This document shows, in pieces, positions 1 to 64,000 of a stretch of DNA of 64,000 nucleotides (positions within the stretch are counted from its first letter, which is position 1; each line of letters begins with the position of its first letter). The stretch lies in the NCBI GenBank assembly GCA_964430735.1, contig CAYSFB010000008.1, positions 12,870 through 76,869 of the forward strand, read 5' to 3'. The DNA comes from an uncultured Planctomycetia bacterium (GTDB taxonomy: Bacteria; Omnitrophota; Gorgyraeia; 2-02-FULL-51-18; JAGOUK01). A program made the translations under genes and the position numbers. The notes under the pieces are model-generated. The model saw only the letters and a list, made by a program, of their open reading frames with translations, was not told where the DNA came from and searched no databases.

Positions 1-1050
1 GTCTCCGAGCGCTTCTCAACCCCGAATGCCGAAGGCGCCATCGGCTACACCTACGATTCGAAGAGCCGTAAGATCAAAACCATCTTTGCGGATGAGTCCT
101 ACATCATCACGACTTACAAGGACGACTCATCGCTTCCGGAGTCGGCCATCAACACCGAATCCTTCTTCGACAAGACGCATAAGCACTTAAGGACTCTCGT
201 TTATAACTCCAAAGGCACTCAGGTCCGGCGCATGGTCACCGAAGACGCCCGCAACCTGGACTGCTTCTTCGACGAATGCTGGAAGGAAGACATGGGCTTG
301 AGCTCAGGCTGGAACGGCTCCACTTCCACCGGACCCAAGATCGCCGTCATCGAAACGGGTTCCGCCGACAGCTCACACGCCATGGCCGTCGCCGGTATCG
401 CCAATCGGGTCACGGGCCAGTCCTCGAATTCCACGGTCTTCACTGCCAATGACCACATCAAAGTCATCGACGCCATCAAGATGGCCGCTTCCTCCGGATT
501 CAAGGTCATCAACCTCTCCCTCGAATTCATGCGCGACGGGGTTTTGCGCTGGGGCCAGGCGCTGGGCTATGACGCCGACCGGGCCATCCGTGAATTCAAG
601 GCCATGCTTCAGTCGGCCGTGGACTTCGCCCGCAACCTGGGCGCCGTCATTGTCGCCTCAGCCGGCAACCAAGGGTCCGACTTTTCGCTCCTGGCAGAAC
701 TGGACGGAGTGGTCTCCGTCGGCGCCACGGATTACTTAGGCCGCCGGATCGACGGCTCCGGATTCGGCAGCTCTCTGGATTTCATGGCCTCCGGCTACAA
801 GGTCTGGAGCGAAGGCCAACTGTGGACGGGGACTTCCTTTGCGGCTCCCATGATCTCAGGCATGATCGCCGGCCTCATGATGGCAGGCGGACAGCAGTAC
901 ACCGAAGGACAGATCCTGGGCGCCATGCAATCGTCCGCTCAAGACCTCGGCGCGGCTGGCCGCGACTCGTACTTCGGCTGGGGCAAGGTGAACGCATCCC
1001 GGGCCATGTCCCATCTGCTCTCCGGTCTGTATCAGCTTTTTCTGAATTAA
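1..1050 (+). CDS. 3' end of a larger ORF that enters the window in frame 1 (5' partial). The C-terminal region is a subtilisin-like (S8) peptidase domain with an atypical Asp/His region.
   Basis: The frame is open from nt 1 and stops at 1048-1050; the ORF track shows only the ATG-initiated part (232..1050). S8-type motifs are visible: 'KIAVIETGSADSSH' (Asp-motif region, reading E-T-G instead of D-[ST]-G), 'SAGNQGS' (oxyanion Asn) and 'GTSFAAPMISGMIAGL' (Ser motif GTSxAAP). Confidence 0.6.
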   Translation, partial: VSERFSTPNAEGAIGYTYDSKSRKIKTIFADESYIITTYKDDSSLPESAINTESFFDKTHKHLRTLVYNSKGTQVRRMVTEDARNLDCFFDECWKEDMGLSSGWNGSTSTGPKIAVIETGSADSSHAMAVAGIANRVTGQSSNSTVFTANDHIKVIDAIKMAASSGFKVINLSLEFMRDGVLRWGQALGYDADRAIREFKAMLQSAVDFARNLGAVIVASAGNQGSDFSLLAELDGVVSVGATDYLGRRIDGSGFGSSLDFMASGYKVWSEGQLWTGTSFAAPMISGMIAGLMMAGGQQYTEGQILGAMQSSAQDLGAAGRDSYFGWGKVNASRAMSHLLSGLYQLFLN

Positions 1051-1141
1051 TCCCCAGCCCAAAATTCTCTCCGCTCTCCGCAGGAATCTTGGATTGTTAT
1101 TTGGGGTCGTTGGGCATAAAATGATGCCAACGGAGCCAATC

Positions 1142-1534
1142 ATGTCCAAATCGCTGCAGATCCAAATTTCTCCCTCGAGCGCTTCTTCCTTCGTTCTGAC
1201 CGTCGCGGGCCGCGTGGACGGGGAGACGTCCGTCGAATTCGACCGGCTGACCCAGCCGCTGGCCGCCAAGCAGGCGATCAAAGTCCTGATCGACATGTCC
1301 AAATGCTCCTACGTGTCGAGCGCGGGCTTAAGCTCCTTCTTCGACCTTCGTAAAAAAATCCAGAGCCGGCGGGGCGTCGTTTCCTTCTGCAACCTGCAGC
1401 CTCAAATCCGCAAAGTGTTCGACATCGTCAAAGCCCTGCCGCTGGAATGCGTCTTTTCGAGCACGGTCGAAGCGGATGCTTACCTCGACCGGATGATGGC
1501 CGAAGAGCTCAAAAAAAATCCCTCCAAAAAATGA
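1142..1534 (+). CDS. STAS-domain protein (SpoIIAA-like anti-sigma-factor antagonist)
   Basis: About 130 aa with an anti-anti-sigma layout: 'VEFDRLTQPLAAKQAIKVLIDMSKCSYVSSAGLSSFFDL...FCNLQPQIRKVFDIVKALPLECVFSSTVEADAYL'. GGAG lies 8 nt upstream of the ATG at 1142; the track ORF starts earlier at 1094. The stop overlaps the next gene's start (ATGA at 1531-1534). Confidence 0.6.
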   Translation: MSKSLQIQISPSSASSFVLTVAGRVDGETSVEFDRLTQPLAAKQAIKVLIDMSKCSYVSSAGLSSFFDLRKKIQSRRGVVSFCNLQPQIRKVFDIVKALPLECVFSSTVEADAYLDRMMAEELKKNPSKK

Positions 1535-2382
1535 ATGTTCTGATCGCCGGGTGCGGCTATCTCGGCTGCGCGACGGGCGCCGTTTTGTCCGCCGCTGGCC
1601 ATCGTGTGAAGGGCCTGTGCCGCAGCCAGGCGTCCGCGGACCGGGTGCGTGCCGCCGGCCTGGGGCCGCTTCAGGCCGACTTGACCGACCTGGCCGCGCT
1701 GCGCAAGTTGCCGCTGGGCGGTCTGCACGGTGCGATTCTGTGCCAGGCGCCGGCGAAGGGCGAAGGGTATCAGGCCACCTACCATCAGGCGACCGAGACG
1801 CTCCTGGAAGCGCTGAAGATTTTTGCGGCGCCCGGGGCGGGGCCCGTGCGCACGGTGTTTGTTTCGAGCACGTCCGTGTACGGCCCGCGCGCGGGCGGAT
1901 GGGTCGACGCCGATACGGCGATTGACCCGGAGGTGCTCGACGAGGATGCGCGGGTTCTCAAGCGCACCGAAGATCTGGTGTTGGCCTCCGGCGGAATGGT
2001 GTTGCGGCTCTCGGGGATTTACGGGCCGGGACGGAATCGGATCGAGGCGATACGGTCGGGTCAGTTCAAGCCGTTTTCGGGGTTGGGTTATACGAACCGC
2101 GTTCACCGGGACGATGCGGCCCGTGCGGCGGCGCTCGTTCTCGAAAAGGGCAGGCCCGGCCAGGTCTATTTGGCGTCGGATGACAAGCCGGCCTCTCCCA
2201 CGGAATTTTACGGCTGGCTTTGCGCGCGCATGGGGGTGTCGGCCCCGGCCGCGCCTCCGGCCGTGCAGGCGGCCGAGGCCTGGGCCGCTTCCAAACGCTG
2301 CTCCAACGCCAAGCTCAAGCAGCTGGGATGGGCCCCGAAGTACGCCGGTTACGAGCAGGGGTACGGAGAGCTGCTCGGATGA
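1531..2382 (+). CDS. NAD(P)-binding Rossmann-fold protein of the SDR / NAD-dependent epimerase-dehydratase family
   Basis: N-terminal 'MNVLIAGCGYLGCATGAVLSAAGHRVKGLCRS' is a Gly-rich dinucleotide-binding motif. 'VFVSSTSVYGP' and 'LRLSGIYGPGR' are typical of the epimerase/SDR family. The start overlaps the stop of the STAS gene, and the stop overlaps the maf start (ATGA at 2379-2382). Confidence 0.7.
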   Translation: MNVLIAGCGYLGCATGAVLSAAGHRVKGLCRSQASADRVRAAGLGPLQADLTDLAALRKLPLGGLHGAILCQAPAKGEGYQATYHQATETLLEALKIFAAPGAGPVRTVFVSSTSVYGPRAGGWVDADTAIDPEVLDEDARVLKRTEDLVLASGGMVLRLSGIYGPGRNRIEAIRSGQFKPFSGLGYTNRVHRDDAARAAALVLEKGRPGQVYLASDDKPASPTEFYGWLCARMGVSAPAAPPAVQAAEAWAASKRCSNAKLKQLGWAPKYAGYEQGYGELLG

Positions 2383-2933
2383 TTTTTCTCGCGTCGCAGT
2401 CTCCGCGCAGAAGCTTTTTGCTCAAAGCGGCCGGCCTCCGCTTCGCCGTCGTCGCTTCCGCCCACGAAGAAATCATCCACGAACAACTCTCACCCGAAGA
2501 TAATGCGCTCTGGAACGCGCTGCTCAAATGCTCACGCGCCCGTCTCCGCCGCGGCGTCCGCTCCGGCGTTGTCATCGGCGCCGACACGCTCATCGACTTC
2601 AAGGGAAAAGTGGTCATCAAGCCCCGCCACCGCGCCGATGCTGAGCGGATGCTCAAGGGCTTTGCCGGCCGCACCCACACCGTCATCACCGCTGTCGCGG
2701 TGAAAAATCTTGCCACCGGCCGCTTCCGGACCTTCACCGTCAAATCCCGCGTGACGTTCAAAAAACTCTCGTTGAAGACAATCCGCGAATACCTCGACAC
2801 GGGCGAGTACGCTGATAAGGCCGGCGCGTACGGTTATCAGGAAAAAGGCAGGGCGTTGGTTCAGCGGGTCAAAGGATCCCAAACCAACGTCATCGGCCTC
2901 CCCATGGAGCAGCTCAAACGCAGATTAAAATAA
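2379..2933 (+). CDS. maf: Maf-family nucleoside triphosphate pyrophosphatase (septum formation protein Maf)
   Basis: 'MIFLASQSPRRSFLLKAAGLRF...GADTLIDFKGKVVIKPRHRADAERML...GRTHTVITAVAV...DKAGAYGYQEKGRALVQRVKGSQTNVIGLPMEQL' matches the Maf family signature along the whole length. Confidence 0.85.
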   Translation: MIFLASQSPRRSFLLKAAGLRFAVVASAHEEIIHEQLSPEDNALWNALLKCSRARLRRGVRSGVVIGADTLIDFKGKVVIKPRHRADAERMLKGFAGRTHTVITAVAVKNLATGRFRTFTVKSRVTFKKLSLKTIREYLDTGEYADKAGAYGYQEKGRALVQRVKGSQTNVIGLPMEQLKRRLK

Positions 2934-2986
2934 ATAGGGACACGTACTATTTAATTTAAATAAATAGTACGTGTCCCTATTTATTT
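2928..2986. terminator. Perfect 26-nt inverted repeat with a 7-nt loop, lying between convergent maf and pepF. Likely a bidirectional intrinsic terminator and copy 1 of a repeated palindromic element.
   Basis: AAATAAATAGGGACACGTACTATTTA-atttaaa-TAAATAGTACGTGTCCCTATTTATTT, A-rich on the 5' side and T-rich on the 3' side. It sits between the maf stop (2931-2933) and the pepF stop (2981-2983, minus strand). The core TAGGGACACGTACTATTTA recurs at 31751 and 32708/32751. Confidence 0.6.
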
Positions 2987-4780
2987 GGAGAGGGATTCGG
3001 CTTCTTGGACGAGGGCGTCGAGGAGTTTGAGGCCGGAGTTCCAGAATTCGGGGTCTTCGAGGTTGAGGCCCATGCCGGCGGCGAGTTCTTCGGGCTTTTT
3101 GGAGCCGCCGAGCGCGAGCATGTCGAGGTACTTCGGTACGAACGCGGCCCCCGTTTCCTTGTACTTCTGATAGAGCGCCAGCACGAAGAGCTGCGCGAAC
3201 GAATACGCGTAGCAGTAGAACGGCGTGTGGACAAAATGCGGGATGTATTTCCAGCCGTGCCGGTAATTTTCGGTCAGAATGACACTTTTTCCATAAAGCT
3301 CTGAGTTCGCCTCGATCCAGAACCCGTTCAGTGCCTCTTCCGCCAGCTCTCCGTCCTTCATCCCGCCCAAATGCGCCTTGAGCTCGAAGTCCGTCATCGC
3401 GATCTGCCGGAACACCGTCGCAAAATTGTCGTCGATCTTGCCGCAGAGGAGCGCGAGCCGTTCCTTGGGGTCCTTCACTTCGCCCAAGATCCGGTCGAAG
3501 ATGAGCATTTCGCCGAAGACGGAGGCCGTTTCGGCCATCGTGAGCGGCGCGTCGGATTCGAGGATGCCGACTTTGCGTCCCGCGAGGTATTGGTGCAGGC
3601 CGTGGCCGAGTTCGTGCGCGACGGTGAGCACGTCGCGGAGGTGGCCGGTGTAGTTCACGAGGATATACGGGTGCAGGTCCGGCGTCGTCTGGCAGCAGAA
3701 GCCGCCGCCTTGTTTGCCGGGGCGCACTTCCGCGTCGATCCAGCGCTTGTCGAAGAATTGCTCGACGATCTTCGCCGCCTCCGGCGAAAAGTCCCGGTAA
3801 CCGGCGAGCACGATCCGCTTGCACTCGTCGAACGAGACGCCGCTTTCGCGCGCGGAGAGCGACGCGTAGCGGTCGTAGTCATACAGGGGATCGAGGCCGA
3901 GGAGTTTGCCCTTGAGTTTGTAGTAGCGCTGGGCGATCGGATACGCGGCTTTGACGCTCTTGATCAGGTTCTCGATCACCGGGAGCCGCGTTTCGTTGGC
4001 GAGGTTGCGGCCGTCGGCCGGGTGCGTGTAACCGCGCAGCTTCATCGACGAGCGGTGGTCGGCCAGGATCATGTTGTAAATGTAGGTGAGCAGGTGCGAA
4101 TTGGCCTTGAGACCCTCGGCGAGCGACTCGGACCCGGCTTTGCGGACCGCACGGTCGGGGGAGTGTAAGAGCGCGAGGACTTCCGTCTCCGTTTTCTGGA
4201 CGCGCTTGCCGCCTTCTTCTATATAGAACGGGATCTTGTTGACCGTTTCGTCGAAGAGGCGCGAAAAAGCGCTGGAGCCCGTGTTGTCCTTGATCGACAG
4301 GATTTTTTCTTCGGGTTCCGAGAGCGTGTGCGGCGCGTATTTGCGCATGTCTTCGAGGTAATGCCGGTCGGCGGCCAGTTCCGGACGCGTGACGATCGCA
4401 CGGACCGCGGCTTCGGGCGCCTTGCACCAAAGAATGCCCCAGAACAGCAAGTGATTGTGGATGTTGGTCAGCCGATCCTGGATCTTTTGCAAAAAAGCAC
4501 CGCGTTTGGCGTCGTCGGTTTGCTCAGCGAAGGACAGATGCGCGAAAACGGCGACCTTGGTCTCGGGATGGATGAGCGCCTTGTAGTCCTTGAGGAGCGC
4601 GGCGGTGTCGAACGGCGTGCCGGCCGCCGCAAAAGCTTCGAGCGCGGGCTTCCAAGCCTTTTCGAACGCTTGGGCGAGCGCTTCGGCGCGGTCGAGATCG
4701 GCTGCGAGCTTGGGATCGTCCGCCGAGGCGTAAAGGTCGGCCAGGTTCCAGCGGATGCCGGAGGCGTAATTTTTATCCAT
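2981..4780 (-). CDS. pepF: Oligoendopeptidase F (M3B family zinc metallopeptidase)
   Basis: 599 aa with the HExxH zinc site 'VAHELGHGLHQYLAG' and M3B-type N- and C-terminal regions ('MDKNYASGIRWNLADLYAS...', '...GGSKKPEELAAGMGLNLEDPEFW'). Confidence 0.85.
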   Translation of the reverse strand: MDKNYASGIRWNLADLYASADDPKLAADLDRAEALAQAFEKAWKPALEAFAAAGTPFDTAALLKDYKALIHPETKVAVFAHLSFAEQTDDAKRGAFLQKIQDRLTNIHNHLLFWGILWCKAPEAAVRAIVTRPELAADRHYLEDMRKYAPHTLSEPEEKILSIKDNTGSSAFSRLFDETVNKIPFYIEEGGKRVQKTETEVLALLHSPDRAVRKAGSESLAEGLKANSHLLTYIYNMILADHRSSMKLRGYTHPADGRNLANETRLPVIENLIKSVKAAYPIAQRYYKLKGKLLGLDPLYDYDRYASLSARESGVSFDECKRIVLAGYRDFSPEAAKIVEQFFDKRWIDAEVRPGKQGGGFCCQTTPDLHPYILVNYTGHLRDVLTVAHELGHGLHQYLAGRKVGILESDAPLTMAETASVFGEMLIFDRILGEVKDPKERLALLCGKIDDNFATVFRQIAMTDFELKAHLGGMKDGELAEEALNGFWIEANSELYGKSVILTENYRHGWKYIPHFVHTPFYCYAYSFAQLFVLALYQKYKETGAAFVPKYLDMLALGGSKKPEELAAGMGLNLEDPEFWNSGLKLLDALVQEAESLSK

Positions 4781-4802
4781 AGAACAATTATATCATAGCC
4801 GC

Positions 4803-4850
4803 TTGACAATGTACTCATTATGAGTACAATTGTACTCATAATGAGTACAA
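4803..4850 (+). promoter_or_regulatory. Near-consensus sigma-70-type promoter (TTGACA-N16-TACAAT) overlapped by two tandem 17-nt palindromic operators, upstream of the MNT-HEPN pair
   Basis: TTGACA at 4803-4808 and TACAAT at 4825-4830. The operators are GTACTCATTATGAGTAC (4811-4827) and GTACTCATAATGAGTAC (4832-4848), each a perfect palindrome. pepF diverges on the minus strand. Confidence 0.55.
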
Positions 4851-5449
4851 AAGCCGAGAATCTTCAATTGTCCGCGTTATTTGGAAAGACCCGACGGAGG
4901 GTTTTGGCCGCTCTGTGCGCTTCGGACGCCGAGCCGCAATTTTTGCGCGGGATCGCGCGGGTATCCGGGGTGAGCGCGGGAACGGTCCAGCGCGAGCTCA
5001 TATCGCTGGTAGGCTCAGGTATCGTGATCCGTGAAGCGCAAGGCCGGCAGATCCTGTATCGGATCAATCCCAATCTGTCTTTTGCGGCGGAGCTAAAGTC
5101 GATTTTTTATAAGACGACCGGTATCCCGGATGCGTTGAGGCGGGCGCTGGAGCCGATCCGGCATAAAATCAAAAACGCTTTTATCTACGGTTCCTATGCC
5201 GCCGGATCCGCCAGGCCCGGCAGCGATGTGGATGTGGCGGTCATCGGTTCTGCGTCCGTCGCCGAAGTGGTCGCCGTGTTCGGGCCCGTTCAGCTGGACT
5301 TGGGACGCGAGATCAATCCGACCGTTTTTTCCGCCGCTGAATTCAAGAAAGGAACCGCTTCCGGAAACCCGTTCCTTGCCCGGGTTTGGAAAGGTCCGAA
5401 GATCTTTTTGATAGGGGGACCGAATGAGTCTGGAGCAATGGCGGAGTAA
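4841..5449 (+). CDS. Nucleotidyltransferase-domain protein with an N-terminal wHTH (MNT-type antitoxin-like; MntA/AbiEi-like)
   Basis: 'LRGIARVSGVSAGTVQRELISLVGSGIV' is a wHTH; 'IYGSYAAGSARPGSDVDVAVI' is the minimal nucleotidyltransferase GS...DxD motif. Start chosen at ATG 4841, after the operators. The track ORF begins at 4820 inside the operator palindrome. Confidence 0.65.
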   Translation: MSTKAENLQLSALFGKTRRRVLAALCASDAEPQFLRGIARVSGVSAGTVQRELISLVGSGIVIREAQGRQILYRINPNLSFAAELKSIFYKTTGIPDALRRALEPIRHKIKNAFIYGSYAAGSARPGSDVDVAVIGSASVAEVVAVFGPVQLDLGREINPTVFSAAEFKKGTASGNPFLARVWKGPKIFLIGGPNESGAMAE

Positions 5450-5870
5450 CGGCTGGATCCTTCCGCATCGCGCTGAAGATTCGGAATTAAGATCATTGTT
5501 AGAGGTGATTGAGCGGGATCTGCGGCAATGCCGCGTGAAGGGCATTGTGCCTGACTGGGCGTTAAGTATCGCGTATAATGCGGCATTGCAAACGGCCCGG
5601 CTGGCTTTGTTCGCGGCGGGTTACCGGATCTCCGGAGGCGAGGCACACCACTTCCGAGTGATACAAAGTCTGTCGTTTACGATCGCGGCGGAACCGGGCG
5701 TGGTCGCCCAGCTGGATCTTTTTAGGAAAAAGCGTAATTTTTGTGATTATGAGGCCGCCGGATCGGTGACCCTGACCGAAGTGAAGGCTGTCATTCAACT
5801 GGCTGAAGCGCTGAGTTTGCGAACCAAAGATTTTTTAAAACAACAACGGCCTTCTTTATTTAAAAAGTGA
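5424..5870 (+). CDS. HEPN-like domain protein, the probable toxin partner of the upstream nucleotidyltransferase
   Basis: 148 aa, alpha-helical, containing 'LFRKKRNFCDYEA' (an R-N-x3-Y variant of the HEPN Rx4-6H motif). It overlaps the upstream gene by 26 nt, as is typical of MNT-HEPN pairs. Confidence 0.5.
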   Translation: MSLEQWRSNGWILPHRAEDSELRSLLEVIERDLRQCRVKGIVPDWALSIAYNAALQTARLALFAAGYRISGGEAHHFRVIQSLSFTIAAEPGVVAQLDLFRKKRNFCDYEAAGSVTLTEVKAVIQLAEALSLRTKDFLKQQRPSLFKK

Positions 5871-5877
5871 TCCACAT

Positions 5878-6483
5878 TTGAAGCGTTTTAAAGCAGTTTT
5901 ATTTTGTTTGTTCACGAGTTTGGGCGCAGCTTCATATGTTCTGGCGGTCGAAACCAACGAGATTCCGAAGCGTTCGACTGCGGCTCAGGTGATCGACGGC
6001 GACACGCTGGAGCTGGCGACGGGCGACCGCGTGCGCCTCATCGGGATCGACGCGCCCGAGCTGGTCGACACCAACAACCGCAACGCCAAAACGGCCAAGT
6101 ACGAAGACCTGAGAAAAGCCGCTGTGGATCTGTACGCGGTCGAGGCCGCTGTTGAGGCGAAGGACTGGGTTGAAGATCAGAAGCTCGTCATTCTCACCGA
6201 CCCGATCAACGAGGACCGCGGCCACCGCGACGATTACGGCCGGATTCTGGCGTACGTTTGCCGCGAATCGGACGGCCGCTGCCTTGCCGAAGACCTTTTG
6301 TCCGGTGGCTACGCGCTCGTTTACCGGCGCTTCAGCTTCGACCGCAAGGACGAATTCCTGAAGCTGGAGAAAAAAGCGCGGCGCAACGCCCGCGGCGTTT
6401 GGAAACACCAGATTCCGTCCAAAGACTTCGGCAAAACCTCCCCCAAAGCCAAGACTCCCAAAACCAAAAAGAAGTCCGATTGA
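5878..6483 (+). CDS. Secreted thermonuclease (staphylococcal nuclease / SNase homologue)
   Basis: Signal peptide 'MKRFKAVLFCLFTSLGAASYVLA' followed by 'VIDGDTLELATGDRVRLIGIDAPE', the canonical SNase signature. The start codon appears to be TTG at 5878. Confidence 0.8.
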   Translation: MKRFKAVLFCLFTSLGAASYVLAVETNEIPKRSTAAQVIDGDTLELATGDRVRLIGIDAPELVDTNNRNAKTAKYEDLRKAAVDLYAVEAAVEAKDWVEDQKLVILTDPINEDRGHRDDYGRILAYVCRESDGRCLAEDLLSGGYALVYRRFSFDRKDEFLKLEKKARRNARGVWKHQIPSKDFGKTSPKAKTPKTKKKSD

Positions 6484-7424
6484 GCCTGCCCGAAGTTTTT
6501 GTCGAGCGGCTGAAGAAGATCCTTCCGGAATCCGAATTCCAGAGGGTGGTCGGGACTTTTTCGGTTCCGCGTCCGTTCGCCGTGCGTGTAAACACGCTCA
6601 AGACCACGGCCGCCGAAGCCGACGCCTATCTGGCTTCCAAAAATATTCCGGCCGCGGCCGTGTCCTGGTACTCCGATGCGCGCGTTTTGGATGCGGGCGC
6701 GCGGACCGCGCTCCGAGGAGACGCGTGGATCGAGCGGGGGAAGCTCTATCCCCAGAATTTATCGAGCATGATCGCGCCTTTGGTGCTTGCGCCCAAACCG
6801 GGCGAGCGGGTGCTGGACCTCTGCGCCGCGCCGGGCAGCAAAACGACGCAGATGGCCCAAATGATGAAGAATTCCGGCGCGATCACGGCGGTGGACGTCG
6901 TCCATAGCCGGTACTTCAAGCTGAAGACTGTCTGCGCGCTCATCGGGGCGAAGATCGTGAAGCCCGTCTGCGTCGACGGCCGCAAGTACCGGATCGACAA
7001 CGACAAATTCCGCGAAGAGCCGTTCGACCGAATCCTCGTCGACGCGCCTTGCAGTTCCGAGGGCATGTTCGACGCGAACGATCCGGAAACCACCGCTTAC
7101 TGGAGTCCGCGCAAGATCGACGAGATGTCCAAGAAACAGCGCGGCCTGCTCCTGTCCGCGTCGCGTCTCCTGAAGCGCGGCGGAACGATGGTGTATTCGA
7201 CCTGCAGCTTTGCGCCGGAGGAAAACGAGATCACCGTCGACTGGCTGTTGAAAAAAGCAGACCCGGGACTCAAATGCGTCGCGACCGGTCTGGCCGCGCC
7301 CCATCTGCCGGTGCTGGATCATTGGGATAAACGGACCTTCCATCCCTCCGTCCGCAACGCCGCACGCATCCTTCCAGGGGAGGGGCGCATCGGATTTTTC
7401 ATCTCCAAGTTTGTGCTAGAATAG
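6480..7424 (+). CDS. rRNA cytosine-C5 methyltransferase of the RsmB/RsmF (NOL1/NOP2/Sun) family
   Basis: 'VLDLCAAPGSKTTQMAQMM' (SAM motif I), 'RILVDAPCSSEGM' (catalytic Cys in the PC motif) and 'MVYSTCSFAPEENE' (TC motif). A non-ATG start is presumed (TTG at 6480, overlapping the SNase stop), so the start is uncertain. Confidence 0.75.
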   Translation: MSLPEVFVERLKKILPESEFQRVVGTFSVPRPFAVRVNTLKTTAAEADAYLASKNIPAAAVSWYSDARVLDAGARTALRGDAWIERGKLYPQNLSSMIAPLVLAPKPGERVLDLCAAPGSKTTQMAQMMKNSGAITAVDVVHSRYFKLKTVCALIGAKIVKPVCVDGRKYRIDNDKFREEPFDRILVDAPCSSEGMFDANDPETTAYWSPRKIDEMSKKQRGLLLSASRLLKRGGTMVYSTCSFAPEENEITVDWLLKKADPGLKCVATGLAAPHLPVLDHWDKRTFHPSVRNAARILPGEGRIGFFISKFVLE

Positions 7425-7436
7425 CGCCCGACCCCG

Positions 7437-8567
7437 ATGAATATCAGCGTACCCAGAGAAACCCTTCTCTCCGAAAACCGCGTCGCTCTCGTCCCTGAGA
7501 CGGCGGCCAAGCTCATCAAAGCCGGATTCGAAGTCCGCGTTGAGCGCGGCGCCGGCGACCGCGCCTTTTTCCCCGACGCCGACTACGAAAGAGCCGGAGC
7601 CAAGATCATCGCCGACGCCGCGACGCTCCTGCGCGAAGCGGATCTTCTCGTCAAAGTCGGAACCCCTTCTCCCGAACAGATTGCTCTTCTCAAGCCCGAA
7701 GCCGTTTATATCGGCTTCCTCAATCCGTTGGCGCAGCCGGAACTTTCGAAGACTTTGGCCGACCACGGTGTGACTGCGTTCGCGATGGAGCTCATTCCGC
7801 GCACGAGCCGCGCCCAGGCCGCCGACGCGCTGTCGTCCCAGGCATCGATCGCCGGGTACAAATCCGTACTTTTGGCCGCGGACACGCTGGGTAAATATTT
7901 TCCGATGCTGACGACGGCGGCGGGGACCGTGCCGCCGGCCAAGGTGCTCGTGATCGGCGTCGGCGTCGCCGGGCTTCAGGCGATTGCGACGGCTAAACGG
8001 CTCGGCGCCGTGGTCGAAGCCTTCGACATCCGCCCCGAGGTTAAAGAGCAGGTCCAGAGCCTGGGCGCCAAATTCGTTGAGGCCAAGCTCGAGGTGGACG
8101 CGCGCGCCGAGGGCGGTTACGCCAAGGAAATCGGCGACGAGGCCAAGAAAAAACTTCAGGAAGCGCTCGCGGACCATGTGAGCCAGTCCGATGCGGTCAT
8201 CACGACCGCCCAGGTGCCCGGTAAAAAAGCTCCTGTGCTCGTCACGCGCGCGATGGTCGCCCGGATGAAGCCGGGCGCGGTCGTCGTGGATCTGGCGGCC
8301 GAGCAGGGCGGTAACGTCGAAGGGTCGAAGCCCGGCGAGACCGTTTTGACCGGCGGCGTCCGTATTCTCGGGCCTGTCAATCTCCCGGCGTCGATGCCGA
8401 CGCATGCGAGCCAGCTTTTTTCCCGCAATGTGCTGGCGCTCGTGCTGCTGTTGACCAAGGACGGCAAACTCGCGCTCAACTTCGAGGACGATATCGTCAA
8501 AGGTTCCTGCGTCGCGCGTGACAAGGCCATTCAGAACGAGCGTGTGAAGGCGGCGCTGGCGTCATGA
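7437..8567 (+). CDS. pntAA: NAD(P) transhydrogenase alpha subunit part 1 (alanine-dehydrogenase-like dI domain)
   Basis: 'MNISVPRETLLSENRVALVPETAAKLIKAGFEVRVERGAG...' and the NAD Rossmann motif 'KVLVIGVGVAGLQAIATAKRLGAVVEAFD'. Confidence 0.85.
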   Translation: MNISVPRETLLSENRVALVPETAAKLIKAGFEVRVERGAGDRAFFPDADYERAGAKIIADAATLLREADLLVKVGTPSPEQIALLKPEAVYIGFLNPLAQPELSKTLADHGVTAFAMELIPRTSRAQAADALSSQASIAGYKSVLLAADTLGKYFPMLTTAAGTVPPAKVLVIGVGVAGLQAIATAKRLGAVVEAFDIRPEVKEQVQSLGAKFVEAKLEVDARAEGGYAKEIGDEAKKKLQEALADHVSQSDAVITTAQVPGKKAPVLVTRAMVARMKPGAVVVDLAAEQGGNVEGSKPGETVLTGGVRILGPVNLPASMPTHASQLFSRNVLALVLLLTKDGKLALNFEDDIVKGSCVARDKAIQNERVKAALAS

Positions 8568-8857
8568 CCCCCGACTTCATCAACGGCATCACCATCTTCA
8601 TCCTCGCGACCTTCGTGGGTCTTGAGGTCATCAAAAAAGTTTCTTCGCTCTTACACACGCCGCTTATGTCGCTCACGAACGCGATCAGCGCGATCACGAT
8701 CGTCGGCGCGATCCTCGTCACCGGCTCCGGCTCGCACCACTCCAAACTGGGGACGATCCTTGGCGCGGCGGCCGTGTTCTGCGCGATGACGAACATCGTG
8801 TCGGGCTTTTTGATCACGGACCGCATGCTCAAGATGTTCAAGAAGAAAAAGCCATGA
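8564..8857 (+). CDS. pntAB: NAD(P) transhydrogenase alpha subunit part 2 (membrane)
   Basis: 97-aa hydrophobic protein 'GITIFILATFVGLEVIKKVSSLLHTPLMSLTNAISAITIVGAIL' placed between pntAA and pntB. Its start overlaps the pntAA stop (ATGA). Confidence 0.8.
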   Translation: MTPDFINGITIFILATFVGLEVIKKVSSLLHTPLMSLTNAISAITIVGAILVTGSGSHHSKLGTILGAAAVFCAMTNIVSGFLITDRMLKMFKKKKP

Positions 8858-10227
8858 TCACGTCCGTCGCGTATCTCGCCGCCGCCATTCTCTTTATCCT
8901 CAGCTTGAAGTGGATGAATTCGCCCGTCACCGCGCGCCGCAGCGTCGCGGCCGGCGTCGGCGCGATGGTGCTCGCCGTCGGCGGGACGCTCATCCATCCG
9001 GACGTGAATTATTTTACGGCCATCGCCGTCGCCATGATCCTCGGTACCGTCGTCGGCGTTCCGTTGTCCTGGGTTCCGATCACCGCCGTTCCCCAGCGGA
9101 CGGCGCTCTCGCACGCGTTCGGCGCGCTGGCCGCGGCCCTGGTCGGTACGGCCAAATACTTCACGCTCGCATCGCACGGCGAGCTCACGGCCTTTGTGAC
9201 CGGCGCGATCGTGTTCGAGGTGCTGCTCGGATTCCTCACGTTCACGGGCAGCATCATGGCGGCGCTCAAGCTGCAGGGGATCATCTCGGGCCGGCCGATC
9301 ACGTATCCCGGACAGAACTTCGTCAACCTTTCGATCCTGGCCGCTGCGCTCGTGCTGGGCGTCCTGCTCGTCCTCAACCCGACCGCGTCGTGGATGTTCG
9401 TCGCCATCGCGGTGCTGGCGTTTGTCTTCGGAATCTTTTTGATCCTGCCCATCGGCGGTGCGGACATGCCGACGGTCATTTCTTTGCTCAACGCGTATGC
9501 GGGCCTTTCGGCGGTCGCAATGGGCTTCGTCCTCGACAACAATCTGCTCATCGTCGCCGGCGCGCTCGACGGATCGAGCGGTCTGATCCTTTCGATCATC
9601 ATGTGCAAGGCCATGAACCGCTCGTTCTTCAACGTGCTGTTCGGCGCGTTCGGCCAGGCGCCCAAGCAGGCCGCCGCCGACGGCGGGGAAAAAATCCACC
9701 GCTCCGTCACGGCGGAAGACGCTGCGCAATTCCTCGGTAACGCGCAGACGGTCGTCATCGTTCCGGGCTACGGCATGGCGGTCGCTCAGGCGCAGCACAA
9801 GGTATTCGAACTTTTTGACCAGCTGACGAAGAAGGGAATCGACGTCAAGTTTGCGATCCATCCGGTCGCCGGCCGCATGCCGGGCCATATGAACGTGCTG
9901 CTCGCCGAAGCGAACGTGCCCTACGACAAAATGATCGAAATGGACGAGATCAACTCCGAGATGAATCAGGTCGACGTCGCCCTCGTCATCGGAGCCAACG
10001 ACGTCGTGAATCCGGCCGCCAAATCCAGCCCCGGCAGCCCGATCTTCGGCATGCCCATCCTCGAGATCGACCGGGCCAAGAACATCATTTTCGTGAAGCG
10101 CGGCATGGCGACCGGGTTCGCCGGCGTCGAGAACGAACTTTTTTACAACCCCAAGACGATGATGCTCTTCGGTTCCGCCAAAGAGGTCGTCACCCACCTC
10201 GTTTCTGAGGTCAAACAGGCGGCTTAG
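8854..10227 (+). CDS. pntB: NAD(P) transhydrogenase beta subunit
   Basis: N-terminal transmembrane region plus the dIII NADP(H)-binding motif 'VIVPGYGMAVAQAQHKVFEL...DVKFAIHPVAGRMPGHMNVLLAEANVPYD'. The start overlaps the pntAB stop. Confidence 0.85.
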   Translation: MITSVAYLAAAILFILSLKWMNSPVTARRSVAAGVGAMVLAVGGTLIHPDVNYFTAIAVAMILGTVVGVPLSWVPITAVPQRTALSHAFGALAAALVGTAKYFTLASHGELTAFVTGAIVFEVLLGFLTFTGSIMAALKLQGIISGRPITYPGQNFVNLSILAAALVLGVLLVLNPTASWMFVAIAVLAFVFGIFLILPIGGADMPTVISLLNAYAGLSAVAMGFVLDNNLLIVAGALDGSSGLILSIIMCKAMNRSFFNVLFGAFGQAPKQAAADGGEKIHRSVTAEDAAQFLGNAQTVVIVPGYGMAVAQAQHKVFELFDQLTKKGIDVKFAIHPVAGRMPGHMNVLLAEANVPYDKMIEMDEINSEMNQVDVALVIGANDVVNPAAKSSPGSPIFGMPILEIDRAKNIIFVKRGMATGFAGVENELFYNPKTMMLFGSAKEVVTHLVSEVKQAA

Positions 10228-10276
10228 GCCGCTTCAGCCTCCGTCCGGTCCGTTCCCGACAAAAAATCCCGCTTCC

Positions 10277-10305
10277 TTGAACCCGGCTGGGCCGTTGGGC
10301 ATACT
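10277..10305 (+). promoter_or_regulatory. Candidate sigma-70-type promoter for giant gene 1 (TTGAAC-N17-CATACT)
   Basis: TTGAAC at 10277-10282, a 17-nt spacer, then CATACT at 10300-10305. The architecture resembles the candidate upstream of giant gene 3. Pattern match only. Confidence 0.3.
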
Positions 10306-10375
10306 TTGGACTAAGGTTTGATTAAACGCGCTTAACTTGGGGGTGGGGAACTATCGCCTGTTCAACGGATATGCT

Positions 10376-11990
10376 ATGCCCGGCTTATTAAATAATCTAA
10401 TAAGACTAATTTCATTAGTTTTGGTGGCCGCGTTCGGCCTTCAGGAGGTCGCTTGGGCTGTGCCTGCTCCGGCCCCGGTTGCGCTGTCCGTTTCGCTTGC
10501 CGAGATCGTCCGGAATCCGGCGCTGTTGCCGATCCCGGAGGAGGTGATGACGGTTGAGTCTCAGATCGCCGGAACCAACGGCAAACTGATCGTGCTCGTC
10601 CGTGACGCGCACACGAACTTCGACGCGCAGATGAACCTCGCCAAGGCGCTCGAGTTTTGGATGGACAGGATGCCGCTGGACCTGGTGCTTTCGGAAGGCG
10701 CTTCGGGCGACGTGTCGGTCGACGATGCGGCCGCGCGCTCGGGGCTCGCGCCGGACGACCTCCAGCGCGCCGCGCGGCGGATGGTGTGGGACGGCCAACT
10801 CACCGGACATGAATACTGGAATCTGCTGTCTCCCAAAAAGTTCTCGATCGTCGGCGTGGAAGATCCCGGGCTTTATGGCTCGGGTCTGAAGACATTTGGG
10901 GAGCTGGCCGACACCCGGCATCGGATATCGAAGGATCTGACGTCCGCGTCCCGCGCGATCAATAAGCTCAAGACCCGCCTCTATCCCCAAGCATTGACCG
11001 AGTATGAAGCATCTATTGCTGCTGCCGACGGACAACCGGACGTTTTGAAGCGATCGGAAAAACTCATGGCGCTCGCCGCCGCTTCCGGCGTGGACGCGTC
11101 GGCAGAACGCTATTCCAATCTGGCCCTTCTGCGCCGCCTCGCCGAAGCCGAAAAGACCATCCGTTTTGACCGGTTGAACCAGGAATTTGCGCAATTGTCC
11201 GGAGTCGCCGGAGGAGAGTCGGAGAGCGGTTTGGAAAAAATGCCCGCACAGCCGGCCGGCCTTCTGTCGCGGATTGAAACGCTGCTGGATGCGGCCGACC
11301 GCAAGGGCTTGTCGCGCGCCAATGCTCCGGAATTGGCGTCCTATGCCGGTTATCTGCGCTTGTTGGGATCGCTGGATCACGCGGCTCTTGCGGATGAGTT
11401 GGATGCTTTGGAGCGGGAAGTGTACGCCAAGCTGCTCCCGGACGCGACGCTCATGACGCTGCGGGAACTGGATCTGTATGTCGCCCGTACGACGGACGGT
11501 GTTTCGGTCCAACTCGACCGTTCCGGTTACGACCGCTGGGCGCGGGTGCGAAAAGAAGCGCCGACCGTCTCCTGGCAGGCATTCCTCAACGATCTTTTGA
11601 TCGCGAACGGTTGCGCCGAAGACTTGATTCCGTATCGCGAAGAATTGGAGGGGGCCGCCGGTCCGATCGACGAATTTTATCAGAACGCTTCGGACCGCGA
11701 CCGCGCCTTCGCGGACAACGCCGAACGCGCGATGGAGTCGGGCGGCGCATCTGCCGCGGTCCTCGTCGCCGGTGGATACCACACCCTGAACCTGATCGAC
11801 CTTCTCGCGGCCGAAGGATTCTCGATCGTAGTCATGACGCCCCGCATTACAATTTCCACCGACCGTGATCGCTACGAAAAGATTGTTCTCGCCTCTGAGT
11901 CTGCTTTTATGCCGGCCCTCTCCCGGACGGCCGAAGCATCCGGTCGATTGACGCGGTACGCCCGCGGACAAACAGGACCTGCCGCCAAAC
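10376..11990 (+). other. Shared N-terminal domain of the giant-protein family (copy 1 of 3). It contains the His motifs 'QDAH' and 'GG[YF]HT' and is possibly Tiki/TraB/GumN-like.
   Basis: Alignable by eye to 37246..38830 and 50523..52100. Conserved blocks: 'GTNGKLIVLVRDAHTNFDAQMNLAKALE', 'LVLSEGASGDVSVD', 'AGGYHT...L...GFSIVVMTP' and 'T.D.D.YE'. Confidence 0.6.
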
Positions 11991-14900
11991 TCCTAAGCGT
12001 TCTATTGAGCATCGAGCCGGATGGAGCCCGGCTGGCCGGGACTGACGCGGCTGTCGCACACACCATCCGGATCCAGAGTTCCGGTGATCTGGAATCAGCA
12101 ATCGTCCGCCGGTTCGCGGTCTACAAAATGGGTTCCGCAGACGAAGCCGAACGGTTTGCCCGGGAATTGGCGCAGACCGTCAGAACCCGTTATGCCGCTG
12201 AACTGGCCCGTGACCGCGGCCGCATCGTGATCGTCACGCCGCCGAGGAATGTGGCGGGTTCTCCGATCACGGCCGTCGCGCGCAGCGTCGCCGCGCAGTT
12301 GGGATTGCCTTATGTCGAGACTTTTGAAGAACCGCTGGAACCCGGGCCCACTTATATCGGCGTGAGCAGCGCCCGGGTCCGCGAAAAACTCGCGCGCCAG
12401 ACGGGATTAATCCTCCGGCCCGAGCTGAATCTGGCCGGCAAGAAGATCCTGATCTTAGACGACATGATCACGACCGGCACGACGATCCGGGCGACCCAAA
12501 GCAAACTCGAAGAGCGTTTCGGGACCGAAGACTTCATGGTTGCGGCGATGGTCCGGCTGGAATCGTCCGACCCGGCGGACGAAAAAAACGTCAGCCGTTA
12601 TCTGGCGGACCGGAAAGACTGGGATGCTGTAGTGGAGATCCTCAACGACCCGCGCACCCGCATCGGCAAATCCGTCGTCGAAATGTTCACCGCACTCAAC
12701 CCGGACATGCGGATCGGTCTTCTGGCCCAGCTGACGGACGTCGCGGTCAAAAAACTCCTCCTGTCGACGATGCTGTTCGACCACGGAACCCGGTCCGTCG
12801 ATTGGATGCAGACGCTCTGGGTCCGGATCGCCCCTGTCGCCTGGTCGTCCTCCGCGCACCCGGCCCTCGAAGACGGGTATTGGTCCGAAGAATTCCAATC
12901 GTGGCTCGACCGTGCCGCCGCGTCCGAAGCGGACCCGGTGCTGCTGGAACAAATGATCCTGCTGCTGGAATTCGTCCATCGCCGCGAATCGATGACACGG
13001 CTTGTGACAATCGCGGACCGATTTAAGGGAAGCTTCGTCGGGACTCAGGCGACGGATGCGCTCAACCGCCGGGTGGAGCCGGTATCGGAAGACGACGTGT
13101 ACGACGTATTTGAGCATTTCCGGTATCCCAAAGGATTGCAATCCGGACTTGCGCGGCCGGACGGAGAGCGGACGATCAGTATGAAGTTCCTGGGAGAGCC
13201 GCGTCAGGAGCTGAACGCATCCTTCGCCGGGTCCGGCCGTGATGGGCATGTCTCAAGGATCGTGACCCTGACGCCGGATCCGGACGGGACCGTCATGGCG
13301 AAGCCCAAAGAGCGGATCATTTTTGACGCGTCCTGGATGAAGCTGAGGCCTGATATCGCCAATGGCGCGGTCAAAGGGATCTTTTTGAAAAGCGCGGGCG
13401 ACCGCAGCGGAGACGTCACGGCGCGCATCGTCGTCGACGACCGGATGCTCGATGTGTTTCCGGCCCGCGCCGGTAGGGATGGGATCATCGAGTGGAGAAT
13501 CGAGGGACTTTCGGAAGCGCTCCGCAGAAAATCCGCGACGAACCAATTCTTTTTCCGGAACTGGCAGTTCCAGCGCCGTCCGGAGGCGGTCGCCGGGGCC
13601 AGACTCGCGACGGGAGAGGCGGGCGCCGAAGCGGCGGAAGTCGCGGCGTTTGCCTTTACAGGAATCGACGAAGAAAAAATATACAGCGACCCCGACGCGC
13701 TTGAGGCCATCGCTCCTTTCCGCATCCGGGTGTTGAAAAACGGTCAGGTCCACTTCGGAAGCCGCGACCGGGGCCGTCTGGAGAAGAGCGTCATGGCTCA
13801 CACGAGCATTCCCGAAGGCGAATGGCTGACGGTCACTCCGGAGTACCGCCAGCAGCTGCCGGCCGGACTCGACGCCCAGTGGATCCTGCGTTTGAACCGA
13901 AAAAGCGGAGCGCCGTTGTATTACCGTTTCGTCAATACCGGAACTTTTTTGAAAAAGCTCGACCTCTCGGCTGGCGGATTCTTGGGATCGTTCTCGAGAA
14001 TCGGACGATATAAGGACCGGTCGCTGCCTCCGTTTCCCCAGGATGAATTCTCGGTGACGGTGCTCAAGGGCGGAAACGCCAATTTTGCGAGCTGGTCGGA
14101 TACGCAAGGTTCCGGAGATGCTGTTATCCGCCGTCTCAGGATACGGCTGGGCGACGAGTACGAAGGCCTGCCGGTTCGGGTCCGTAAGTTTTTTGTGAAT
14201 TCGCAGTTGAGCGAATGGCTGCTGCTGGTGCTCAAGCCTGCCACCGGAACCGCGCCGGAAACGGGTGATTCAATTCGCGGGCGCATGCTGGTTTACCGTT
14301 TTGTCCGTCCGGGCCGGATCGAGCAGATTAAACGCCACCCGTCCGGTGACGAGCAATGGTCCGCCTTTCCGGGGCTTGACCAGGCCGCTGCCCAGTTCGC
14401 TGTAACCGCGTCCCCGGGTGACGGGGCCCGGTTGGCCAAGTCGGGGAATGCGGATGACGGTATCGAGTTCGCCGAGAAATGGTTGAGGAAGTACGCGTTT
14501 TTGTCGAGGCTGCGGATGTCGGATGTGGAATGGCGCAAGGAGGAAGGGGAGAAGTTGGCGCGGGAAGCCGCCAAAGCTATTTCTGAAGTCCACGTGATGA
14601 TCCGGCATCGGTTGGCTTACGATGCTCAGGGGGTTGAGTTGAAGCCCGTCGTTTCGCTCCGCGGCCTGACGCTCGAGCCGAGCGTGGACTATTGGACGGC
14701 ATGGGCCTCCGCCGCATCCGACCACGGCGAGGAGCTTGGTGTTTCTGACGGATGGAAACAGGCGGTCCTGGGCGCCATCACCGTTTTGTCCTGTTATCAA
14801 GACAACCACGCCCATCTGAAGCATCAGGGCGGCGAGTCCCGCCGGAATTACTACCGGTCCGTGTTGGCGCTCGACTCCGCGCGGCTTGTTCTGGATCCGG

Positions 14901-17900
14901 CGAGCCGTGGAGTCCGGATCGACCTCGCACACGCCTTTTTCCACAACAAAGAGTATGTCCAGGCGGAGAAGCTGCTCGAGGACCTTCTTTTAAGCGATAA
15001 AACGAATCGGACTGCGCTGGTTCTGACCGGTTATGTGCGGTTGGAAATGGCCGCGCGCGCCTTGAGCCGGATGGAGCGGCAGCTTGAGCAGGAGAAGTAC
15101 ATGGACGCGCTGGAGTCCTTCGCCCGCACGCTTCGGCTGCTGGATGCGGCTCAGGAGCCGCTGCGCAAGGCCACCGATCGCAGGACCTTGAACGGACCTC
15201 GGGGGATCAAGAGCCTCGCGCGGGCCATGTCCGGGATGGCGCTGGTCGCCATGCGAAGGGCGGAAGCATACCGTATTTTGTCCGATCGTCCGGAGGTGCG
15301 GGGGGTCGCGCAGCCGCGCTATCGGTCTGTCGTACATTCGATCAGCGCGCTCGAACACGCGTTGTCCGCCCTCAACGTGAATGGAGCCGGCCCGGACGCA
15401 TTGGGCCACAGCTTTGGGATATATCGCGATATCGTTGTCCGCCTGGCCCGGGGATTGGACGCATCCGCGCTGGACCGGATCGATCCGGCCCGTTACCAGG
15501 AATTGCGCGGCCTCATGGTCCGGATGAAGGAACTTCTGAATTCCGCTCCCAACGATGACGTGCCGGCGCGCAAGCGCAAGTCTGCCCGCGGGAGCCATTC
15601 CGTTCAGACAACGATCGCCGACTCGATCTCTGTGCTGTCGGCCGTCTGCGTCGCCATCCAAACCTCGCTCGATCGCCGCGACGAAATCAAAGAAAAGCTC
15701 AACAAGGCCGTCTTGCGCGTGCTCCATGACCAGCATCCGGAAGACCCCGCATCATTTGAAGCGCGCGTGGCCGAGGATTTTGCGGCGGCGATTCCCGTCG
15801 CTCAAGTCTCTGAACGGGAAGCGTGGATCGCCGTGGCGAGAAGCCATTTGGAGTCGCTCCATACCACCCGCGAGGACATCGCGCTGGCGGGGTGGCATCT
15901 CCTTTCGGATTCCGGAGACAGAACCTTGGAATCTCTATCGGAGATCTCGGGCATCGAAGCATCCGTGGTCGCAGAGCGGTTCCGGTCGCCGTTCTTGAAG
16001 GAAGTTGGTCTGGCGTTGGAGGAAGAGTCTTCACCGCCGGACGCGGACGTCAAGGTGTCGCCCAAAAAATATACACAGGATATGGCTATTTATAATCTGG
16101 GTGATATCAAGTCGTTTCTTGCCAGCGATGTCTGGATCCGGCCGGAACCGGATGCTGCTGATGTGCACACCATTCCTTCTGCGAAGCATATCGAGCGGAT
16201 GTTCCGGCAGCTCCGGCCTTGGCTTTCGTTCAGATCGCCGATTGACTGGGACCATCTGAGCGCGATGCGAAAGCGGATGTGGGAACAAATCGATCAATTC
16301 TTTGAGCTGGCGCCGAGCGCGTTAAAAAAGAATGCAGAAGATATAGACACGCTTCGAATGAACCTGACCCATTTAAGGCGAGGGACAGACGATAAGCCCG
16401 GTTATTGGGTCCGGGCCAAGGAGCTCATGGACCGGCTTAAGCGCAGGCAACAGACTATCGAGGATCAGATCCGCGCGGGCATCGGCAAAATCGATTCGGA
16501 TTTGACCAAATTGCGGGCGCGAAACAACGTGTTGCGCATCGGCTACCTGGACGAATTGATCAAAGGTCTTGAGCTGCGCCGCGCACGGCTGAACGGGCTC
16601 CTCGATCCGCAGGACCCCGGCTATCTTCTGCCAGAGCATTTTGATGAACAGATGCAGGCGGCGCAAGCCGATCGCGAGTTGGTACAGCCGCTCGAAGCGG
16701 TGGAGGCCTCGCTCACGCGCGTGCGGGATCTTGAGTGGGAGGTCGATCGGCAGGTGCATCAGGCGGCAGAGGCCGCCGCAGCAGCCGATCTTCCGGGAAC
16801 TTCCGCCGCATCCGCTGTTGTCCGGCGTCTTCGGACGGAGATGAGGCAAGTGGAGCGGATGTTTCAAAAATACGCGCTGCGCGCGGACTCGGAAAAAAAG
16901 ATGAGCCAAATCGAAGGCCGGCTCGGTCGTATTCAGCAGGAGGCCGTGAGAATCCGTCAGGCGCTCGAGCGCCGTTCTTCGATCCGTGAGCGCATCAGCC
17001 GCATCCGGCAACAGGCCGATGCCGGAAGACCGCTCCTCCAACCGTTGACTGAATGGTGCGCGAAAATCGCCCGGCAGACCGATCGCATGGACGACATGCT
17101 GCGGGACGCGGACCTTGCCGGTGATAGGCGGGAAGACGGTGAAGCATACTCCGGACGGCTTCAGCTGGTCTTGGAGGAGGTCGATAGGGTCGAAAAGGAA
17201 GTCGACGAGATGCTGGCCCGGCTGGGTCAAAAGAGCGCAAACGCCATGAAGGCGAGCCTGGTGGGGGTGGAGCTGATGGCCGCGCTGCTCTGGCAGTGGA
17301 GCGAACAGGCGTTTCCGGGTACAACCGCGCATGCCCGGCGCTTCACGACGGCGAGCTGGAAGCTGCGCGAAAAGATCGAAAAATTAAAGTCCCAGTCGGA
17401 CCGGGGATGGATCGATCCCGGCCTCAGGGAGGAGATTGATATGGCTTTTTTGATGTGCTTTTTGGAATACGTGCGGGCCATGAACGAGGAGCATGATCTC
17501 CTGATCGACAAAGCCAAGCAGCAGATTCTGCAGCTCACGAAGCAGCTCAAGAACAGGATCGCCACCGGTCCGATGAAGTCCGAAGAGATCGGGTTGTTTA
17601 CCCTGACGTTGACTCGGGTTCACTACTTGGACCTGCCGTCCGACTTTGAGCTCGTCCTTTATTCGGACAAGGAACAGCGTCAGAGGCTCAGCGAGGAAGG
17701 GCATAAGGCCTTCATCAAGAAGCTCAAGGCGATGCCGGTCCATGACAACCCTTTTTTGCAACAGTTCGAAGACCGCTGGCAGTACCACGGGCCCGAAGGG
17801 TTCGAAGAATCGTTTGCCTATCGGGACTTGCTGCACGGGCTTTGGATGACCGTCGTGTTTTACATGGACGGGTACGAATCCGCCTCCGGTTCCACAAAAC

Positions 17901-20900
17901 CCGTCCATTTTGCGCATCTATTTCCGGAGGCCGTACGCCTGAAGCAGCTCAATGTGATCCGGCGCCGGATGATTGGAGCGGATGCCGATCGAGTCGGTGA
18001 CCCCACGATACTTTTTCCTGTCAACAGTCCCGAACAGCTTCGTCTGATCATGCAAGTCCGATCAAGCACCGATCGGTTTCTGGAGAATCTTTTTCCCGCC
18101 TTGGATGAGGATTTGGGGCCGGCGGATCCCGACCGCATGCAGGAGGCGCGGCATGTCCTGGACCGTATTCTGACCCAGACTCAGGAGAATCGGGGAGCGC
18201 GGCTGGCGCGTGACGGGCTGACCCTGAGCGCGGACGCGCAGGGGTTGGACGAGAACCGCTTCGCCGCCGCGTGGGTCGATCCGGCGTCCGTCGAGCTTCC
18301 GATACTGCTGGCGTCCGAGGCCGGGAGCTGGAAGGCGCTTTTGTCCGCGGCGCCGCGAAGTCAGACGGATTCGGGGGACGATGACCGGCGGCGCGAGTTG
18401 TGGATGCCGGGCGATGCGCCGGTCCCCGGAGCGGACGGCATCCCGCTCAAGCATCTGACCTTTTCGAGCAAGGCGCTTCTTCTGTGGGAGTGGAAAAGCC
18501 GGTATCCGGAACTTTTTGCCGGGAATGCGCCTCAGATATTTAAGCAGCTGGGTTTTGACCGGGAGGGCGTGATCGAGTTTGCGGACCCCATCACCCGGTA
18601 TCGTTACCGGATGCCGGCGGTTCCAACCGCACGGGGAGGGATGAACCTTGTTTTTCTGGCGGCTGCGGGGCATCAGGTTCGGGACGCAGCCGGCGCGTCC
18701 ACCGAAGAACACGGACGCGACGCGGCGGTGCTGGTGCCCATCCGGCCCAATCAGGGCTGGCGGTCCAGGGCCGTGGCAGAAGTCTATGACGCGCTTCATC
18801 CCTACCGCATCAATGAAGTTCAGGTCCCGCATGACCGGATTCCGCAGCTGATCCAGCTGATTCCGGCGTCAAACGCTCCATTCGGCGTGGACGCGGTCGC
18901 GATCGAATATCTCGACCCGGGCGGGTTCATGGAATCTGTTCGCGACATGCAAACCCGGCTCACCCAACAGTCGCTGGAGCGGAAGCTGGGCATCCGGATG
19001 CGGTTCTCGCTGGTTCTTGGCGCGGCACGGGCATTGCAGATGATGCATGAAGCCGGCGTGATTCACCGCGACTTCAAGCCCGAGAATGTGCATTGGGACG
19101 GGGATGACGTGAGAATCGTGGACTTCAGCAACGCATTCGTTTACCGGGCGCCCTCTCCGCTGGCGATCCCCGGGGCCCAATCCCGGCTTCAAACCATGCG
19201 CCTCATCGAACCTCTCGAAAAACAGAAAGGCATGCTGGGGGGTACGCCCCGGATTCTGGCGATCGACGGGACGGTCACGCCGAGTTTTGTGGAGGGGTCG
19301 GCCTTCCTGGAAGCGACCAAGCGTTTTGCACATGACCCGTCACAGGACAAGTTCGCCTTTGGACTGTTTTTGGCGCAGGCGTTCGGGATGCATGCGACCG
19401 GAGCGATGGATTCAAGAGAGTTAGATTTGCGTCTGGAATTGCTGCAGTCGGATTTGGAGCGCGCGGGTGAGCAGGTCAAATGGCCGGCGGACCTGTCGGC
19501 GGTCGGCCTGATCGGGCTAATCCGCCGTCTGCTCGACCCGGCGCTCAAGGCGCAGGACGATCTGGACTGGAAGGAAATCATCGATACACTGCAGGGTTTT
19601 GCTGGCATCTACGGGACGAGCCGTTTTGTGCCGACCGAATTTACCGCGGAGAAGCTGCCCGGAGACAGGTATTCGCAGGGTTATCGGGGCGGCGGTACGC
19701 TGGCTCTTGACCCGCCCGGTCTGCCGTCAGATCCCGGTTCAGGCGCCCGGCTTGCCAATGGCAAAGGTCTGGATCCATCCGAGGATGATTTACGCGATAT
19801 GTATACGGCCGCTGCGTTCGGCCCGGATTATCAGATCCATCGGACGCTGCGTGCGGGTCCGATTGATACCGGGATTTTTAAAAATTCCTATGACAGGATT
19901 TTTTCAAATATGAATTTTGGTCCGGAGCAGAATTTTTCTTCCACACTGACGGCCCGCGTGAAGCTTCAGAAGCAGTCGGATCCGAGCCGTCCCTGGATGT
20001 GGCTGGACGTCGGTCCGGGCGCAGGCAATGCATTGAGGGAGGGGATCGAGCTGATCGAGGAAAAAAGTCTTAACGGCCATTATCGGGCCTTGGGCGCGGA
20101 TATCGTTGACCATCGGAGCCGTTCCGGAAGATCCGCGCCGGCCGCCGGTGATTATGGATTCATCCCGCTTCCAGGAGGTGTCGAGAATCTGGAGGTTCCT
20201 GATGGCGCCGAACCTGACCTGATCACCGCGGTCCATGTGCTCATGTACGCAGACGATCCGCTTCAGGCGCTAACCCGCTTGTACAACGTCTTGCGGCCCG
20301 GCGGCGAATTGCTCGTCACCGTCAATGCGATCCATGTCGGCAGCGCTCCGTCAGCGCTTCCGATGATGAATTCGTGGGAGATCGGCAATTGGTTCAGCGG
20401 ATACGCCAAGGATCTGAATTCCAAGGGAATCGCAAGCGCGGAGCTCATCGGCGACGTGCTGCGCATCCGGAAGCTGTCCGCGGACCGTGTCCGGCTCTCC
20501 ATTTCCGCAGATGAGTCATTTGAGCCCTATCGGAACCAGGAAGGCATCCGCATCATCCGATACCGTCCGGCAGATCCGTCACAACCCGGGGTTCTTGAGG
20601 TCGTCGGACCCGGCGCGCGGTTGGCTCAGGCGGATTCGGCTCGGAATGCGATGGCTTCGGTGGCTCGATACGGATTCGTCCGAAGAGGGCTTGAGGCCAA
20701 AAAAATCTTTGACCTTCAGCTGGCATCGACCGGACCCGTAGATTCGGACACGGCCGGAAGGATCACCGGACGTCTGTTGGAACTCATCAAACAGTCTGCG
20801 TTGTCGGCGGGCGATAAGAAGCAATTCCGGCGGTTTTCGGATATTGTTGAGAGTCTCGAGTATCATTCGATTGACCCGGTGTCGGCAAGTCCTTCGGATT

Positions 20901-23900
20901 ATTTGGCGGCACTGCACGATCCCGCTAAAAAAATTCTCTATCTCCCGCAGATATGGATCGATGAGCTGACGAGCCGCACTCCGGCGGACGCCTTCGACGA
21001 GGCCTTGGTCCGGGAGATTTTGTATCCGGCTCAGCGCGTCGCCGTTTTGGGCGGCAGCGGCAAGGTCGGCCGCCGTATTGCGGCCGAGCTGAGGCAGGTG
21101 TACCCGGACGTTTCGGCTGCATCCCGAAGCGGCGGATTTGGGTCCCAAAAGCTCGACGTGACGGATGATGCTGACTTGGCCGGATGGATCGACCGCATGC
21201 GTCCGGATGTAATTGTCTACGCCGCCGGGATCGCAGACCCCGACCGCGCCCAGCGTGATCCTGAAGCCGCTCAATTGCTCAATGCCCGAATACCGAAACG
21301 TCTGCGCAGCCTCACGCGAGCCAGACTCATTTATCTTTCGACAGACAACGTCTTTGACGGCCAGTCCGCAAAGCCCTATCACCCGAAGGCCCGCCCGCGG
21401 CCGCTCAAAGGCATGGCTTATGGCCAAAGCAAGCTCGACGGCGAGCGCGTCACTTTGGACGGATTACGCCACCGGAACGCGGTGCTTCGGCTCGGTCTCG
21501 TCGTCGCCGAAGAGGATGTTGAAAAAATCATTCAACAAATCCAGGGCTCCATGAGCGGAAGCGCTCAGGCGCCGACCGTGGACGGAAAGCGAAAGCGCTA
21601 TCCGGTCTGGGTGGATGATGTCGCTTTGGCGGTGCGGGACCTGGTCGCGAATCCGAAAAAGGGGATTTACCAGCTGAACGGCGAAAAGCCGATAACGCGG
21701 TTTGATATGGCGAGGATCGCGGCCGTGGAATTGGATCCGGAGTCCGGCGATCAACACGTCCTGGCCGGAACGACTGCGACGACGGCCGCAATCCAAGCGC
21801 CGCGTCCGGCGCATGTCCGCATGGAGAATAATCTGATGAAGCCCCGTCCCATTGAGGATCAGATCGTCCAGACGACGAAGCTGGCCGCGCACAACGGGCC
21901 CGGCGCATTAGCCCGGCTTGACCGCGCCGTGCGGCTCCGGGACGGGAAGCTGCTGCGTGAAGCGATGGGTGAGCTCGACGCGCTTGGAATTCGCTGGACG
22001 CTGGCGGGGCCCGTCGGTGCGTTGGAAGATTGGCCGGAGGCCCCGCGTGTCGTGGATACCGGCGATGCAGCCGCAGTATCCCGCGCGCTTTTGGACCATC
22101 TCGTGACTCCGGACACATTCCGCGAGGATCTTGCCAGGGCGGTCGAATCTATTCTGATGGAAGTTCCTTTGGATAGGGTCAGAGTGATGGCTGCGGTTGT
22201 GGATGAGCGGGCCGACGAGTATTGGGTGAATCCGGAAATGGGCGTGCGGACTTTGAGGATCGTCTCGACGGATTTTGTGTATCGGGGGATCGGGATGCGG
22301 TACTGGATGAGCGTCTCCCAAAATGGGATTCCGCATGGGTTCGGTCCCTTCGGACCCTATCGGTCGATGTTGCTTCCCTTGATCAGTCGAATGCCTGACG
22401 GTTCGAGCGCGCCGGCGGAAGAGGTGCTGCAAGGCGGCTCCATGAGCACCGTGGTGCGCGTTCACGAATCGGATCGGAGCACGGTGATCCGTAAATCGGC
22501 ACCGGCCGGTTGGCATGCCGACAAGTTGCGGGATGAGGCGCGTTACATGCGGATGCTCGAGGCTACCGGAATTTTTCCAAAGGTATACGACGTCCAATCG
22601 TCTGACGGGGTGCGCAAAAATCCCCTGTTCAGGCGTCTTTTGGAAAATCCGGCCGCGGCCGCTTGTTTGCACCAATTGATCAAGCTTGCGCACCAAATTC
22701 CATGGCTGAGGCCATTGGCCGGGATGCTTGAGCGATGGGCGGCTCAGCCGCCTGTCCCTAAAGGGACTACGGTCTGGATGGAGGACCTGAAGGGCTATGA
22801 ACAGCTGACCGAAGTGTCCCGTTGGGCCCATTTGGGATTCAAGCGGCCCGAAATCAAGAGCAGTTCGATCGACGACCGCACGATCTATCGTTCGGACTGG
22901 GATATCGCTCTCGACATCTACCGGTCGCTGATCCCTATTTTTTACGGAGTTCAGTCAGCTCAAACGCCGCCGGACTTCCTGCGCAAGTATCATTTTGAGA
23001 AGCTGGAAACGCGCTGGGCCGAGGCGCGGGCGCGGTCCCGTCAGCTGGACCTCGTCATGTCCGCGCCTTACATCAAAGACCCGGATCGCCGATACGGACA
23101 ACTGCTTCCCAACCTCCCGCTGGCCGCGCAGGCGGCGGAGGCGATCGCGTCGTATGACCCGGAAGCCCTGCTTCCGCCTCATCTGACGCGCGAGCACGGG
23201 GACCTGCATTTTGGCAATATTCTGATCCCGCCGGCGGATTACTTCCGCCGCAAGCGGATCGAAAGTTTCCGCCTCATCGATCCCAAATGGCTGCCGAACG
23301 GGAATGACCCTCTCTACGATTTGGCCAAACTCATGCACAACAAGTACGGCTGGTACGATCTCGCGCTCAATCACCACGATTCGTTTTACTTCGGCATGAG
23401 TGTGCCCGAATCCGGCGGGCCTGCCGAATTCCATTGGAACTTTGACGACGAGTCGTATGCGGGTGATCGGATGAGGGACGAGTTTGGAGCTGTGCAGGAC
23501 TTCAGTCAGCAGTTCGAGGAGTGGATGCGCCTTCCGGACGATGATCCAAGGGTCCGGGATATGGAACGCTTTGGTTTGAATTGGCGGACGCGGCTCATTT
23601 TTACCCACGCGTCCCTATTGGCCGGACTTCTCAACTTCCACGTTCTACCGGAAGATCCGCAGTCCAAGATCAGCGTGATCTACTGGCAGGCGGCGACGCA
23701 ATTTGACCGCGCGATCCTTCATTTGATCGGCCGTGAAGAAGAGTATCGCCATCAGACGGGCCAACGCCGACTGCCGGACGATCTGTACACACCGCTGAGA
23801 ACGATGGTTCTGCTGCAGCGGGTCTACCAGCAATCCGATTCAGAAGAGGTCAAAGCCGCTGCCGAGCACCAGTACGTCGCGGCCATCAACGATCTGCGGC

Positions 23901-26900
23901 ACTTCCTGGAGCAGAGCACCGCTCCCGCTGTCTCCGGCGCGCGATTGGCGAAGCGTACCGATGTCCGGCGCAAAGTAAAACCTGTTGATCGCGATAATCG
24001 CGGACCTGAGTTAAAAGCGGCGCCGGACCCGCTGGATATCATCTTTGCTGATCAGCTGATCCGGGAGTCTGACGCGCGTCTTTTGGCGGCGTTGGCGGCG
24101 GGGGAGCCGCAATCCTTTGTCGTGCCGGTTGACCGATCGGCCATCCGGCGGTTGCACGACCGATATCGTCAATCCCGGACGGCAGAGGAGCGTGAAGCTG
24201 CCGAACAGCTGCTGGTGGATTCGCAGATCCGCTGGATCGTCCAAATTGCCCGTAAATGGGACCGCATCAATCAGAGCCGTGTGCACAACTCGGAAGTCGG
24301 ACTCTCGGACATGGTGAGCTTGGGTATTCGTAAAGCGCGGGAGTCGCTCGATCGGTATGAGCCGGATAAGGGTGCGTTGAGCACGTGGATTACGCTGCCG
24401 GTCGACGGAGCGATCAGAAATCGGGTCTATGAAGGCGCCCGCCACCGGAGACGAGCCGGCAATATCGACTTGATCGGCTCCGAGATTGCCGCTCTTCCTG
24501 ATCTGACTTCCGATCAGAAGAAAGCCGTGCGGTCGGCGATTGCCGGAATGGAGGAAAAGGATCGGGAGATCGCGATCCTGTTCTTCGGCCTGATCGGAGA
24601 CAAAGAGACCAGCAACGAAATCGCCGACCGATACGAAGGGTTCTTGTCCAAGGAAGAGATTGAATCCCGGGTTGAGATGATTCTGAAGCGGATTTCGGCT
24701 CTGAATGCCTCGAACCCCGCAGAGACGGATCGAACCGTGCCAACTCCGGAAGAGAACGCTCCCGCATCCTGGCAGAATGACTCGCTCGCGACCATCCGGA
24801 TGATGCATCTGGCGTTGCGGGATCCGGAGACCGTGAGCTCCTGGGAGGCATTGTCTCAAAGGGATTTGTCGATTCTGCGCACCTACTACGAGAGCGGCGC
24901 GGAAGCTCGTCCGACAATGGAGCAACTTGCTTCTGAGTACAAGATCAGCAGGGCCAGGGTGGGGCAGGTCATTCAAGGAGCCGTTCGACGGCTTCGGAAT
25001 GAGCAGATGCGGGCCTGGAAGCATCTGCGGGAGGCGACGGGACTATCGCATGATCGGATACGCGCGGCATATGACCGGGCGGTTGATGTCGAGCGTCAGG
25101 AGGACGGTATCCGCAATGGACACCCCACCCCGACTCCCCGGGAGTTTGAAATGGAGCTGCGTCAGATCCCGGGCGTCCGGGCGATCGGCCCATTGACCGC
25201 GGAGCTGGCCAGGGCCCATTACAACCTGGCGCACCCGGCGACTCCGCTGAAGTTCTTCGGAGAAACCGAAGAATCCACGCGGTTGAGCGGATCCGCATCC
25301 GCCGAGGATCGGATTCTCGCCTACGTGCAATCCGCCGGCGGAATCGCATCCTGGAAGGAAATCGCCAAACATTTGGGTGTGAAGCAATCCGAGGCGCGGA
25401 CATATTTGACCCCGGAGCGGCTCGGGCAGATTCAATCGGAATCAAGATACGGAGTCGATGCGACGGTTCAAAGGCAGCGTTTGGTCCCCATCATCCTGGA
25501 TGCCCGGGACGCTGAGAGGGCCCGCCGAATCATAAGGGCGATGGAAGGAACCGGCAAGGAGCGAAGCTTCCGATTTGGAATGGCCACCTATCCTGAGATC
25601 GCCGCTGCGATGAAGATCCGTCTGTCCGGAAGCCGGCCCCCCCGGACCCGGATCTTCCGGCGCATCAATGCCGAGCAGCTCCTTGCCGATCTCAACAGCA
25701 ATAGAAGAATATTGAATCGGACGGGCCTGCCGTTCCGCCCTCTGCTTCAGATCATTCCGGCAGACGATCGGAACGCGGATTTGCGTGTCGTTGCGCGTGA
25801 GTTGCGCGGCGGTGATCCGGCCTCCGCCATCGGGATCGCCGAACGCGTCGGACGGTCTGCGAAGAGCGTTCATGCATCCGTCGAGCGTTTGCTGTTGGAC
25901 CACACAAGCGCCCACCGGCACCTCTATAACCTGATCGTCACAGGGCAGCCGATGATGCGAATGCCGGACGATAATAAAATATTTCGCTCTCAAAGTCAGA
26001 TTTTAAGGGCGGTTGAAGAATTGGGCGGTGTCGCCAACGCCCGGCAGATTTGGGATTACCTTCGGAACCGATACGGAGTAAAAATCAACCGATCGACGGT
26101 TGAGGATTATGCGTTCCGTCAGATGGATTGGGACGGGATCAACCGGCATCGGATGCAGGAGGGCAAGTTTGCACTCCGCGTTGTCGGTGCGAACCTGGAT
26201 GGATCCATGGCCCGCAGGTCGTTCGGCGATCGTCCCGGTTATGAGGGATTGGACCCGCTGCTGGTGAGCGCGGAACGGGATTACAGAGATCGATTTAAGG
26301 AATCAGACGACGGACGCACCGATTTCAGGTACCGGGTGTTGCCGGCGATTCATGGCATCCTCAAGCATTCCCCATCCGAGCAACCGATCGAAGTCCGATT
26401 CGGCCGCGTCAGCGATTTGTTGATCGACGCCTGCGCGACATGGTCTCAGCTCAACCCGGGACTTACCCGGGCGGAATTTTTTGAAACGGTCACTCTTCGA
26501 GCCATCCTGTTAACTTCCATTAAGACCGATGTTGATTCTGATTCGGATTGGGTCGGCCGGTTTGCCCTGACACTCGAGAAGGTGATTCACACCAACGGCC
26601 CCTTGGCGCCATCCGAATATGCCCCCTGGCTCAAGCCCGCAAGTTCCGCATCGCCGAGCCCCCGCGCTACCGATCGGAATGGTGCCCGCCTGTCAGAGAA
26701 TGCGGCCGGATCGGCCGGACAGATAGACTGGCGGGAGCAGGCGCGATCGCTGCTTGAACCGGATCCCGATAAGCGGTCTTCCGCCTCACTTGCGCTCGCA
26801 CGGGTGCTGATGCTGGATATCCGCAAACGCGTGGATGAGGGGATGGATCGGAAAGAATTCGGCTGGAACGATCCCGGCCGGATCGCTCCGGCTGTTGCGC

Positions 26901-28789
26901 CGCAGATTCCCGGTATCGTGGACCGGCTGGAGCAGTTGTTCGCCGGAGAGCTGGTGCCGGACATCGCGTCCTATGCCCGGGAGCGGCCCGCATCATCCGA
27001 GGTCACGGGTGATTCGTATGATCCGAGAAAGGGCCTGGCTAATTACCGGGCGGCGGCTTTCTTTGCCCTGACCGAGCTCGCGGGGCCGACCCGTTTGGTG
27101 ATGGATATCAACGAGCGGCGGTATATCGCAGCGCCGGTAAAAGAAGAGCTGCTTCGCCGGATGGAGTCCTATCGCCAGTCGCTGGATGCGTCGGGCGCTG
27201 AGCGGTTGGATCGGATCTACCGGGAATTCCGCCAAAGCGGACTGTATGAATTCGGGCCCTTCTCGATAGAAGCGGAGCTGAATCTTCTCGAGTGGACGAT
27301 GCTTTATTGGCGGTGGATCCATGAGCCGAGTGGTCTTGAGCGTCTGTCGCCCGGTCAAATCAAGCTCGCCGACCGGATGAAAAACCAGGTTTACGAGTAT
27401 GTGCGAAAAGGAATCCTTTACACGTTTCTGACCGATTCAGCCGGCAGAGAACTCGAATCGGAAGTCGCTTCACGCATCGGTGAATCCAAATCACGATTCG
27501 GCGCCCGGCTCGCGCAGAAAGGCTCGGGTCCTGAGCGGCACGACTTCAAGAATCTCAAGGCAGGAGCCGAGATCGTCATTCCGAACAAGAGCCGTCTGCG
27601 GATCCGGATTCTCGAGTTGGGTTTGAATTGGGCGGAGATCGAAGTAACCGGAGCGGATGGACGGCAGCCCGCCCGGATGAAGCTTTTTATTCCAAAGCAG
27701 TCTGAGTCCAAGATGGTGATCGGAGACGCGATCAAGGCCAGCGCGGTGGAAGTGGATTCGCAAAAAGGAAAAATGCACCTTCGCGTCGAAGTCCCATCCG
27801 GGATGGAGCGCAAGCCGTACCGCGAGGAAGGCGCCCGTCTGGCGTTTCCGGAGCCGGCGACGGAGCAGGATCTCGCGGGTTGGATGGGCGAAGCGGATCT
27901 GCAGGAGATGGGGCGGATGGCCCAATTGCTTCAGAAGGAGCGTTTGAAGGGGGCGTATGCCGTGACGATTCTGGGGCTGGCGGCGCTGCTGCGCATCGGT
28001 CCCGGCGGCGCGTCGGTGAGCACGGCCGAGCACAGGGCCGCCATTTCGCTCGCGACGTCCGTCGCCAAGTATGATTCGGGCCGCGCTCCGGCGGGCATGC
28101 CGCAGCTGTCGCGCACGCTGCGCGCCGCGTACCGGCAAGTTCAGAATCCGATCGGCCCGCGTTACATCGAGCACGACCTCGCGCGTTACAAAGTGAAGAA
28201 CGACGCACACGGGGTCATCTTCCGATCGGCCGTCGAATCCCTGTCGCATGTGCTCAAGCGGTTGCCGGAAGTCGAAGTGCGCTTCACATGGAACGGCGCG
28301 CCGATCGCCGACCCGACCCTGGATCTTCCGGACCCTCAAGCCCGCAAGCTCGTCGAGGACGCGCGCAAGATTTTGTCGGCGTGGGACGGTTCCGGAGCCA
28401 AAACGCTGATGGACCTGCCGTCCGGCCGCCGCGGGGTCCGCGATTTGACTCCACGGGCGTTGGAGCGTTTCGCGGAGACCGATAAAGCCTTCGTACTCAC
28501 CGCATCCGGATTGAACAACGGTGTCCGCGACCCGGTCGCGACGCTGCTGGTGCAGGTGCGGCTGGCCGATCCCGCTCCGATCGTGGAAGGGGAGGCGGTG
28601 GTGGGCCTGCTCCGTTACCTGACCCGCACCGACATATCCGCAGAAGACGCCGAGTTGCTCAGGGCCGGGGACGCGGAAGCCGTTCTGGCCCGGAAACAAA
28701 AATTCTCGATCAAGCCGATGGCAGCGCGCCTGGCCGAATCGGTCGCGCATCTCATCCGCTCGCTCGCCGCAGCCGCCGTTGCGGCCTAA
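10376..28789 (+). CDS. Giant multidomain protein 1 (about 6,100 aa). It has an N-terminal signal peptide and a paralogue-shared domain, followed by embedded PRTase-, protein-kinase-, methyltransferase-, RmlD-, APH- and sigma-70-like modules.
   Basis: Uninterrupted 18.4 kb ORF. The track places the start at TTG 10337. ATG 10376 is preferred because it gives 'MPGLLNNLIRLISLVLVAAFGLQEVAWA', which is signal-peptide-like and conserved in the paralogues. The N-terminal ~540 aa aligns with the other two giant ORFs (motifs 'LVRDAHTN' and 'VLVAGGYHTLNLIDLLAAEGFSIV'). Internal domain motifs are listed as separate features. Confidence 0.85.
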   Translation: MPGLLNNLIRLISLVLVAAFGLQEVAWAVPAPAPVALSVSLAEIVRNPALLPIPEEVMTVESQIAGTNGKLIVLVRDAHTNFDAQMNLAKALEFWMDRMPLDLVLSEGASGDVSVDDAAARSGLAPDDLQRAARRMVWDGQLTGHEYWNLLSPKKFSIVGVEDPGLYGSGLKTFGELADTRHRISKDLTSASRAINKLKTRLYPQALTEYEASIAAADGQPDVLKRSEKLMALAAASGVDASAERYSNLALLRRLAEAEKTIRFDRLNQEFAQLSGVAGGESESGLEKMPAQPAGLLSRIETLLDAADRKGLSRANAPELASYAGYLRLLGSLDHAALADELDALEREVYAKLLPDATLMTLRELDLYVARTTDGVSVQLDRSGYDRWARVRKEAPTVSWQAFLNDLLIANGCAEDLIPYREELEGAAGPIDEFYQNASDRDRAFADNAERAMESGGASAAVLVAGGYHTLNLIDLLAAEGFSIVVMTPRITISTDRDRYEKIVLASESAFMPALSRTAEASGRLTRYARGQTGPAAKLLSVLLSIEPDGARLAGTDAAVAHTIRIQSSGDLESAIVRRFAVYKMGSADEAERFARELAQTVRTRYAAELARDRGRIVIVTPPRNVAGSPITAVARSVAAQLGLPYVETFEEPLEPGPTYIGVSSARVREKLARQTGLILRPELNLAGKKILILDDMITTGTTIRATQSKLEERFGTEDFMVAAMVRLESSDPADEKNVSRYLADRKDWDAVVEILNDPRTRIGKSVVEMFTALNPDMRIGLLAQLTDVAVKKLLLSTMLFDHGTRSVDWMQTLWVRIAPVAWSSSAHPALEDGYWSEEFQSWLDRAAASEADPVLLEQMILLLEFVHRRESMTRLVTIADRFKGSFVGTQATDALNRRVEPVSEDDVYDVFEHFRYPKGLQSGLARPDGERTISMKFLGEPRQELNASFAGSGRDGHVSRIVTLTPDPDGTVMAKPKERIIFDASWMKLRPDIANGAVKGIFLKSAGDRSGDVTARIVVDDRMLDVFPARAGRDGIIEWRIEGLSEALRRKSATNQFFFRNWQFQRRPEAVAGARLATGEAGAEAAEVAAFAFTGIDEEKIYSDPDALEAIAPFRIRVLKNGQVHFGSRDRGRLEKSVMAHTSIPEGEWLTVTPEYRQQLPAGLDAQWILRLNRKSGAPLYYRFVNTGTFLKKLDLSAGGFLGSFSRIGRYKDRSLPPFPQDEFSVTVLKGGNANFASWSDTQGSGDAVIRRLRIRLGDEYEGLPVRVRKFFVNSQLSEWLLLVLKPATGTAPETGDSIRGRMLVYRFVRPGRIEQIKRHPSGDEQWSAFPGLDQAAAQFAVTASPGDGARLAKSGNADDGIEFAEKWLRKYAFLSRLRMSDVEWRKEEGEKLAREAAKAISEVHVMIRHRLAYDAQGVELKPVVSLRGLTLEPSVDYWTAWASAASDHGEELGVSDGWKQAVLGAITVLSCYQDNHAHLKHQGGESRRNYYRSVLALDSARLVLDPASRGVRIDLAHAFFHNKEYVQAEKLLEDLLLSDKTNRTALVLTGYVRLEMAARALSRMERQLEQEKYMDALESFARTLRLLDAAQEPLRKATDRRTLNGPRGIKSLARAMSGMALVAMRRAEAYRILSDRPEVRGVAQPRYRSVVHSISALEHALSALNVNGAGPDALGHSFGIYRDIVVRLARGLDASALDRIDPARYQELRGLMVRMKELLNSAPNDDVPARKRKSARGSHSVQTTIADSISVLSAVCVAIQTSLDRRDEIKEKLNKAVLRVLHDQHPEDPASFEARVAEDFAAAIPVAQVSEREAWIAVARSHLESLHTTREDIALAGWHLLSDSGDRTLESLSEISGIEASVVAERFRSPFLKEVGLALEEESSPPDADVKVSPKKYTQDMAIYNLGDIKSFLASDVWIRPEPDAADVHTIPSAKHIERMFRQLRPWLSFRSPIDWDHLSAMRKRMWEQIDQFFELAPSALKKNAEDIDTLRMNLTHLRRGTDDKPGYWVRAKELMDRLKRRQQTIEDQIRAGIGKIDSDLTKLRARNNVLRIGYLDELIKGLELRRARLNGLLDPQDPGYLLPEHFDEQMQAAQADRELVQPLEAVEASLTRVRDLEWEVDRQVHQAAEAAAAADLPGTSAASAVVRRLRTEMRQVERMFQKYALRADSEKKMSQIEGRLGRIQQEAVRIRQALERRSSIRERISRIRQQADAGRPLLQPLTEWCAKIARQTDRMDDMLRDADLAGDRREDGEAYSGRLQLVLEEVDRVEKEVDEMLARLGQKSANAMKASLVGVELMAALLWQWSEQAFPGTTAHARRFTTASWKLREKIEKLKSQSDRGWIDPGLREEIDMAFLMCFLEYVRAMNEEHDLLIDKAKQQILQLTKQLKNRIATGPMKSEEIGLFTLTLTRVHYLDLPSDFELVLYSDKEQRQRLSEEGHKAFIKKLKAMPVHDNPFLQQFEDRWQYHGPEGFEESFAYRDLLHGLWMTVVFYMDGYESASGSTKPVHFAHLFPEAVRLKQLNVIRRRMIGADADRVGDPTILFPVNSPEQLRLIMQVRSSTDRFLENLFPALDEDLGPADPDRMQEARHVLDRILTQTQENRGARLARDGLTLSADAQGLDENRFAAAWVDPASVELPILLASEAGSWKALLSAAPRSQTDSGDDDRRRELWMPGDAPVPGADGIPLKHLTFSSKALLLWEWKSRYPELFAGNAPQIFKQLGFDREGVIEFADPITRYRYRMPAVPTARGGMNLVFLAAAGHQVRDAAGASTEEHGRDAAVLVPIRPNQGWRSRAVAEVYDALHPYRINEVQVPHDRIPQLIQLIPASNAPFGVDAVAIEYLDPGGFMESVRDMQTRLTQQSLERKLGIRMRFSLVLGAARALQMMHEAGVIHRDFKPENVHWDGDDVRIVDFSNAFVYRAPSPLAIPGAQSRLQTMRLIEPLEKQKGMLGGTPRILAIDGTVTPSFVEGSAFLEATKRFAHDPSQDKFAFGLFLAQAFGMHATGAMDSRELDLRLELLQSDLERAGEQVKWPADLSAVGLIGLIRRLLDPALKAQDDLDWKEIIDTLQGFAGIYGTSRFVPTEFTAEKLPGDRYSQGYRGGGTLALDPPGLPSDPGSGARLANGKGLDPSEDDLRDMYTAAAFGPDYQIHRTLRAGPIDTGIFKNSYDRIFSNMNFGPEQNFSSTLTARVKLQKQSDPSRPWMWLDVGPGAGNALREGIELIEEKSLNGHYRALGADIVDHRSRSGRSAPAAGDYGFIPLPGGVENLEVPDGAEPDLITAVHVLMYADDPLQALTRLYNVLRPGGELLVTVNAIHVGSAPSALPMMNSWEIGNWFSGYAKDLNSKGIASAELIGDVLRIRKLSADRVRLSISADESFEPYRNQEGIRIIRYRPADPSQPGVLEVVGPGARLAQADSARNAMASVARYGFVRRGLEAKKIFDLQLASTGPVDSDTAGRITGRLLELIKQSALSAGDKKQFRRFSDIVESLEYHSIDPVSASPSDYLAALHDPAKKILYLPQIWIDELTSRTPADAFDEALVREILYPAQRVAVLGGSGKVGRRIAAELRQVYPDVSAASRSGGFGSQKLDVTDDADLAGWIDRMRPDVIVYAAGIADPDRAQRDPEAAQLLNARIPKRLRSLTRARLIYLSTDNVFDGQSAKPYHPKARPRPLKGMAYGQSKLDGERVTLDGLRHRNAVLRLGLVVAEEDVEKIIQQIQGSMSGSAQAPTVDGKRKRYPVWVDDVALAVRDLVANPKKGIYQLNGEKPITRFDMARIAAVELDPESGDQHVLAGTTATTAAIQAPRPAHVRMENNLMKPRPIEDQIVQTTKLAAHNGPGALARLDRAVRLRDGKLLREAMGELDALGIRWTLAGPVGALEDWPEAPRVVDTGDAAAVSRALLDHLVTPDTFREDLARAVESILMEVPLDRVRVMAAVVDERADEYWVNPEMGVRTLRIVSTDFVYRGIGMRYWMSVSQNGIPHGFGPFGPYRSMLLPLISRMPDGSSAPAEEVLQGGSMSTVVRVHESDRSTVIRKSAPAGWHADKLRDEARYMRMLEATGIFPKVYDVQSSDGVRKNPLFRRLLENPAAAACLHQLIKLAHQIPWLRPLAGMLERWAAQPPVPKGTTVWMEDLKGYEQLTEVSRWAHLGFKRPEIKSSSIDDRTIYRSDWDIALDIYRSLIPIFYGVQSAQTPPDFLRKYHFEKLETRWAEARARSRQLDLVMSAPYIKDPDRRYGQLLPNLPLAAQAAEAIASYDPEALLPPHLTREHGDLHFGNILIPPADYFRRKRIESFRLIDPKWLPNGNDPLYDLAKLMHNKYGWYDLALNHHDSFYFGMSVPESGGPAEFHWNFDDESYAGDRMRDEFGAVQDFSQQFEEWMRLPDDDPRVRDMERFGLNWRTRLIFTHASLLAGLLNFHVLPEDPQSKISVIYWQAATQFDRAILHLIGREEEYRHQTGQRRLPDDLYTPLRTMVLLQRVYQQSDSEEVKAAAEHQYVAAINDLRHFLEQSTAPAVSGARLAKRTDVRRKVKPVDRDNRGPELKAAPDPLDIIFADQLIRESDARLLAALAAGEPQSFVVPVDRSAIRRLHDRYRQSRTAEEREAAEQLLVDSQIRWIVQIARKWDRINQSRVHNSEVGLSDMVSLGIRKARESLDRYEPDKGALSTWITLPVDGAIRNRVYEGARHRRRAGNIDLIGSEIAALPDLTSDQKKAVRSAIAGMEEKDREIAILFFGLIGDKETSNEIADRYEGFLSKEEIESRVEMILKRISALNASNPAETDRTVPTPEENAPASWQNDSLATIRMMHLALRDPETVSSWEALSQRDLSILRTYYESGAEARPTMEQLASEYKISRARVGQVIQGAVRRLRNEQMRAWKHLREATGLSHDRIRAAYDRAVDVERQEDGIRNGHPTPTPREFEMELRQIPGVRAIGPLTAELARAHYNLAHPATPLKFFGETEESTRLSGSASAEDRILAYVQSAGGIASWKEIAKHLGVKQSEARTYLTPERLGQIQSESRYGVDATVQRQRLVPIILDARDAERARRIIRAMEGTGKERSFRFGMATYPEIAAAMKIRLSGSRPPRTRIFRRINAEQLLADLNSNRRILNRTGLPFRPLLQIIPADDRNADLRVVARELRGGDPASAIGIAERVGRSAKSVHASVERLLLDHTSAHRHLYNLIVTGQPMMRMPDDNKIFRSQSQILRAVEELGGVANARQIWDYLRNRYGVKINRSTVEDYAFRQMDWDGINRHRMQEGKFALRVVGANLDGSMARRSFGDRPGYEGLDPLLVSAERDYRDRFKESDDGRTDFRYRVLPAIHGILKHSPSEQPIEVRFGRVSDLLIDACATWSQLNPGLTRAEFFETVTLRAILLTSIKTDVDSDSDWVGRFALTLEKVIHTNGPLAPSEYAPWLKPASSASPSPRATDRNGARLSENAAGSAGQIDWREQARSLLEPDPDKRSSASLALARVLMLDIRKRVDEGMDRKEFGWNDPGRIAPAVAPQIPGIVDRLEQLFAGELVPDIASYARERPASSEVTGDSYDPRKGLANYRAAAFFALTELAGPTRLVMDINERRYIAAPVKEELLRRMESYRQSLDASGAERLDRIYREFRQSGLYEFGPFSIEAELNLLEWTMLYWRWIHEPSGLERLSPGQIKLADRMKNQVYEYVRKGILYTFLTDSAGRELESEVASRIGESKSRFGARLAQKGSGPERHDFKNLKAGAEIVIPNKSRLRIRILELGLNWAEIEVTGADGRQPARMKLFIPKQSESKMVIGDAIKASAVEVDSQKGKMHLRVEVPSGMERKPYREEGARLAFPEPATEQDLAGWMGEADLQEMGRMAQLLQKERLKGAYAVTILGLAALLRIGPGGASVSTAEHRAAISLATSVAKYDSGRAPAGMPQLSRTLRAAYRQVQNPIGPRYIEHDLARYKVKNDAHGVIFRSAVESLSHVLKRLPEVEVRFTWNGAPIADPTLDLPDPQARKLVEDARKILSAWDGSGAKTLMDLPSGRRGVRDLTPRALERFAETDKAFVLTASGLNNGVRDPVATLLVQVRLADPAPIVEGEAVVGLLRYLTRTDISAEDAELLRAGDAEAVLARKQKFSIKPMAARLAESVAHLIRSLAAAAVAA
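12215..12530 (+). other. Phosphoribosyltransferase (PRTase type I)-like module inside giant protein 1
   Basis: 'GKKILILDDMITTGTTIRA' at 12446-12484 is the classic PRPP-binding motif, preceded by 'IVIVTPPRNVAGSPITAVARSVAAQLGLPY'. Confidence 0.6.
18600..19350 (+). other. Eukaryotic-like Ser/Thr protein-kinase-like module inside giant protein 1
   Basis: The catalytic-loop motif 'VIHRDFKPENV' (HRDxKPxN) at 19064-19087 and 'IVDFSNAF' (DFG-like) at 19121-19129. Confidence 0.55.
19990..20340 (+). other. Class I SAM-dependent methyltransferase-like module inside giant protein 1
   Basis: Motif I 'WLDVGPGAGNAL' at 20003-20029 and 'LRPGGELLVTV' at 20291-20317 (MTase type-11-like). The module is bounded by GARLA at 19742 and 20612. 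Confidence 0.55.
21035..21520 (+). other. RmlD-like (dTDP-4-dehydrorhamnose reductase / NAD(P)-epimerase) module inside giant protein 1
   Basis: 'RVAVLGGSGKVGRRIAAEL', then 'LDVTDDADLAGWIDRMRPDVIVYAAGIADPDRAQRDPEAAQLLNA', then 'LIYLSTDNVFDGQSAKPYHPKARPRPLKGMAYGQSKLDGE'. This matches the RmlD STDYVFDG...P...YG.SKL.GE signature. Confidence 0.6.
22420..23420 (+). other. Aminoglycoside-phosphotransferase (APH)/choline-kinase-like kinase-fold module inside giant protein 1
   Basis: 'HGDLHFGNILIP' (Brenner motif) at 23194-23217, 'FRLIDPKW...NDPLYDLAKLMHN' (Asp of the DFG equivalent), and an N-lobe-like 'GGSMSTVVRVHESDRSTVIRK'. Confidence 0.5.
24180..25010 (+). other. Sigma-70 region 2 / region 4-like segment inside giant protein 1
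   Basis: 'AAEQLLVDSQIRWIVQIARKWDR...EVGLSDMVSLGIRKARESLDRYEPDKGALSTWITLPVDGAIRNRV' parallels sigma-70 region 2.1-2.4 ('[37 protein letters not shown]'). Two region-4-like HTH segments follow: 'EKDREIAILFFGLIGDKETSNEIADRYEGFLSKEEIESRVEMILKRI' and 'DLSILRTYYESGAEARPTMEQLASEYKISRARVGQVIQGAVRRLR'. Confidence 0.5.
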
Positions 28790-28831
28790 AAGGCGATTGA
28801 CGGAGCGGTTCTGCGCGCCTAGACTTGACGC

Positions 28832-29320
28832 ATGCGCCGCTTCCAGCTTTTTGCTCTCACATTGATCCTGTCGATTGCCGCAACCGCGTCCGCCTCGGAC
28901 GAAGGCTCCAGCGGCGCCATCGAAACCTACTACCCCAACGGCGCGGTCAAATCCCGGGCGATCTACAAAGACGGCCGTCTGGAAGGACCCTATGAACTTT
29001 TTTCAAAAGACGGCCGGCTTCAGGAATTCCGGACGTACCGGAACGACAAGCTGAACGGTCCGGGCCGCCGGTATTTTGCCGATGGCCGGATTGCCGAAGA
29101 AGTGAGCTATGCCGACGGATTTTTGGACGGTCCCTACAAACAGTACGATTCCAACGGCAAGCGGCTGATCGAGGCCGTTTATCAGCGCGGCAAACCCGTG
29201 ACGCCGCTGCGCGTGTATGGCGCCAACGAGGCGTTGATCAGCGCAGAACATTATACGATCGGCGAAAAAGCTCCCAAGCCCGCGGCCCGTCCCGCCCCCA
29301 AAAAGCAAAAGCGTCCCTAA
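28832..29320 (+). CDS. Secreted MORN-variant repeat protein (YwqK-like)
   Basis: Signal peptide 'MRRFQLFALTLILSIAATASA', then repeated 'YxNGxxxxxxxYKDGRLEGPYELF / YRNDKLNGPGRRYFADGRI / YADGFLDGPYKQY' units typical of MORN_2/YwqK repeats. Confidence 0.55.
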   Translation: MRRFQLFALTLILSIAATASASDEGSSGAIETYYPNGAVKSRAIYKDGRLEGPYELFSKDGRLQEFRTYRNDKLNGPGRRYFADGRIAEEVSYADGFLDGPYKQYDSNGKRLIEAVYQRGKPVTPLRVYGANEALISAEHYTIGEKAPKPAARPAPKKQKRP

Positions 29321-29333
29321 ATATCCAGTTACG

Positions 29334-29339
29334 CTATAA
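29334..29339 (+). promoter_or_regulatory. Consensus -10 hexamer TATAAT in the AT-rich intergenic region upstream of the permease gene
   Basis: 'ttacgcTATAATactttttt' lies 49 nt upstream of ATG 29388. No clear -35 was found. Confidence 0.3.
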
Positions 29340-29387
29340 TACTTTTTTCCCAAAAAGTTAGTAAAAACAAAAAGTAAGATACATCCC

Positions 29388-31121
29388 ATGCACACGATGC
29401 TCAAAAAAGTCGAACGCCCCAGGGAACTCAAATGGTTCCAAGCCGGCGCCATGCTTTATGGCGACTGGGGGACGAGCAAGGCATATGTCATCGGCATCGC
29501 GTTCGCGCTTGCGGGCCACGCTTCCTGGTTCTTTCTCGGCCTCATGTCCATCCTCACCGTCGTGGTCGGGTACTGTTACACCATCATTTGCAGAATTTAT
29601 CCGGACGGCGGCGGCGTCTACTCGGCGCTTCGGAGCCGGTCCCGTCTTTTTGCGTCCATCGGCGCCTTCATGCTGGTTGCCGACTATGTTGTCACCGCTT
29701 CCTTGAGCGCGTTGGCGGCCTTCCATTACTTTAATGTCGGCAGTCCGGTGATTTGGGCGATGGCTGCCATCGTCGTGATCGGAGGCGCCAATTGGATCGG
29801 GCCTGCGCGCGGCAGCGATATTGCCACCGTTGTCGGTGTGGTCGCATCTTTGTTTGCCTGTGTATTGTTCATGTTTACGATACCGCATCTTTCGGAAGTG
29901 ACGCTCACGATGCCCACGACGGGCCTCTGGCACGGATGGACCACGTTCGCCGGGATCGTCCTGGCTCTTTCGGGCGTCGAAGCCGTCGCGAACATGACCG
30001 GCATCATGGTCGATCCGGTCAAGCGCACCGCCAAACGCGCGATTTGGCCCGTCCTGCTTGAAGTCGCGCTGCTGACCTTCCTGCTTGGCGTCGCCATGAA
30101 CGGCGTTCCCGGGGATTTGACTCACCACATCGAAGACATGCTCCGCGTGCTTGGCAAACATTACGTTGGCCATTGGTTCGGCGAAGCCATCGCGATCGTA
30201 TTTGCCATCCTGCTCCTGTCCGCGGTGAACACCGCCGTGAACGCCTTTACCAGCATCCAATTCTCGATGGCCAAGGACGGGGAATTGCCGGCATTTTTTG
30301 CCAAGCTCAACCGTTTCGGCATGCCGTGGATCGCGCTGCTGGCGGCGATCTTCGTCCCGGTCAGCGTTCTGGTGTTCGTCCACGACCTCGTTTCGCTCGC
30401 GGCGCTGTATGCGATCGGTGTCGTGGGCGCGATCACGCTCAACCTCGGCGCCTGCGCGTCGAACTTCTCGCTGCCGCTCAAGCGCTGGGAGCGCGCGCTG
30501 CTTTTTGTCGTGAGTCTCGTCCTCCTGGCGATCTGGATCACCATCGCCATCGAAAAAACCAAGGCGCTCATCTTCGCCCTGATCGTGATCGGCGTGGGCC
30601 TGCTGCTGCGCGCCGCGGTGAAGACCTTCCTGCCCGCGCCCGCGCCTCCCGTGGCTGTGCCGAGCTCCGACGTGCTCACCGTTTCCGAAGCCGCAGACAT
30701 TGGCCCGCTGTACAAGAGTTCCTTCATGCTGGCCTTGAAGCGCGTGACGCCCCAGATCGTCGACAACGCGGCGCTGCAGGTCAAGGCGCACAAAGAAAAC
30801 TCGATTTACTTCTGCTACGTCGAAGAAATTCCGTCCCACGCCGAGCTTCCGGCCGAGATCATGCCATCGGCCAAATCGCTTGAGCTTTTGGCCGAAGTGG
30901 AGCATCATTTTAGCGAGCGGGGGATCACCCTGATCCCCGTGTGGCAGGCGGGGCATCAGGCGGGCCGCCAGCTGGCTTACGTCGCCAACCAACTGGGCGT
31001 CAAAACGGTGCTGATCGGAACGACCGAGCACACCGCGCTCATGAACCTCGTGCGCGGCGACGTCATGCGGACCCTGGCTCAGCACCTCAACAAGGAATGC
31101 AACCTCATGATCCTGAGTTGA
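29388..31121 (+). CDS. APC-superfamily amino-acid permease fused to a C-terminal universal-stress-protein (UspA)-like domain
   Basis: About 12 predicted TM segments ('GTSKAYVIGIAFALAGHASWFFLGLMSILTVVVGYCY', 'GGVYSALRS'). The C-terminal Usp-like fold is 'HFSERGITLIPVWQAGHQAGRQLAYVANQLGVKTVLIGTTEHTALMNLVRGDVMRTLAQHLNKECNLMIL'. Confidence 0.75.
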   Translation: MHTMLKKVERPRELKWFQAGAMLYGDWGTSKAYVIGIAFALAGHASWFFLGLMSILTVVVGYCYTIICRIYPDGGGVYSALRSRSRLFASIGAFMLVADYVVTASLSALAAFHYFNVGSPVIWAMAAIVVIGGANWIGPARGSDIATVVGVVASLFACVLFMFTIPHLSEVTLTMPTTGLWHGWTTFAGIVLALSGVEAVANMTGIMVDPVKRTAKRAIWPVLLEVALLTFLLGVAMNGVPGDLTHHIEDMLRVLGKHYVGHWFGEAIAIVFAILLLSAVNTAVNAFTSIQFSMAKDGELPAFFAKLNRFGMPWIALLAAIFVPVSVLVFVHDLVSLAALYAIGVVGAITLNLGACASNFSLPLKRWERALLFVVSLVLLAIWITIAIEKTKALIFALIVIGVGLLLRAAVKTFLPAPAPPVAVPSSDVLTVSEAADIGPLYKSSFMLALKRVTPQIVDNAALQVKAHKENSIYFCYVEEIPSHAELPAEIMPSAKSLELLAEVEHHFSERGITLIPVWQAGHQAGRQLAYVANQLGVKTVLIGTTEHTALMNLVRGDVMRTLAQHLNKECNLMILS

Positions 31122-31122
31122 T

Positions 31123-31749
31123 ATGGTCGAAGTCAAAGTCGAAGTCAAAAAAGCCCACCACGCGCTCGTCCATCTTCGCACGCATATTTTCCGCGGCCTC
31201 ATCGCCGTCATCCCGCTCGTCATCTCGTTTTTCGTCGTCCAATTCCTCTACATCATGGTCGACCGCCGCGTCGCGCGGATGATCGAAGGATGGACCGGGG
31301 TCGCGATTCCGGGATTGGGGATCCTGCTGGTGCTGGCGATTCTGTACCTGGTCGGCCTGATCGCGTCCAACCTCGTCGGCAAGCAGCTCTTCGGGCTGAT
31401 CGAAAAGATCAGCGAGCGCATTCCGCTCGTGCGCACGACCTACCAGGTGGGCAAGCAGATTTCGCAGTCGCTGTCGCACGAGGACAAACAGCTCTTCAAG
31501 CGCGTGGTGATGGTGAAATACCTCAATGCCGGCGCCTGGACTATCGGGTTCGTGACGGGAACGCTCACCGACGCGAAGGAGCCGGGTGTGACGTTTCTCA
31601 AGGTGTTCGTCCCGACCCCTCCCAATCCCACGTCCGGCACGATGATCATCGTCCGGGAAGAGGACGCGCGCGACCCGGGCTGGACGGTCGAAGAGGGCTT
31701 GAAGACCGTCATTTCCGGCGGCATCATCGGCCCCGCCCAACTCAAATAA
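31123..31749 (+). CDS. DUF502-like membrane protein
   Basis: Two N-terminal TM helices followed by 'IPLVRTTYQVGKQISQSL...VVMVKYLNAGAWTIGFVTG', which resembles the DUF502 family. The start is 1 nt after the permease stop. Confidence 0.5.
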   Translation: MVEVKVEVKKAHHALVHLRTHIFRGLIAVIPLVISFFVVQFLYIMVDRRVARMIEGWTGVAIPGLGILLVLAILYLVGLIASNLVGKQLFGLIEKISERIPLVRTTYQVGKQISQSLSHEDKQLFKRVVMVKYLNAGAWTIGFVTGTLTDAKEPGVTFLKVFVPTPPNPTSGTMIIVREEDARDPGWTVEEGLKTVISGGIIGPAQLK

Positions 31750-31750
31750 T

Positions 31751-31773
31751 TAAATAGGGACACGTACTATTTA
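31751..31773. repeat. Single copy of the AT-rich element TAAATAGGGACACGTACTATTTA, overlapping the start codon of the FMN reductase gene
   Basis: Identical 22-23-nt core to the arms at 2928-2953 and 32708-32730. No inverted partner was found within 100 nt. Confidence 0.6.
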
Positions 31774-32366
31774 TGCCCACGATGCCCGCACCCCGTATCC
31801 TCGCCTTCGCCGGCAGCGCCCGCAAGGAATCCTGGAACAAGAAGCTCGTCCGCGCCGCCGCTGAGGGCGCCCGGAAGGCCGGACTCGAAGTAACGGTGAT
31901 CGATCTGGCGGACTACCCGCTGCCGATCATGGACGAGGATTTGGAAGCGCGCGAGGGCTTGCCGGCCAACGCGAAGAAGCTCAAGGAGCTTTTTTTGGCC
32001 CACCAAGGCCTTCTCATCGCGTCGCCCGAGTACAACAGCTCCGTCACGGCGTTGCTTAAGAATACGATCGACTGGGTGTCGCGTCCGGTGCCGGGCGAGC
32101 CGCGCATGGCGTGCTTCGTAGGCAAGACGGCGGCGCTTGTGAGCGCGTCACCTGGTGCGCTCGGAGGACTCCGGGGACTGGTGCATTTGCGCGCCATCCT
32201 CGGCAACATCGAAGTGACCGTCCTGCCGCATCAATTCGCGCTGGTCAAGGCGCACGAAGCGTTCGGGCCGGAGGGGAAGCTGAAGAGCCCCGACCAGCAG
32301 ACCGCCGTCGAGGGCGTCGCCGCGGCGCTCGCGGCCATGCTCAAAAAATTACATCCTTCCGCTTGA
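31773..32366 (+). CDS. NADPH-dependent FMN reductase family protein (flavodoxin-like fold)
   Basis: 'RILAFAGSARKESWNKKLVRAAAE...LLIASPEYNSSVTALLKNTIDWVSRP...AALVSASPGALGGLRGLVHLRAILGNI' matches the FMN_red family layout. An alternative in-frame ATG lies at 31782. Confidence 0.75.
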   Translation: MPTMPAPRILAFAGSARKESWNKKLVRAAAEGARKAGLEVTVIDLADYPLPIMDEDLEAREGLPANAKKLKELFLAHQGLLIASPEYNSSVTALLKNTIDWVSRPVPGEPRMACFVGKTAALVSASPGALGGLRGLVHLRAILGNIEVTVLPHQFALVKAHEAFGPEGKLKSPDQQTAVEGVAAALAAMLKKLHPSA

Positions 32367-32441
32367 AGCCGTCCGTTCCATCGGTATAATCTAATCGAAG
32401 TATTTTGAATCAACGGTCCGCCGCCAATCGGGAGAATTCAA

Positions 32442-32693
32442 ATGCCTAAATGCGTCAAATGCGACGACAGCTTCAGCCGCGACGAGGGCGAGTACAACGA
32501 GGACAAGGAATTCGTGTGCGCGACCTGCGCGGACGAGCATGGCCTTCTGGACGACCCGGACGACGATGATGATGATTTGGACGACGATGAGTTGGATACG
32601 ACCGTGAAGGCGTGCCCCAGCTGCAAGGAAAAGTCCGAAGACTACGCCGAGTCCGGCATCTGCCCTGAGTGCGGCTTCGAAAAGGACGAATAA
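32442..32693 (+). CDS. Small acidic zinc-ribbon protein with two CxxC pairs
   Basis: 'MPKCVKCDD...CATCADEHG...DDPDDDDDDLDDDELD...CPSCKEKSEDYAESGICPECGFEKDE'. It is followed by a palindromic element and a canonical terminator. Confidence 0.45.
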   Translation: MPKCVKCDDSFSRDEGEYNEDKEFVCATCADEHGLLDDPDDDDDDLDDDELDTTVKACPSCKEKSEDYAESGICPECGFEKDE

Positions 32694-32707
32694 CCCGATA
32701 GAATTTA

Positions 32708-32773
32708 ATTAGGGACACGTACTATTTATTCAAGGACCGTCAGGTCCGAAGAATAAATAGTACGTGTCCCTAA
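32708..32773. repeat. Inverted-repeat pair of the AT-rich element. The arms are about 22 nt, separated by a 20-nt spacer that itself contains a short palindrome.
   Basis: TTAGGGACACGTACTATTTATTC-aaggaccgtcaggtccgaa-GAATAAATAGTACGTGTCCCTAA. The core is identical to the copies at 2928-2986 and 31751-31773. Confidence 0.65.
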
Positions 32774-32785
32774 ATATTCTTAAAA

Positions 32786-32814
32786 CCCAGGTTTGACCTG
32801 GGTTTGTTTTTTTT
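32786..32814 (+). terminator. Rho-independent terminator
   Basis: Stem CCCAGGT, loop ttga, stem ACCTGGG, followed by TTTGTTTTTTTT. Confidence 0.7.
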
Positions 32815-32828
32815 AGAAAAAGCTTTTT

Positions 32829-34763
32829 ATGAAGGCAGAAGACAAAAAATACTTTTTGCATCTCAAAGACCTGGTGAAGCTCGAGGAAGCCGGGGAGAAC
32901 GAGGAGATCCGGAGGGAATTCCTCAATCTCTCGCCGGAAGACCGTGAGCTCCGGGGCAAGTCGCTCCTGTCGCTGTCGATCTCAAGCCGGTCGTTCAGCC
33001 CGGCGGAGCACGTGCTCGTGACGTTCAGCCGCGAAGGCGACCGGCCGCTGCCGATCTTCACGCTCGAAGAAGGGGATCTCGTCACGCTCGTGCCGCGCCG
33101 CGAGCAGATCCGCGAATGTCCGTCCGGCACCGTGTACGAGAAGGCCGCCGATTCGATCACCGTCGCGTTCCACCACCCGCTCCCCGAGAGCTTCGACGAG
33201 GTGAAGCGTTTTGATCTCCACAAATCCGCCAACGCCGTCGCGTACCGCCGGATGCTCGAAGCGCTCGACGCGGTGATCCAGACCCAGGCGCGGGTTCTCT
33301 CGCGCTTGCGCGACATTTCGCTCAAGGAAGCGGAGCCGGCGCAGGATCCGGTCGGAGCCGGCTCGTCGCTGGTCTGGTTCGACCCGGGCCTCAACGCCTC
33401 CCAAAAAGAAGCCGTCCGCAAATGCCTCGACGCGCGGGAGCTCGCGCTCGTCCACGGCCCTCCCGGCACCGGCAAGACCACCGTTCTCGTCGAGCTCGTG
33501 CGCCAGGCGGCGCTCCGCAAACAGAGCGTCTTCGTCACCGCGCCGTCCAACACCGCCTGCGACAACGTCCTCGAGCGTTTGGTCGCGGCCGGCGTCAACG
33601 CCGTGCGGATGGGTCACCCCGCGCGCATTTCTGCCGGGCTGCGCGACCACACGCTCGACTTCAAGCTCGCGCTGCACCCGATGTCCAAACTCGCCTCCGA
33701 CATCCAGATGGAACTCGACCGGCTCTACAAACGCCAGGAGCGTTACCGCGACCGGCGCAGCCCGGGCTTCGACCGCGAACGCGAGCTCCGGACCGAAATC
33801 GACACGTTCAAGGCCCAGCTCCGCGCCGTGCGCAAGGAGATCTTCAACCGTGTCCTCCAGACGGCGGACGTCTTCATCGGCACGCCGACCAGCATCGGCG
33901 ACCGGTCGATCCGCGAAAAGACCTTTGACCTCCTCGTCTTCGACGAAGCCACGCAGGCGACAGAACCCTTGAGCTGGATGCCGATCGCGCGGGCGAACAA
34001 GCTCGTCATGGCCGGCGACCACTTCCAGCTGCCGCCGACGGTCCGTTCCAAAGAGGCCGAAGCCCGCGGTCTGGGCGTGACGCTGTTCGAACGCTACTTC
34101 GACATCCTGGGCCCCGACTACAAGCAGCTCATCGAGCGCCAATACCGCATGCACGAGCACATCATGGGCTTCTCATCGAAGATGTTTTACGAGGGCAAGC
34201 TCGTCGCCGACGAGTCCGTGAAGACCAAAGTGCTCGCCGACCTGCCGGGCGTGGCCCGGGTCCCCGAGACCGAGGCGCCGCTCCTCTTCTTGGATACCGC
34301 CGGGAAGGGGTATGAAGAAAAACTGGAGGAAGGGAGCCAAAGCCGTTACAATCCTGAGGAAGCGGAACTCGTTCTGGGGGAGCTGAAGCGCTATTTGGCG
34401 CTCGGAGTGCCTCCGGAGGAGATCGCGGTCATCAGCGCGTACAGCGCGCAGGTCCGTCTGCTCGTATCCAAGAGCCCCCATCCCCAGGTCGAAATCGACA
34501 GCGTGGACGGTTTTCAGGGACGCGAAAAGGAACTCGTGATCGTCACGCTCGTCCGCTCCAACATGGACGGCGAGATGGGCTTTTTGGCCGACACGCGCCG
34601 CATGAACGTCGCGATGACCCGCGCGCGCAAGCGCCTGATCGTGATCGGCGACGGCGCGACGCTGACGACCCTGGACTTTTATAAAAAATTCATCGAATAC
34701 GCCGAATCGGTCGGCGGTTACCGGAGCATTTGGGAATATGAAAACCCTTCTTCAGATCAGTAA
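32829..34763 (+). CDS. Superfamily-1 helicase of the Upf1/DNA2-like AAA_11/AAA_12 type
   Basis: Walker A 'VHGPPGTGKTTVLVELV', motif II 'LLVFDEATQATEP', 'SVDGFQGREKELVIVTLVRSN', and motif VI 'VAMTRARKRLIVIGD'. Confidence 0.75.
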   Translation: MKAEDKKYFLHLKDLVKLEEAGENEEIRREFLNLSPEDRELRGKSLLSLSISSRSFSPAEHVLVTFSREGDRPLPIFTLEEGDLVTLVPRREQIRECPSGTVYEKAADSITVAFHHPLPESFDEVKRFDLHKSANAVAYRRMLEALDAVIQTQARVLSRLRDISLKEAEPAQDPVGAGSSLVWFDPGLNASQKEAVRKCLDARELALVHGPPGTGKTTVLVELVRQAALRKQSVFVTAPSNTACDNVLERLVAAGVNAVRMGHPARISAGLRDHTLDFKLALHPMSKLASDIQMELDRLYKRQERYRDRRSPGFDRERELRTEIDTFKAQLRAVRKEIFNRVLQTADVFIGTPTSIGDRSIREKTFDLLVFDEATQATEPLSWMPIARANKLVMAGDHFQLPPTVRSKEAEARGLGVTLFERYFDILGPDYKQLIERQYRMHEHIMGFSSKMFYEGKLVADESVKTKVLADLPGVARVPETEAPLLFLDTAGKGYEEKLEEGSQSRYNPEEAELVLGELKRYLALGVPPEEIAVISAYSAQVRLLVSKSPHPQVEIDSVDGFQGREKELVIVTLVRSNMDGEMGFLADTRRMNVAMTRARKRLIVIGDGATLTTLDFYKKFIEYAESVGGYRSIWEYENPSSDQ

Positions 34764-36606
34764 GCTCAACAAGCGTTACGGCGGCAAGATCATCTTTGAC
34801 GACGCGAGCGTCACGATTTGCGACGAGCACAAGATCGGCGTCATCGGCCGCAACGGCGCGGGCAAGTCCACGCTGTGCCGCATCCTGACCAAGGAAGAGG
34901 AGGCGGAGTCCGCCCTGATCGAGCCGTCCGCGGAACTCAGGCTCGCGTACCTCGAGCAGCACGACGCGTTCAAGCTCGACGAAACCGTCATCGGCTTCCT
35001 GCAGCGCTATACCGGCCGCGAGGAATGGGAATGCGGCAAGATCGCCGGTCAGTTCGCGCTCAAGGGCGCGCTGCTCGAAAAGCCCATCGGCGAGCTCTCC
35101 GGCGGATACCGCACCCGCGTCAAACTCACGGCCATGCTCCTGCGTGAACCGAACTTTTTGATCCTGGACGAACCGACCAACTACCTCGATCTGCGCACGC
35201 TTATTCTGCTCGAGCACTTCCTCCAGGAATACGAAGGCGCGTTCATGATCGTTTCCCACGACCGGGAATTCCTCGCGCGCACCTGCGACTACACGCTCGA
35301 AGTCGAAGGCGGCGGCATGACGCTCTATCCCGGCAGCGTTCAGAACTACCTCGTCTTCAAGGAAGAGCAGAAGCAGCAAGCCATCGCCTACAACAAGGGC
35401 GTCGTGGCCAAGCAGAAGCAGCTGCAGGCCTTCGTCGACCGCTTCGGCGCCAAGGCGTCCAAAGCCACTCAAGCCAAATCCAAGATGAAGCAGATCGAGC
35501 GCTTAAAGACCATCGAAGTCGGCCATCAGCTCGGCAACGTCAAGATCCGCATCCCCGAGCCGCCCGAACGCAAGGGCCTGGCGCTGCGGATCGAGAACCT
35601 GTCGATCGGCTATCCCGACAAGACCATCGCCAAGAAGATCACGATGGACATCGAGCAGGGCGCGCATGTGGCCGTGCTCGGCGACAACGGTCAGGGCAAG
35701 ACGACGTTCCTGAGAACGATTTCTGAGGACCTCCCGATGCTGGCGGGCGACTTCCGGTGGGGTAACGGCCTTCAAGTGGCGACGTACGCCCAGCACGTTT
35801 ACGCGTCCATCAATCCGAACACCACCGTTTACGAGTACATGAGCCAAAAGGCCGCGCCGGAAGTGACGCGTCAGGAAATCCTGAACATCGCCGGCAGCTT
35901 CCTGTTCAAGGGGGACGAGGTCGAGAAGAAGATCGGAGTTTTGTCAGGCGGCGAACGCGCCCGCGCGTGTCTGGCCGGCATGCTTTTGTCCAAAGCCAAC
36001 GTGCTGCTCCTCGACGAACCGACCAACCACTTGGACTTCGAGACCGTCGAAGCGCTCGGCAACGCGCTGCACCGGTTCAAGGGCACCGTGTTTTTCGTGT
36101 CCCACGACCGGACGTTCGTGAACCTCGTCGCGTCCGAGATCATCGAAGTGAACAACGGCCAAGTCATGCGCTATCCCGGAACTTACGAAGAGTACGTGTA
36201 CTATCTCGAGAAAAAAGCCGACGAAGAAGGCGCCGAAGCCGTGATCCCGTCGATCGCCGGTATTTCCGGGGGAAAAGCGGCCCCGCACGGAGCGGCCAAG
36301 CCGGCGGAAAAACCGTCCGGCCCCAAGCTCACCGGCAAGGCGCTCTACGAGGCCAAAAAGGAGCTCGAGTCCGAAAAGCGCAAAGCCCAGACCCGCGTGA
36401 AAAAGAGCGAAGAGGCGATCGCCCTGCTCAAAAAAGAATTCGAAGAAGCCGACAAGACCCTTTTGTCCGACGCCGCCAACTGGTCCCAGGAGCTGTACAC
36501 GAAGCACGCCTCGCTCCAGCGGAAGATCCAGGAAGAAGAGGCGGCCATGGCCGGCCTTCTCGAAAAAGTGGCCGAAGTCGACCAAAAACTCCAGAATCTC
36601 CGCTAG
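34738..36606 (+). CDS. ABC-F family ATPase with a duplicated ABC cassette and no TMD; a translation-factor-like EttA/Uup/YheS-type protein
   Basis: Two cassettes, each with a Walker A ('GRNGAGKST', 'GDNGQGKTT'), a signature motif ('LSGGYRTRVKL', 'LSGGERARACL') and a Walker B ('LILDEPTNYLD', 'LLLDEPTNHLD'), plus a C-terminal coiled-coil. The gene overlaps the helicase by 26 nt. Confidence 0.85.
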   Translation: MKTLLQISKLNKRYGGKIIFDDASVTICDEHKIGVIGRNGAGKSTLCRILTKEEEAESALIEPSAELRLAYLEQHDAFKLDETVIGFLQRYTGREEWECGKIAGQFALKGALLEKPIGELSGGYRTRVKLTAMLLREPNFLILDEPTNYLDLRTLILLEHFLQEYEGAFMIVSHDREFLARTCDYTLEVEGGGMTLYPGSVQNYLVFKEEQKQQAIAYNKGVVAKQKQLQAFVDRFGAKASKATQAKSKMKQIERLKTIEVGHQLGNVKIRIPEPPERKGLALRIENLSIGYPDKTIAKKITMDIEQGAHVAVLGDNGQGKTTFLRTISEDLPMLAGDFRWGNGLQVATYAQHVYASINPNTTVYEYMSQKAAPEVTRQEILNIAGSFLFKGDEVEKKIGVLSGGERARACLAGMLLSKANVLLLDEPTNHLDFETVEALGNALHRFKGTVFFVSHDRTFVNLVASEIIEVNNGQVMRYPGTYEEYVYYLEKKADEEGAEAVIPSIAGISGGKAAPHGAAKPAEKPSGPKLTGKALYEAKKELESEKRKAQTRVKKSEEAIALLKKEFEEADKTLLSDAANWSQELYTKHASLQRKIQEEEAAMAGLLEKVAEVDQKLQNLR

Positions 36607-36695
36607 GTTTCGCCTCCGCTCCGACTAAACCTCCGCGTTGTCTGCGCGTCTAAAGTGCAGAAGTTCGAAAAACAACGTTTGAACAGGAGGCCGTC

Positions 36696-37136
36696 ATGGA
36701 TATTCTCAAACATCAACCCAAAACCCTCGCCCTTTTTGCGGCTTTTCTGACGGCTGTGACGCTGTCAGCCCCGCTTGCCTACGCGGAAGAATCTGCTGCG
36801 ACCGACGCCGTTCAGGCGTTGACCGATGCGATTACGGATGCGACCTCGGACTCATCGGATGAGACTCCGGAGTTCTCAAACCGCAAGGAACGCCGCGCGT
36901 ATTTTGAGAAGCTTCGAGCGGAAGACCCGGACAAATTCAGAGAAGTCATGAAGGCCAAGCGTGAACGCTGGGCAGAGAAGCATCCCGAAGCCGCCGAGCG
37001 CTTCAAGGACGGCAAGTATTACAGGCATCCTGGCGATGCCCGCGGTCCGCGCGGAGATCGCTGGGATGTGAACCTTGGTCCGGATCGTGGCCGTCCCGGT
37101 TTGCACCATCGCAAGCATCACCAAGACCGATACTAA
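36696..37136 (+). CDS. Secreted hypothetical protein
   Basis: Signal peptide 'MDILKHQPKTLALFAAFLTAVTLSAPLAYA'. AGGAGG lies 7 nt upstream of the ATG. The rest of the protein is charged/basic and low-complexity. Confidence 0.5.
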   Translation: MDILKHQPKTLALFAAFLTAVTLSAPLAYAEESAATDAVQALTDAITDATSDSSDETPEFSNRKERRAYFEKLRAEDPDKFREVMKAKRERWAEKHPEAAERFKDGKYYRHPGDARGPRGDRWDVNLGPDRGRPGLHHRKHHQDRY

Positions 37137-37166
37137 GTAATTATCTGACAATAGGTTACGATGCAT

Positions 37167-37197
37167 GGGGGCCGGACAACCGGCCCCCATTTTTTTG
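37167..37197 (+). terminator. Rho-independent terminator
   Basis: GGGGGCCGG-acaa-CCGGCCCCC followed by aTTTTTTT. Confidence 0.65.
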
Positions 37198-37245
37198 CTA
37201 CGTCAGCTTGAATTTGACACGTCATGAAGCCATACTTGATAACGT

Positions 37246-40200
37246 ATGGTTATTATTAATAAGAATTGCATAGGTATTTTTTTACGCCGTCTTATATCTA
37301 TAAGTCTATGTCTTAGTTTTGGGGCGATGGAATTGGCGTGGGCGGGGCCGGATGTTTTTTCGGCCGGTTCTGCCGTGCCGATCCGGAGCGACTCGGCCGC
37401 CAAGCCTTTTTCCGTCACGATTCCGACCGATATTTCCCGGCTCCAAGTTCCGCTGGAGCACACGACGCTCAAAGAATTCCATCAGGGTACAAATGGCAAG
37501 CTCATCATCCACATCCAGGACGCGCACTCGAACTTGAGCGGTCAAAAAAGTTTGGCCGGAGCGCTCGACGAGATGATGACCCGATATGGGGTGGAGCTCG
37601 TGCTGGTCGAAGGCAGCTCGACCGACGTCACGCTCGATCCGCTCAAGAAGATCGGCACGCGCGACCAGTGGAAGCGCGCGGCGAACCGGCTGCTTTACGA
37701 GGGTTTGATCTCCGGCGAAGAATTCCTGAACCTGACGACCGACCATCCCATGAAGCTCATCGGGATCGAGTCTCAGGAACTTTATGACGAGAGTCTCGAG
37801 ACCTACGCGGAGTTGGTGAAGTCGCGCCAGAAGACGCTCAATTATTTGCGCCGGATCCGGCTTGCGCTGGATCGTGTGAAGAACAAGCTGTACCCGTCGG
37901 AGTTGCTTGCGTTTGAGTCAGCCTGGTCGGCGGACCAAGACGACTTCAATCTGCGCGTCGGAAAATTGCTGGAGCTGGCCGATCGGGCCGGCGTCACGCT
38001 GGGTACAGACTTCGCCGAGATCGCGAAGCTCAAGGGCTTGCGCGCGCGAGAGAAGCAGATCGACTTCGACGCGGCCAACCGCGATCAGGAGCGGCTCATG
38101 ACTCTGGCGTTTCAGGGCAAGGACGAAGCCGCGCGCAAAGCGCTTGCCGATGCGGGTCGCCGGGCACGGACCCAGCCGGTGGCAATGGGGGCTTTTCTGC
38201 GCGCGCTCTGGAGCGAGGCGGAAGGGAGGGGCGCGGTGCGCGAGAGCTTCCCCGTGATCCTCGCATACGCGGAATACCTCGACGCGTTCGGCATGCTCAA
38301 GATGGAGGATCTGCTCGGACAGCTCGACCTGCTCGAAGACACCGTTTACAAGACGCTCTTGGCGGACAGCGAAGACGCCCGGATGACCCGCGCCTGCGAC
38401 CGCTTCCTCGGGCTGCTCCAGAAGGCTTACCAGATCAAAATGTCCTCGACCGAATTCGCGATGCTGCAGCTGAACGAAAAAGACTTTTCGACGAAGCTCA
38501 TTCTCGGATTCTTGAACCGCAAGCTTCTGGACCTGGGATTCACAGAGGATCTAACCCCGTACCAAACCCCGATCGAAGACGCCCGCGCGTCGCTCGAAAA
38601 GTTCTACGAGCTGGTCGACCGCCGTGACCTGGCGTTTATGGAAAAAAGCGCACAGGCGTTTACCGGCCAGCAGGCCGACGCCGCCTTCTTCATCGCCGGC
38701 GGATATCACACCGGCCACTTGACCCGGCTGTGGCGCGGTGCCGGCTATTCCTACGCGGTGCTGACGCCGGCGGTGACGTATGAGACGGATCAGGATCAGT
38801 ACGAGAACCTGCTGCTCGCTCCGCTCAAGCTTGCCCGCAAGCGCATCCAAAAACCCTCCCATGAGTCAGAAGAGCTGATCCAGATCGCCAAAGACCTTGC
38901 CCCGGAAAAAGCAGCCGACGGGTTGCGCAAAATGGATGCCCTCGCGACAGCTGAATCGAATGGAGCCCGGTTTGCAAAATCACTCACCGTCAGTTTTTCG
39001 CCGATTCAGGCGGCGGCAGTTACGGCTCAGGCGGCGCGGTTGGCGTCTCAGTCTAAATTCGAAGCATCTGTTGATCCTGAAGGGGATGGAGGCTGGAAAA
39101 ATCTTGGCAAAACGGTCGGATATATGCGGGATGTCCTGAATTCCGGTCAGTCCGACTTGGATTATGCGTCGATTTTAAGCGGAGACCAAAACGTCACCCG
39201 GGATGCGGCCGAGGTCGAACTCCGAACTTATATTCATAACCAGGCGTCGCTGCAAGATCAGGCATTGATCGAGCTGATCGCGAACGGTCAGGACGCGTCC
39301 GCCGCCGGACCAACAATCGGCCGATTCGGCCTGGGCATGTATCAGATGTTTCAGGAACTCAAGACGCCTGACGATAGGATTGTCGTGACGACGTCCGACG
39401 GGACTTCGGCGACGCGGATGGAATTCAGGCTGACCAACGGGGCTATTGAGTACAAGGCCTCGAACCTGGGAGGCGGGTTGCCGAAAGGCACCCGCGTGGA
39501 TGTCCGGCGGAACCTCGCACCCGAAGAGATAAAATCAAAAATCGGCATTATTGAGAAAAAACTGGCGACCAATTCGCGCGGTGCCGTCAGACTGCGAAAT
39601 AAGGACCGGGACGCGGAAGTCACCGTAAATCAGATCGACGGCTACCGATATCTGAACGGCGACGCCGTGTCGGCGGACATCATCCCTCCAGTTGATGTGG
39701 AAATCGGCTCTGAAGGGTATTCGATCATCGATCGCGGACGCGGCATGAGCCCGAAGACGATCATGACGAAGTATCTGATGCCGAAAGGAACCACCAAGAA
39801 CATCACCGGTCAGGAGTCTGAATCTTCTGAGGAAGTTCGCAGCGAGACCAAAATATTTTATCGGATGGAAGGGGACCGGGAGAATGACGAAGCGGTCATC
39901 AGGATCCAAGTGAGCGGCGTTTTGATCCAGGAGTTCAAGGCGCGGGGCCTGAATCTTCCTGCGGTGACCGTTTTGGAGCTCCCTCATGCGGTCTGGCTTC
40001 CAGAGTCCCGCGACCGGGTGGCGTTGGATCAAACGACCATTCGGGGTCTGATGGATCTTGTGGACAAATTGCTGGCACCCGAGAGAGAGGGTTTGGACGC
40101 CCGGTTCGCGCTGATCAACGCGATCGGCGCGTTGGCCAAAAAAATGTCCGATGAGACGAACGGCAAGGACACCCGCCTGATCCACGAGCTCAAGCAAAGG

Positions 40201-43200
40201 GTCTCCGCTGCAGTCAAAAGAGAAGAGCAAAACGGGGCCGTTTTTGTTCCTAATAGGATGGAGTTTTCCGCCGTCAGGACGAAGAGCGGCCGGATCGTTT
40301 ATCTGGACGAGAAGCTGTTTTACTTTAGCCCCCAGGGGATGAAGGGAGCGGAGCTTATCAACAAGTTTGAATCCAGATCCAATAATCGGCTTTATCTTGT
40401 GGATTTGGACTCTTCCGAAGGAGCTCCCGCTTACTTGGCGGGACGCGCGGGCATCGGCTCCGGCTGGATCTTGATGAATCGGGAACTCTACGATAAACAC
40501 AAAGATGATCCGGCCTTCATCGATGCTCTGCTGAATCTGAAGATTGACTATGGCAACCCGGGAGTCCAGCTGGGCAGGCTGATCGTTCAATCGGATGTGA
40601 GCGCGGCCCGGCAGGAGGAGGCGAATTGGGCGGCATCGTCTCAGTTTGAGCTTCCCCGCGGATTCTGGGGCTGGTGGAAGGCCTGTTTGAGTCTGCCCTT
40701 GGGTTTGATTGATTCTCTCACGGCAATCGCGGCGGTCGTTCAAGGTATGTTGACCGGCAAACGCCGTGATTCGGCAGCATCGAATGACGACGATGTGCTC
40801 GCCTCCATCATCAACCAACCCAAAGCGCTTATCGGTAAATGGAGCGAGGCACCCTATCAAAAAACCCATACGCGCTATTTAGTGCAGCATGCGGGCAATA
40901 TGATCAGCACGGGCACGATGACACACGAGAACGAGCACGAGTACATGGCTATGTCCGATCGGCTGATGTCCGCAGCCGACCGGCTGCGGACGGCGATTCC
41001 TGGGATTGATATCGGAGCCTCAGCCGCGGAGTGGCTCGACCAAAGCTATTGGCTCATGGACGCATCGATCGACGGAACGGACAGCGCCGAAATTTTAAGA
41101 ACCCACAAAGACCATCTGTATTTTTTAAGAGGGGATGACGTATACCGGATGGACTCCTCCGGATTTGTGGAGCGGGTCATCGAGGGACCTCAGACCTTTG
41201 CCGGAGATCATGACGGTTATCTATATTTTAATAAGAAAGACGGTGTTTACCGTACCGGTTCGTCAGGCGACGCCGAGCTTGTGATGGAAGGGGCTGAGGT
41301 TTTTATCCGAGGGGGAATGGCTGTGGCGGTCAAGAATCCAACGACTTCGCAGGAACAACCCGTTTTATACACACTCCGGAAGGGAAAGGCCGTTCAGCTC
41401 GATGAGCATGTCGAAAAGATATGGCCGGGCGGTGATGCGTCCGGTTCCATGGCTTACGCGACGCGCCATAACGGCGTTACCACCTTAAAGGTCATTGATG
41501 GGAACGGTGCGGTAACGTCCCGTGTGCTGACGCCGTCTGCCTGGGAGGCCATCCAGAAGTCGAACTATATATATGAATTTGATTTTACGGCTGCTCTTCA
41601 GACTAGCCTCGGTTACAGGCCAAAAAAATATCTCAAGAGGGGCGATCATACGGTGCTGGTCGAAAACGGAAGGATCATATTCTATCAACATGGGTCAAAG
41701 AGAGCTTACAAGCCCCAAGTATTCGAAGTGCTCGGCGACGGGAGCGTTGTGGAGTATCCGGTGGACCAGGAGGAGCAGATCAGTCGTGTTATGACTGGGC
41801 CTGACGGTGCATTATATGTTGTTGTGCACAATGTCTGGCAGGGGATGTTGGAAGGGTTTTTTAGAAGAGACTTATCTGGGTTGGGCGGGATGAGGAGGGA
41901 GGTTATAGGTGAGGAATCGAGCAAGATCTATAAGCATAAAATGGGCGAGGTGACGCTTGTATCGGAGGGTAATATCACCGAACTTCAGCGCAGCAATGGC
42001 GGTATTTATTACAAGAGTTCGGGTGAATGGAAACGGGTTGACGAGAACGGAAAAGAAATCGACTTGCTCAACTCTTCGATCAGCGAAAGGATCAGGCGGG
42101 AGTATGGTTCCGCTGTTGATGTTAAACAGGTCGGAGTGATTGGGGGCAACCTCATTCTTTTTAGACGAAGCGCTTCCGTGCAGGAGTTATCGGCCGTGCG
42201 GCCTGGTCAAAGGGTTCGTCCGGTGGCCGGCGACCTGTGGTGGATTTATGACATGGGCGCCGGTGAAGCGGCGCCGATGAACCAGCTTCTGACTGATGTG
42301 ATACAGGTCGAAGGCGGGATTGTTGCAGTCAGAAAGTCCGCTCAAGATCCCATGAATGAACCCCTGAGCTCAAGTCTCGTTTATATTCGGCAGGGGAGCG
42401 ATGGGATGCTGCAGGAAGAGGTTTTGATCGATGGGGCGGAAGACATAAGGATGGAGCTTGATGGAAATGAGCTGCACGTCGTCAACCAGCCCAAAAATCA
42501 ATACGCCTCTTATGAGAAGTACTCTTTAAAAGACAATCAAGCACGAGTCGTTGAAACGCACAAAATCAGGGGAAGGCTTGCTCCTGACAGCTATTTAACA
42601 TACGACAAGCAGAATGAAAAACTGGAAGTAAGGTCTGAAGAATATTCCCTCACAAATCATCTGATCGACGTTCACAGCGGCAGTGTGGTCGATATCACTC
42701 TAGGGAGGGACATTAACAACTCGGCATCCCGGACGGTCTTTATCGGCGGAGCGAGTGTCCATTTATCCGCGAAGGCTGATAGGCCTATCGCCGTTGAGAT
42801 AACCCTGCCGTTCATGCTTCGTCGATCGGAGACCTTTTCAAACAGCGCGGAACGTTTGATCGGGGCTTATTCATCGTTCAGCCGGTTTATCGACGAGGCG
42901 TCGAAAGAGGAATACGGCAACCTTCTGCATTCGCTTTGGCTCGCGGAGGGAGGGTCTCCCGTGAACATGTTCTTAAGCATGGAGCAGCAGGCGTTGTGCG
43001 CGCCCTTTATGACCGAGGAGGTTGTGAGTGTTCTGGAGGGTTATCTGTCGGAGGCCGCGAGCATGAAAAGCGCCCGCGAGATTTTTTCGGAGCTCATCCT
43101 GCCGGTTTTGAATCTGTATCAGGCGTCCGCCCGCCGGCCGGAGGAGATCCGTGAAGGGCTCTTAAAACTGCTCCGCAACCTCAGACGCATGCAGACCTTG

Positions 43201-46200
43201 AATCCCGAGTTTGCCGCATATGCTGCGGGCCGGCTGCTGGAGCCCCGGTATGACCTGCCGCCGGAGAACGGCGCTGACTCCAAAAAGGTCTCCGTCATGG
43301 AGATGTATCTCAACCGCTATGACCAGGTGCATGTCTCGCCTGCCGACGAATTGTATCTAAAATTCATGTTGGGCAGCGACGTGCCTCCTTCCGTTCGATT
43401 GGAGCCGTCCGTCCGGAAGGGCGGCGCCGCGGCCGGGGCGTCCTTGAACGATCGGGACCTTGCCGGCTTGATCTGGTTCGCGTTCAAGTATCCGCAGGAA
43501 GTCAGCGCTGACTGGCCGGCTTTTTTGGAAAGGATGTCGGCGATCGATGACGGACCGCTGCAGGAGATCAGGAATCAGATCGCCGGGGCGGTGAACGGCC
43601 AAGACATGGTCAATATGGTCTGGATCCGGGAAATCGCCCAAAACGCGCGTGACGCCATCCGAAAAGAAAAAGAAACCGGGATCCAGAGCGGATTTTTGGG
43701 CCACGGATTTTATACCTTGTTTGCCGGCGGGACCAACGGCAGGACGTTTGTCCGAGTCGTCACCGGCCGCGGCGAAGAAGGGGGCGTCGAGCTTTTGCTG
43801 CAGCCCCATTATGACCCCAAAGGCTTACTGGAAGACATTCGCGTGGTGAGCATGACGCCTTTGGCCGGCGACTTCAAGGGAACCCGGATCGAGCGTATAC
43901 ACCGCATGGATGGGAGTGCGGACGAGGCCGCCGTCCTCGGTCAAATGCTCGCGGATTATCAAGTCAGGCGGTATCTCGGGGCGGTGCCCGGCGGAGACGA
44001 GCGCGTCGGCATTTACCTTAACGGAGAGGCGGTCAATCAGGATCGGCCTGAATCCGCGGAACCCGACTCTCGAATTCTGATCAAAAACGGCGTTCGGCCG
44101 TCAGCGGACGCCGAAGGCGTGTCGGAATGGGTCGTGAGCATCGAAGACCCAGTGGGGATGAGTCTTAAGACCGTGCTCAGCAAGCTGCTGCCGGTCGACG
44201 TCTCCGGGAAGCCCATGCAGAGCGAGCCCGCACGCCGGCAGACGATCGATGGCATCCAGACGCACTACAGCCGGGATTTGATCCCCCGGGTCACTTTGGA
44301 CGGTTTGTATGTGGATCAGCCCGACGCGTCCTATGCGGGACTTGTGCCGGAGTCCGTGCTCGGCGTGCTCCAGCCGCGAGGATGGAATGTGGATTTTCCG
44401 GCGGGCACTCCGACCACGAGGACGCGTATCGGTATCCGGGAGCCTCAATCCTACCGGCCTTTTGTCGCCGCCCACGCGCTCAAGGATATGGTCCTTTTGT
44501 ATCTCGCTGAGCCGGATGTGGAGCTCCCTCTTCTGCCCAAGGACTATGTGTATTCGCAGACAAATGCGATCACGACCAGGAAAGACATCGAGCGGGATGC
44601 CCAAATCATCAACGCGTATCTGGAAGGCCTGTTAAAAGATGAGCAGCGGCTGGCGGATGTCGACTTTAACCGGTATAAACAATCACCGCACGAACTGATC
44701 CAGCTTCTGACGCTGATCCGTGTTCCGTCAGCCGACGGCCGGCGGATCAGCATGAGAGAAATCAAGGAAGAGGTGCTGAGTCGGTTCAACGGCCAGGGAT
44801 CGCAGACGCCCATCAGCCTGCCCAAGGGCATGGAGCATCTGGAGGAGACGATCGAGCAAAATATCCGCGCTTCAAAATCGGCTCAAAGCATCGATTACAG
44901 CTCGATCGCCGACGAACCCATCCTTCTTGCTTTTCGCCGTTTTGTCGAGGAGCTGAATTCGATCGGCGGGGTTGGGGACAACACGGTTGGTTACCACTTT
45001 GAGATTAACGGAATATCGCTCGCCCATGCCGCCGGGTCAGAGGTCCGCTTCAATCTGGATTATCACAAAAAATTCCTGGAACCGCTGTTGGACTTCTTGA
45101 GACGAGGTCAGGATATTACAGCTCAGGAAGACATGGTGATGACAATTATCCATGAGACAGCCCACACCCTTGAGAGAGGGTACAGGCCTCTGTACGGCAA
45201 TGATTGGACGCATCATGCGGAGCAGGATGTGCCGGGCACTTTTGCCTGGATCATGAAGACGTACCTGACCAAGCTTCTAAAAAATATGGAAAGCCCCGAT
45301 GCTGTCCGCCGGAGTATTTTACAGGAGGTCGGTGTCGACCTCGCCGGCCTCGAGGCGTCTTATCAGCGTGTTGCAGATTTTGTGAAACAGCAGCAGACGG
45401 CCGGTTCCGCAGATCAAGGACCTGATACAGCGCCTTCCGCCGCGCGGCTGGCTTCTGATGCGGAATCAAAGCCGCGGATCGGCGCCGGGCTTCCGTCAGA
45501 TGCGGCAAAAAGAATATGGGAAGATTACTTCAGAGATCGAAGCAGAGCAGAGACGAACGGCCCTTTTCAGGGGGGGTATCCGGAGAATGTGCTTTTGTTT
45601 GTGGAGGATGGAGTGGCGGGCATCGAGTCCGATGGGCTGGCGGTTCGGGAGATCGGATCAGGGGATGGGACGGTGGCCCGACACCTCTCAAAATCCATCG
45701 GCGCCAAAATTGGACTCTACATCCTTTCGAATCCGCATGAGATGAGCAGCGAGGACAGGTTGCTCGGGCTGATTTCGGAAGACGATAAATTTTCGTACGA
45801 AAAAATAGACATTGAGAGAACCGTTCCTGCACATGTTCCGGCGGACGTGGCCGTGGCAACTTATGTGCTGGAATACACGGACCTCAACAGATCCCTCCCT
45901 AACGTGAAGGCCATGCTCAAGCCGGGCGGCCGATTCGTCGGTGTTTTTCACCATCCCGAATCGACCGTGGCCGCACATTTTTTCAAACGCCGACGGATGC
46001 TTCAAAGATCCGGGTGGATGGATCGGGCATGGAGCAGATCGGCAGGTCTGGTCCCGCTGCTCCGCGGGAGCAGGGTGGATGCCTGGGTCCGGGACCGTAT
46101 CGGCTATGATGCCGACGCGGATCAGATGTACTCCTTGCTGCTGAGCAATGTCGTTGAATTTGGATCGAAGGAGCGGCTGGTTCGTTTGTTGAGAAAATGG

Positions 46201-49200
46201 GGTTTCCAGACGGAAGAAAACGATGTCCAAACGATCATAGATGAAACGTCCGGATTGCCGATCGGATACGGAGTGATAGCCGCCAATCCTGCCAAGCCGA
46301 CAACTGCCTCTAGTACGGGGTCAGCGGCCCGGCTGGCTGCGCGTGAGGGCACCGATCCTATGAGCGGAGCGGATCTGGGCCGTCAATTCGTCATCCCCGC
46401 TGCGACTGAGGCGGCTAAGCAGCGGATGGACCGGCTTCGCAGCAAATTGGATAAACAATTCCTGTCACGCAGCGCGGTTTGGAGCCCGCTTGCGGGTGAA
46501 AAGATTGTGTCCGATGCGTATGAAGAACTTGCCATAACGCTCGGCATCGCCCGAAATGACGACCCGGGGAGCTTGAAGAGCGGCAGGTACTACGCCGATT
46601 TGATCATGATGATGGAACTCCAGCGCGACGTGTTGAAGGCGCTGGTTAAAATGGCCGCCGCAGGTAAATTGGGGATCAATAGAAAGGAATACGAAGGGCT
46701 GATCAGACGGGGGGTTTTTTCTGCCGGAAGGGTCCTTCCCGAAGAGAGAATCAAGTATTATGCGACGGCGAACGGGTTTGATTGGATGTTAGATGCCGCC
46801 GTCACCGACGAGGAACGGAAGAAGCTCGCCAAACGCTTGCTGGGAACGACGCTCGCATACATTGATTTGAACGATGAATCTGAAGTAAACATGATCGGCG
46901 ATCTGGTCAGCGCACTGTCGGGTGTCAGCGAGATGAAGGATTCACGTCAGCGAGCGGAACGCGTGAAACAAATAATGGACGGGGTGGAACACGCCCGCAA
47001 GACCGTCGCGGAAGTGTCGCAGTGGGACCTGCTGCACCGCTTTGAGAAGAACAATCCGGGAGCATTAAGATTGGTCCGCGGCTTCAGGGACGCAGCGAAC
47101 GAACCTTATGTCGACTCGGAGGTCGGTAAACCGGCTTCTATCGGCAAGACGACTTTTTTCACGCATGTACCGGGACATGCGGATGACTTCTGGGAAGACA
47201 ACGCAAGGGGTGGTGTGGTGGTGGCCGATGTGCCGGTAGATTCCATCCAATTCACTTCCTGGGTGATGCCCGACGCGGAGACGGATGGATACGAGCCTCA
47301 GATCGGTGTTCAGGGTCGCGCGACGATTCAGCGCGTGTTCAGATTGGGCGGCAACTTGAACGGCTCGGACGCGCGGGAGTGGCTTGTGTATGGAGCCGCA
47401 ATGTGGGAAACGCTGAGCAGTTACGGGCAGCTGCTTCCGGACGGCGATTTGCTGGCGAAGGGTGATGACAGGAGAGACATTCGGAGACCGGAACAAGGGT
47501 CGCGGCTGGCGGATTCGATTTCTGACAGGCACGGCTCGAACCAGGTAATCCTGCAGAGAGCGCGGGAACGACTGGAGGCTTTGATGGCGCTTCCGGACGT
47601 TGATCGCATCAGCATCGACGAGAAGGAGGCGAATCAGTTCATCCCAAAAGAAATCAAGGCGCTGTTTGATGCAGCGGATCCGCAGGATGCGGAGCTGCCG
47701 TATGTGGTCGCGACCGGCGGCACGGCCAGGGATTTTGCGGTTGCGATGGTCGCGCATTCGGAGAAGAGGCAAAAGCCCTTCTCGATGCCGGATTCGACGG
47801 ATGTGGACATTCTCATTCCCAGCGGAAAGGAGCTCGCCGAACACGATTGGGATGAGAACGCTTTTGAGGTCCTTAAGGCCCGTTTACTGGAGGCCGCCCA
47901 AATAGATCCGGATTTAAAAAAGCTTACGGGGCAGACTCTGGATCCCATCCCCAGCCGCTGGCTCGAGGGGCGATTTACTTTTGAATATCAAATGCTTGCG
48001 GTCGGAAAGGGCAAAGCATTCAGCATCAGCCGGCTGGGCTTGACTCGAATGAACGGCAAATACATCCTTTTTGGCCACAGAAGCGCAATCAAGGATCTCC
48101 AAAGTAAAAAATTGAACTTATGGCAGGCGCCGGGCCTCAAGCTTGGCGAAGGCATGATTGCAAAAATGCTGGGAAAAGCTGCGATCTATAATGAGCATGC
48201 GGGTTTTGCCATGACGGAGGATCTGAAGAGCAAGATAAATGAAGAAATCATGTCGATGAGCCCGGACCAAAAACAAGAACTTCTTTTTTATATCAGGAAG
48301 CACGCTCTCCTAGTGCGGAGCGGGGATGATCCGGGTCCTAGAATTCATGCGGTGCTCAGGGAGCTCGGTGTTGATCTGTCTGGAGCCAGGCTCGCCGGAT
48401 CCCAGAACGACCCGGAAAGTATTCTTGATGATTTGAACGCTGAGCTGCCGGTCGTGGACCAAAAGAATCCGTCCGATCATCCGGCGGTCAGGGCGTGGTT
48501 GGAAGCCGGCGAAAGCGACGGATTCTTCGTGCTCCATAAAAATGCCCCCTTGGATCCTTATGCCACCCGGCCGATGGTGCCGGTGCCCTGGGTTGTCGCT
48601 GGATATTTGATGGATAAAGGGTGGTTGCAATTTCATGTTCGTAATAAAGAGGGCGAGGCAATCGCTTCCGGTGATGTTATCGCCACGTTGAGCCCGGATT
48701 CCGACATAGAATTTGGGGACATCGCACAAAAGCTGAGATCGGGGTATCTGGAATCTGGTCTGCAGGAAGGATTCAGCGGAACGATCCGGGATGAAGTGAA
48801 TTATCCGGCAAAAAATCTGATCGAGGTCATCATCGGTTCGGAGAAGGCTTCGGGGATCTTGTTGCTCAGTTCCGTATATGCGCCCTATCTCGATCTGCAG
48901 ACCCGTCAACGCCTGATAACCGGTGAGTTGGATCGTAGATTCGACGAGATGATCCGGCGGATGGAGATGACCCTGGAGCCGAATGAGCTCGATCTCCGCG
49001 AACTGGTTCGTGAAGCGTTTCAGCCCGCCTATCGGCTGCAGCGGTTGGATGTTATGTTCCGGTTGATCGAGGCGGTCCGGCCGAAGCTCGAAAGCAAATC
49101 ATTATTTCTGACTTCACTTTACGAGCGCACGATCCGGGCGGCTGGCCGGCGCGGATCCCTGGAGGGGATCGATCCGGAAATATTGAAAAAATTAGATGCC

Positions 49201-50370
49201 GCACATCTCGCATTGGGCAGCGATCCGGACTCGGGAGCCGATGCGGACGACTTGGATATTTATGAGCAGATGCGCGGCAAAGTGGAATCGGCAGCTCGAT
49301 TGGCGACTGCGGATCGCCCGGCGGCGGGTGCGGTCGAGCTCAAGGCGCTTCTGGATCTTGTAGATCTGATCGGGCGGTATGCGCTGCTGGACGGAGAGGT
49401 TCCGGTGGAAGAAATTGCGGATTCGGTGCGGCGGGACAGCTTATGGGCGGTCATGGCCAGCACGTTCGGAGATCCGGCCAAGCGTATTGTGGCAAAAGAC
49501 GACCGGATCTACGTGGGGGTCGGAGGATATCTCACGGTTGTTTCCGACGGAGCGCTATGGACACCGGGAGGTAAGGAGCTGATGCGACTCGATCAGACTT
49601 CGTCCGATACGACCATGGCGGACGATGCGACCGCCTCCGGCTTGATCACCGACCCGGCGCAGCTCCGGCGAATGATGCCGACCGTTTCCACCGGGGCTTC
49701 CGACGCGGCTTGGGAGATCGGGTATCAGCGGGCCTTGTCGCGGCTGATGAATTACTTGGCCGCGCTCCAGGCCAGGCGGGGCGGACAAGTCCTTCCGGTG
49801 GCTGTAACCTATCGTGACGTCCAGCTGGAGGGTCTTGATCCGCAGGCACTGGCCAAATTGGCCGAGACCATTCAGGGGTTCCAGCAGCGTATGCAGGTTT
49901 ATCCAATATTTGATCCGCAGGAGGCGTCCAAGCTTGGGATTGATCTGACTCCCGGCACTAGAGCCGGTTTGCTGAAGGCGTCGGCCGCGAGCGTGGACTT
50001 GTACGCGAAGGATAAAGGGATCTTTGAGCGCGGCACTCCGCGGCTGCTTTTTGAAAACGGAGAATCCGGTAGTTTATTCGAGTTTGCGTTGACGACCCTG
50101 CTTCTGACGGCGGTCGCGAGAACGGCTGCCGCTTCAAAAGACCAAAGCGGGGCGATCGACAGGTCGGATCTGATGCGCCTGATCGACGAGGTCGGTCAGG
50201 CGATCGTCGAGTTGAGCGCCCAACGCGTCGACATCGAAGGGATGCGTGTCATCAGCGGCGAAAACGAAGACCCCGCCGTGCTCGAGCGTTACAAAGCCCG
50301 CGCCATCGCCCTCGACCGTGTCCTCCGCGCCCTTAACATGGCCCTCGACGCAGTCAAGTCCGCGGCATAA
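37246..50370 (+). CDS. Giant multidomain protein 2 (4,374 aa). It has the paralogue-shared signal peptide and N-domain, then two GHKL-ATPase-like modules, a beta-propeller-like low-GC segment, an HExxH site and a methyltransferase-like module.
   Basis: Uninterrupted 13.1 kb ORF. The N-terminus 'MVIINKNCIGIFLRRLISISLCLSFGAMELAWA' parallels the giant 1 signal peptide. 'GTNGKLIIHIQDAHSNLSGQKSLAGALDE' and 'FFIAGGYHTGHLTRLWRGAGYSYAVLTP' align to giants 1 and 3. Confidence 0.85.
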   Translation: MVIINKNCIGIFLRRLISISLCLSFGAMELAWAGPDVFSAGSAVPIRSDSAAKPFSVTIPTDISRLQVPLEHTTLKEFHQGTNGKLIIHIQDAHSNLSGQKSLAGALDEMMTRYGVELVLVEGSSTDVTLDPLKKIGTRDQWKRAANRLLYEGLISGEEFLNLTTDHPMKLIGIESQELYDESLETYAELVKSRQKTLNYLRRIRLALDRVKNKLYPSELLAFESAWSADQDDFNLRVGKLLELADRAGVTLGTDFAEIAKLKGLRAREKQIDFDAANRDQERLMTLAFQGKDEAARKALADAGRRARTQPVAMGAFLRALWSEAEGRGAVRESFPVILAYAEYLDAFGMLKMEDLLGQLDLLEDTVYKTLLADSEDARMTRACDRFLGLLQKAYQIKMSSTEFAMLQLNEKDFSTKLILGFLNRKLLDLGFTEDLTPYQTPIEDARASLEKFYELVDRRDLAFMEKSAQAFTGQQADAAFFIAGGYHTGHLTRLWRGAGYSYAVLTPAVTYETDQDQYENLLLAPLKLARKRIQKPSHESEELIQIAKDLAPEKAADGLRKMDALATAESNGARFAKSLTVSFSPIQAAAVTAQAARLASQSKFEASVDPEGDGGWKNLGKTVGYMRDVLNSGQSDLDYASILSGDQNVTRDAAEVELRTYIHNQASLQDQALIELIANGQDASAAGPTIGRFGLGMYQMFQELKTPDDRIVVTTSDGTSATRMEFRLTNGAIEYKASNLGGGLPKGTRVDVRRNLAPEEIKSKIGIIEKKLATNSRGAVRLRNKDRDAEVTVNQIDGYRYLNGDAVSADIIPPVDVEIGSEGYSIIDRGRGMSPKTIMTKYLMPKGTTKNITGQESESSEEVRSETKIFYRMEGDRENDEAVIRIQVSGVLIQEFKARGLNLPAVTVLELPHAVWLPESRDRVALDQTTIRGLMDLVDKLLAPEREGLDARFALINAIGALAKKMSDETNGKDTRLIHELKQRVSAAVKREEQNGAVFVPNRMEFSAVRTKSGRIVYLDEKLFYFSPQGMKGAELINKFESRSNNRLYLVDLDSSEGAPAYLAGRAGIGSGWILMNRELYDKHKDDPAFIDALLNLKIDYGNPGVQLGRLIVQSDVSAARQEEANWAASSQFELPRGFWGWWKACLSLPLGLIDSLTAIAAVVQGMLTGKRRDSAASNDDDVLASIINQPKALIGKWSEAPYQKTHTRYLVQHAGNMISTGTMTHENEHEYMAMSDRLMSAADRLRTAIPGIDIGASAAEWLDQSYWLMDASIDGTDSAEILRTHKDHLYFLRGDDVYRMDSSGFVERVIEGPQTFAGDHDGYLYFNKKDGVYRTGSSGDAELVMEGAEVFIRGGMAVAVKNPTTSQEQPVLYTLRKGKAVQLDEHVEKIWPGGDASGSMAYATRHNGVTTLKVIDGNGAVTSRVLTPSAWEAIQKSNYIYEFDFTAALQTSLGYRPKKYLKRGDHTVLVENGRIIFYQHGSKRAYKPQVFEVLGDGSVVEYPVDQEEQISRVMTGPDGALYVVVHNVWQGMLEGFFRRDLSGLGGMRREVIGEESSKIYKHKMGEVTLVSEGNITELQRSNGGIYYKSSGEWKRVDENGKEIDLLNSSISERIRREYGSAVDVKQVGVIGGNLILFRRSASVQELSAVRPGQRVRPVAGDLWWIYDMGAGEAAPMNQLLTDVIQVEGGIVAVRKSAQDPMNEPLSSSLVYIRQGSDGMLQEEVLIDGAEDIRMELDGNELHVVNQPKNQYASYEKYSLKDNQARVVETHKIRGRLAPDSYLTYDKQNEKLEVRSEEYSLTNHLIDVHSGSVVDITLGRDINNSASRTVFIGGASVHLSAKADRPIAVEITLPFMLRRSETFSNSAERLIGAYSSFSRFIDEASKEEYGNLLHSLWLAEGGSPVNMFLSMEQQALCAPFMTEEVVSVLEGYLSEAASMKSAREIFSELILPVLNLYQASARRPEEIREGLLKLLRNLRRMQTLNPEFAAYAAGRLLEPRYDLPPENGADSKKVSVMEMYLNRYDQVHVSPADELYLKFMLGSDVPPSVRLEPSVRKGGAAAGASLNDRDLAGLIWFAFKYPQEVSADWPAFLERMSAIDDGPLQEIRNQIAGAVNGQDMVNMVWIREIAQNARDAIRKEKETGIQSGFLGHGFYTLFAGGTNGRTFVRVVTGRGEEGGVELLLQPHYDPKGLLEDIRVVSMTPLAGDFKGTRIERIHRMDGSADEAAVLGQMLADYQVRRYLGAVPGGDERVGIYLNGEAVNQDRPESAEPDSRILIKNGVRPSADAEGVSEWVVSIEDPVGMSLKTVLSKLLPVDVSGKPMQSEPARRQTIDGIQTHYSRDLIPRVTLDGLYVDQPDASYAGLVPESVLGVLQPRGWNVDFPAGTPTTRTRIGIREPQSYRPFVAAHALKDMVLLYLAEPDVELPLLPKDYVYSQTNAITTRKDIERDAQIINAYLEGLLKDEQRLADVDFNRYKQSPHELIQLLTLIRVPSADGRRISMREIKEEVLSRFNGQGSQTPISLPKGMEHLEETIEQNIRASKSAQSIDYSSIADEPILLAFRRFVEELNSIGGVGDNTVGYHFEINGISLAHAAGSEVRFNLDYHKKFLEPLLDFLRRGQDITAQEDMVMTIIHETAHTLERGYRPLYGNDWTHHAEQDVPGTFAWIMKTYLTKLLKNMESPDAVRRSILQEVGVDLAGLEASYQRVADFVKQQQTAGSADQGPDTAPSAARLASDAESKPRIGAGLPSDAAKRIWEDYFRDRSRAETNGPFQGGYPENVLLFVEDGVAGIESDGLAVREIGSGDGTVARHLSKSIGAKIGLYILSNPHEMSSEDRLLGLISEDDKFSYEKIDIERTVPAHVPADVAVATYVLEYTDLNRSLPNVKAMLKPGGRFVGVFHHPESTVAAHFFKRRRMLQRSGWMDRAWSRSAGLVPLLRGSRVDAWVRDRIGYDADADQMYSLLLSNVVEFGSKERLVRLLRKWGFQTEENDVQTIIDETSGLPIGYGVIAANPAKPTTASSTGSAARLAAREGTDPMSGADLGRQFVIPAATEAAKQRMDRLRSKLDKQFLSRSAVWSPLAGEKIVSDAYEELAITLGIARNDDPGSLKSGRYYADLIMMMELQRDVLKALVKMAAAGKLGINRKEYEGLIRRGVFSAGRVLPEERIKYYATANGFDWMLDAAVTDEERKKLAKRLLGTTLAYIDLNDESEVNMIGDLVSALSGVSEMKDSRQRAERVKQIMDGVEHARKTVAEVSQWDLLHRFEKNNPGALRLVRGFRDAANEPYVDSEVGKPASIGKTTFFTHVPGHADDFWEDNARGGVVVADVPVDSIQFTSWVMPDAETDGYEPQIGVQGRATIQRVFRLGGNLNGSDAREWLVYGAAMWETLSSYGQLLPDGDLLAKGDDRRDIRRPEQGSRLADSISDRHGSNQVILQRARERLEALMALPDVDRISIDEKEANQFIPKEIKALFDAADPQDAELPYVVATGGTARDFAVAMVAHSEKRQKPFSMPDSTDVDILIPSGKELAEHDWDENAFEVLKARLLEAAQIDPDLKKLTGQTLDPIPSRWLEGRFTFEYQMLAVGKGKAFSISRLGLTRMNGKYILFGHRSAIKDLQSKKLNLWQAPGLKLGEGMIAKMLGKAAIYNEHAGFAMTEDLKSKINEEIMSMSPDQKQELLFYIRKHALLVRSGDDPGPRIHAVLRELGVDLSGARLAGSQNDPESILDDLNAELPVVDQKNPSDHPAVRAWLEAGESDGFFVLHKNAPLDPYATRPMVPVPWVVAGYLMDKGWLQFHVRNKEGEAIASGDVIATLSPDSDIEFGDIAQKLRSGYLESGLQEGFSGTIRDEVNYPAKNLIEVIIGSEKASGILLLSSVYAPYLDLQTRQRLITGELDRRFDEMIRRMEMTLEPNELDLRELVREAFQPAYRLQRLDVMFRLIEAVRPKLESKSLFLTSLYERTIRAAGRRGSLEGIDPEILKKLDAAHLALGSDPDSGADADDLDIYEQMRGKVESAARLATADRPAAGAVELKALLDLVDLIGRYALLDGEVPVEEIADSVRRDSLWAVMASTFGDPAKRIVAKDDRIYVGVGGYLTVVSDGALWTPGGKELMRLDQTSSDTTMADDATASGLITDPAQLRRMMPTVSTGASDAAWEIGYQRALSRLMNYLAALQARRGGQVLPVAVTYRDVQLEGLDPQALAKLAETIQGFQQRMQVYPIFDPQEASKLGIDLTPGTRAGLLKASAASVDLYAKDKGIFERGTPRLLFENGESGSLFEFALTTLLLTAVARTAAASKDQSGAIDRSDLMRLIDEVGQAIVELSAQRVDIEGMRVISGENEDPAVLERYKARAIALDRVLRALNMALDAVKSAA
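39255..39810 (+). other. GHKL / Hsp90-like ATPase module 1 inside giant protein 2
   Basis: 'LIELIANGQDAS' (39271-39300) plus 'IGRFGLGMYQMF' (39321-39353) parallels Hsp90/MORC 'ELISNASDA...GQFGVGFYSAF'. The downstream 'IIDRGRGMSPKTIMTKYLMPKGTTK' resembles the DNGIGM...G motif. Confidence 0.55.
43600..44000 (+). other. GHKL-like ATPase module 2 inside giant protein 2
   Basis: 'VWIREIAQNARDAI' (43621-43659) and 'GFLGHGFYTLFAG' (43691-43723). Confidence 0.45.
45640..45960 (+). other. Class I SAM-dependent methyltransferase-like module inside giant protein 2
   Basis: Motif I 'VREIGSGDGTVARHL' (45646-45675) and 'LKPGGRFVGVF' (45915-45938). The module is bounded by AARLA motifs at 45439 and 46324. 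Confidence 0.55.
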
Positions 50371-50407
50371 CTTCAAAGTAAACCAACAAAAAATATAGAA
50401 GGTCGCC

Positions 50408-50436
50408 TTGAAGGCAGCTTGTGCCGAGGGTATACT
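50408..50436 (+). promoter_or_regulatory. Candidate sigma-70-type promoter for giant gene 3 (TTGAAG-N17-TATACT)
   Basis: TTGAAG at 50408-50413, a 17-nt spacer, then TATACT at 50431-50436, about 85 nt upstream of ATG 50523. No terminator separates giant 2 from giant 3, so co-transcription is also possible. Confidence 0.35.
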
Positions 50437-50522
50437 CCCCACAAGTTATTTACTTTTTCACGGCAGTGCTTTGCCCTCTATTCAAGGGCTTATCACAAGT
50501 CATAAAACGACGGGATCATTTG

Positions 50523-53500
50523 ATGAAAGCATTGGGCGTCAGCCGCTTGCGCGTTACCTCCTTTATTCTTTGCATGACTTTCGTCGCGCAGGACGCCGCT
50601 TTTGCCGCACCGTCGCCGATGCTCCCGCAACCGGCCTCTGCTTTCACCATTCCTCAAGTCGCTTTTCGACTCCCGGAATCTGTCGCCCAAATCGATGACG
50701 GCTACGCCGCGCCCAATGCCTCCAAAACACTTTTTCTTCTCCAAGACGCCCACACGAATGAGTCGGGTCAGATCAACCTGGCCAACGCGCTCCGACAGAT
50801 CCTTCCGAGCGAGGGGATCACCCACGTTTTTACGGAAGCCTCGCAAGGGGACATGTCCGTCGGGTATTTTAAAAAAGTGTTCGAGCCCAAGGTCATGGAG
50901 CCCGTCGCCATGTCGTACTTGCGCAAAGGCGTTCTGAAGGGGGATGAATACCTCGGACTGACTTCGGATCTGAACTTCACGATTTGGGGAGTGGAAGACC
51001 CTTCCCTTTATAATGCGGCGCTCGAGGCCTATAAAAAAGTGGCGGATCAGCGGACTGCTGTTCTGGGTTATCTGGACCGTCTGACGCGCACCGCCTCGGT
51101 TCTCAAGGAAGCTCTTTACGGTCCTGATTTGAAAAGCGTCGATTCGGCCCGCGCCGCGTACCTCAAGGGCGACAAACCGCTCACCGATTACTTCGAAGCG
51201 CTTCATGTGATGGCGAAAAAAACAGGGGTCTATCTGCCGCAGTATCGCCACCTCTCACGGCTCAAGGCGATTCGCTCGCTGGAGTCCCGAGTCGACTTCA
51301 AAGCCGCGGCCGCCGAACAGGATAAAGCCATTCAGTCGCTTCCGCAGCAGGTTCAATCTGATCTTCGGGCCGCGTCCCGGAAGAGCCGTTCACCGTTCCG
51401 TATCGGCGGCGACGATCATGCCGCGGACAAGGGTTTTTACGCCCTGCTCGAAGCGTCTTTGCGGGACGCCTCCGGCGCCGAAACCGCCTCAGCAAAAACC
51501 GGCTCCTATCCCGAATTGTTCAAGTATTTTTCATACCTCAAGGCTTCCAAAAAACTCGACGCTCAGGGCGTGCTGAACGAGATCGAGGCCCTTGAACGCG
51601 ACGTGTTCGGACGTTTGGCGGCCGCGGATGACGCCGCCCTTCTGGTCAAGCTCAGCAGGAACCTCGAATCGTTGACCCGGATGATTGAGCTCAAACTTAC
51701 GCCCGATGAATTCGCCGATTACCTTCGCAACGAGCCTTCATTCGACATCCGGATCATTTCCGGCTTTTTTAACAAAAAAATCATGGATCTGGCCAAACAT
51801 TACGACCGCACGGTGCTTCTGGAGGGGGAGTATTCCGAAGCTTCGGCCGCCGCCAAAAAGTTCTACGAGCTGGCGCTCGATCGCGACAGGGCCTTCATCG
51901 CCGGAACGCTCAAGAAAATGGACGCGGCCAAACTGGATAAAGCCGTCCTCGTCACCGGCGGGTTTCATACACCCAACCTCAAGGAACTTCTGAAGCGGAA
52001 GGGGATTTCTTACGTTTCGATCCGGCCGCAGGTTTCGCACGAAACAAACACGGATCGTTACGAGGATCTTCTCTTCCGGCAGCTCGCATCCGCCCAAAAA
52101 GCCGCCCGCGCGGCAACTTCTGCTCGCGCTTCCTCGTCCGGGCAACACGCCGCAATGACCGCCCACATCGAAATGCCGATCCCGGCGGTCCAGGCAGCCA
52201 GGCTCGCGATGGTCCGCGATTTTGCGGATGCGGCTCAGGCCGATAATCAAACCGTTCCCGCCGATCTGGGCGGAGCGCTCGCAGCCGCGCGTCTGGCGGT
52301 GAGATCCGGCGGCAGAAGCGCGGTGCTCGAATCACTGGAGGAGCGGGACTATCTGACGCCGGTTGTGCCGCTGGATCCGGCGACGGGTGTCGACACGGGG
52401 TATGCGACGGAGTTTCGTGAAGAGATCGCCGCCGCTCAAGGTATTTACAACCCGGGACTGATCAACGACACCTCCTCGACCGATATCCCCCAAAAAGTCT
52501 CCGAGTTTACGAATCGGTACAGGGCTTCGTTCTTCCGGATGGACAAGGATTACAACTATTTGGCCGAAGACAACAAGTATGCGTGGTTGAGGTTCAATAG
52601 AGGCAGGATTCCGGCGGAAAACGGCGGCGGTCCCAGCGGCCGTTTTGACCCGGGCCCCCGCAATCTCAGTATCAATCCTTATGCTGCGATGCCGGTCAAC
52701 TCTCAGATCCGCCTCAAACACATTGACCGCATTCAGCAATCCCTGCCGGACGAAATCCCCGTAGACGTACGGATCGACACGAATTCGGGCGAACTTATTT
52801 TAACCGACGTCGACGGGCTGGAATCGTCGCGGATTCCGCTCCTGCCCGAGCTTGCCGATAAAGCAGAAGAGTCAGCTTCTGATGAAGCGCTCCGGATCAC
52901 CGACGCTGACGGCTGGACGCGCGGCCCTTTCACAATTCTCATCATCAAAGGTGAGCGGGGCGGGGAAGCGGAACAACCCGTTGCGACCATTTTTATCAAG
53001 TCTGACCGGAGCAAAGGGGTGGTGGATGCGGTGCTGGTGCGGACAGCCGATCTGTCTCAGATGGTTTTGGACCCCGCTTTTGACGAACGGGTCGACGAGG
53101 GCCGGTTGCCGATCGGTATTTCGACCGGCCGTTCCGGATCGAATGCGTCCGTTCGGATGCGTCCGGACGAGATTCATGACCTGATCATTCTTTTTGAAAA
53201 GGATCAAACCCGTCTGAAGACAAATGCCCTGACGCCGCCGGTTGTGGACGACGTGATGTCCCAAGGTGCGGAGTTCTGGGAATCTGCGTTTCCGGCAGGC
53301 GTCGATGCTCCGGGCCTTCCGCCGGCGGCGGTCGACCGCGTATTCAACGGATTGGGCGATGCGGGCGACGCGATGTCAGATGCATTGAAGCGGCTGACTT
53401 CCGGTGCCCGGTTGGCGGCCGAATGGACGCGCAGAACCCTGCTTAAATGGGCAGCGGTCAGCGCGGGGTGGGGCGCGGTTCTGGCTCCGTTTAAAAAACT

Positions 53501-56500
53501 TTTGTACGCGGAACCGCAGAACAGCTGGGACGCCGCCGTGGACCGCACGATACGCAACTTGAGCCGGCGGATTTCGCTGGAAAAGATCGAACAGGGACTT
53601 GAAGGCGAACTGCGGAACAGAAACCTGACCCTGATCTCCGCTGTAGGATCTCCCAACTGGGGCGAAGACGGTGCGACGATCGACTCGCAGCAACAGTTCG
53701 GAATTTTTGAATTCAATTACGCGACGGGAACCGGCCGGGTCGTTAAGGACTATAAGGACGCCGCCGGTTTGCTGGCAGACCGCGAGCTCACCGCGGGGTT
53801 GAAGCCGTCTGCAGCCGGCCGGATTCAGGAATTCGTCCAGCTGCGGTTCGCCAAAACGAACCGGCCGCTGACCCAAAAGTGGTCGGACCGGTCGTTTTGG
53901 GTCCGGATCGGCAATGGACCCGCCGGTTCCAGCGGCACGACGCTTCGGTACCTGTTCCGTTATGATCACGACCGGTATCTTATGACGGACCTCGACGGGG
54001 AAGAGGTTCTGGGCTATGCCGACCGCGACGCTGTGACCAACAGCGGATTCAAATCGTTGTCTGTGGACTTGAGAGAGTGGCTCCGGAACCGCGAGGCCTT
54101 CATTGCCGGTCAGCATCGCGCTTATCCGGATGCCGCCGCCAAGGATCCCAAGGCGCTTGATGCGATCACCGAGATGAACTTCATGGTCGCCGGAGACCGG
54201 AATAATCCCGTCTTCTTGATGTCCGCCCCGTATGAAGATACGGTGCCTTCCAACGGCGGCGTTTATCGTCCGCTGATTTACGCCCCGCACTGGGACAGGC
54301 ATTCCGACGGGACATTAAATGCCAGGCCGCTGCAGATCCACACGAATCCCGCCGCGATCGTCGCCGACATGGAAGGGGATGAGCGCAGCATCGGGAACGG
54401 AGTTGAGCGGCGCGTGGCGCCCCCCAAGCGCGCGGCCGCTTACGAGGCCGTTTCCAAGGCGCTCGAAGGCGGATACTACCTCCGTCAGGACGCGGCGCTG
54501 GTGCTGGGTAACGAGCAGCTGCGCGGAAATATCGAACTTTTTGAATACCGGGGCAAGGATGCCGCCAAGTCGGCCGATCAGATCCTGAACCTTCACCTGA
54601 GAAAAATCCGAGCGCACCAAAGCCGCTTCCGGTCGTCGACCTACGGCGAGATGGCGGAAAAGCTGAAGTCTGAGGATCCGGCCGAATGGCGGAATCTGGA
54701 TCGGCAAATCCGCGGCTGGTGGCGCAAGACCGGGGAAGCCAAACCTGCGGCTCCGGCCGTCCGGGCAGTCAGCGATAGTTTGCTCAACCTCAATGAGCAG
54801 CAGGTCAGCGGTCTGCTCAACCGCTACGCCGATGATACCGCCGAATCCGGCATCATCTACGAAGAATTAGCCGGCGGAAAAATTGTCCCTGCGTTCATCC
54901 GAATTCCCGGCTGGTCCTACTCGGCGCGCAACGTTCACTTCGCTTTACTCAAGCCTTTGGCCGAGGAGCTCGACCGCCGCGGCCTGGACAGCTCCAATGT
55001 GCTCAGTCCCCAGGTCCTCGCGCACCTGCTCGAAAAAGTCCGCCAGCAGCGCCTCGACCGCGCCCGCCCCGAAGGCGCGGGCGCGCGGTTTGCGGCGGCA
55101 TCCATCGTCCGCTTTGCGGCCGATTTGGCATTGGATCTTGCGGATGCGGTGCGAGCCCTTTGGGTCGGCTGGACCCTGCCGAAGGATCCCGCGCTTCAAA
55201 CAGAGAGATTCCTGGACCGGATCGAGCAGGAGCCCATCGTTCTGCAGGCAGAGAGCGAAGAACGCGTCATCGCCATGGCCAGACGGCATCTCCGCAGGCT
55301 TATGGCCGGCTATAGTCTGGAAGCCATGCAGCAGATTCCGGCGGGAATCACGCATACGATCGACCGGGACTCCCCCCGGACCCAGTATGGCCGTCCGGAC
55401 GCTCTCAACCCGGAACACATCATCACCGAGAATCATCCGATCCTGACGATCCGCCTCACGGACGCCGAGTCGTTGAGGCGTAAGGTCCGCAGGAATGGCG
55501 CCATCGTTTTCATCGGTCCTCCGGGAGCGGGCAAGGGCGAGCAATCCAAGTATCTCCGCAGGGAGTTCGGCGCCGCTGTGATCGGCCCCGGCAACTATTT
55601 CCGAGGTGTCGACAAGCTCAAGGAGCTGGGCGGCGTCGATGTTCCGAATGACCCCAATCTGGAGTACTTCGACGAAGCGGCGCTCACACAGATTTATCGC
55701 CACATCCAGGGCATCCTCGACCGCCAAAAAGCGGATCTCGCCGACATGAGAAGCGGCGGCCTCATGAAGGACGATTCCACGATAGAAATCATCAATTATC
55801 TTCTTTCCTTCGACGTCTTTGCCAATGCGCCCCTGCTGGTATTCGACGGTTTTCCGAGGACGACCGGGCAGTATGATGCCATTCTCGAAGGCCGGGTGAA
55901 GGTCGGGGGCCCCCAGGGGCGCGCGCTGAAGATCGGTGCGCATATCGTCATGAATTTTTCTTCCGATGCAGTGATGCGGGAGACGATTGAGCGGCGCTTT
56001 CGCCGCCCCGACCGAAGCGGCCGAGCCGACGCGGACAAGGAGATCCAGAGAGCCGAGACCTACAACCGTGAAACGCGGCCGATTGTCGACTTCCTTCTGA
56101 ATCGGCCCAACACCATCCGCCTCTTTGCCGACGACCGGCATCCGACAGATCCCGCCGCCAGCATCCAGCTCGCCACAAAGGAGCTGGAGGATGGACTTCG
56201 AGCCATTGTCAACGGCGCGCGGTTGGCAGAAGGCGTCGGAAATTCGGACTTTAATTTGCTGGTCCAACATGCTGGAACCCGGATTCGTGATACGGTAGAA
56301 GCGCTGCAGTTGTCGGACGAAAAAGGACTTGCCGACGCGGATCATGAGGCGGGGGAGCAGCTTAAAAAAGTATTCGAAGTTCTCTACGCGGGAAATGTGG
56401 AAATTCTACCGGCGGCCCCAGGTCACCATACGGACATCAAGTTCATCAAAGGAGAGAACCCCAGGCGGCAGCTGCACATTGAGTTTCATCCCGCCGATGC

Positions 56501-59500
56501 GCAGAATGCGGAGCGCGAAATGGCCCGCCAGCTGGTGCGACTCGGAATGCTTCTTTTGGTTCTAGACCCATCGGTGCATAAGACCTCCGAGGCCATCCTC
56601 AATCTTCAGAGAGATCGGTTCATGAAGGCGGATATTTTGCTCACGCGCACTCGGTCATCGCACCAAGACCCGCCTTTTTCCCGCACCGACAAGATGAAGA
56701 TCGAACGCGAGATGTATCAGATCATCCAAATGACGGATGAGGAGCGTGCCGCGCATGAGGCGATGATCAAGGTTGCGCAGGCCGAAGACCGTGCCAAAGC
56801 CGAAAGACAGCGCCGGTTGGATGTCGCCGCCGGAAAAATTGAACCCCACGTTTCCTCGGCTCTCAGCCTGTACGTGAGTCAAACCACGCATATGATCGAA
56901 AAGACCCGGAGTCTAGGGGTTCTTGAGATTTCCTGGATGGCGTATGCGCCGGACGTAGTTAAAGTGATGATGATTTCGGACAGCGCGGGCCGGCAGGAAG
57001 CGCTCGCGGATCTCATGGCATCCATCATCAATGCCACGATGCAGGCGGCCGCGAAGTCCGGGCTTTGGGAAACGCCGGGACGGGGTGCCAAGTTCGATCC
57101 GATCCAGGTGCAGGAGTTGTTGGAGAACGTGGCTCAGGGATTGATCAATTTTGCACGGTCGCGCCGTGCGGCGGGCGAAGAACCCACGGATATCAAGACC
57201 CAGCTTCTTTCCGCGGCCGATTTGATTGTGCCGAACGAACAAATTTACTCCTACCTCCGTACGCCACGGTTCAACCGGTGGCTGCGTGATGCCATCGACA
57301 AGCGAAGCGTAAAAACGAATGCCTCGGATACAGTTGCGAGTGCCTCAGGGGCGGCAGAAACGGTCAAGCAAATCATGGGAGCCGTCGCGATGGCGGCGGC
57401 CAGGCCCGATTCGGCCGGTGTTCTGCTCATCGGAAGCACGCGGACCGGTTCTAAGACCCAGCTCGCGTTGCCAGCGCCATCGAGTTCGATCGCCTCGGCA
57501 TCACCCGGGTCCACATCGGCAGCCGGCCGCGCTCAGGCCGGCATGCCCGCGGCGGGATTGTTGGATTTTGTCGGAGACGCGAGAGGATATGTTTTTTCAT
57601 TCGAAGAGGGATACACGGCCAACCCTGACATTCTGGTCCCGGCGATGTCTCACGCGCTTCAGGCCGCCAAGACGGTCGAGCAGTGGCTCGCGCAGCCCTC
57701 GGACGAGTTTATCGGTGGACTCAGAATTTCTGAGCTTCTTCAAGCCGAAGACGGGCGGGTGGGACAGATCGGCCGCTGGCTCGCCTATGTGGCTTCGCTG
57801 TATTTTTACCCGAACACGTCGGCTTCCGCTGACGACGGTCGCCGCAGTCCGGGCACGATCGAAGCGGCCTGGAACGCGTTCAGGAACCGCTCCAAACTTG
57901 TCACTGACGACACCTTGATTGAAGCCATCGAGACGATGAAGAGCGTCAAGAACAATCCGACCGTCTACAGCAAAACGGAGCTGTCCTTCGCCTGGTACGT
58001 CGCGTTCTTGATCGCTTCCTATCTCGAGCCTCTTCAGGAGTCAGAAAAAAAATCCGCGGCCGAAGTGATCGATAAGACTCTCGTTGAAATGGGCGAAAGA
58101 CCCGATTACGCGGTTTTTCAATTGATCCGGGTGATCGTGGTTCAGATGCAAATGAAAGCCATGAAGTTCGACACGTCCGTTCAAACGGAAAAGCCCAAAG
58201 CGCGGCAGGCGGCATCCGCTGCGGACACATCCTCAAACCCGCAGTTTGAGCCGATCGCCGAAACCGCCGTGGAAGCTCCCCGAGGCGTTCAGGCCTTGAG
58301 GGTGACCAATACGGAAGCCAGCTTTGAGGGATTTTTGGCAAGAGTCTCAGAAATCGGTTCGTCCGCCGCCGACGCGCTGGATCAGGAAGACACAAAGATC
58401 GCGATCCCCGTGCTGCGTTTACTCATCGGCGGACATCTTGATGCCGATCCTGACGACAAGACGGGCGACTACCAAACCACGCTCCGCAACGTCAAACGCA
58501 AGACACATCCCGACATCGTCACCAAGGACGAGACGCTGGATGCCACCGCGCGCGAAACGCTGGTGGCCATGCACAAGGCCCTGAACGTTATCGAGACCTA
58601 CGTTGATTCTCCTTTGAACCTCAAGGAAACCAGGTCGGCGGTCAAGGAGCTGCGTCAAACGGTTTCCAAGCATCTTCAGTGGAAGTCCGAGATCACTCAG
58701 CGGCTGGCGCAGTCGGTCGAGGAGCGGCACCGGGAGCTGATCGAAGCGTTGAAGCAAATTGGCGAGCAGCAGAATTCCGGCATGAAGAACGTTGGCGAAA
58801 AACTGGACGCATTGACCCGTCAAATAGACGAACTGGTCAAAACGGGCCGGTCGAACTCCGAGCAGCTGAGCACTTTGTCTCAGCAGGTCCAGGAAATGAA
58901 GCAGCAGATCCGGTCGTCGGGAGAAACTCCGTCCCAAGCCGGCGCGCGGTTTGCGCAGAGCGACGCGGCTGTTGTTAAAGTGTTGTATGCGGCGCCGGTG
59001 ACTGAGAAGACCCTGAAGGCTGTGAATGCGGTGCGGACGATCGCTCAGTCGTTCGGCGGTGCGGCAGAGTTGGTTGAAGAATTTTCTGAACAAGCAGATG
59101 AGGCGTTTATTCGGGCGGCGATCGAGAAACACCGTCCCGCGATTGCAGTTTTCCGTTCTAACGTCACGTTCACTCCCGAGCTGATTGCGTTCGCCAAGCA
59201 ACACGGCGTGCAGGAACTTCTGCGGGCGGGAGCGGGTTACGACAACGTGGACTTCGAGGCCTCCGTGCGCGAGCAGATCAGTCTTGCGACCACCGGCGGC
59301 AACGCCGAGGCGGTCGCGTATTTGAGTATGCGGTTCTTGCTGGCGGCCCTCGGCGGTCAGGAAATGACCGCTTCAGACGTCGATTTTTCGAGCGATCCGG
59401 CTTGGTCCGAAGTCGGACATGATCCCGCAGACTTCACCAAGGCGCTGGCCTCCTCCGAAAAGGCGGGTCGCGGCGTGATGCCGGCCGATCAGTCGGCCGC

Positions 59501-62500
59501 GGTGTTCAAGAACCTCTCGGCGGACCAGGTCAAAGAACTTTTTGCGAAGCTCGAAGGAAAAACAATCAGCCTTCTCGCCTTCGGACCCGTCGCACAGGCG
59601 TTCGCCGCCAAACTCCAAAAGGTCAGGGAATTGACCGGTGTCAACTTCACGGTCGTCGCGTACTCGCCGGCTCTCGCGTCCGGAGACCCGTCCCGCGCCA
59701 AGGCCGCGGCCGAGCTCGGAGTGCAAATCGCGAAGACCAAACAGGAAGCGATCAGCGCGGCCAACGTCCTTTCGATCCATTATTTTGACAAAAATGATCC
59801 GGTGACCGCCGCCGAATTGGCCGGTAACGCGGGCTTGGAAGTCGTTCTGAACACCGCTCGGCTCCACTCGCTCGATCTCAAGGAAGCCCTGCCGGCGCTG
59901 CTGGACCGCGGCGTGCGCGTCTACACCGACGCCGATCTCGCCAAAAAGGGCGCTGAGCTGCCGGAAGTCGCGGAGTTCAAGACCAAACACCCCAATTATG
60001 CGCAGAACCTGATCCTGGTTCCGCACATCGGCGCGTTCACGCAGACCGCGCTCGACGGAGTCGAAGACGCCCTGCGCGACGCTCTCATTCTGTCGCTTGC
60101 CAAGCTCACCGACGAAGAGCCGACGCTCGCGGTGACGCCCGGCTTCACGCTCAACATCGTGAATAAGATTCCGCTTCTGTCGCCGACCCAAATTGAATGG
60201 AAGAAAGGTTATGATGCCGCGCGAAAAATCATCGCCACGCGGTCGATGCATGCAACTTACGGCCGCAATGCGGACATCGCGGCCCGCGACTATGGCAAGG
60301 CGGGCGATCCGCTCAGCCAGGCCTACTGGTCCGGCAAGGCCGCCGGACACCGCTCGATGGCCAGCGGCGGCCGGTACACCGCTTCCGGCGCGCGCCTCGC
60401 CTCCAAAGCCGCAACCGCCAAGTTCCTGGCTGCACTCGAGCCCTATCGGATTGCCGGTACAGAAAAGGCCCGAGCCATCCAAGGCAACTACACAAAAGCG
60501 GCCAACGAGAACCTAAATAGTTACGTGCCGCGTCCTAAAGGCAACGAATCGGGCCGCTATATCGCGCTCGACTTCGGCGGCACCAACTTCCGGGTGCTGA
60601 TCGTCGATATGAAGAACGGCAAGGTCATCCGTAAAAAAATCCACCCCTTGACGATTCCAAAGCAATTGATCACAAGCGATTCCAGCCAGCTCTTCGGTTT
60701 TATCGCCCGCGAAATCAAAAAAGTCATGGCGAAGGAAAAGTTGAGCTTGGACACCGTTCAGAACCTCGGATTTTCGTTCGCGTTTCGCGTGAAGCAGATC
60801 TCCATCGACCGGGGGACCCTGGATCATTGGACGAAGGAATTTAAAGTCAAGGGCGTCGTGGGCGAGGAAGTGGTCGGGCTCCTGAACCAGGCGCTCGAAG
60901 ATGAAGGTGTGAAGAACATCCGCGTCAGAGCTCTCGTGAACGACGTGATCGGAACGCTCGTGACGCGGCCAGATGCCGCGCTTGCCGCGATTCTGGGCAC
61001 CGGCACGAACGGCGGATATTGGGACGAGCTGACTGGATTCGCCGTGAACACCGAATGGGGTGCATTCAAAGGGGCCTGGAAAGTCGCAGCCACCGAAGCG
61101 GACCGGATCGTGAACCGCCGCTCCGAGAAACCGGGTAAACAGCTCTTCGAAAAGATGGTGAGCGGAAAATACCTCGGCGAAATCGCCAGGACCCAAATCA
61201 ATCTGTTGCGCAAGGACGGATTCTTGAAAGGCAAAGCATTACCGCGCCTGACCCGTCAGGGCGGTGTCACGACGACGATGCTTTCGAAGATTCTCGAGGA
61301 CAGGACCAAAACACTGGCCCAGGTCGGCCGGTATTTCCCCGGAACGTCCGCGAACGAGCGGAAAGTGATCCGTGCCGTGGCTCACGCCCTTTTCACCCGT
61401 TCAGCCGACCTCTTCGTCGAAGCGGTTTACGCCAACCTCAAGCTTTCCGGCGCGTACGCCAAGTCCGACGAACTGATCGTCGCGATCGACGGGTCGGTGT
61501 ACAGCAAATCGAAGTTTTATCGGCGGCAGGTCCGCCGCGCGACCCGTATTCACATGGCGCGTTGGGGATCCCGCCCGGTGCGCTATGTCCAAACGACCGA
61601 CGGCAGCGGCCTCGGTACGGCCCGCATCGCGGCCATCGCTTCCGCGGCCGCGCGCCTTGCGAATTCGAACCCGGCTGATTGGCGCATTGACGCGGTGGAG
61701 CATCTCAACAATGCCATTCGCCGGATCAAGGCCTCGGCCGCCCAGCTCAGAGCCCAGGCCCTGATACTGGAGAATGTGAAGGATAGGGATGCCAACTTCA
61801 CTGCCATAAATGCGGACATACTGGACCATCATGCGGTCATTCTGAGTAAATTGCTGGGGATCTTGGACAAGACCGGTCATCAGCATCAAAAGGCCACGGA
61901 TCCGGTCGTGCGATTAATGATCCAGGAAGATTCAAACAGAATTCTCCCCGCGCTTGAATCGATGGCTTCCAATCTCAAGGGGCAGATGTCCATCTTGGCT
62001 GATGCGCCGATCAATACTGGGGAGCCCGCGTGGCGGACCGGGCTCAAGGACGCCATGATCGACCTGATTCTGTTGGAGGCTGTCATATCCAACACCTTGA
62101 TCAACAAGAGCGAGACCGTCCCCGTGCAGGGCGAGTGGAGCGTTACGGTGTTGAGCCATGGGCCCAAGCAGCATGTGTTGATGATCCGGTCCGGCGACAA
62201 GATTGTCTGGCGGCATTACGTTTGGCTTGGGGATTATGATGATATCTCCATTTTCACGAAGCGGAATCCGGCCAAGCTGGTTGCGGGGGCGCTGTTAAAA
62301 AATTATAAGACCTGGTCGGTTGTTTCGCCTGTGAATGAAGCCGGGTTCGCTGAGGCCGTACAGGGGATTCTTGTGGCTGAGTTCGGAATGGCGCTTCGCG
62401 GCACGTCCGGCGCCCGACTGGCTAGCACCGGTAGTCTGGCGATCGCGCAGGGCGTTCTCGAACCCTATTTGAAGAATGTTGCGGCAGCGATCAATCTGCG

Positions 62501-63371
62501 CGGACAGGCTGAATTGGCCCTGTCGGATGGCGAGGTCGCCGTCGTGATCGATTTAATTCAGAAGGGCGCCCAAGTGAGTTGGAAGCGCGAAGGCGAAACG
62601 GAGTGGCGGCTCGTGATCGAAGATCAAAACAGCGGCGCCATCAAGAAGATCTGGGCACCGGTGGTTCAGGAGACCCGTCTGAGCGCCGAGAACGCGCTCA
62701 AAGCGGACCTGGCGGTGTTCGAACTTCTCCTGGCAGCCGCCAAGGAATTGAATCTTCCGATCCGGCCGGTCAATTACCGGTTGAACGTGACGCAGATGCT
62801 CTCCGCGATCGACGCCGAGAACCGCGCCGACATTGTCGAAAAATTAAAGGTGGTTTTGACCCGCGCGCACGAGCAGGGCTTCGGATCGTTTTTCTATGCG
62901 GCCGAGGACGCCGCGTGGGGTCTGCCGCAATTCGAGCGTGCCAAGGACGCCTCACGTCCCGGCCAGGACGCGCCCGAAACGACGCTGCGCAACCTCAAGG
63001 CCTTGAACCCGGAAGGGGAGATCGGCTACGGGATTTTTTACAAGCAGAACAAGAACGAGTTCATACCTCTGATGAGTACGCTGCTGGCTCAGAACCTGCT
63101 GACGCAGATCCTCGGTCAGCCGGCCGACACTCAGGAGGCCAAGGACGCCAGGTCGAAGGCCCTGGCCGCCCTGGAGCCCATCTTCCAGAAGCTCACCCGT
63201 TCGACCATCCGTCTGAGCGGCAGCGAAGCCTTCTTTACCGGAGTCCCGGTGAACGCCGACGCGGACGCCTACGACCCGTACTCGGTCAAAGGCCTCTCGC
63301 TCCGCGGCTACATCGACCTCCTGGTCTACCTCCAGGGCCTGCGCAAAGCAACGGTCGACACAGCCGCCTAA
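50523..63371 (+). CDS. Giant multidomain protein 3 (about 4,280 aa). It has the paralogue-shared signal peptide and N-domain, followed by embedded adenylate-kinase-, D-2-hydroxyacid-dehydrogenase- and hexokinase-like modules and a coiled coil.
   Basis: Uninterrupted ORF. The track places the start at GTG 50421. ATG 50523 is preferred because it gives a signal-peptide-like 'MKALGVSRLRVTSFILCMTFVAQDAAFAAP'. 'SKTLFLLQDAHTNESGQINLANALRQ' and 'VLVTGGFHTPNLKELLKRKGISYVSIRP' align with giants 1 and 2. Confidence 0.85.
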   Translation: MKALGVSRLRVTSFILCMTFVAQDAAFAAPSPMLPQPASAFTIPQVAFRLPESVAQIDDGYAAPNASKTLFLLQDAHTNESGQINLANALRQILPSEGITHVFTEASQGDMSVGYFKKVFEPKVMEPVAMSYLRKGVLKGDEYLGLTSDLNFTIWGVEDPSLYNAALEAYKKVADQRTAVLGYLDRLTRTASVLKEALYGPDLKSVDSARAAYLKGDKPLTDYFEALHVMAKKTGVYLPQYRHLSRLKAIRSLESRVDFKAAAAEQDKAIQSLPQQVQSDLRAASRKSRSPFRIGGDDHAADKGFYALLEASLRDASGAETASAKTGSYPELFKYFSYLKASKKLDAQGVLNEIEALERDVFGRLAAADDAALLVKLSRNLESLTRMIELKLTPDEFADYLRNEPSFDIRIISGFFNKKIMDLAKHYDRTVLLEGEYSEASAAAKKFYELALDRDRAFIAGTLKKMDAAKLDKAVLVTGGFHTPNLKELLKRKGISYVSIRPQVSHETNTDRYEDLLFRQLASAQKAARAATSARASSSGQHAAMTAHIEMPIPAVQAARLAMVRDFADAAQADNQTVPADLGGALAAARLAVRSGGRSAVLESLEERDYLTPVVPLDPATGVDTGYATEFREEIAAAQGIYNPGLINDTSSTDIPQKVSEFTNRYRASFFRMDKDYNYLAEDNKYAWLRFNRGRIPAENGGGPSGRFDPGPRNLSINPYAAMPVNSQIRLKHIDRIQQSLPDEIPVDVRIDTNSGELILTDVDGLESSRIPLLPELADKAEESASDEALRITDADGWTRGPFTILIIKGERGGEAEQPVATIFIKSDRSKGVVDAVLVRTADLSQMVLDPAFDERVDEGRLPIGISTGRSGSNASVRMRPDEIHDLIILFEKDQTRLKTNALTPPVVDDVMSQGAEFWESAFPAGVDAPGLPPAAVDRVFNGLGDAGDAMSDALKRLTSGARLAAEWTRRTLLKWAAVSAGWGAVLAPFKKLLYAEPQNSWDAAVDRTIRNLSRRISLEKIEQGLEGELRNRNLTLISAVGSPNWGEDGATIDSQQQFGIFEFNYATGTGRVVKDYKDAAGLLADRELTAGLKPSAAGRIQEFVQLRFAKTNRPLTQKWSDRSFWVRIGNGPAGSSGTTLRYLFRYDHDRYLMTDLDGEEVLGYADRDAVTNSGFKSLSVDLREWLRNREAFIAGQHRAYPDAAAKDPKALDAITEMNFMVAGDRNNPVFLMSAPYEDTVPSNGGVYRPLIYAPHWDRHSDGTLNARPLQIHTNPAAIVADMEGDERSIGNGVERRVAPPKRAAAYEAVSKALEGGYYLRQDAALVLGNEQLRGNIELFEYRGKDAAKSADQILNLHLRKIRAHQSRFRSSTYGEMAEKLKSEDPAEWRNLDRQIRGWWRKTGEAKPAAPAVRAVSDSLLNLNEQQVSGLLNRYADDTAESGIIYEELAGGKIVPAFIRIPGWSYSARNVHFALLKPLAEELDRRGLDSSNVLSPQVLAHLLEKVRQQRLDRARPEGAGARFAAASIVRFAADLALDLADAVRALWVGWTLPKDPALQTERFLDRIEQEPIVLQAESEERVIAMARRHLRRLMAGYSLEAMQQIPAGITHTIDRDSPRTQYGRPDALNPEHIITENHPILTIRLTDAESLRRKVRRNGAIVFIGPPGAGKGEQSKYLRREFGAAVIGPGNYFRGVDKLKELGGVDVPNDPNLEYFDEAALTQIYRHIQGILDRQKADLADMRSGGLMKDDSTIEIINYLLSFDVFANAPLLVFDGFPRTTGQYDAILEGRVKVGGPQGRALKIGAHIVMNFSSDAVMRETIERRFRRPDRSGRADADKEIQRAETYNRETRPIVDFLLNRPNTIRLFADDRHPTDPAASIQLATKELEDGLRAIVNGARLAEGVGNSDFNLLVQHAGTRIRDTVEALQLSDEKGLADADHEAGEQLKKVFEVLYAGNVEILPAAPGHHTDIKFIKGENPRRQLHIEFHPADAQNAEREMARQLVRLGMLLLVLDPSVHKTSEAILNLQRDRFMKADILLTRTRSSHQDPPFSRTDKMKIEREMYQIIQMTDEERAAHEAMIKVAQAEDRAKAERQRRLDVAAGKIEPHVSSALSLYVSQTTHMIEKTRSLGVLEISWMAYAPDVVKVMMISDSAGRQEALADLMASIINATMQAAAKSGLWETPGRGAKFDPIQVQELLENVAQGLINFARSRRAAGEEPTDIKTQLLSAADLIVPNEQIYSYLRTPRFNRWLRDAIDKRSVKTNASDTVASASGAAETVKQIMGAVAMAAARPDSAGVLLIGSTRTGSKTQLALPAPSSSIASASPGSTSAAGRAQAGMPAAGLLDFVGDARGYVFSFEEGYTANPDILVPAMSHALQAAKTVEQWLAQPSDEFIGGLRISELLQAEDGRVGQIGRWLAYVASLYFYPNTSASADDGRRSPGTIEAAWNAFRNRSKLVTDDTLIEAIETMKSVKNNPTVYSKTELSFAWYVAFLIASYLEPLQESEKKSAAEVIDKTLVEMGERPDYAVFQLIRVIVVQMQMKAMKFDTSVQTEKPKARQAASAADTSSNPQFEPIAETAVEAPRGVQALRVTNTEASFEGFLARVSEIGSSAADALDQEDTKIAIPVLRLLIGGHLDADPDDKTGDYQTTLRNVKRKTHPDIVTKDETLDATARETLVAMHKALNVIETYVDSPLNLKETRSAVKELRQTVSKHLQWKSEITQRLAQSVEERHRELIEALKQIGEQQNSGMKNVGEKLDALTRQIDELVKTGRSNSEQLSTLSQQVQEMKQQIRSSGETPSQAGARFAQSDAAVVKVLYAAPVTEKTLKAVNAVRTIAQSFGGAAELVEEFSEQADEAFIRAAIEKHRPAIAVFRSNVTFTPELIAFAKQHGVQELLRAGAGYDNVDFEASVREQISLATTGGNAEAVAYLSMRFLLAALGGQEMTASDVDFSSDPAWSEVGHDPADFTKALASSEKAGRGVMPADQSAAVFKNLSADQVKELFAKLEGKTISLLAFGPVAQAFAAKLQKVRELTGVNFTVVAYSPALASGDPSRAKAAAELGVQIAKTKQEAISAANVLSIHYFDKNDPVTAAELAGNAGLEVVLNTARLHSLDLKEALPALLDRGVRVYTDADLAKKGAELPEVAEFKTKHPNYAQNLILVPHIGAFTQTALDGVEDALRDALILSLAKLTDEEPTLAVTPGFTLNIVNKIPLLSPTQIEWKKGYDAARKIIATRSMHATYGRNADIAARDYGKAGDPLSQAYWSGKAAGHRSMASGGRYTASGARLASKAATAKFLAALEPYRIAGTEKARAIQGNYTKAANENLNSYVPRPKGNESGRYIALDFGGTNFRVLIVDMKNGKVIRKKIHPLTIPKQLITSDSSQLFGFIAREIKKVMAKEKLSLDTVQNLGFSFAFRVKQISIDRGTLDHWTKEFKVKGVVGEEVVGLLNQALEDEGVKNIRVRALVNDVIGTLVTRPDAALAAILGTGTNGGYWDELTGFAVNTEWGAFKGAWKVAATEADRIVNRRSEKPGKQLFEKMVSGKYLGEIARTQINLLRKDGFLKGKALPRLTRQGGVTTTMLSKILEDRTKTLAQVGRYFPGTSANERKVIRAVAHALFTRSADLFVEAVYANLKLSGAYAKSDELIVAIDGSVYSKSKFYRRQVRRATRIHMARWGSRPVRYVQTTDGSGLGTARIAAIASAAARLANSNPADWRIDAVEHLNNAIRRIKASAAQLRAQALILENVKDRDANFTAINADILDHHAVILSKLLGILDKTGHQHQKATDPVVRLMIQEDSNRILPALESMASNLKGQMSILADAPINTGEPAWRTGLKDAMIDLILLEAVISNTLINKSETVPVQGEWSVTVLSHGPKQHVLMIRSGDKIVWRHYVWLGDYDDISIFTKRNPAKLVAGALLKNYKTWSVVSPVNEAGFAEAVQGILVAEFGMALRGTSGARLASTGSLAIAQGVLEPYLKNVAAAINLRGQAELALSDGEVAVVIDLIQKGAQVSWKREGETEWRLVIEDQNSGAIKKIWAPVVQETRLSAENALKADLAVFELLLAAAKELNLPIRPVNYRLNVTQMLSAIDAENRADIVEKLKVVLTRAHEQGFGSFFYAAEDAAWGLPQFERAKDASRPGQDAPETTLRNLKALNPEGEIGYGIFYKQNKNEFIPLMSTLLAQNLLTQILGQPADTQEAKDARSKALAALEPIFQKLTRSTIRLSGSEAFFTGVPVNADADAYDPYSVKGLSLRGYIDLLVYLQGLRKATVDTAA
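55490..56110 (+). other. Adenylate-kinase-like module inside giant protein 3
   Basis: P-loop 'AIVFIGPPGAGKGEQSKYL' (55505-55546) and the NMP-binding 'LLVFDGFPRTTGQYDAIL' (55833-55862). Confidence 0.65.
59130..60120 (+). other. D-isomer-specific 2-hydroxyacid dehydrogenase-like module inside giant protein 3
   Basis: 'IAVFRSNVTFTPELIAFAKQHGVQELLRAGAGYDNVDFEA' (catalytic-domain G.G.DN.D motif) and 'LILVPHIGAFTQTALDGVEDAL' (the C-terminal xPHIxxxT motif). Confidence 0.5.
60530..61640 (+). other. Hexokinase module inside giant protein 3
   Basis: 'GRYIALDFGGTNFRVLIVDMKNGKV' (hexokinase signature LDLGGTNFRV, 60558-60605), 'ALVNDVIGTLVTRP...AILGTGTNGGYWDE', 'EWGAF', 'FEKMVSGKYLGEIAR' and 'VAIDGSVYSK'. 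These occur in the order and spacing expected for the hexokinase fold. Confidence 0.75.
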
Positions 63372-63373
63372 TT

Positions 63374-64000
63374 TTAATTGCGGAAGAGGGATTCGAACGG
63401 CACCGGAACGGGCCGTTCGAACGTCATTTTTTCCCGGGTGACGGGGTGGGTGAAGCTCAGAAACGACGCATGCAGGGCGAGGCGGCTGATCGGGTCCGAC
63501 TGAGCGCCGAACTTTTTGTCGCCGGCGACGGGGCAGCCCAGGTCCGCCATGTGCACGCGGATCTGGTTTTTCCTCCCTGTTTCCAACTCTATTTCCATCA
63601 ATGAATAACGGTTCGAGGACTTGAGCACGCGGTAATGCGTGATCGCTTCCTTGGCGTCGCGGCTTTCTGTATCCGAACTCGTGACGTTGCCGAGCGCGTC
63701 CTCGGTGAGGAAGCTCTGAATGGAGCCTTTTTCGCGTTCGGGCTTGCCCTCCACGACGGCGACATAGATCTTCTGGAAACGGCCCCAGTTTTTCTGCAGT
63801 GTGAGTTTGGCTTCCTCGCTTTTTGCAAAGACCAAGAGTCCCGAGACATCGCGGTCGAGGCGGTGGACGATGAAGATCCGCTCGCGGCCTTTGGACTTTT
63901 CCCTCAAGTAATGCTGCAGCCGGAAATACAGTGTCTTTTCTTTTTCTTTCTCGGTCGCGACGGTGAGAAGCCCCGGCGGCTTGTCGGCGATGATGATGTC
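63374..64000 (-). CDS. RluA-family pseudouridine synthase (5' partial; continues beyond the window end)
   Basis: On the minus strand: 'IIADKPPGLLTVAT...IFIVHRLDRDVSGLLVFAKS...YVAVVEG...GRKNQIRVHMADLGCPVAGDKKFG'. These are the HRLD catalytic-Asp motif and the RluA C-terminal motif. The gene converges with giant gene 3, with the two stops 2 nt apart. Confidence 0.75.
   Translation of the reverse strand, partial: DIIIADKPPGLLTVATEKEKEKTLYFRLQHYLREKSKGRERIFIVHRLDRDVSGLLVFAKSEEAKLTLQKNWGRFQKIYVAVVEGKPEREKGSIQSFLTEDALGNVTSSDTESRDAKEAITHYRVLKSSNRYSLMEIELETGRKNQIRVHMADLGCPVAGDKKFGAQSDPISRLALHASFLSFTHPVTREKMTFERPVPVPFESLFRN

Follow-up and report, generated by a model that had tools for sequence, protein, structure and literature searches.

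Three giant proteins are encoded on the + strand of the window, by which we mean the whole 64,000-nucleotide stretch of DNA analyzed here, and a short peptide, [GA]AR[LF]A, recurs along all of them. A preliminary description of this DNA proposed that the peptide is a signal at the boundaries of embedded enzyme modules, and offered three roles for it: a proteolytic processing site, a docking or recognition linker, or a footprint of module shuffling. The locus raises the questions of (i) whether the peptide recurs beyond chance; (ii) whether it lies at module boundaries; and (iii) which of these roles suits it best, and what might read it.

Layout of the giant proteins

Giant 1 (G1; 10337–28789), with 6150 aa counted from a TTG start but a likely true start at the ATG at 10376, is identical to database protein P0124 except for the called start. 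Giant 2 (G2; 37246–50370; 4374 aa) is P0122, while giant 3 (G3; 50421–63371; 4316 aa counted from a GTG start, the likely start being the ATG at 50523) is P0123, which is present on contigs of two sequencing runs. Like every feature located below, they are read from the + strand. They have one layout in common: a signal peptide, a TIKI-like N-domain, modules with junction motifs (11 in G1, 7 in G2 and 9 in G3), and a C-terminal tail. The signal peptide and the N-domain (~500 aa) form the sole shared region of the giants, and comparing G1, G2 and G3 revealed no similarity outside the N-domain.

Signal peptides, which we called by inspection rather than with a predictor, occupy 10376–10459 in G1 (Sec-type; MPGLLNNLIRLISLVLVAAFGLQEVAWA, before VP), 37246–37344 in G2 (ending in FLRRLISISLCLSFGAMELAWA, before GP) and 50523–50606 in G3 (MKALGVSRLRVTSFILCMTFVAQDAAFA, before AP), and their R, L and A-x-A residues are kept among paralogues. 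In G1 the signal peptide is a hydrophobic segment from aa 17; the single other Kyte-Doolittle peak of this protein, at aa 1756, barely exceeds the cut-off (1.64 versus 1.6). Cysteine accounts for only 0.06–0.09% of the residues of the giants, compared with 0.8% in neighboring genes, and the hexokinase module of G3 contains none, compared with 7.8 in free homologues. From the signal peptides, the low cysteine content and the cysteine-free hexokinase module, we infer that the giants are exported. At their opposite ends lies a conserved, amphipathic tail whose final residues are [AS]-A (G1, 28682–28786, ending in AARLAESVAHLIRSLAAAAVAA-COOH; G2, 50263–50367, ending in LRALNMALDAVKSAA-COOH; G3, 63264–63368, ending in LVYLQGLRKATVDTAA-COOH).

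The N-domain spans 10460–11971 in G1, 37345–38910 in G2 and 50607–52100 in G3, and is N-terminal in all 150 of the best matches listed. Its fold is that of the TIKI/TraB/erythromycin-esterase group, the Pfam match being below threshold (best E-value 0.0015). An invariant signature, consisting of D-x-H, a Glu 28 residues past the His, and GGYH, is represented in G1 by DAHTN (10604–10618), Glu120 (10694–10696) and GGYH (11771–11782), in G2 by DAHSN (37519–37533), Glu (37609–37611) and GGYH (38698–38709), and in G3 by DAHTN (50745–50759), Glu (50835–50837) and GGFH (51957–51968). The same His-to-Glu spacing occurs in the endopeptidase RRSP (H3902 to E3930) and in Bcr135 (H85 to E113) (PMC6254334). 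However, ChaN, a haem binder, and Ere, an esterase, also have the TIKI fold, which alone does not mean a protease.

Recurrence and chemistry of the motif

All 21 coordinates at which the preliminary description located the pentapeptide do carry it, in frame, in the three + strand reading frames. Its count of about 22 captured the recurrence and was too low: its own pattern, [GA]AR[LF]A, occurs 25 times, the four omitted sites being those at 27830, 39031, 55080 and 61647. The claim that far fewer than one occurrence would be expected by chance is borne out, as the mean in 2000 residue shuffles was 0.36 and the maximum 4. GARLA alone, the most frequent 5-mer of the three giants, was observed 14 times against 0.115 expected from composition. 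Using the family consensus, [GA]-[AS]-R-[LMF]-[AST], we determined that there are 27 sites in the three giants.

Across 367 family sites, the information content is restricted to the five motif positions and the outer flanks are nearly uninformative; such sharp bounds fit a protease or recognition site. The preceding residue was described as usually S or G, which is weakly true at best, position −1 being A in 22% and S in 20% of these sites. The core of the motif (G/A, a small residue, R) is without variation, and the exchanges seen at the five positions are conservative (G>A; A>S,T; R>>K; L>M>F>V; A>S>T). Bulky hydrophobic residues fall from 32% to 14–24% solely between positions −6 and +12. 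As the preliminary description had stated, conservation is at the peptide level: all synonymous codons are in use, with a moderate bias toward GGC-GCG-CGG-YTG-GCG, and the DNA 15-mers are distinct at 26 of the 27 window sites and at 277 of 349 sites in related loci.

Position of the motif relative to modules

The cargo of the giants consists of unrelated cysteine-free modules, many of which are complete enzymes of cytoplasmic type (hexokinase, adenylate kinase, RmlD, methyltransferases, PRTase, kinases). In G1, the first junction past the N-domain is GARLA at aa 563 (12023–12037), which is followed by a phosphoribosyltransferase module (12188–12628; Pfam) and by GARLA at aa 1087 (13595–13609), 1363 (14423–14437) and 2620 (18194–18208). 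A Pfam match to a protein-kinase/APH-like catalytic loop (19007–19150) precedes GARLA at aa 3136 (19742–19756), which together with GARLA at aa 3426 (20612–20626) bounds a 290-aa interval containing a SAM-methyltransferase module (19988–20332). The RmlD/NAD-epimerase module (21035–21841; Pfam) and an APH-type phosphotransferase module (22427–22735) lie in one inter-motif interval, and a sigma-70 region-4-like helix-turn-helix (24848–25000; Pfam) follows GARLA at aa 4534 (23936–23950). The remaining G1 sites are GARLS at aa 5449 (26681–26695), which fits the family consensus, GARLA at aa 5722 (27500–27514) and 5832 (27830–27844), and AARLA at aa 6129 (28721–28735). The last of these lies within the C-terminal tail and is followed by 17 residues, not the 19 given previously; those at aa 5449 and 5832 had been overlooked.

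G2 begins its series with a doublet, GARFA at aa 573 (38962–38976) and the previously unlisted AARLA at aa 596 (39031–39045). AARLA at aa 2732 (45439–45453) and 3027 (46324–46338) enclose, in a 295-aa interval, a second SAM-methyltransferase module (45649–45939), and are followed by GSRLA at aa 3418 (47497–47511; also new, and consistent with the family consensus), GARLA at aa 3713 (48382–48396) and AARLA at aa 4016 (49291–49305).

In G3, AARLA at aa 592 (52194–52208) and 622 (52284–52298) and GARLA at aa 995 (53403–53417) are followed by GARFA at aa 1554 (55080–55094; absent from the preliminary description) and GARLA at aa 1932 (56214–56228), at the start and end of a P-loop/adenylate-kinase module (55512–56096; Pfam). 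GARFA at aa 2841 (58941–58955) opens a 2-hydroxyacid-dehydrogenase-like module (59136–60032), for which the Pfam matches are weak. The hexokinase module, with a core at 60504–61637 (Pfam Hexokinase_1 and Hexokinase_2), retains every residue that is invariant among 60 hexokinases. It had been placed between 60387 and 62409; GARLA at aa 3323 (60387–60401) is indeed its start, but it is closed by an unlisted AARLA at aa 3743 (61647–61661), giving an extent of aa 3323–3743, and GARLA at aa 3997 (62409–62423) lies beyond it.

A Pfam search of the three giants placed none of the 27 sites inside a domain. Furthermore, module homologies between different giants, which are rare, start and stop at motifs on both sides, the median distance from the end of an alignment to the next motif being 16 aa, compared with about 215 aa when motifs are placed at random. 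For example, G3 residues 3346–3747 (motifs at 3323 and 3743) match L078 residues 996–1393 (motifs at 964 and 1389), and the AARLA at G3 aa 3743 aligns with the C-termini of free-standing hexokinases. The spacing between motifs has a median of 275 aa; doublets 9–30 aa apart are frequent, and long multi-domain intervals also occur (1108 aa for RmlD plus APH; 2136 aa in G2).

Two sites were modelled with AlphaFold2. The GARLA upstream of the G3 hexokinase is placed in a disordered stretch (pLDDT <50) directly before the first helix, while the AARLA at aa 3743 is predicted to form the last turn of a helix (pLDDT ~90) and not a disordered linker. Together, the absence of motifs from Pfam domains, the ends of homology, the hexokinase ends, the hydrophobic dip and conservation in the family support the earlier proposal that the motif marks module boundaries as a peptide-level signal. 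The pentapeptide is best explained as a short linear recognition motif in short, exposed inter-module linkers.

Conservation in the family

The giant-protein family, which belongs to Omnitrophota-type bacteria, comprises about 8,800 clusters. The motif search in homologues that had been suggested returned GARLA as the top 5-mer both in 82 homologous giants (Omnitrophota-type MAGs) and in 136 independent cluster representatives, which contain 658 sites where 24 would be expected, and the motif is retained between proteins less than 35% identical. It occurs at 2.0 sites per 1000 aa in the reading frames of giants and at 0.11 in other ORFs of these loci, of which the long ones have 0–1 motifs each. 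The strict motif is missing in about 10% of the family. Of 67 relatives, most have their first motif 60–120 aa past the GGYH His, and 56 have it within 160 aa.

A given protein or genome keeps to one variant, which differs from that of others: GTRL[AS] occurs 14 times in P0208 and GSR[VAI] 12 times in P0163, and the choice between M and L at the fourth position splits by genome. This uniformity points to a co-evolving reader of the motif. Paralogous giants of one genome have the same variant (L or M; A or S/T) despite different ancient N-domain lineages, and their N-domains are nearer to N-domains from genomes with another variant; as variants follow the genome and not the N-domain lineage, the reader may be shared and act in trans. 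The choice of L or M did not covary with any N-domain alignment column beyond what shuffling gave (maximum mutual information 0.34, compared with 0.36).

A candidate processing site

Among the three roles originally offered, we favor proteolytic processing. That the giants are polyproteins cut at their motifs, with the TIKI-like N-domain as the best candidate protease, has in our view an even chance of being correct. After export, the chain would be cut at the motifs, which would free the modules as separate proteins; the N-domain would act on its own chain and probably also on sister giants. The scissile bond would most likely lie beside the invariant Arg, between R and [LMF], or alternatively between [LMF] and [AST]. 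The N-domain is the candidate in cis because it belongs to the sole shared region, has an invariant signature, and is accompanied by no conserved neighbor gene in 79 related loci; its hydrolase-type fold and catalytic signature strengthen the early suggestion that it might be the cutter. Weighing against the polyprotein reading are the non-proteolytic members of the TIKI fold, the sub-threshold Pfam match, the tracking of variants by genome, the lack of a covarying N-domain column, the predicted helix at G3 aa 3743, the long multi-domain intervals and the members that have no strict motif.

The motif might instead be cleaved by a separate, unlinked protease that serves every giant in the cell, which we consider unlikely. 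Such an enzyme might be a subtilase or a different protease of the periplasm or surface, or it might come from prey or host; the N-domain would then serve in anchoring, as an esterase or in cleaving a target substrate. Many serine or cysteine proteases would accept a site that contains Arg, and a shared enzyme agrees with the single variant per genome across N-domain lineages and with the lack of a covarying N-domain column. An S8 subtilase fragment does lie at about 1–1047 of the window; however, no protease gene is conserved nearby, and the S8 gene is missing from ~1 Mb of flanks across the 79 related loci, so that the proposal of this gene (1–1050) as the cutter finds no support. Moreover, the N-domain, with its intact catalytic-type signature, is the only invariable companion of the motif, and the first motif follows it at a fixed short distance.

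It is similarly improbable that the motif is left uncut and serves docking or recognition, for instance by binding an export chaperone or translocon, as an arginine modification site, or as a hinge, in giants acting as intact multi-enzyme chains. Any shared binding partner could explain a conserved, exposed, boundary-placed and genome-specific motif, and both the frequent close doublets and the predicted helicity of the AARLA past the hexokinase module suit this reading, as does a 2026 preprint in which each multi-enzyme giant of Omnitrophota is regarded as one membrane-associated protein. Yet a small-small-basic-hydrophobic-small 5-mer exactly at natural enzyme termini looks like a classic processing site, and every chain begins with a hydrolase domain whose catalytic signature is conserved.

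A signal in the nucleic acid, either internal translation starts at the fourth codon or a DNA footprint of module-shuffling recombination, is very improbable. The residues at the fourth position (L, M and, occasionally, V) have bacterial start codons among their codons, NTG makes up 65% of Leu codons there (42% in the background), and the codon bias noted above points the same way. However, CTC, CTT, CTA or TTA, which like the Phe codons cannot initiate translation, account for 29–35% of these Leu codons, and the upstream codons have no Shine-Dalgarno likeness, AGR not being enriched. The mostly distinct 15-mers, the use of all synonymous codons, the uninformative flanks and retention of the peptide below 35% identity likewise disfavor a shuffling footprint. 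Finally, although the giants are rich in A (10–13%), L (10%) and R (7–10%), an origin of the motif in composition or cryptic repeats has a negligible probability, being refuted by the shuffle test, by the dissimilarity of the giants outside the N-domain, and by the first rank of the motif in two independent sets of relatives.

The family is a very large, undescribed group of exported giant bacterial proteins, each headed by a protease-like domain, and each member is probably cleaved to give many individual enzymes. The motif provides the first concrete candidate cut sites for these giants.

Giant proteins of the window and their modules

The three giants are encoded on the plus strand at 10337-28789 (giant 1, 6150 aa), 37246-50370 (giant 2, 4374 aa) and 50421-63371 (giant 3, 4316 aa), surrounded by ordinary chromosomal genes for oligopeptidase F, RsmB, PntA/B, an amino-acid permease, an SF1 helicase, an ABC-F protein and a pseudouridine synthase. 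The same three proteins are also recorded on contigs that stem from two environmental sequencing runs, which shows that the genes are real and no artefact of assembly. The called starts of giants 1 and 3 (10337-10459 and 50421-50606) are doubtful, and the database entry for giant 1 (P0124, 6109 aa) begins at the Val following an A-W-A site, so that the conserved signal peptide is missing. Giant 1 more likely starts with the ATG at 10376; for giant 3, the ATG at 50523, as in the corresponding database protein (P0123), fits better than the upstream GTG.

Pfam recognizes PRTase, protein-kinase/APH loop, SAM methyltransferase, RmlD/epimerase, APH and sigma-70 region-4-like HTH modules in giant 1, a methyltransferase in giant 2, and adenylate kinase, 2-hydroxyacid-dehydrogenase-like and full hexokinase modules in giant 3. 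By BLASTP, the three proteins have only their first ~550 residues in common (28-31% identity), and self-BLAST revealed no internal repeats. The largest uncharacterised unit in the window lies at 39046-45438 (giant 2, residues 597-2731), a stretch of 2,136 aa with neither a junction motif nor a Pfam match.

The hexokinase module (60402-61646) retains every residue that is invariant in 60 aligned hexokinases and is a complete enzyme, 31-39% identical to free enzymes of ~445 aa, including P0029 from an Omnitrophota MAG, and likewise similar (31-39% identity) to the halves of vertebrate HK2/HKDC1. Given this completeness and its similarity to free enzymes, the module is, as judged from its sequence, probably active.

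A conserved pentapeptide in the giants

The preliminary description had listed occurrences of the pattern [GA]AR[LF]A in the giants and proposed that they mark module boundaries. Every coordinate in that list proved correct, and we found four further matches to the same pattern, at nt 27830, 39031, 55080 and 61647. The consensus derived from relatives of the giants, [GA]-[AS]-R-[LMF]-[AST], adds two more (GARLS at 26681 and GSRLA at 47497), bringing the window to 27 sites. GARLA is the commonest 5-mer in the giants, being observed 14 times against an expectation of 0.115, and the 25 matches to [GA]AR[LF]A stand against an average of 0.36 over 2000 shuffled sequences, none of which had more than 4. 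Chance origin of the motif is excluded.

The suggestion that conservation acts on the peptide and not on the DNA was borne out, as all synonymous codons are used and 26 of the 27 window sites have a distinct 15-mer. A moderate codon preference, GGC-GCG-CGG-YTG-GCG, is evident when the sites of the window and of the related loci are taken together: CGG accounts for 45% at the motif versus 21% in the background, and GCG for 60% versus 38%, yet all synonymous codons occur. This bias could reflect site age, mutational context or a translational effect. Doublets of the motif 9-30 aa apart are frequent, especially just after the N-domain, the ~500-aa region that follows the signal peptide in all giants; examples are found in giant 2 (38962-39045), giant 3 (52194-52298) and the database relatives P0208, P0220 and P0130. 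Relaxing the motif to [GAS][GAST][RK][LMFIV][GAST] in order to subdivide long intervals yielded additional matches at chance level only, and this pattern was rejected.

The motif lies at the boundaries of modules

In agreement with the proposed placement at module boundaries, all 27 window sites leave the Pfam domains intact, and modules shared between giants begin and end at motifs. Several motif intervals are of enzyme size: 290 and 295 aa for the two methyltransferases, 378 aa for the adenylate kinase and 420 aa for the hexokinase. Giants are almost entirely unrelated to each other outside the N-domain, with just 42 HSPs among 85 of them, and the alignment of a shared module runs from motif to motif in both partners, at unrelated positions in the chain. 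Residues 2416-2955 of the giant of related locus L036 (motifs at 2426 and 2957) thus align with 650-1199 of that of L038 (motifs at 660 and 1215), residues 3571-3922 of L042 (3570 and 3916) with 632-970 of L078 (571 and 964), and residues 3346-3747 of giant 3 (3323 and 3743) with 996-1393 of L078 (964 and 1389). Only 10 HSPs span a motif, versus a mean of 24 (minimum 17) when motifs are placed randomly, and the median distance from the end of an HSP to the next motif is 16 aa, versus ~215 aa at random.

A further expectation, that structure prediction would place the motif in linkers, was examined on the hexokinase module, the one module modelled, with an alignment of 59 free-standing hexokinases (pLDDT 87). 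It held for the upstream GARLA, which directly precedes the first helix and has a pLDDT below 50, and failed for the downstream AARLA, which forms the last turn of the final helix in the model. The C-termini of free hexokinases align at query residues 451-458, exactly at this downstream AARLA (454-458). Across the sites, bulky hydrophobic residues drop from 32% to 14-24%, and the dip is confined to positions -6 through +12 of the motif.

The median spacing between motifs is 275 aa. For most relatives, the first motif follows the histidine of the N-domain GGYH by 60-120 aa, with a median of 96 aa, and in 56 of 67 it lies no farther than 160 aa away. As some intervals are long or hold more than one domain (RmlD and APH share 1108 aa, and 2136 aa of giant 2 are motif-free), the units are not always single domains. 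As expected of a polyprotein, the junctions between the units of the giants each carry a short conserved motif.

Distribution of the family

Scanning one genome per species identified 284 stretches related to the N-domain, and 79 loci were retained. Nearly all of these belong to MAGs that bear the label Omnitrophota or 'uncultured Planctomycetia'; one Eisenbacteria MAG is also represented, and there are often several loci per genome. A word-indexed protein search returned a single protein with an N-domain query and none with a 50-sequence profile. An exhaustive HMMER search of 1.84 billion cluster representatives detected the N-domain in 8,831 proteins, 4,230 of them at E ≤ 1e-30; among the best matches listed, it is N-terminal in 150 of 150, and these proteins are up to 7,364 aa long. 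Neither Pfam nor NCBIfam has a model for a family with this build, that is, a signal peptide, a TIKI-fold head, motif-delimited cysteine-free cargo and a …[AS]-A tail.

The motif search over homologues, suggested as a check in the preliminary description, gave the same leading 5-mer twice. GARLA is by far the commonest among the 82 N-domain-bearing ORFs of the retained loci (158 occurrences), followed by GARMA, GARLS and AARLA, and it again ranks first among 136 independent cluster representatives (230 occurrences). In the latter set, the consensus motif was observed 658 times versus an expected 24, with at least one site in 112 of the 136 proteins. Motif density in the frame of the giants is 2.0 per 1000 aa versus 0.11 in other ORFs of the same loci, and the rare matches outside are giants whose N-terminus falls beyond the locus.

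Information is limited to the five positions of the motif (n=367 sites), which are occupied by G (80%) or A (20%); A (93%) or S (7%); R; L (80%), M (17%) or F (3%); and A (76%), S (19%) or T (5%). In the flanks of these sites, -1 (A/S) and +5 have a slight preference each, and positions farther out have none.

A few members are irregular. The closest relative of the giant 1 N-domain (P0001, GCA_964532445.1; loci L001/L031) carries Phe where all others have the Asp of D-x-H (RFAH), and its last ~150 residues are Arg-rich and resemble a translation in the wrong frame; decay of this copy or an error in the assembly may be the cause. Two long ORFs without an N-domain match adjoin family giants: L067 1562-6010, with low cysteine, a …SA-type C-terminus and no strict motif, and L015 6582-11345, with low cysteine and two motifs, which runs past the end of its locus. 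Each could be a divergent family member or the continuation of the giant beside it.

The N-domain resembles TIKI-superfamily hydrolases

Each giant begins with a Sec-type signal peptide, consisting of a basic residue, a hydrophobic stretch of ~12 residues and A-x-A. Past it there is no clear hydrophobic segment, only one marginal Kyte-Doolittle peak each in giant 1 (residue 1756) and giant 2 (residue 1147), and none in giant 3. TIKI1/2 and PrgY likewise have a signal peptide ahead of an extracytoplasmic catalytic domain.

An alignment of 50 N-domains has as invariant elements D-x-H-x-N, three Glu, an Arg, a Lys, R-D and GG[YF]H; D-x-H-x-N, the Glu at His+28 and GG[YF]H occur in all three window giants and, by regular expression, in 190 of 190 giants. 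The N-domains of the window giants match no curated family in Pfam, and none was found in NCBIfam, where scans of both N-domains and C-terminal tails returned nothing. When the 50 members were scanned singly, 14 touched Pfam Cofac_haem_bdg ('Tiki superfamily, ChaN'), with a best E of only 0.0015, and 7 touched DUF5694, in both cases below threshold. Searching PDB sequences with the N-domain profile produced chance coiled-coil matches only.

An AlphaFold2 model of the N-domain, built on a four-sequence alignment (pLDDT 74.8), has parallel strands with the conserved residues at strand ends and is split by a helical insertion of ~290 aa. The predicted fold is that of the TIKI superfamily, an alpha/beta domain with a central parallel beta-sheet flanked by helices. 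Its best structural matches are Bcr135/136, a TraB protein (fold-comparison figure 8.9), HopBA1 (8.8), EreC (8.5), ChaN (8.3) and, at lower rank, the RRSP endopeptidase (6.9) and PMT (6.2), and EreC is also the top Foldseek match. The catalytic residues of RRSP are E3900-x-H3902, E3930 and H4030, and those of Bcr135 include H85 and E113 (PMC6254334). The His-to-Glu spacing of 28 common to RRSP (H3902/E3930) and Bcr135 (H85/E113) is matched exactly in giant 1 (H92/E120), giant 2 (H94/E122) and giant 3 (H111/E139).

From the modelled fold, the conserved residues and this spacing, we conclude that the N-domain is a predicted TIKI-fold hydrolase with an intact catalytic-type signature. Like the TIKI/TraB/PrgY/Ere/ChaN superfamily, it has acid-x-His…(28 aa)…Glu…His at strand ends; unlike other members, its first acid is Asp instead of Glu, and it is fused to thousands of residues of cargo. 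A protease role for the N-domain is inferred; the superfamily also holds esterases and a haem-binding protein.

Motif variants point to a common reader

Individual giants keep to one variant of the motif. P0208 has GTRL[AS] 14 times and no GAR[LMF], P0220 has mainly GTRL[AS], P0163 has GSR[VAI] 12 times and P0130 retains G-S-R only; the invariant core is therefore G or A, a small residue and R. That the residues after the Arg are free in some lineages modestly favours, on sequence grounds, a scissile bond next to the Arg. TIKI1 itself reportedly cuts Wnt3a after Leu8 and before Ala9.

The fourth residue of the motif differs between genomes. With the loci counted by a slightly wider site pattern and the window by its 27 consensus sites, the M, L and F counts are 17, 1 and 0 in CAYSKO, 16, 7 and 0 in CAZHID, 0, 39 and 1 in DATJEK, 1, 45 and 1 in CAYODQ, and 0, 24 and 3 in the window. 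The leftover Leu sites of Met-preferring genomes are mostly TTG, one mutation from ATG.

The N-domains found together in one genome belong to different old lineages that are older than the genomes: those of giants 2 and 3 are 43-50% identical to N-domains of other genomes and only 30% to each other or to giant 1, and a CAYSKO N-domain (L019) is nearer to a protein of the L-using DATJEK than to its own paralogues. No column of the N-domain alignment tracks L/M usage above a label-shuffle null. Since the variants are genome-specific despite these old paralogous N-domains, the motif would be recognized by a reader with a preference fixed for each genome. This speaks against the view that every N-domain reads its own tail alone, independently of the others, and fits two arrangements: either the N-domains work in trans on every giant and accept L as well as M, or there is a separate shared factor. 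Cleavage by a protease unlinked to the giants is, in our assessment, unlikely. The S8 protease proposed in the preliminary description as a possible processing enzyme is a partial subtilase at the edge of the window (1-1047) that has no counterpart in the flanks of the 79 related loci, and it is ruled out as a conserved partner.

Cysteine depletion and C-terminal tails

The window giants contain 14 Cys in 14,840 aa, versus 0.8% in neighbouring genes, and both Cys of giant 3 lie in its N-terminal leader. Its hexokinase module has none, versus a mean of 7.8 in 100 free hexokinases, and in the relatives the Cys fraction is 0.0006 across 336,000 residues. Such low Cys content suggests chains that travel through an oxidising compartment or function there, or that are translocated unfolded.

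Complete giants, including those among P0122-P0270 and L002-L080, end in an amphipathic conserved stretch of ~35 residues followed by A-[VI]-x-x-[AS]-A-COOH; in the window these tails lie at 28682-28786 (giant 1), 50263-50367 (giant 2) and 63264-63368 (giant 3). An AA or SA ending is present in 100 of 146 representatives and in all three window giants, and the tail looks like a sorting, secretion or degradation signal. E. coli HlyA likewise ends in …TASA. In many giants, the junction motif recurs as R-[LM]-[AS] 8-11 residues before the C-terminal end. We ruled out that cleavage yields C-termini resembling the natural …[AS]-A end, as position -2 differs (G in the motif, A/S in the natural end). 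Taken together, the low Cys content, the tail and the signal peptide point to export of the whole chain, as far as these sequence features can tell.

Discussion

Polyprotein processing is the most economical reading of these proteins, in which a chain of complete, unrelated enzymes is joined by a small-small-basic-hydrophobic-small motif of five residues in short, probably exposed linkers, headed by a putative hydrolase domain and furnished with predicted export features. The motif is probably a cleavage site; the fuller statement, that it is cleaved with the TIKI-like domain as the protease, we hold with even confidence. A motif that is left uncut and serves for docking or as a hinge is improbable, in our estimate. 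That the motif marks internal translation starts or is a recombination footprint is unlikely, given that a third of its Leu codons cannot initiate, that there is no Shine-Dalgarno-like bias, and that nearly every 15-mer is distinct and the flanks are without information. Returning to cleavage, a motif-bearing sequence for a candidate substrate reporter is PGSGARLANGKG.

In logic, the nearest analogue is the autoprocessing toxins of the MARTX/TcdB type, whose built-in protease acts in disordered linkers between domains and cuts between a Leu and the small residue that follows it (PMC3153235). In the giants, the motif has L, M or F followed by a small residue at boundaries. Pfam scans of the three giants found neither a peptidase C80 (CPD) domain nor RTX or glycine-rich repeats, and the giants are therefore not members of the MARTX family. 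In contrast to MARTX and clostridial glucosylating toxins, they have a candidate protease of a different fold at the N-terminus, a motif with five constrained positions and an invariant Arg where the CPD reads essentially only P1 and P1', 7-11 sites per giant instead of 3-4, a Sec-type signal peptide at the N-terminus, cargo of largely metabolic-type enzymes, and uncultured Omnitrophota-type bacteria as hosts.

Like viral polyproteins, the giants are each translated as one long chain, which includes a protease-like domain and in which a short conserved motif marks the junctions of units with unrelated functions; the variants of the motif are uniform within a lineage and drift from one lineage to another. 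Unlike viral polyproteins, the giants are cellular and chromosomal with many paralogues per genome, their units differ almost completely between paralogues, and their products would, by the proposed reading, be exported. We class the giants as putative proteins of the polyprotein or autoprocessing multi-effector kind, built on an undescribed protein family.

Giant 'multi-enzyme' proteins of Omnitrophota, together with Archaeovorins, have been described in a 2023 preprint (West-Roberts et al.) and in a 2026 complete-genome preprint, which covers 176 complete Omnitrophota genomes. Both raise the question of whether giant proteins are cleaved, and the former states that cleavage and cut points are unknown, which blocks structural analysis. 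The window giants resemble those proteins in their phylum-level hosts (judged from related loci), in the many distinct enzyme Pfam domains that tile one polypeptide, as in class 1 of the 2026 preprint, and in their signal peptides. The preprint giants measure at least 10 kaa and often carry C39, S8 or SecA domains along with numerous transmembrane helices. The window giants measure 4.3-6.2 kaa, have a TIKI-like head, and have the signal peptide as their only clear hydrophobic segment; at 4316-6150 aa they lie below the 10,000-aa threshold of the 2026 catalogue and lack the multi-TM topology that is frequent there. When the text of the two preprints was searched by term, neither a junction or cleavage motif nor linkers nor TIKI came up. 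Among the 15 literature records listed for GARLA there were surnames and unrelated matches only, and those listed for Omnitrophota combined with polyprotein, autoprocessing, TIKI and cleavage-motif terms included no Omnitrophota paper.

Omnitrophota giant genes are a current puzzle, and the junction motif, conserved in ~8,800 protein clusters, supplies exact, testable candidate cut sites. It also gives a rule for dividing giants into units for structure prediction and annotation, and its Arg offers a mutational handle for experiments. If processing does occur, the principle of polyproteins and autoprocessing toxins would reach free-living or predatory environmental bacteria, a proteolytic role would be added for bacterial TIKI-fold domains, and the finding would point to whole metabolic enzymes being delivered to other cells.

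More tentatively, we propose that Omnitrophota-type bacteria have a phylum-wide export system for giant polyproteins, with thousands of different giants, a reading we consider possible though still doubtful as a whole: Sec-exported, Cys-purged chains would be cut at G-small-R-[LM]-small by their own TIKI-fold protease, in cis and on sister giants, releasing dozens of cytoplasm-type enzymes outside the producer, among them hexokinase, adenylate kinase, nucleotide-sugar enzymes, methyltransferases, kinases and sigma-like DNA binders. The released enzymes would most plausibly go into or onto prey or host cells. Were this reading true, the giants would be a bacterial counterpart of viral polyproteins and MARTX toxins on a different protease fold, and would represent a new route for the delivery of metabolic effectors.

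Follow-up and report, generated by a model that had tools for sequence, protein, structure and literature searches.

Three giant genes with a shared N-terminal head

We analyzed a 64,000-nucleotide stretch of DNA (the window) that contains three giant genes, g1, g2, and g3. The locus lies on a cellular chromosome and has housekeeping neighbors. g1 is a single unbroken open reading frame (ORF) of 6,150 codons when counted from a TTG. The ATG at 10376 is likely its true start; the public gene call begins at a GTG at 10460, and the signal peptide would be lost from that version. The main features are listed below.

10337..28789, + strand: g1 giant ORF (ORF; conserved hydrophobic N-terminus in the g1/g2/g3 alignment)
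10376..10459, + strand: Sec-type signal peptide MPGLLNNLIRLISLVLVAAFGLQEVAWA, then VP (heuristic)
10460..12022, + strand: conserved head domain of about 520-550 residues, common to g1, g2, and g3
28721..28786, + strand: C-terminal amphipathic helix, from the last junction motif to ...AAAVAA-COOH (family comparison)
37246..50370, + strand: g2, paralogous giant of 4,374 aa with 5 junction motifs (head as in g1)
50421..63371, + strand: g3, paralogous giant of 4,316 aa with 7 junction motifs (head as in g1)

The head is the sole part common to the three proteins. Cargo in g2 gave one weak methyltransferase match. g3 encodes a complete hexokinase (153 + 143 bits) that occupies the whole block from the motif at 3323 to the motif at 3743, together with adenylate-kinase-like and 2-hydroxyacid-dehydrogenase-like domains. 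The only hydrophobic segment in g1 is the N-terminal one, and there is no internal transmembrane (TM) segment.

Profile matches to the head indicate that g1 is a member of a very large, unnamed Omnitrophota family of modular giants. The head profile retrieved about 8,800 cluster representatives, 4,065 of which scored E ≤ 1e-30. Most of the 8,800 are 1,000-7,400 aa long and carry the head at the N-terminus. Nearly all of the 80 genomic loci of the family come from Candidatus Omnitrophota MAGs, often in multiple copies per genome. The cargo is hypervariable across paralogues and genomes: when g1 modules were compared with 147 relatives using phmmer, the head alone was shared, apart from two marginal hits on the catalytic loop of the kinase-like module. 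The C-terminal tail has conserved hydrophobic positions at -5, -8/-9, -12, -15, and -19, and 101 of 150 family representatives end in [AS]A. C-terminal -AA tails resemble degradation tags.

g1 encodes a string of unrelated enzyme-like modules

A sequence-only reading of g1 had proposed that it strings together unrelated enzymes that act on small molecules or modify proteins, as opposed to being a single-function adhesin or structural giant protein. The motifs it quoted are all present, either exactly where it placed them or at most 6 nt away (the PRPP motif begins at 12440, and it had given 12446). Domain profiles supported the phosphoribosyltransferase (PRTase), Hanks-type, methyltransferase, RmlD-like, and APH-like folds. 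The overall description is supported: g1 is a series of unrelated enzyme folds and not an adhesin or repeat giant. The motif regions are not of low complexity, as local entropy departs from the protein mean by no more than about 1 SD. The modules are as follows.

12188..12628, + strand: type I PRTase, aa 618-764, PRPP loop DDMITTGTT (PF00156)
18557..19636, + strand: Hanks/ePK-type kinase fold, aa 2741-3100, HRDFKPEN and DFS (Pkinase profile, alignment, model)
20003..20314, + strand: class I SAM-dependent methyltransferase, aa 3223-3326, motif I LDVGPGAGN (PF08241, PF13489)
21035..21841, + strand: RmlD-like extended SDR, aa 3567-3835; GGSGKVG, STDNVFDG, YGQSK (PF04321)
22427..23332, + strand: APH/choline-kinase-like phosphotransferase, aa 4031-4332; HGDLHFGN, RLIDP (PF01636)
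24212..25003, + strand: sigma-70-family module, aa 4626-4889 (TIGR02937, PF04545)

The PRTase module matches Pribosyltran (PF00156) at 33.8 bits (gathering cut-off 26.3, E 2.6e-8), and the match takes in ILILDDMITTGTT. The PRPP loop is intact, and the motif KKILILDDMITTGTT spans 12440-12484. PurF-type and PRPP-synthetase PRT domains were the best PDB matches. No specific PRTase identity was supported, as NCBIfam equivalogs reached only 16-22 bits against cut-offs of 100-440. The methyltransferase scored 34.6 bits with Methyltransf_11 (PF08241, cut-off 21.2) and 31.4 bits with PF13489, and its motif I at aa 3223 is intact.

The RmlD-type reductase of the earlier reading held up as a fold: RmlD_sub_bind (PF04321) matched at 128.9 bits (E 2.6e-37), and the domain retains the nucleotide-binding GxxGxxG as GGSGKVG (aa 3572), the catalytic Ser/Thr in STD (aa 3668, within STDNVFDG at 21338-21361), and the YxxxK motif as YGQSK (aa 3695, within YGQSKLDGE at 21419-21445). 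It did not hold for RmlD proper. TIGR01214 scored 122.8 against an equivalog cut-off of 224.05 and PRK09987 scored 48 against 308, so we call the domain RmlD-like.

PF01636 (APH) matched the next module in two collinear stretches at 33.4 bits (cut-off 23.2, E 5.2e-8). An insert of about 120 residues separates the lobes. The Brenner motif HGDLHFGN (23195-23218, aa 4287-4294) lies inside the second stretch, and RLIDP (aa 4312; LIDP at 23273-23284) falls just beyond the aligned part, with DLAKL at 23318-23332. The domain thereby keeps H-G-D-x4-N and I-D-P, the latter with the metal-binding Asp. A search of PDB sequences with this domain gave no match. The sigma-70-like module scored 43.6 bits with TIGR02937 (cut-off 42.9) and 30.6 bits with PF04545, and several winged-helix HTH matches lie downstream of it.

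The kinase-like module narrowly exceeds the Pkinase cut-off (31.9 vs 31.7 bits, E 1.1e-7), and 878 PDB kinase sequences match it at E ≤ 1. The earlier reading was correct that the catalytic loop is present: HRDFKPEN (19064-19087) and DFS (19121-19129) supply the HRD Asp, the Mg-binding Asn, and the DFG Asp (D2912, N2917, and D2929, aligned and invariant), and the αC Glu is also retained. The VAIK Lys that it named for checking, which anchors ATP, is not. All 18 Hanks kinases in the alignment have Lys in the β3 column, where g1 has Leu2799, and the entire N-lobe of the module is devoid of Lys. Ser replaces both the APE Glu and the DFG Gly. In an AlphaFold model of the core, 10-residue blocks over the catalytic loop have pLDDT values of 81-91. 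At E ≤ 1e-3 the model has 1,765 matches among PDB chains, and the 50 listed are all protein kinases; because a kinase alignment went into building the model, this structural match is partly circular. Since the β3 Lys, APE Glu, and DFG Gly are missing, "kinase" describes the fold, whereas catalytic activity is doubtful, and the module may be a pseudokinase.

These three missing residues also fit a broader reading, in which the modules are decayed relics, mostly pseudo-enzymes for binding or structure, and the protein functions as an adhesin or coat. Several g1 modules barely exceed their Pfam cut-offs, no family match was obtained for five of the ten scanned segments (M1, M3, M9-M12), and M4 gave a weak TPR match only. 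We nevertheless consider general decay very improbable: the PRTase, methyltransferase, RmlD-like, and APH-like modules all keep their catalytic or cofactor motifs, as does the g3 hexokinase, and no adhesin-type repeats were found.

A short motif marks the junctions between blocks

The g1 modules are punctuated by a short motif, at the following sites.

12023..12037, + strand: first GARLA, right after the head (motif scan)
13595, 14423, 18194, 19742, 20612, 23936, 27500, 27830, + strand: further GARLA sites, 15 nt each
26681, + strand: GARLS variant, 15 nt
28721, + strand: AARLA variant, 15 nt

Across the three giants, [GA]ARL[AS] occurs at 23 sites with 0.5 expected, which is well above chance. 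The claim that each catalytic signature sits in its own block was only partly right. A single GARLA block (aa 3426-4533) holds both the RmlD-like and the APH-like domain, with only a degenerate G-A-L-A-R-L-D (aa 3856) between them. In 150 family proteins, the motif [S/A]-G-A-R-[L/M]-A was found at 605 sites, compared to 18 in shuffles. The Arg and Leu codons differ from site to site.

A single site in total falls within a head in the 150 proteins, and the first site past the head is at aa 500-700 in 95 of 113 proteins. Spacing between junctions has a median of 319 aa. Inside approximately 17 Pfam domains (about 3,300 aa, 8 proteins) there were no motifs, compared to about 6 expected, and in two different proteins an FHA domain ends 4-6 residues upstream of a junction motif. 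The motifs sit in Pro/Ser-rich linkers, and the linker preceding the first motif has a pLDDT of 33-42. The choice of Leu or Met at position 4 depends on the protein (chi-square 299.6, 74 d.f., p 6.5e-29), which suggests a recognition partner that co-evolves with the motif. Some family members have few strict motifs or none: of the 140 proteins exceeding 700 aa in length, 27 gave no strict motif, and several of the 27 carry variants such as GSRV or GSRL. The conserved five-residue junction may be a cutting site.

The junction could also serve as a hinge or docking motif in an uncut multi-enzyme scaffold, a single polypeptide in the periplasm or at the surface whose enzymes would act side by side on envelope or prey-surface substrates. 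Such an undelivered scaffold fits the same architecture as an effector cargo, and the location of the motif in flexible linkers is as expected for a hinge. Sugars and small molecules are possible substrates of the RmlD-like, methyltransferase, APH-like, and PRTase folds, and surface or extracellular multi-enzyme roles have been favored for Omnitrophota giants (10.1101/2023.11.21.568195; 10.64898/2026.06.07.730766). A generic hinge, however, would need neither a strict Arg nor a protein-specific Leu/Met, and the blocks are sized like whole stand-alone enzymes, such as hexokinase. Outside the cytoplasm the enzymes would find no ATP, NAD(P)H, SAM, or PRPP, and the sigma-70-like module has no obvious extracytoplasmic role. 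We regard an uncut scaffold as unlikely, while giving it real weight.

The N-terminus predicts export and the head has a TIKI-like residue pattern

Family N-termini have the organization of Sec-type signal peptides, as called by a home-made heuristic and not SignalP. In 124 of 147 members, a positive n-region (charge +4 on average) precedes a hydrophobic core of 12 residues and then a negative segment (charge -1.2), and 113 of 147 have an AxA-type site. The n-region charge, the charge of the next segment, and the AxA-AP site together predict export of the C-terminal bulk.

These same features argue against a self-serving cytoplasmic polyprotein, whose N-terminus would be an uncleaved anchor or unused and whose bulk would stay in the producer's cytoplasm, where processing, possibly regulated, frees the cell's own enzymes and sigma factor. 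The degradation-tag-like -AA tails would suit such a protein. Hexokinase, adenylate-kinase-like, RmlD-like, and sigma-70-like modules are ordinary cytoplasmic types. Hexokinase was reported in just 25 of 176 complete genomes, and anchoring on the cytoplasmic face has been favored for many long proteins (10.64898/2026.06.07.730766). Hypervariable cargo is unlike housekeeping genes, though, and several modules are divergent or have lost key residues (a kinase without its Lys; an RmlD-like domain below the equivalog cut-off). We judge a cytoplasmic polyprotein improbable.

Counting from the Met at 10376, the head invariants are D77-A78-H79, E107, E146, E162, R181, R441-D442, and G466-G467-x-H469. 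D77-x-H79, E107 (+28), and H469 do not vary across 54 heads. The head was modeled with AlphaFold (pLDDT 83.9). In the model, the His and Glu invariants lie at the C-terminal ends of parallel strands: D77-x-H79, E107, and H469 come after strands 71-76, 103-106, and 460-465, respectively. TIKI enzymes share a 2His/2Glu motif and include the site-specific endopeptidase RRSP (PMC6254334). The residue set of the head and its His-to-Glu spacing of 28 reproduce this pattern, except that the first acid is Asp instead of Glu. Like members of the TIKI superfamily (Tiki, RRSP, erythromycin esterases, ChaN, TraB/PrgY), the head has an alpha/beta core with a parallel sheet and places acid-x-His, Glu (+28), and a distal G-x-x-His at strand ends. 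It differs by a helical insert of about 290 residues between strands 5 and 6, and its profile and fold matches are all non-significant. PF04187 (ChaN family, Tiki superfamily) matched 11 of the 54 heads below significance (best E 0.004; 12-17 bits, cut-off 27.7). Foldseek placed the erythromycin esterase EreC at rank 3 (E 0.17, not significant), and PDB profile searches with the head gave no relevant match. Because TIKI members include esterases and a haem-binding protein, a protease role for the head is not implied.

A tentative model and comparison with known systems

We tentatively favor a reading, whose likelihood we place a little short of even, in which g1 is an exported carrier that resembles a polyprotein, brings together enzymes and regulators, and is probably cut at its junctions. 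The giant chain would be exported via Sec. Either the TIKI-like head or a separate dedicated protease would then cleave it at its junction motifs, with the bond after Leu/Met as the most natural position. The freed modules would then act like MARTX effector modules. As they would depend on ATP, NAD(P)H, SAM, or PRPP, their predicted site of action is inside or on another cell, which could be host or prey. The earlier suggestion of a multi-effector cargo is plausible because of the Sec-type signal peptide of the family and the cytoplasmic cofactor needs of the modules.

Multi-enzyme Omnitrophota giants have already been published, as "Archaeovorins" (West-Roberts et al. 2023 preprint, 10.1101/2023.11.21.568195) and as "multi-enzyme metabolic clusters" (2026 preprint, 10.64898/2026.06.07.730766). 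Term searches of three Omnitrophota giant-gene papers found no description of the head, junction, and tail architecture. Archaeovorin-type giants resemble g1 in their Omnitrophota origin and in having many unrelated enzyme Pfams per ORF; those of the published giants include methyltransferases, kinases, and hexokinase. As in the g1 family, signal peptides are present and the proteins are suspected of being cleaved after translation; their cleavage points are stated to be unknown (10.1101/2023.11.21.568195; 10.64898/2026.06.07.730766). The published giants are at least 30,000 aa long with many TM helices, and C39/S8 peptidase domains have been proposed as their processing enzymes (10.1101/2023.11.21.568195; 10.64898/2026.06.07.730766). 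In contrast, g1 is 6,150 aa long, lacks internal TM segments as well as C39 and S8 domains, and has a defined head, junction, and tail. The SecA-like, glycosyl-hydrolase, and NUDIX Pfams found in Archaeovorins were not found in g1.

MARTX toxins are giant secreted proteins in which varying sets of unrelated effector enzymes lie between conserved parts; the g1 family, with its predicted export, has a comparable layout. A built-in protease cuts between the effectors, and RRSP is itself a MARTX effector and TIKI-family endopeptidase (PMC6254334). The type I secretion, glycine-rich repeats, and InsP6-activated cysteine protease (C80) of MARTX were not detected for the giants studied here, and no Peptidase_C80 or RTX repeat match was found in g1, g2, or g3. 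The C80 cysteine protease of MARTX cuts after Leu. The conserved part of the g1 family is instead a TIKI-like head that follows a predicted Sec-type signal peptide, and its junction is a fixed pentapeptide.

Viral polyproteins also combine many independent enzymes in one ORF, with short conserved junctions at protein-sized intervals. Their protease is in the same chain, as the putative protease of g1 would be, and processing of g1 is a prediction. Unlike viral polyproteins, g1 is on a cellular chromosome with housekeeping neighbors, and no viral hallmark genes were found.

Polymorphic toxins (CdiA with its VENN motif; Rhs with DPxGL) have a conserved N-terminus, a short demarcation motif, hypervariable cargo, and a single C-terminal toxin. 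The g1 family shares the first three traits and the presence of many paralogues per genome. It differs in the number of motif-delimited modules, which reaches 16 or more in a single protein, and in its cargo of housekeeping-type enzyme folds.

Enzyme and regulator folds in g1

The window encodes three giant proteins, g1, g2 and g3, and g1 was analyzed as follows.

10337..28789, + strand: g1, a single uninterrupted open reading frame of 6,150 codons

We divided g1 at [GA]ARL[AS] sites, which match the pentapeptide found between modules, and scanned the resulting 12 blocks with Pfam and NCBIfam. The peptides quoted in an earlier sequence-only reading were all present in g1, at most 6 nt from where it had placed them. 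Its assignments (PRTase, kinase, RmlD, APH and methyltransferase) proved right at the fold level in profile searches, and the motif regions are not low-complexity. Pribosyltran scored 33.8 bits against a Pfam cut-off of 26.3, and its PRPP loop has the canonical form ILILDDMITTGTT; in NCBIfam the module does not reach any particular PRTase family. Methyltransf_11 scored 34.6 bits (Pfam cut-off 21.2), and motif I (LDVGPGAGN) of this module is intact. RmlD_sub_bind was matched at 128.9 bits (Pfam, E 2.6e-37) by a module that retains GGSGKVG, STD and YGQSK. Its equivalog score of 122.8 falls below the cut-off of 224, so we call it an RmlD-like reductase and do not assign it to a substrate. APH was matched at 33.4 bits in two collinear stretches (scan of residues 4000-4480), the second of which contains HGDLHFGN; the H-G-D-x4-N signature is present, with I-D-P downstream.

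The modules had been described as occupying separate GARLA-bounded blocks. The RmlD-like and APH-like domains, however, lie in one block, with only a degenerate GALARLD (residue 3856) between them. A sigma-70 module was missing from the earlier list (TIGR02937, 43.6 against 42.9; Sigma70_r4, 30.6 bits). This module spans window positions 24212-25003 (residues 4626-4889) and includes region 2 and, twice, region 4. It is followed by several winged-helix HTH matches, to about position 26680, and by a degenerate junction, STRLS, at residue 4980 (position 25274). Antisense open reading frames within g1 were ruled out as real genes because seven of the longer ones (282-518 residues) match no family.

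The kinase-like module reached the Pkinase cut-off (31.9 bits against 31.7 in Pfam). Its weak database matches were Hanks Ser/Thr kinases in 20 of 20 cases, and the alignment covers the whole domain. The module retains alphaC Glu2815, HRD Asp2912, Lys2914, Asn2917 and DFG Asp2929. The beta3 lysine, present in 18 of 18 homologues, is replaced by Leu2799, and no lysine occurs at any position in the N-lobe; serines stand at the DFG glycine (Ser2931) and the APE glutamate (Ser2983). The VAIK lysine, which the sequence-only reading had proposed as a check, is therefore missing, although the fold itself had been named correctly. The AlphaFold model has a mean pLDDT of 66, with 10-residue blocks of the catalytic loop at 81-91 and a disordered activation segment. 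At E ≤ 1e-3 it matched 1,765 PDB chains, of which the 50 listed are without exception protein kinases; the model was built from a kinase alignment, so this fold match is partly circular. One explanation is that the giants consist mostly of decayed pseudo-enzymes with a structural role. The lost lysine fits that explanation, the intact motifs of the PRTase and methyltransferase modules argue against it, and we consider it highly unlikely.

A conserved head defines a family in Omnitrophota

We compared g1 to its paralogs g2 (37246..50370) and g3 (50421..63371). Only the first ~550 residues, which we call the head, are common to the three proteins (27-31% identity). An exhaustive HMMER search of 1.84 billion cluster representatives with a head profile returned 8,800 proteins, 4,065 of them at E ≤ 1e-30. 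The top 150 matches are mostly 1,000-7,400 residues long with the head at the N-terminus. This search exposed the family; a word-index homologue search was nearly blind for these proteins, giving one match with the head alignment and none with the kinase-to-APH segment of g1. A genome scan located 80 head loci, nearly all in Candidatus Omnitrophota or "uncultured Planctomycetia" MAGs, in multiple copies per genome and some in tandem. The surrounding genes in the window (PntAB, RsmB, Maf, oligopeptidase F and an ABC-F ATPase) are those of an ordinary chromosome; given such housekeeping neighbors, a viral or plasmid origin was rejected. Upstream among them are Pol-beta-type nucleotidyltransferase and staphylococcal-nuclease-like open reading frames (4820-5449 and 5878-6483), for which we saw no link to the giants.

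Outside the head, the modules of g1 have no detectable counterparts among 147 relatives. Jackhmmer searches of these relatives with the PRTase, RmlD-like, APH-like, methyltransferase and sigma modules found no common cargo, and kinase-like modules were the only cargo to recur (eight of 147). Relatives (P0059, residues 1620-2037; P0036, residues 3236-3290; P0086, P0072, P0083, P0070) also contain a PP2C phosphatase with FHA, FHA alone, and kinase-like modules. Ser/Thr phospho-signaling parts are thus a recurrent cargo class. Further cargo in relatives includes PCMT, starch synthase and glycogen phosphorylase, and g3 also has adenylate-kinase-like and 2-hydroxyacid-dehydrogenase-like domains.

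The head, numbered from the Met at 10376, matched no Pfam or NCBIfam model above threshold, and source records of head proteins carry no informative names. Invariant in 54 heads are D77-A78-H79, N81, Q85, E107, E146, E162, R181, R441-D442 and G466-G467-x-H469. An AlphaFold model from a 20-sequence alignment (pLDDT 83.9, pTM 0.77) shows an alpha/beta core into which a helical segment of about 290 residues is inserted, and its invariant His and Glu residues directly follow strands 71-76, 103-106, 157-161 and 460-465. Weak matches to PF04187 (ChaN, Tiki superfamily) appeared in 11 of the 54 heads and to DUF5694 in five. Foldseek placed the erythromycin esterase EreC at rank 3 (E 0.17). PDB profile searches gave nothing or a coiled-coil artefact (YJU2), and a viral fold library gave no match. 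The TIKI catalytic set is 2His/2Glu, represented in RRSP by Glu3900-x-His3902, Glu3930 and His4030, and Bcr135 has a His85-Glu113 pair 28 residues apart; RRSP and Tiki are sequence-specific endopeptidases and the Ere enzymes are esterases (PMC6254334). The head itself has Asp77-x-His79, Glu107 (+28) and His469. The head is probably an active TIKI-type hydrolase, a candidate without a significant match to any member.

Junction motif, tail and predicted export signal

The junction motif [GA][AS]R[LM][AS] occurs at 605 sites in 150 family proteins versus 18 in shuffles, with GARMA 331-fold and GARLA 137-fold over expectation. Its consensus is [S/A]-G-A-R-[L/M]-A, preceded by an excess of Pro at -2 and -3 and followed by acidic residues. 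In 95 of 113 proteins the first site comes after the head, and a single site falls within a head. The median spacing of 319 residues in the 150 proteins is protein-sized, and a second copy often follows 35-45 residues on. In P0001, P0006, P0010, P0014, P0023, P0071, P0091 and g3 (residues 592 and 622), two motifs stand 30-45 residues apart right after the head and would bracket a short spacer peptide. The 5-mers HASLT and AHASL are 34- to 73-fold over-represented in variable regions of P0002-P0151 (13 occurrences each) and could mark another short motif or a small domain common to these proteins. A literature search for "GARLA" found nothing relevant.

There are 23 junction sites in g1, g2 and g3 versus 0.5 expected. 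Their Arg and Leu codons vary, so selection acts on the peptide and a DNA-level repeat is ruled out. A signal-peptidase I site was also rejected, since Arg would sit at -3. No junction motif falls in about 17 Pfam domains from eight proteins, together about 3,300 residues, where chance predicts about 6. A complete hexokinase in g3 (Pfam 3362-3516 and 3521-3739; 153 + 143 bits) fills the block from the motif at 3323 to that at 3743, and in two different proteins an FHA domain ends 4-6 residues ahead of a motif. The 30 residues before the first g1 motif are disordered in the AlphaFold model. Whether position 4 is Leu or Met depends strongly on the protein (p 6.5e-29); this would be expected if a single co-evolving reader faced every site of a protein. 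The giants might instead be uncut multi-enzyme scaffolds. The position of the motif in flexible linkers suits that reading, the protein-specific Leu/Met choice argues against it, and we find it rather unlikely.

At the C-terminus, 101 of 150 representatives have an amphipathic helix, its hydrophobic positions conserved at -5, -8/-9, -12, -15 and -19, and then a terminal [AS]-A-COOH; the last three residues are VAA in g1, SAA in g2 and TAA in g3. Conservation is confined to roughly the last 20-25 residues, and an HMM of the last 200 gave no significant matches. The g1 helix (28721-28786) starts at the last junction motif, and in 15 of 116 long members a junction motif is found no more than 60 residues from the end. 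The tail may act as a secretion signal, as a degron or as a docking helix.

By our own heuristic, the family N-terminus has a classic Sec signal-peptide pattern. In 124 of 147 members a positive n-region (mean net +4) leads into a hydrophobic core of 12 residues and then a negative segment. An AxA-type site can be recognized in 113 of 147, most often with Ala-Pro next to it. The predicted cleavage sites are ...AWA|VP in g1, AWA|GP in g2 and AFA|AP in g3. The N-terminal hydrophobic segment is the only one in g1. A public gene call for g1 (P0004, 6,109 residues) begins at GTG 10460, just past the predicted cleavage site; automated annotation may thus mask the export signal in part of the family.

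Proposed processing and significance

In order, g1 contains a hydrolase-like head, folds separated by the linker pentapeptide, and a conserved tail. Its sequence reads as a chain of independent modules, both enzymes and regulators, that looks exported. We propose that the junctions are processing sites: interchangeable Leu and Met beside a small Ala or Ser would suit the P1 and P1' positions of a protease whose S1 pocket is hydrophobic. The most evident candidate for this protease is the head, since it alone among catalytic-looking domains is inherited throughout the family. The modules depend on ATP, NAD(P)H, SAM, PRPP or RNA polymerase, which only a cytoplasm offers, so export suggests action in another cell. 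Parasitism or predation, which would agree with this, has been proposed for Omnitrophota (PMC10066038). The ordinary cytoplasmic enzyme types among the modules would suit a cytoplasmic, membrane-tethered polyprotein serving the producer cell itself; the AxA-type sites predict export instead, and we judge this reading unlikely. The sequence-only reading had seen a multi-effector cargo. This interpretation is partly supported: the string of unrelated enzyme folds stands, effector status is plausible, and the kinase-like module lacks its lysine. We tentatively favor effector cargo with export, junction cutting and action in another cell, at slightly less than even confidence.

More doubtful is a reading in which the giants form one bacterial polyprotein system across the phylum. 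Thousands of giants, exported by Sec, would each use their own TIKI-type endopeptidase head to cut [S/A]-G-A-R-[L/M]|A, releasing custom sets of enzymes, kinases or pseudokinases, phospho-signaling domains and even sigma-factor-like proteins to act in host or prey. Such a system would stand beside viral polyproteins and MARTX toxins as their cellular equivalent, and its cleavage code would be defined and predictable. MARTX toxins, whose variable effector modules are freed by a built-in protease (PMC6254334), are the closest functional analogue; their defining parts were not found in g1, g2 or g3.

Multi-enzyme giants of Omnitrophota have been published as Archaeovorins and "multi-enzyme metabolic clusters", and these papers describe hexokinase and methyltransferase content and suspected cleavage by C39 or S8 domains; cleavage points are stated there to be not yet known, a lack said to block analysis (10.1101/2023.11.21.568195; 10.64898/2026.06.07.730766). 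By itself, the finding therefore adds a further, smaller protein to a known kind. A term search of the giant-gene papers found no description of the conserved head, junction pentapeptide or -AA tail. Omnitrophota are widespread uncultured nanobacteria with suspected parasitism or predation, and among the features that lack an explanation their giant genes stand out most. The conserved junction, candidate hydrolase head and tail would make each giant a predictable list of module-sized proteins that could be modeled, expressed and sought in proteomes. Whether and where the giants are cut becomes directly testable with this architecture. Should the modules reach other cells, the family would be a very large reservoir of new effectors; should they not, it would be a new bacterial way of organizing enzymes.

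A subtilase open reading frame (Peptidase_S8, 68 bits) lies at 232-1050, near the window start and not next to the giants. S8 proteases favor hydrophobic P1 residues, so this subtilase is an alternative candidate for junction cleavage.

Follow-up and report, generated by a model that had tools for sequence, protein, structure and literature searches.

Descriptions exist of giant Omnitrophota proteins that bear signal peptides or TM segments and line up domains of sugar metabolism and kinases, among them hexokinase (bioRxiv 10.1101/2023.11.21.568195; 10.64898/2026.06.07.730766). These multi-enzyme metabolic cluster proteins, or Archaeovorins (West-Roberts et al. 2023; Nielsen & Lui 2026), come from the same phylum as giant protein 3 (G3), analyzed here in a window of 64,000 nucleotides whose source contig belongs to an Omnitrophota bacterium. 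Both the Archaeovorin-type giants and the G3 family are very long, carry signal peptides or TM segments and join numerous enzyme domains of unrelated kinds. Common to both are enzymes of glycolysis and gluconeogenesis, kinases, methyltransferases, HEAT repeats, LOG/Lysine_decarbox and, in one case, hexokinase. An earlier note on this DNA had called such a protein highly unusual, which does not hold within the Omnitrophota, where multi-enzyme giants are already described and related modular proteins number in the thousands. Post-translational cleavage is suspected for the described giants, as for the G3 family, and information on the cleavage points was stated to be lacking (bioRxiv 10.1101/2023.11.21.568195). 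However, those studies used thresholds of ≥10,000 or ≥30,000 aa, whereas the G3 family spans ~1.5 to 7.4 kaa, and the described giants have dockerins and, close to the C-terminus, C39 peptidase and SecA-like domains, none of which were detected in the giants of the window. West-Roberts et al. and Nielsen & Lui make no mention of a conserved N-domain of TIKI type, of a motif in the linkers or of a C-terminus in [AS]A.

The MARTX toxins are likewise secreted proteins of several kaa, in which the ends are conserved and the centre is a variable, recombining array of effector domains. Their effectors are separated by unstructured linkers with the short cleavage consensus small-Leu-small (PMC2900308); the linkers of G3 also bear a motif, which in its family reads G-A-R-[LM]-[AS]. 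The MARTX effector RRSP has the TIKI fold, as does the G3 N-domain (PMC6254334). In contrast to MARTX, no RTX repeats, CPD (Peptidase_C80) or C-terminal type I secretion signal were detected in G3, which has an N-terminal Sec-type signal instead, and the cargo of its family consists of metabolic enzymes and regulators rather than known toxins. The likeness is thus one of logic only, and G3 is not a MARTX member. Viral polyproteins and polymorphic toxin systems also place many functional units in one translation product and combine conserved processing or delivery parts with swappable cargo, where the processing is presumed for G3. Unlike these, G3 is encoded by a cellular, chromosomal gene amid ordinary genes, and neither immunity genes nor a mobile-element context were seen in its neighbourhood.

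The reading that we favor, with a probability of about 0.4, is that G3 is an exported modular polyprotein that is cut at its motifs, releasing enzymes. Sec would move G3 across the cytoplasmic membrane, and cleavage at the pentapeptides, by its own N-domain or by one genome-specific protease acting in trans, would split it into separate proteins. As the cargo requires ATP, NAD and SAM and shows sharp differences from one paralogue or genome to another, the released modules would most likely work beyond the cytoplasm of the producer, on or inside the cells of a host or prey.

The open frame and the N-terminal features of G3 are as follows.

50421-63371, + strand: open frame of G3, with GTG 50421 as the upstream limit; 4,316 codons
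50523..63371, + strand: coding sequence of G3 from ATG 50523; 4,282 aa
50523..50606, + strand: signal-peptide-like N-terminus, MKALGVSRLRVTSFILCMTFVAQDAAFA followed by AP, with a basic n-region, a hydrophobic core and an A-x-A site
50607..52193, + strand: conserved N-domain of ~530 aa, TIKI/TraB/ChaN/erythromycin-esterase fold with a large helical insert
50745-50753, + strand: invariant N-domain motif D-A-H
50835, + strand: invariant N-domain E in VFTEAS
51879-51896, + strand: invariant N-domain motif RD.AF
51957-51971, + strand: invariant N-domain motif GGFHT
52194..52208, + strand: first punctuation motif after the N-domain, AARLA, modelled as disordered with a pLDDT <50
52284-52298, + strand: second AARLA copy

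The protein of ~4,300 aa with hexokinase-, adenylate-kinase- and dehydrogenase-like modules that the earlier note described is confirmed as this single ORF, and every string quoted there is present in the order given. ATG 50523 is the probable start codon; residue numbers follow the 4,316 numbering, counted from GTG 50421. The public protein P0137 is identical to the 4,282-aa product. Since three independently assembled contigs carry the identical ORF, G3 is not an assembly artefact. The GC content of ~59% favors long spurious ORFs on both strands and most of G3 has no Pfam match, as might be expected of an assembly chimera, a pseudogene array or a chance frame whose modules are decayed gene remnants. 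Such a reading is hardly credible against intact catalytic residues, and the three assemblies, a peptide motif kept through synonymous codon changes and thousands of homologues with the same architecture effectively refute it.

As judged by eye, hydropathy and charge rules, the N-terminus of G3 looks like a Sec signal peptide, in agreement with the signal peptide claimed earlier: a basic n-region is followed by a hydrophobic core of 12 residues and by A-F-A. By hydropathy, no other stretch of G3 is strongly hydrophobic, and the segment aligns with its equivalents in the two paralogues G1 and G2. The trait recurs in 94 of the 114 family representatives with complete N-termini. Among the 94 members with the N-terminal helix, the N-side is more positive in 92, which places it inside and therefore the bulk of the protein outside, and in 91 the helix is followed by a small-x-small site.

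The hydrolase-like N-domain has Asp-x-His, Glu and His invariant throughout its family, and in RRSP, an endopeptidase of the TIKI family, these motifs have their counterpart in the 2His/2Glu motif (PMC6254334). As the superfamily also holds esterases and a haem-binding protein, the N-domain is only a candidate protease. It differs from the TIKI/TraB/PrgY/GumN/ChaN/erythromycin-esterase superfamily in that no Pfam model of the latter detects it, a helical insert of ~300 aa is added, the first acidic residue is Asp instead of Glu, and it is joined to thousands of cargo residues. In the L002 locus, the N-domain is a free-standing secreted-type protein of 543 aa; PGK-TIM and PGM come after it as separate proteins with signal peptides of their own. 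This N-domain in all three giants was absent from the earlier note, as were the family-wide GAR[LM]A punctuation and the conserved C-terminal tail.

The linker pentapeptide G-A-R-[L/M/F]-[A/S] stands ahead of each cargo module. In the window, 17 copies of GAR[LF]A were observed against 0.15 expected, with none in any other frame; the 146 independent representatives contain 450 copies of GAR[LM]A against 2.25 expected, an enrichment of ~200-fold. Only the five positions carry information, the flanks being uninformative, and the codons vary synonymously, which indicates that the constraint acts at the peptide level. The sites lie outside every Pfam envelope, in low-pLDDT linkers predicted to be disordered. 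In the 146 representatives, the N-domain is directly followed by the first site, whose median position is aa 585, and the modules have a median length of 268 aa. Two hexokinase modules with 45% identity, that of G3 and that of L021 (with GARMA on both sides), have the motif on either side at different positions of different proteins. These results suggest that the conserved pentapeptide may mark the cut sites of the giant proteins. The variant is uniform among the paralogues of one genome and different between genomes (chi-square p 1e-27), which implies a shared reader. Because of these genome-specific variants, and because paralogous N-domains are only ~30% identical, a single trans-acting reader fits at least as well as self-processing. 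On the other hand, ~14% of the representatives have no motif, which counts against processing.

The motif could also be a non-cleaved docking or export element. G3 would then be an anchored or secreted scaffold on the surface or in the periplasm, a one-piece string of enzymes working on prey-released or environmental material, with the pentapeptide as a flexible linker or as a docking element to which, for example, an export chaperone or the HEAT/Arm/TPR modules of family members would bind. Extracellular sugar pre-processing by embedded glycolytic domains has been proposed by West-Roberts et al. (bioRxiv 10.1101/2023.11.21.568195), the G3 family includes HEAT, Arm and LRR modules, and a genome-specific motif fits any shared binding partner. 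We nevertheless consider such a scaffold unlikely: a five-residue motif with uninformative flanks exactly at domain borders is more typical of protease sites, the L002 equivalents are separate proteins, and hexokinase, ADK, PEPCK, sigma-70 and CsrA modules depend on ATP or nucleic acids, whose presence beyond a cytoplasm is not expected. The periplasm offers no obvious substrate supply for ATP-dependent enzymes, which also counts against the processed polyprotein.

In the cargo of G3, four dark modules accompany an intact hexokinase, an ADK-like NMP kinase and a PGDH-like dehydrogenase.

52284..55079, + strand: two dark modules (aa 622-994 and 995-1553) with GARLA 53403-53417 between them
55080..56213, + strand: ADK-like module, opened by GARFA 55080-55094
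56214..58940, + strand: dark module of 909 aa, opened by GARLA 56214-56228
58941..60386, + strand: D-3-phosphoglycerate-dehydrogenase-like (D-2-hydroxyacid dehydrogenase) module, opened by GARFA 58941-58955
60387..61646, + strand: complete hexokinase module, opened by GARLA 60387-60401; Pfam envelope 60504-61637
61647..62408, + strand: dark module of 254 aa, opened by AARLA 61647-61661
62409..63368, + strand: conserved C-terminal module, opened by GARLA 62409-62423 and ending in LQGLRKATVDTAA-COOH

In the profile searches suggested earlier, ADK scored above its gathering score and the 2-Hacid_dh pair just below theirs. The hexokinase module, previously called clear, is full-length with its motifs in the correct order (LDFGGTNFRV at 60567, LVNDVIGTL at 60933, GTGTNGGY at 60996, FEKMVSGKYLGE at 61146 and AIDGSVYSK at 61482), and every catalytic and substrate motif is present. 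It matches Hexokinase_1 (E 9e-45) and Hexokinase_2 (E 9e-42) and aligns full-length to both halves of human HK1 (E 3e-98).

The ADK-like module begins with a 140-aa part of unassigned fold, followed by an adenylate-kinase-like fold (55503-56120) with the P-loop GPPGAGKGEQS at 55515, DGFPRT (VFDGFPRT at 55839), the NMP-site Arg (GNYFR), a short LID (RRFRRPDRSGRADAD..RAETY) and an insert of ~45 aa within the NMP-binding region. Its Pfam ADK score of 35.4 bits exceeds the gathering score of 26.8, while its score against the NCBIfam Adk equivalogs is far below the cut-off (51 vs 187 bits); the best PDB match is 3cm0 (E 8e-10), with the arginines aligned. The assignment proposed earlier is therefore supported, with P-loop and catalytic arginines intact in a divergent module. 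Relatives are found in L014, P0138, P0203, P0231 and P0182.

The dehydrogenase-like module, with the expected GARFA/GARLA borders at 58941 and 60387, keeps AGAGYDNVD (59226), NTAR (catalytic Arg) and PHIG (catalytic His; VPHIGAFT at 60018), has an insert of ~60 aa and reads AFGPVA at a degenerate GxGxxG loop, so that its activity may be impaired. It scores 22.3 bits for 2-Hacid_dh and 18.5 bits for 2-Hacid_dh_C. It has only four homologues by sequence, all of them D-3-phosphoglycerate dehydrogenases (best E 2.6e-11), and PHGDH is the top Foldseek match (E 7e-14) of its AlphaFold model (pLDDT 61 overall, 82-95 in the NAD-binding domain); these matches secure the assignment of this divergent module. 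The earlier suggestion of inactivated binding modules is thus unlikely for the hexokinase and ADK-like modules, since their catalytic residues are kept.

The modules at aa 622-994 and 995-1553 gave neither a Pfam match nor a PDB sequence match, and relatives of them were absent from the 78 loci and the 146 representatives. The 909-aa module gave only coiled-coil noise in Pfam, with a coiled-coil stretch at its end (~aa 2700-2840), and no PDB match; P0182 aa 1195-2052 is a close relative (E 4e-244). The 254-aa module, with no Pfam or PDB match, is related to the first module of P0182 (aa 569-792). The hexokinase and ADK (plus sugar or acid dehydrogenases) recurring in G3 and P0182 might form an ATP-recycling, sugar-phosphorylating unit.

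Two paralogues lie upstream of G3.

10337..28789, + strand: giant protein 1 (G1), 6,150 aa, P0221/P0283, start codon uncertain
37246..50370, + strand: giant protein 2 (G2), 4,374 aa, P0193, directly upstream of G3

G2 shares the N-domain of G3, contains a methyltransferase module along with six [GA]AR[LF]A motifs, and terminates in ...KSAA. G1 has this N-domain, ten motifs and the end ...AVAA, and its modules match PRTase, protein kinase/APH, methyltransferase, RmlD/epimerase and sigma-70 region 4. The N-domain, the only part common to the three, heads 9,783 sequence clusters at E≤1e-3, or 6,497 at the stricter E≤1e-30, always N-terminally and in proteins of up to 7,416 aa. G1, G2 and G3 are members of one very large, undescribed Omnitrophota family, in which three features seem to be new: the shared signal-peptide-like N-terminus with the N-domain, the shuffled cargo separated by the pentapeptide, and the usual [AS]A C-terminus. 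The cargo is hypervariable and shuffled among paralogues and genomes (78 loci, 146 representatives). It is of cytoplasm type, including hexokinase, ADK, PEPCK, FBPase, GAPDH, mannitol dehydrogenase, sigma-70, CsrA and methyltransferases.

Such cargo would suit a metabolon in the producer's own cytoplasm, tethered to the membrane by an uncleaved N-terminal anchor and serving, processed or not, the cell's own central metabolism. Moreover, predictions give 46% of the long proteins of Omnitrophota a TM anchor and a cytoplasmic bulk, and hexokinase is found in only 25/176 complete Omnitrophota genomes in KEGG-based surveys, which enzymes hidden in giant proteins could explain. This arrangement is nonetheless improbable, as the charge bias and small-x-small sites at the N-terminus and the ADK score far below housekeeping Adk models count against it, and shuffled cargo that varies between paralogues and genomes is not expected of housekeeping metabolism. 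The G3 hexokinase is just 35-39% identical to free-standing Omnitrophota hexokinases, and the embedded hexokinase and ADK are divergent paralogues, not housekeeping copies. The ChaN lipoprotein, TIKI and TraB/PrgY, characterised members of the N-domain fold superfamily, are described as extracytoplasmic, which also argues against a cytoplasmic location.

Against the processed polyprotein, no translocation device or secretion system was found in the vicinity of G3, and the hexokinase modules of several other family members have lost catalytic motifs. For the C-terminal module of G3, homology is confined to the extreme C-termini of P0182, P0272, P0271, P0258 and P0265; family-wide, the C-terminus is usually Ala-Ala or Ser-Ala, and that of G3 is Ala-Ala.

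The three giant proteins of the window, G1, G2 and G3, and the features of G3 discussed here are as follows.

Features of the giant proteins (nucleotide positions in the window; residue numbers of G3 follow its open frame of 4,316 codons)
10337-28789, forward strand: G1, very long ORF, 6,150 aa
37246-50370, forward strand: G2, very long ORF, 4,374 aa
50421-63371, forward strand: G3, very long ORF, 4,316 codons
G3 aa 1695-1900, within the module of aa 1554-1931 (55080-56213), forward strand: adenylate-kinase-like fold (Pfam ADK, PF00406)
58941-60386, G3 aa 2841-3322, forward strand: D-2-hydroxyacid-dehydrogenase-like module (PF00389 and PF02826, PGDH homology)
60387-61646, G3 aa 3323-3742, forward strand: hexokinase module (PF00349 and PF03727)
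28721-28786: Ala-Ala end of G1, …AAVAA
50326-50367: Ala-Ala end of G2, …VKSAA
63330-63368: Ala-Ala end of G3, …TVDTAA

The alignment with G1 and G2 and the sequence around position 50523 place the start of G3 at the ATG at 50523, which gives a product of 4,282 aa, and a public protein (P0137) is identical to this product. The open frame of G3 was found on three independently assembled contigs, namely two Logan assemblies from different runs and a 101,870-bp NCBI contig, which indicates that it is not an assembly artefact; an artefactual origin is thus regarded as highly improbable. The public gene calls for G1 (6,109 and 6,121 aa) and G2 (4,347 aa) begin 3' of a conserved signal-peptide-like segment seen in the alignment, with the upstream parts at 10337-10460 for G1 and 37246-37327 for G2, so that an automated annotation would overlook the signal for export.

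The hexokinase module of G3, which had been recognized from short peptides, is confirmed by profile search. Both Pfam domains lie above gathering in the correct order and cover the full-length enzyme (Hexokinase_1, E 9e-45, 153 bits; Hexokinase_2, E 9e-42, 143.5 bits; cut-offs of about 24 bits), and over its whole length the module can be aligned with each half of human HK1 (E 3e-98). In this alignment, LDFGGTNFRV (the phosphate-1 loop), LVNDVIGT (the Asn-Asp holding the catalytic base), WTKEFK (Thr-Lys), GTGTNGGY, NTEWGAF, FEKMVSGKYLGE and IDGSVYS (the adenosine motif) fall on the motifs of HK1, and the sugar-binding Thr-Lys, Asn, Glu and Glu are all kept. Judged by this alignment, the functional motifs are complete and the catalytic residues intact. 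The closest free-standing relatives are hexokinases of 414-444 aa from Omnitrophota MAGs, with 35-39% identity.

The adenylate-kinase-like module has a Pfam ADK score of 35.4 bits against a cut-off of 26.8, though all NCBIfam Adk equivalogs remained far under their cut-offs, the best reaching 51 against 187 bits. Because of this large shortfall, the module is better described as a divergent NMP kinase, that is, a predicted member of the NMP-kinase family rather than an orthodox housekeeping Adk. In the alignment with Thermus thermophilus Adk (3cm0), the P-loop GPPGAGKGEQS, the NMP-site Arg of GNYFR, the Arg of VFDGFPRT and the Arg/Asp cluster of a short LID (RRFRRPDRSGRADAD..RAETY) are kept; the Thr of the P-loop consensus GxPGxGKGT is replaced by Glu, and the NMP-binding region carries an insert of about 45 aa. 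The catalytic residues of this module are also intact.

For the dehydrogenase-like module, both Pfam 2-Hacid_dh domains fall narrowly under gathering (22.3 against 24.6 bits and 18.5 against 25.1 bits), but the homology proposed in the earlier note is borne out by four homologues, the only ones among 5.8 billion proteins, all of which are D-3-phosphoglycerate dehydrogenases (best E 2.6e-11), and by a PDB phmmer match at E 4e-5. The AlphaFold model has a pLDDT of 61 overall and of 82-95 in the NAD-binding domain; its top Foldseek matches are PHGDH (E 7e-14), a result that is partly circular since the alignment behind the model consists of PGDHs. The module is thus best taken, from its homologues and its model, as a divergent PGDH homologue with the two-domain fold. 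Of the catalytic residues, Arg (NTAR) and His (PHIG) do not vary, and the Glu aligns ambiguously. The GxGxxG loop reads AFGPVA in G3, which makes cofactor binding doubtful; a related module of L014, another locus with an N-domain relative, retains GAGDIG. All peptide strings quoted in the earlier note are present in G3 at the place and in the order given there. Its observation therefore stands: the systematic loss of catalytic residues that it named as a refutation is not seen in the hexokinase and adenylate-kinase-like modules, and in the dehydrogenase-like module it is seen only in part.

Homology among G1-G3 is limited to the first 560 residues or so (27-31% identity). This part opens with the signal-peptide-like segment, in which the alignment shows basic residues, a hydrophobic core and A-x-A. 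The segment is the sole strongly hydrophobic stretch in each giant, and no further transmembrane segments of alternating topology were found in G1-G3 at KD of at least 1.5, except inside folded domains. Among the family representatives with complete N-termini, 94 of 114 have such a segment, and its N-side is the more positive in 92 of these 94. If the segment served as an anchor, with the enzymes left on the inner side, the giants would form a membrane-tethered cytoplasmic metabolon, a reading we consider improbable.

Behind the signal-like segment, the remainder of the N-domain, the conserved domain of about 530 aa (50607-52193 in G3), has no Pfam match. It has an alpha+beta fold with a core of parallel beta-sheet, as in the TIKI / TraB / ChaN / erythromycin-esterase superfamily, for which a 2His/2Glu catalytic motif has been described (PMC6254334). 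Asp75-x-His77 and Glu105 are invariant in 15 sequences, and GG[FY]HT occurs in all three window paralogues. The D-A-H, the Glu of TEAS and the His of GGFHT appear to correspond to the 2His/2Glu motif, with Asp as the first acidic residue in place of Glu. Its fold, together with these residues of catalytic type, would make the N-domain a new and highly divergent branch of the TIKI superfamily, and its fold makes it a candidate protease.

The cargo modules are separated by the pentapeptide motif G-A-R-[L/M]-[A/S]. The window contains 25 copies of the form [GA]AR[LF]A, all of them in the frames of G1-G3 and none in any other frame. GAR[LF]A was observed 17 times in G1-G3 against 0.15 expected from residue shuffles of the three proteins. 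The enrichment recurs in 74 related proteins from 78 loci (GARLA, 149 against 0.64 expected; GARMA, 50 against 0.12) and, in an independent search, in 146 mutually divergent representatives (GAR[LM]A, 450 against 2.25). In these 146 representatives, the first motif lies at a median of aa 585, after the N-domain, and the modules have a median length of 268 aa; for the family, the density is about 1.8 motifs per 1,000 aa. All sites are outside Pfam envelopes, and the two copies that were modelled both lie in disordered stretches of low confidence. If such linkers were left uncut, the giants would serve as a scaffold at the surface or in the periplasm, which we hold to be possible but rather unlikely.

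The information is confined to five positions, [G>A]-A-R-[L>M>A>F]-[A>S>G]. A DNA-level repeat or recombination site behind the motif can be ruled out, since all five codons change synonymously and the flanks are unconserved, which indicates that the constraint acts on the peptide and not on the DNA. The variant in use is common to all paralogues of one genome and differs between genomes (heterogeneity between genomes, p ~1e-27): one MAG has GARAA and GARMA, another GARLA and GARLS, and low-GC MAGs have G[VST]R[LM]A; the loci compared with the window in this respect came from MAGs CAYJVC01, CAYODQ01 and CAZBAY01. The same-genome paralogues that share a uniform motif have N-domains merely 30-45% identical or so, and in six of the seven genome sets compared, the window among them, the paralogues do not differ significantly at position 4 (p 0.4-1.0; 0.025 in the other). 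This sharing within a genome, together with the difference between genomes, is the pattern expected from a shared, co-evolving reader of the motif. Self-specific variants, which would favour processing in cis, found no support, as the paralogues were homogeneous with marginal heterogeneity at position 1 only. A literature search for GARLA and GARMA as a motif returned only unrelated uses of these words.

Complete members of the family share the tail '..LP..(~10 aa)..QGAR[ML]A..(~7 aa)..[AS]A-COOH', and AA or SA is the ending of 101 of the 146 representatives, as a rule 7-8 residues past the last GAR[ML]A-like motif. The Ala-Ala end could be a recognition tag for a C-terminal-processing/PDZ protease, or a sorting signal. 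For the last module of G3 (aa 3997-4316), phmmer found homology to the very C-terminal ends of five other members and to nothing else; iteration towards a family-wide profile of the C-terminal domain recovered just 9 of 26 complete C-termini at E<0.01.

A genome scan gave 203 N-domain matches, of which the best 80 were kept, corresponding to 78 loci, nearly all in Omnitrophota MAGs, with some labelled otherwise. Up to seven of these loci occur in one MAG, and the genes are often in tandem. An exhaustive profile search of 1.84 billion cluster representatives, counted at 50% identity, yielded 9,783 clusters with E<=1e-3 and, at the stricter E<=1e-30, 6,497, compared with only 12 relatives from a word-index homologue search; its divergence puts the family beyond the reach of k-mer prefilters, and it is among the larger ones whose defining domain has no Pfam model. 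The N-domain stands at the N-terminus in all of the 150 best-scoring representatives listed, the longest of which has 7,416 aa.

When the window modules were compared with all loci and representatives by phmmer, the N-domain was found everywhere and each cargo module had 0-6 relatives; the cargo, by this comparison, is hypervariable and shuffled. Most cargo modules in the family match nothing, and the four dark modules of G3 gave nothing usable with Pfam at E<=1 or with PDB phmmer. The recognizable cargo includes metabolic enzymes (PEPCK, FBPase, GAPDH, RmlD/epimerases, PRTase, LOG), protein-kinase/APH folds, methyltransferases, hydrolases (HAD, HD, histidine phosphatase), repeats (HEAT, Arm, LRR) and the regulators sigma-70 regions 2 and 4 and CsrA. 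Regulators of gene expression make sense only beside DNA or RNA. Matches to sigma-70 region 4 and HTH also occur in G1 at 24848-25000 (aa ~4838-4888), and Sigma70_r2 and CsrA occur in relatives (L014, 20207-21331; public representative P0138, aa 4045-4087), the CsrA of L014 being fused ahead of an ADK module.

Hexokinase modules are present in 6 of the 146 representatives, several of them without catalytic motifs, unlike that of G3. In the public representatives P0261, P0271, P0258 and P0182, several have neither the Asn-Asp catalytic dyad nor the EWG motif; those of G3 and of the related locus L021 are canonical. The latter two are 45% identical and motif-flanked on two sides, and they stand at different positions in otherwise unrelated proteins. 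As far as these motifs indicate, active enzymes and pseudo-enzymes may occur side by side in the family. The protein most closely related to G3, P0182 (3,941 aa, on a Logan contig of 34,433 bp), shares three dark modules with it in changed order (aa 3743-3996, aa 1932-2840 and the C-terminal module) and carries 2-Hacid_dh, ADK and hexokinase modules along with a mannitol dehydrogenase; the set of hexokinase, ADK and dehydrogenase thus recurs as a combination.

Taken together, the observations point, with a probability of roughly 40%, to the following reading. G3 would be exported by Sec, and the precursor would be cut at the motif into separate proteins, either by the N-domain or by one trans-acting enzyme per genome. 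The released enzymes and regulators, which are of cytoplasmic type, would then act outside the cytoplasm of the producer, on or in a host or prey cell, and such action agrees with the proposal that Omnitrophota live as predators or episymbionts. Hexokinase and adenylate kinase form a self-sustaining, ATP-recycling sugar kinase pair, and the two cargo modules, which also co-occur in P0182, would act as such a pair. The weakest links are the cleavage, which we infer, and the route into another cell, which is not evident; another weak link is that ATP-dependent enzymes have no obvious role in the periplasm. The probability left over after this reading and its alternatives is reserved for explanations not yet conceived.

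A more specific version, for which the odds seem long, takes G-A-R-[L/M]-[A/S] as a bacterial polyprotein cleavage code. Cleavage of the exported precursor would be the work of its own TIKI-like N-domain or of a single genome-specific protease, and the freed cocktail (hexokinase, ADK and dehydrogenases from G3; sigma-70 and CsrA modules from elsewhere in the family) would enter the host or prey and rewire its metabolism and gene expression. If so, the system would be a cellular counterpart of viral polyproteins and of phage-style auxiliary metabolic genes, and a key to the processing of Omnitrophota giant proteins generally.

The earlier note regarded the concatenation of such enzymes as highly unusual. 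It is not a singular oddity, since G3 belongs to a very large family and multi-enzyme giants of Omnitrophota have already been reported in preprints by West-Roberts (bioRxiv 10.1101/2023.11.21.568195) and by Nielsen and Lui (bioRxiv 10.64898/2026.06.07.730766). Those proteins bear signal peptides or transmembrane segments and string together glycolytic enzymes, kinases, methyltransferases and HEAT repeats; one of them contains nine hexokinase domains. These giants, or Archaeovorins, are the closest kind to G3, which shares the Omnitrophota origin, the signal/TM segment and the many unrelated enzyme Pfams per chain. However, the window giants are shorter (4,282-6,150 aa, against at least 10,000 aa in Nielsen and Lui or at least 30,000 aa in West-Roberts), and G3 lacks the C39, SecA-like C-terminal parts and dockerin of the published giants; no C39 or SecA domain was detected by Pfam in any window giant. 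The N-domain, the motif and the C-terminal signature all go unmentioned in the two preprints.

Processing of the Omnitrophota giants has been suspected, with no information on cleavage points according to West-Roberts (10.1101/2023.11.21.568195); the giants are known from sequence alone. The N-domain family makes their processing testable through an abundant candidate site with genome-specific variants, a candidate protease fold and excisable modules. What is new here is a candidate cleavage code within a well-defined and very large family (about 6,500-9,800 clusters). Should the cargo reach other cells, it would amount to a novel effector repertoire of intact metabolic enzymes and regulators of transcription and translation, not toxins. 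MARTX toxins likewise combine conserved ends with exchangeable effectors, and their unstructured linkers carry short cleavage motifs (PMC2900308), the cleavage being putative in G3. However, G3 has none of their defining features, RTX repeats, CPD and type I secretion: no Pfam match was found in it to RTX or haemolysin-type repeats at E<=1 or to Peptidase_C80, the InsP6-activated cysteine protease domain, and it has an N-terminal Sec-type signal instead.

A different arrangement occurs at L002, a locus of GCA_964506075.1 (4329-15960; GC 0.42), where the N-domain is a stand-alone protein of 543 aa and is followed by separate genes for a PGK+TIM protein (1,182 aa), a PGM_PMM-type protein (1,568 aa) and one further protein. 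All of these begin with a signal-peptide-like segment of their own, then have a common 'DLR[VAP][ST]A' stretch, and the PGK+TIM and PGM_PMM-type proteins have a common C-terminal domain of about 190 aa. The GARLA motif is absent at L002, where the system seems to be present in split form.

In the window, the neighbourhood of G1-G3 contains ordinary genes only, with no processing protease or secretion system and no tRNAs found. The genes encode an S8 subtilase fragment, oligopeptidase F, RsmB, alanine dehydrogenase/PntB, a MORN protein, an amino-acid permease, DUF502, FMN reductase, an SF1 helicase, ABC-F and a pseudouridine synthase. The ABC-F protein clusters at 90% identity or more with a protein of 'Candidatus Omnitrophota bacterium', and the MORN-repeat protein (162 aa, 28832-29320; MORN_2, E 1.5e-12) lies directly 3' of G1.
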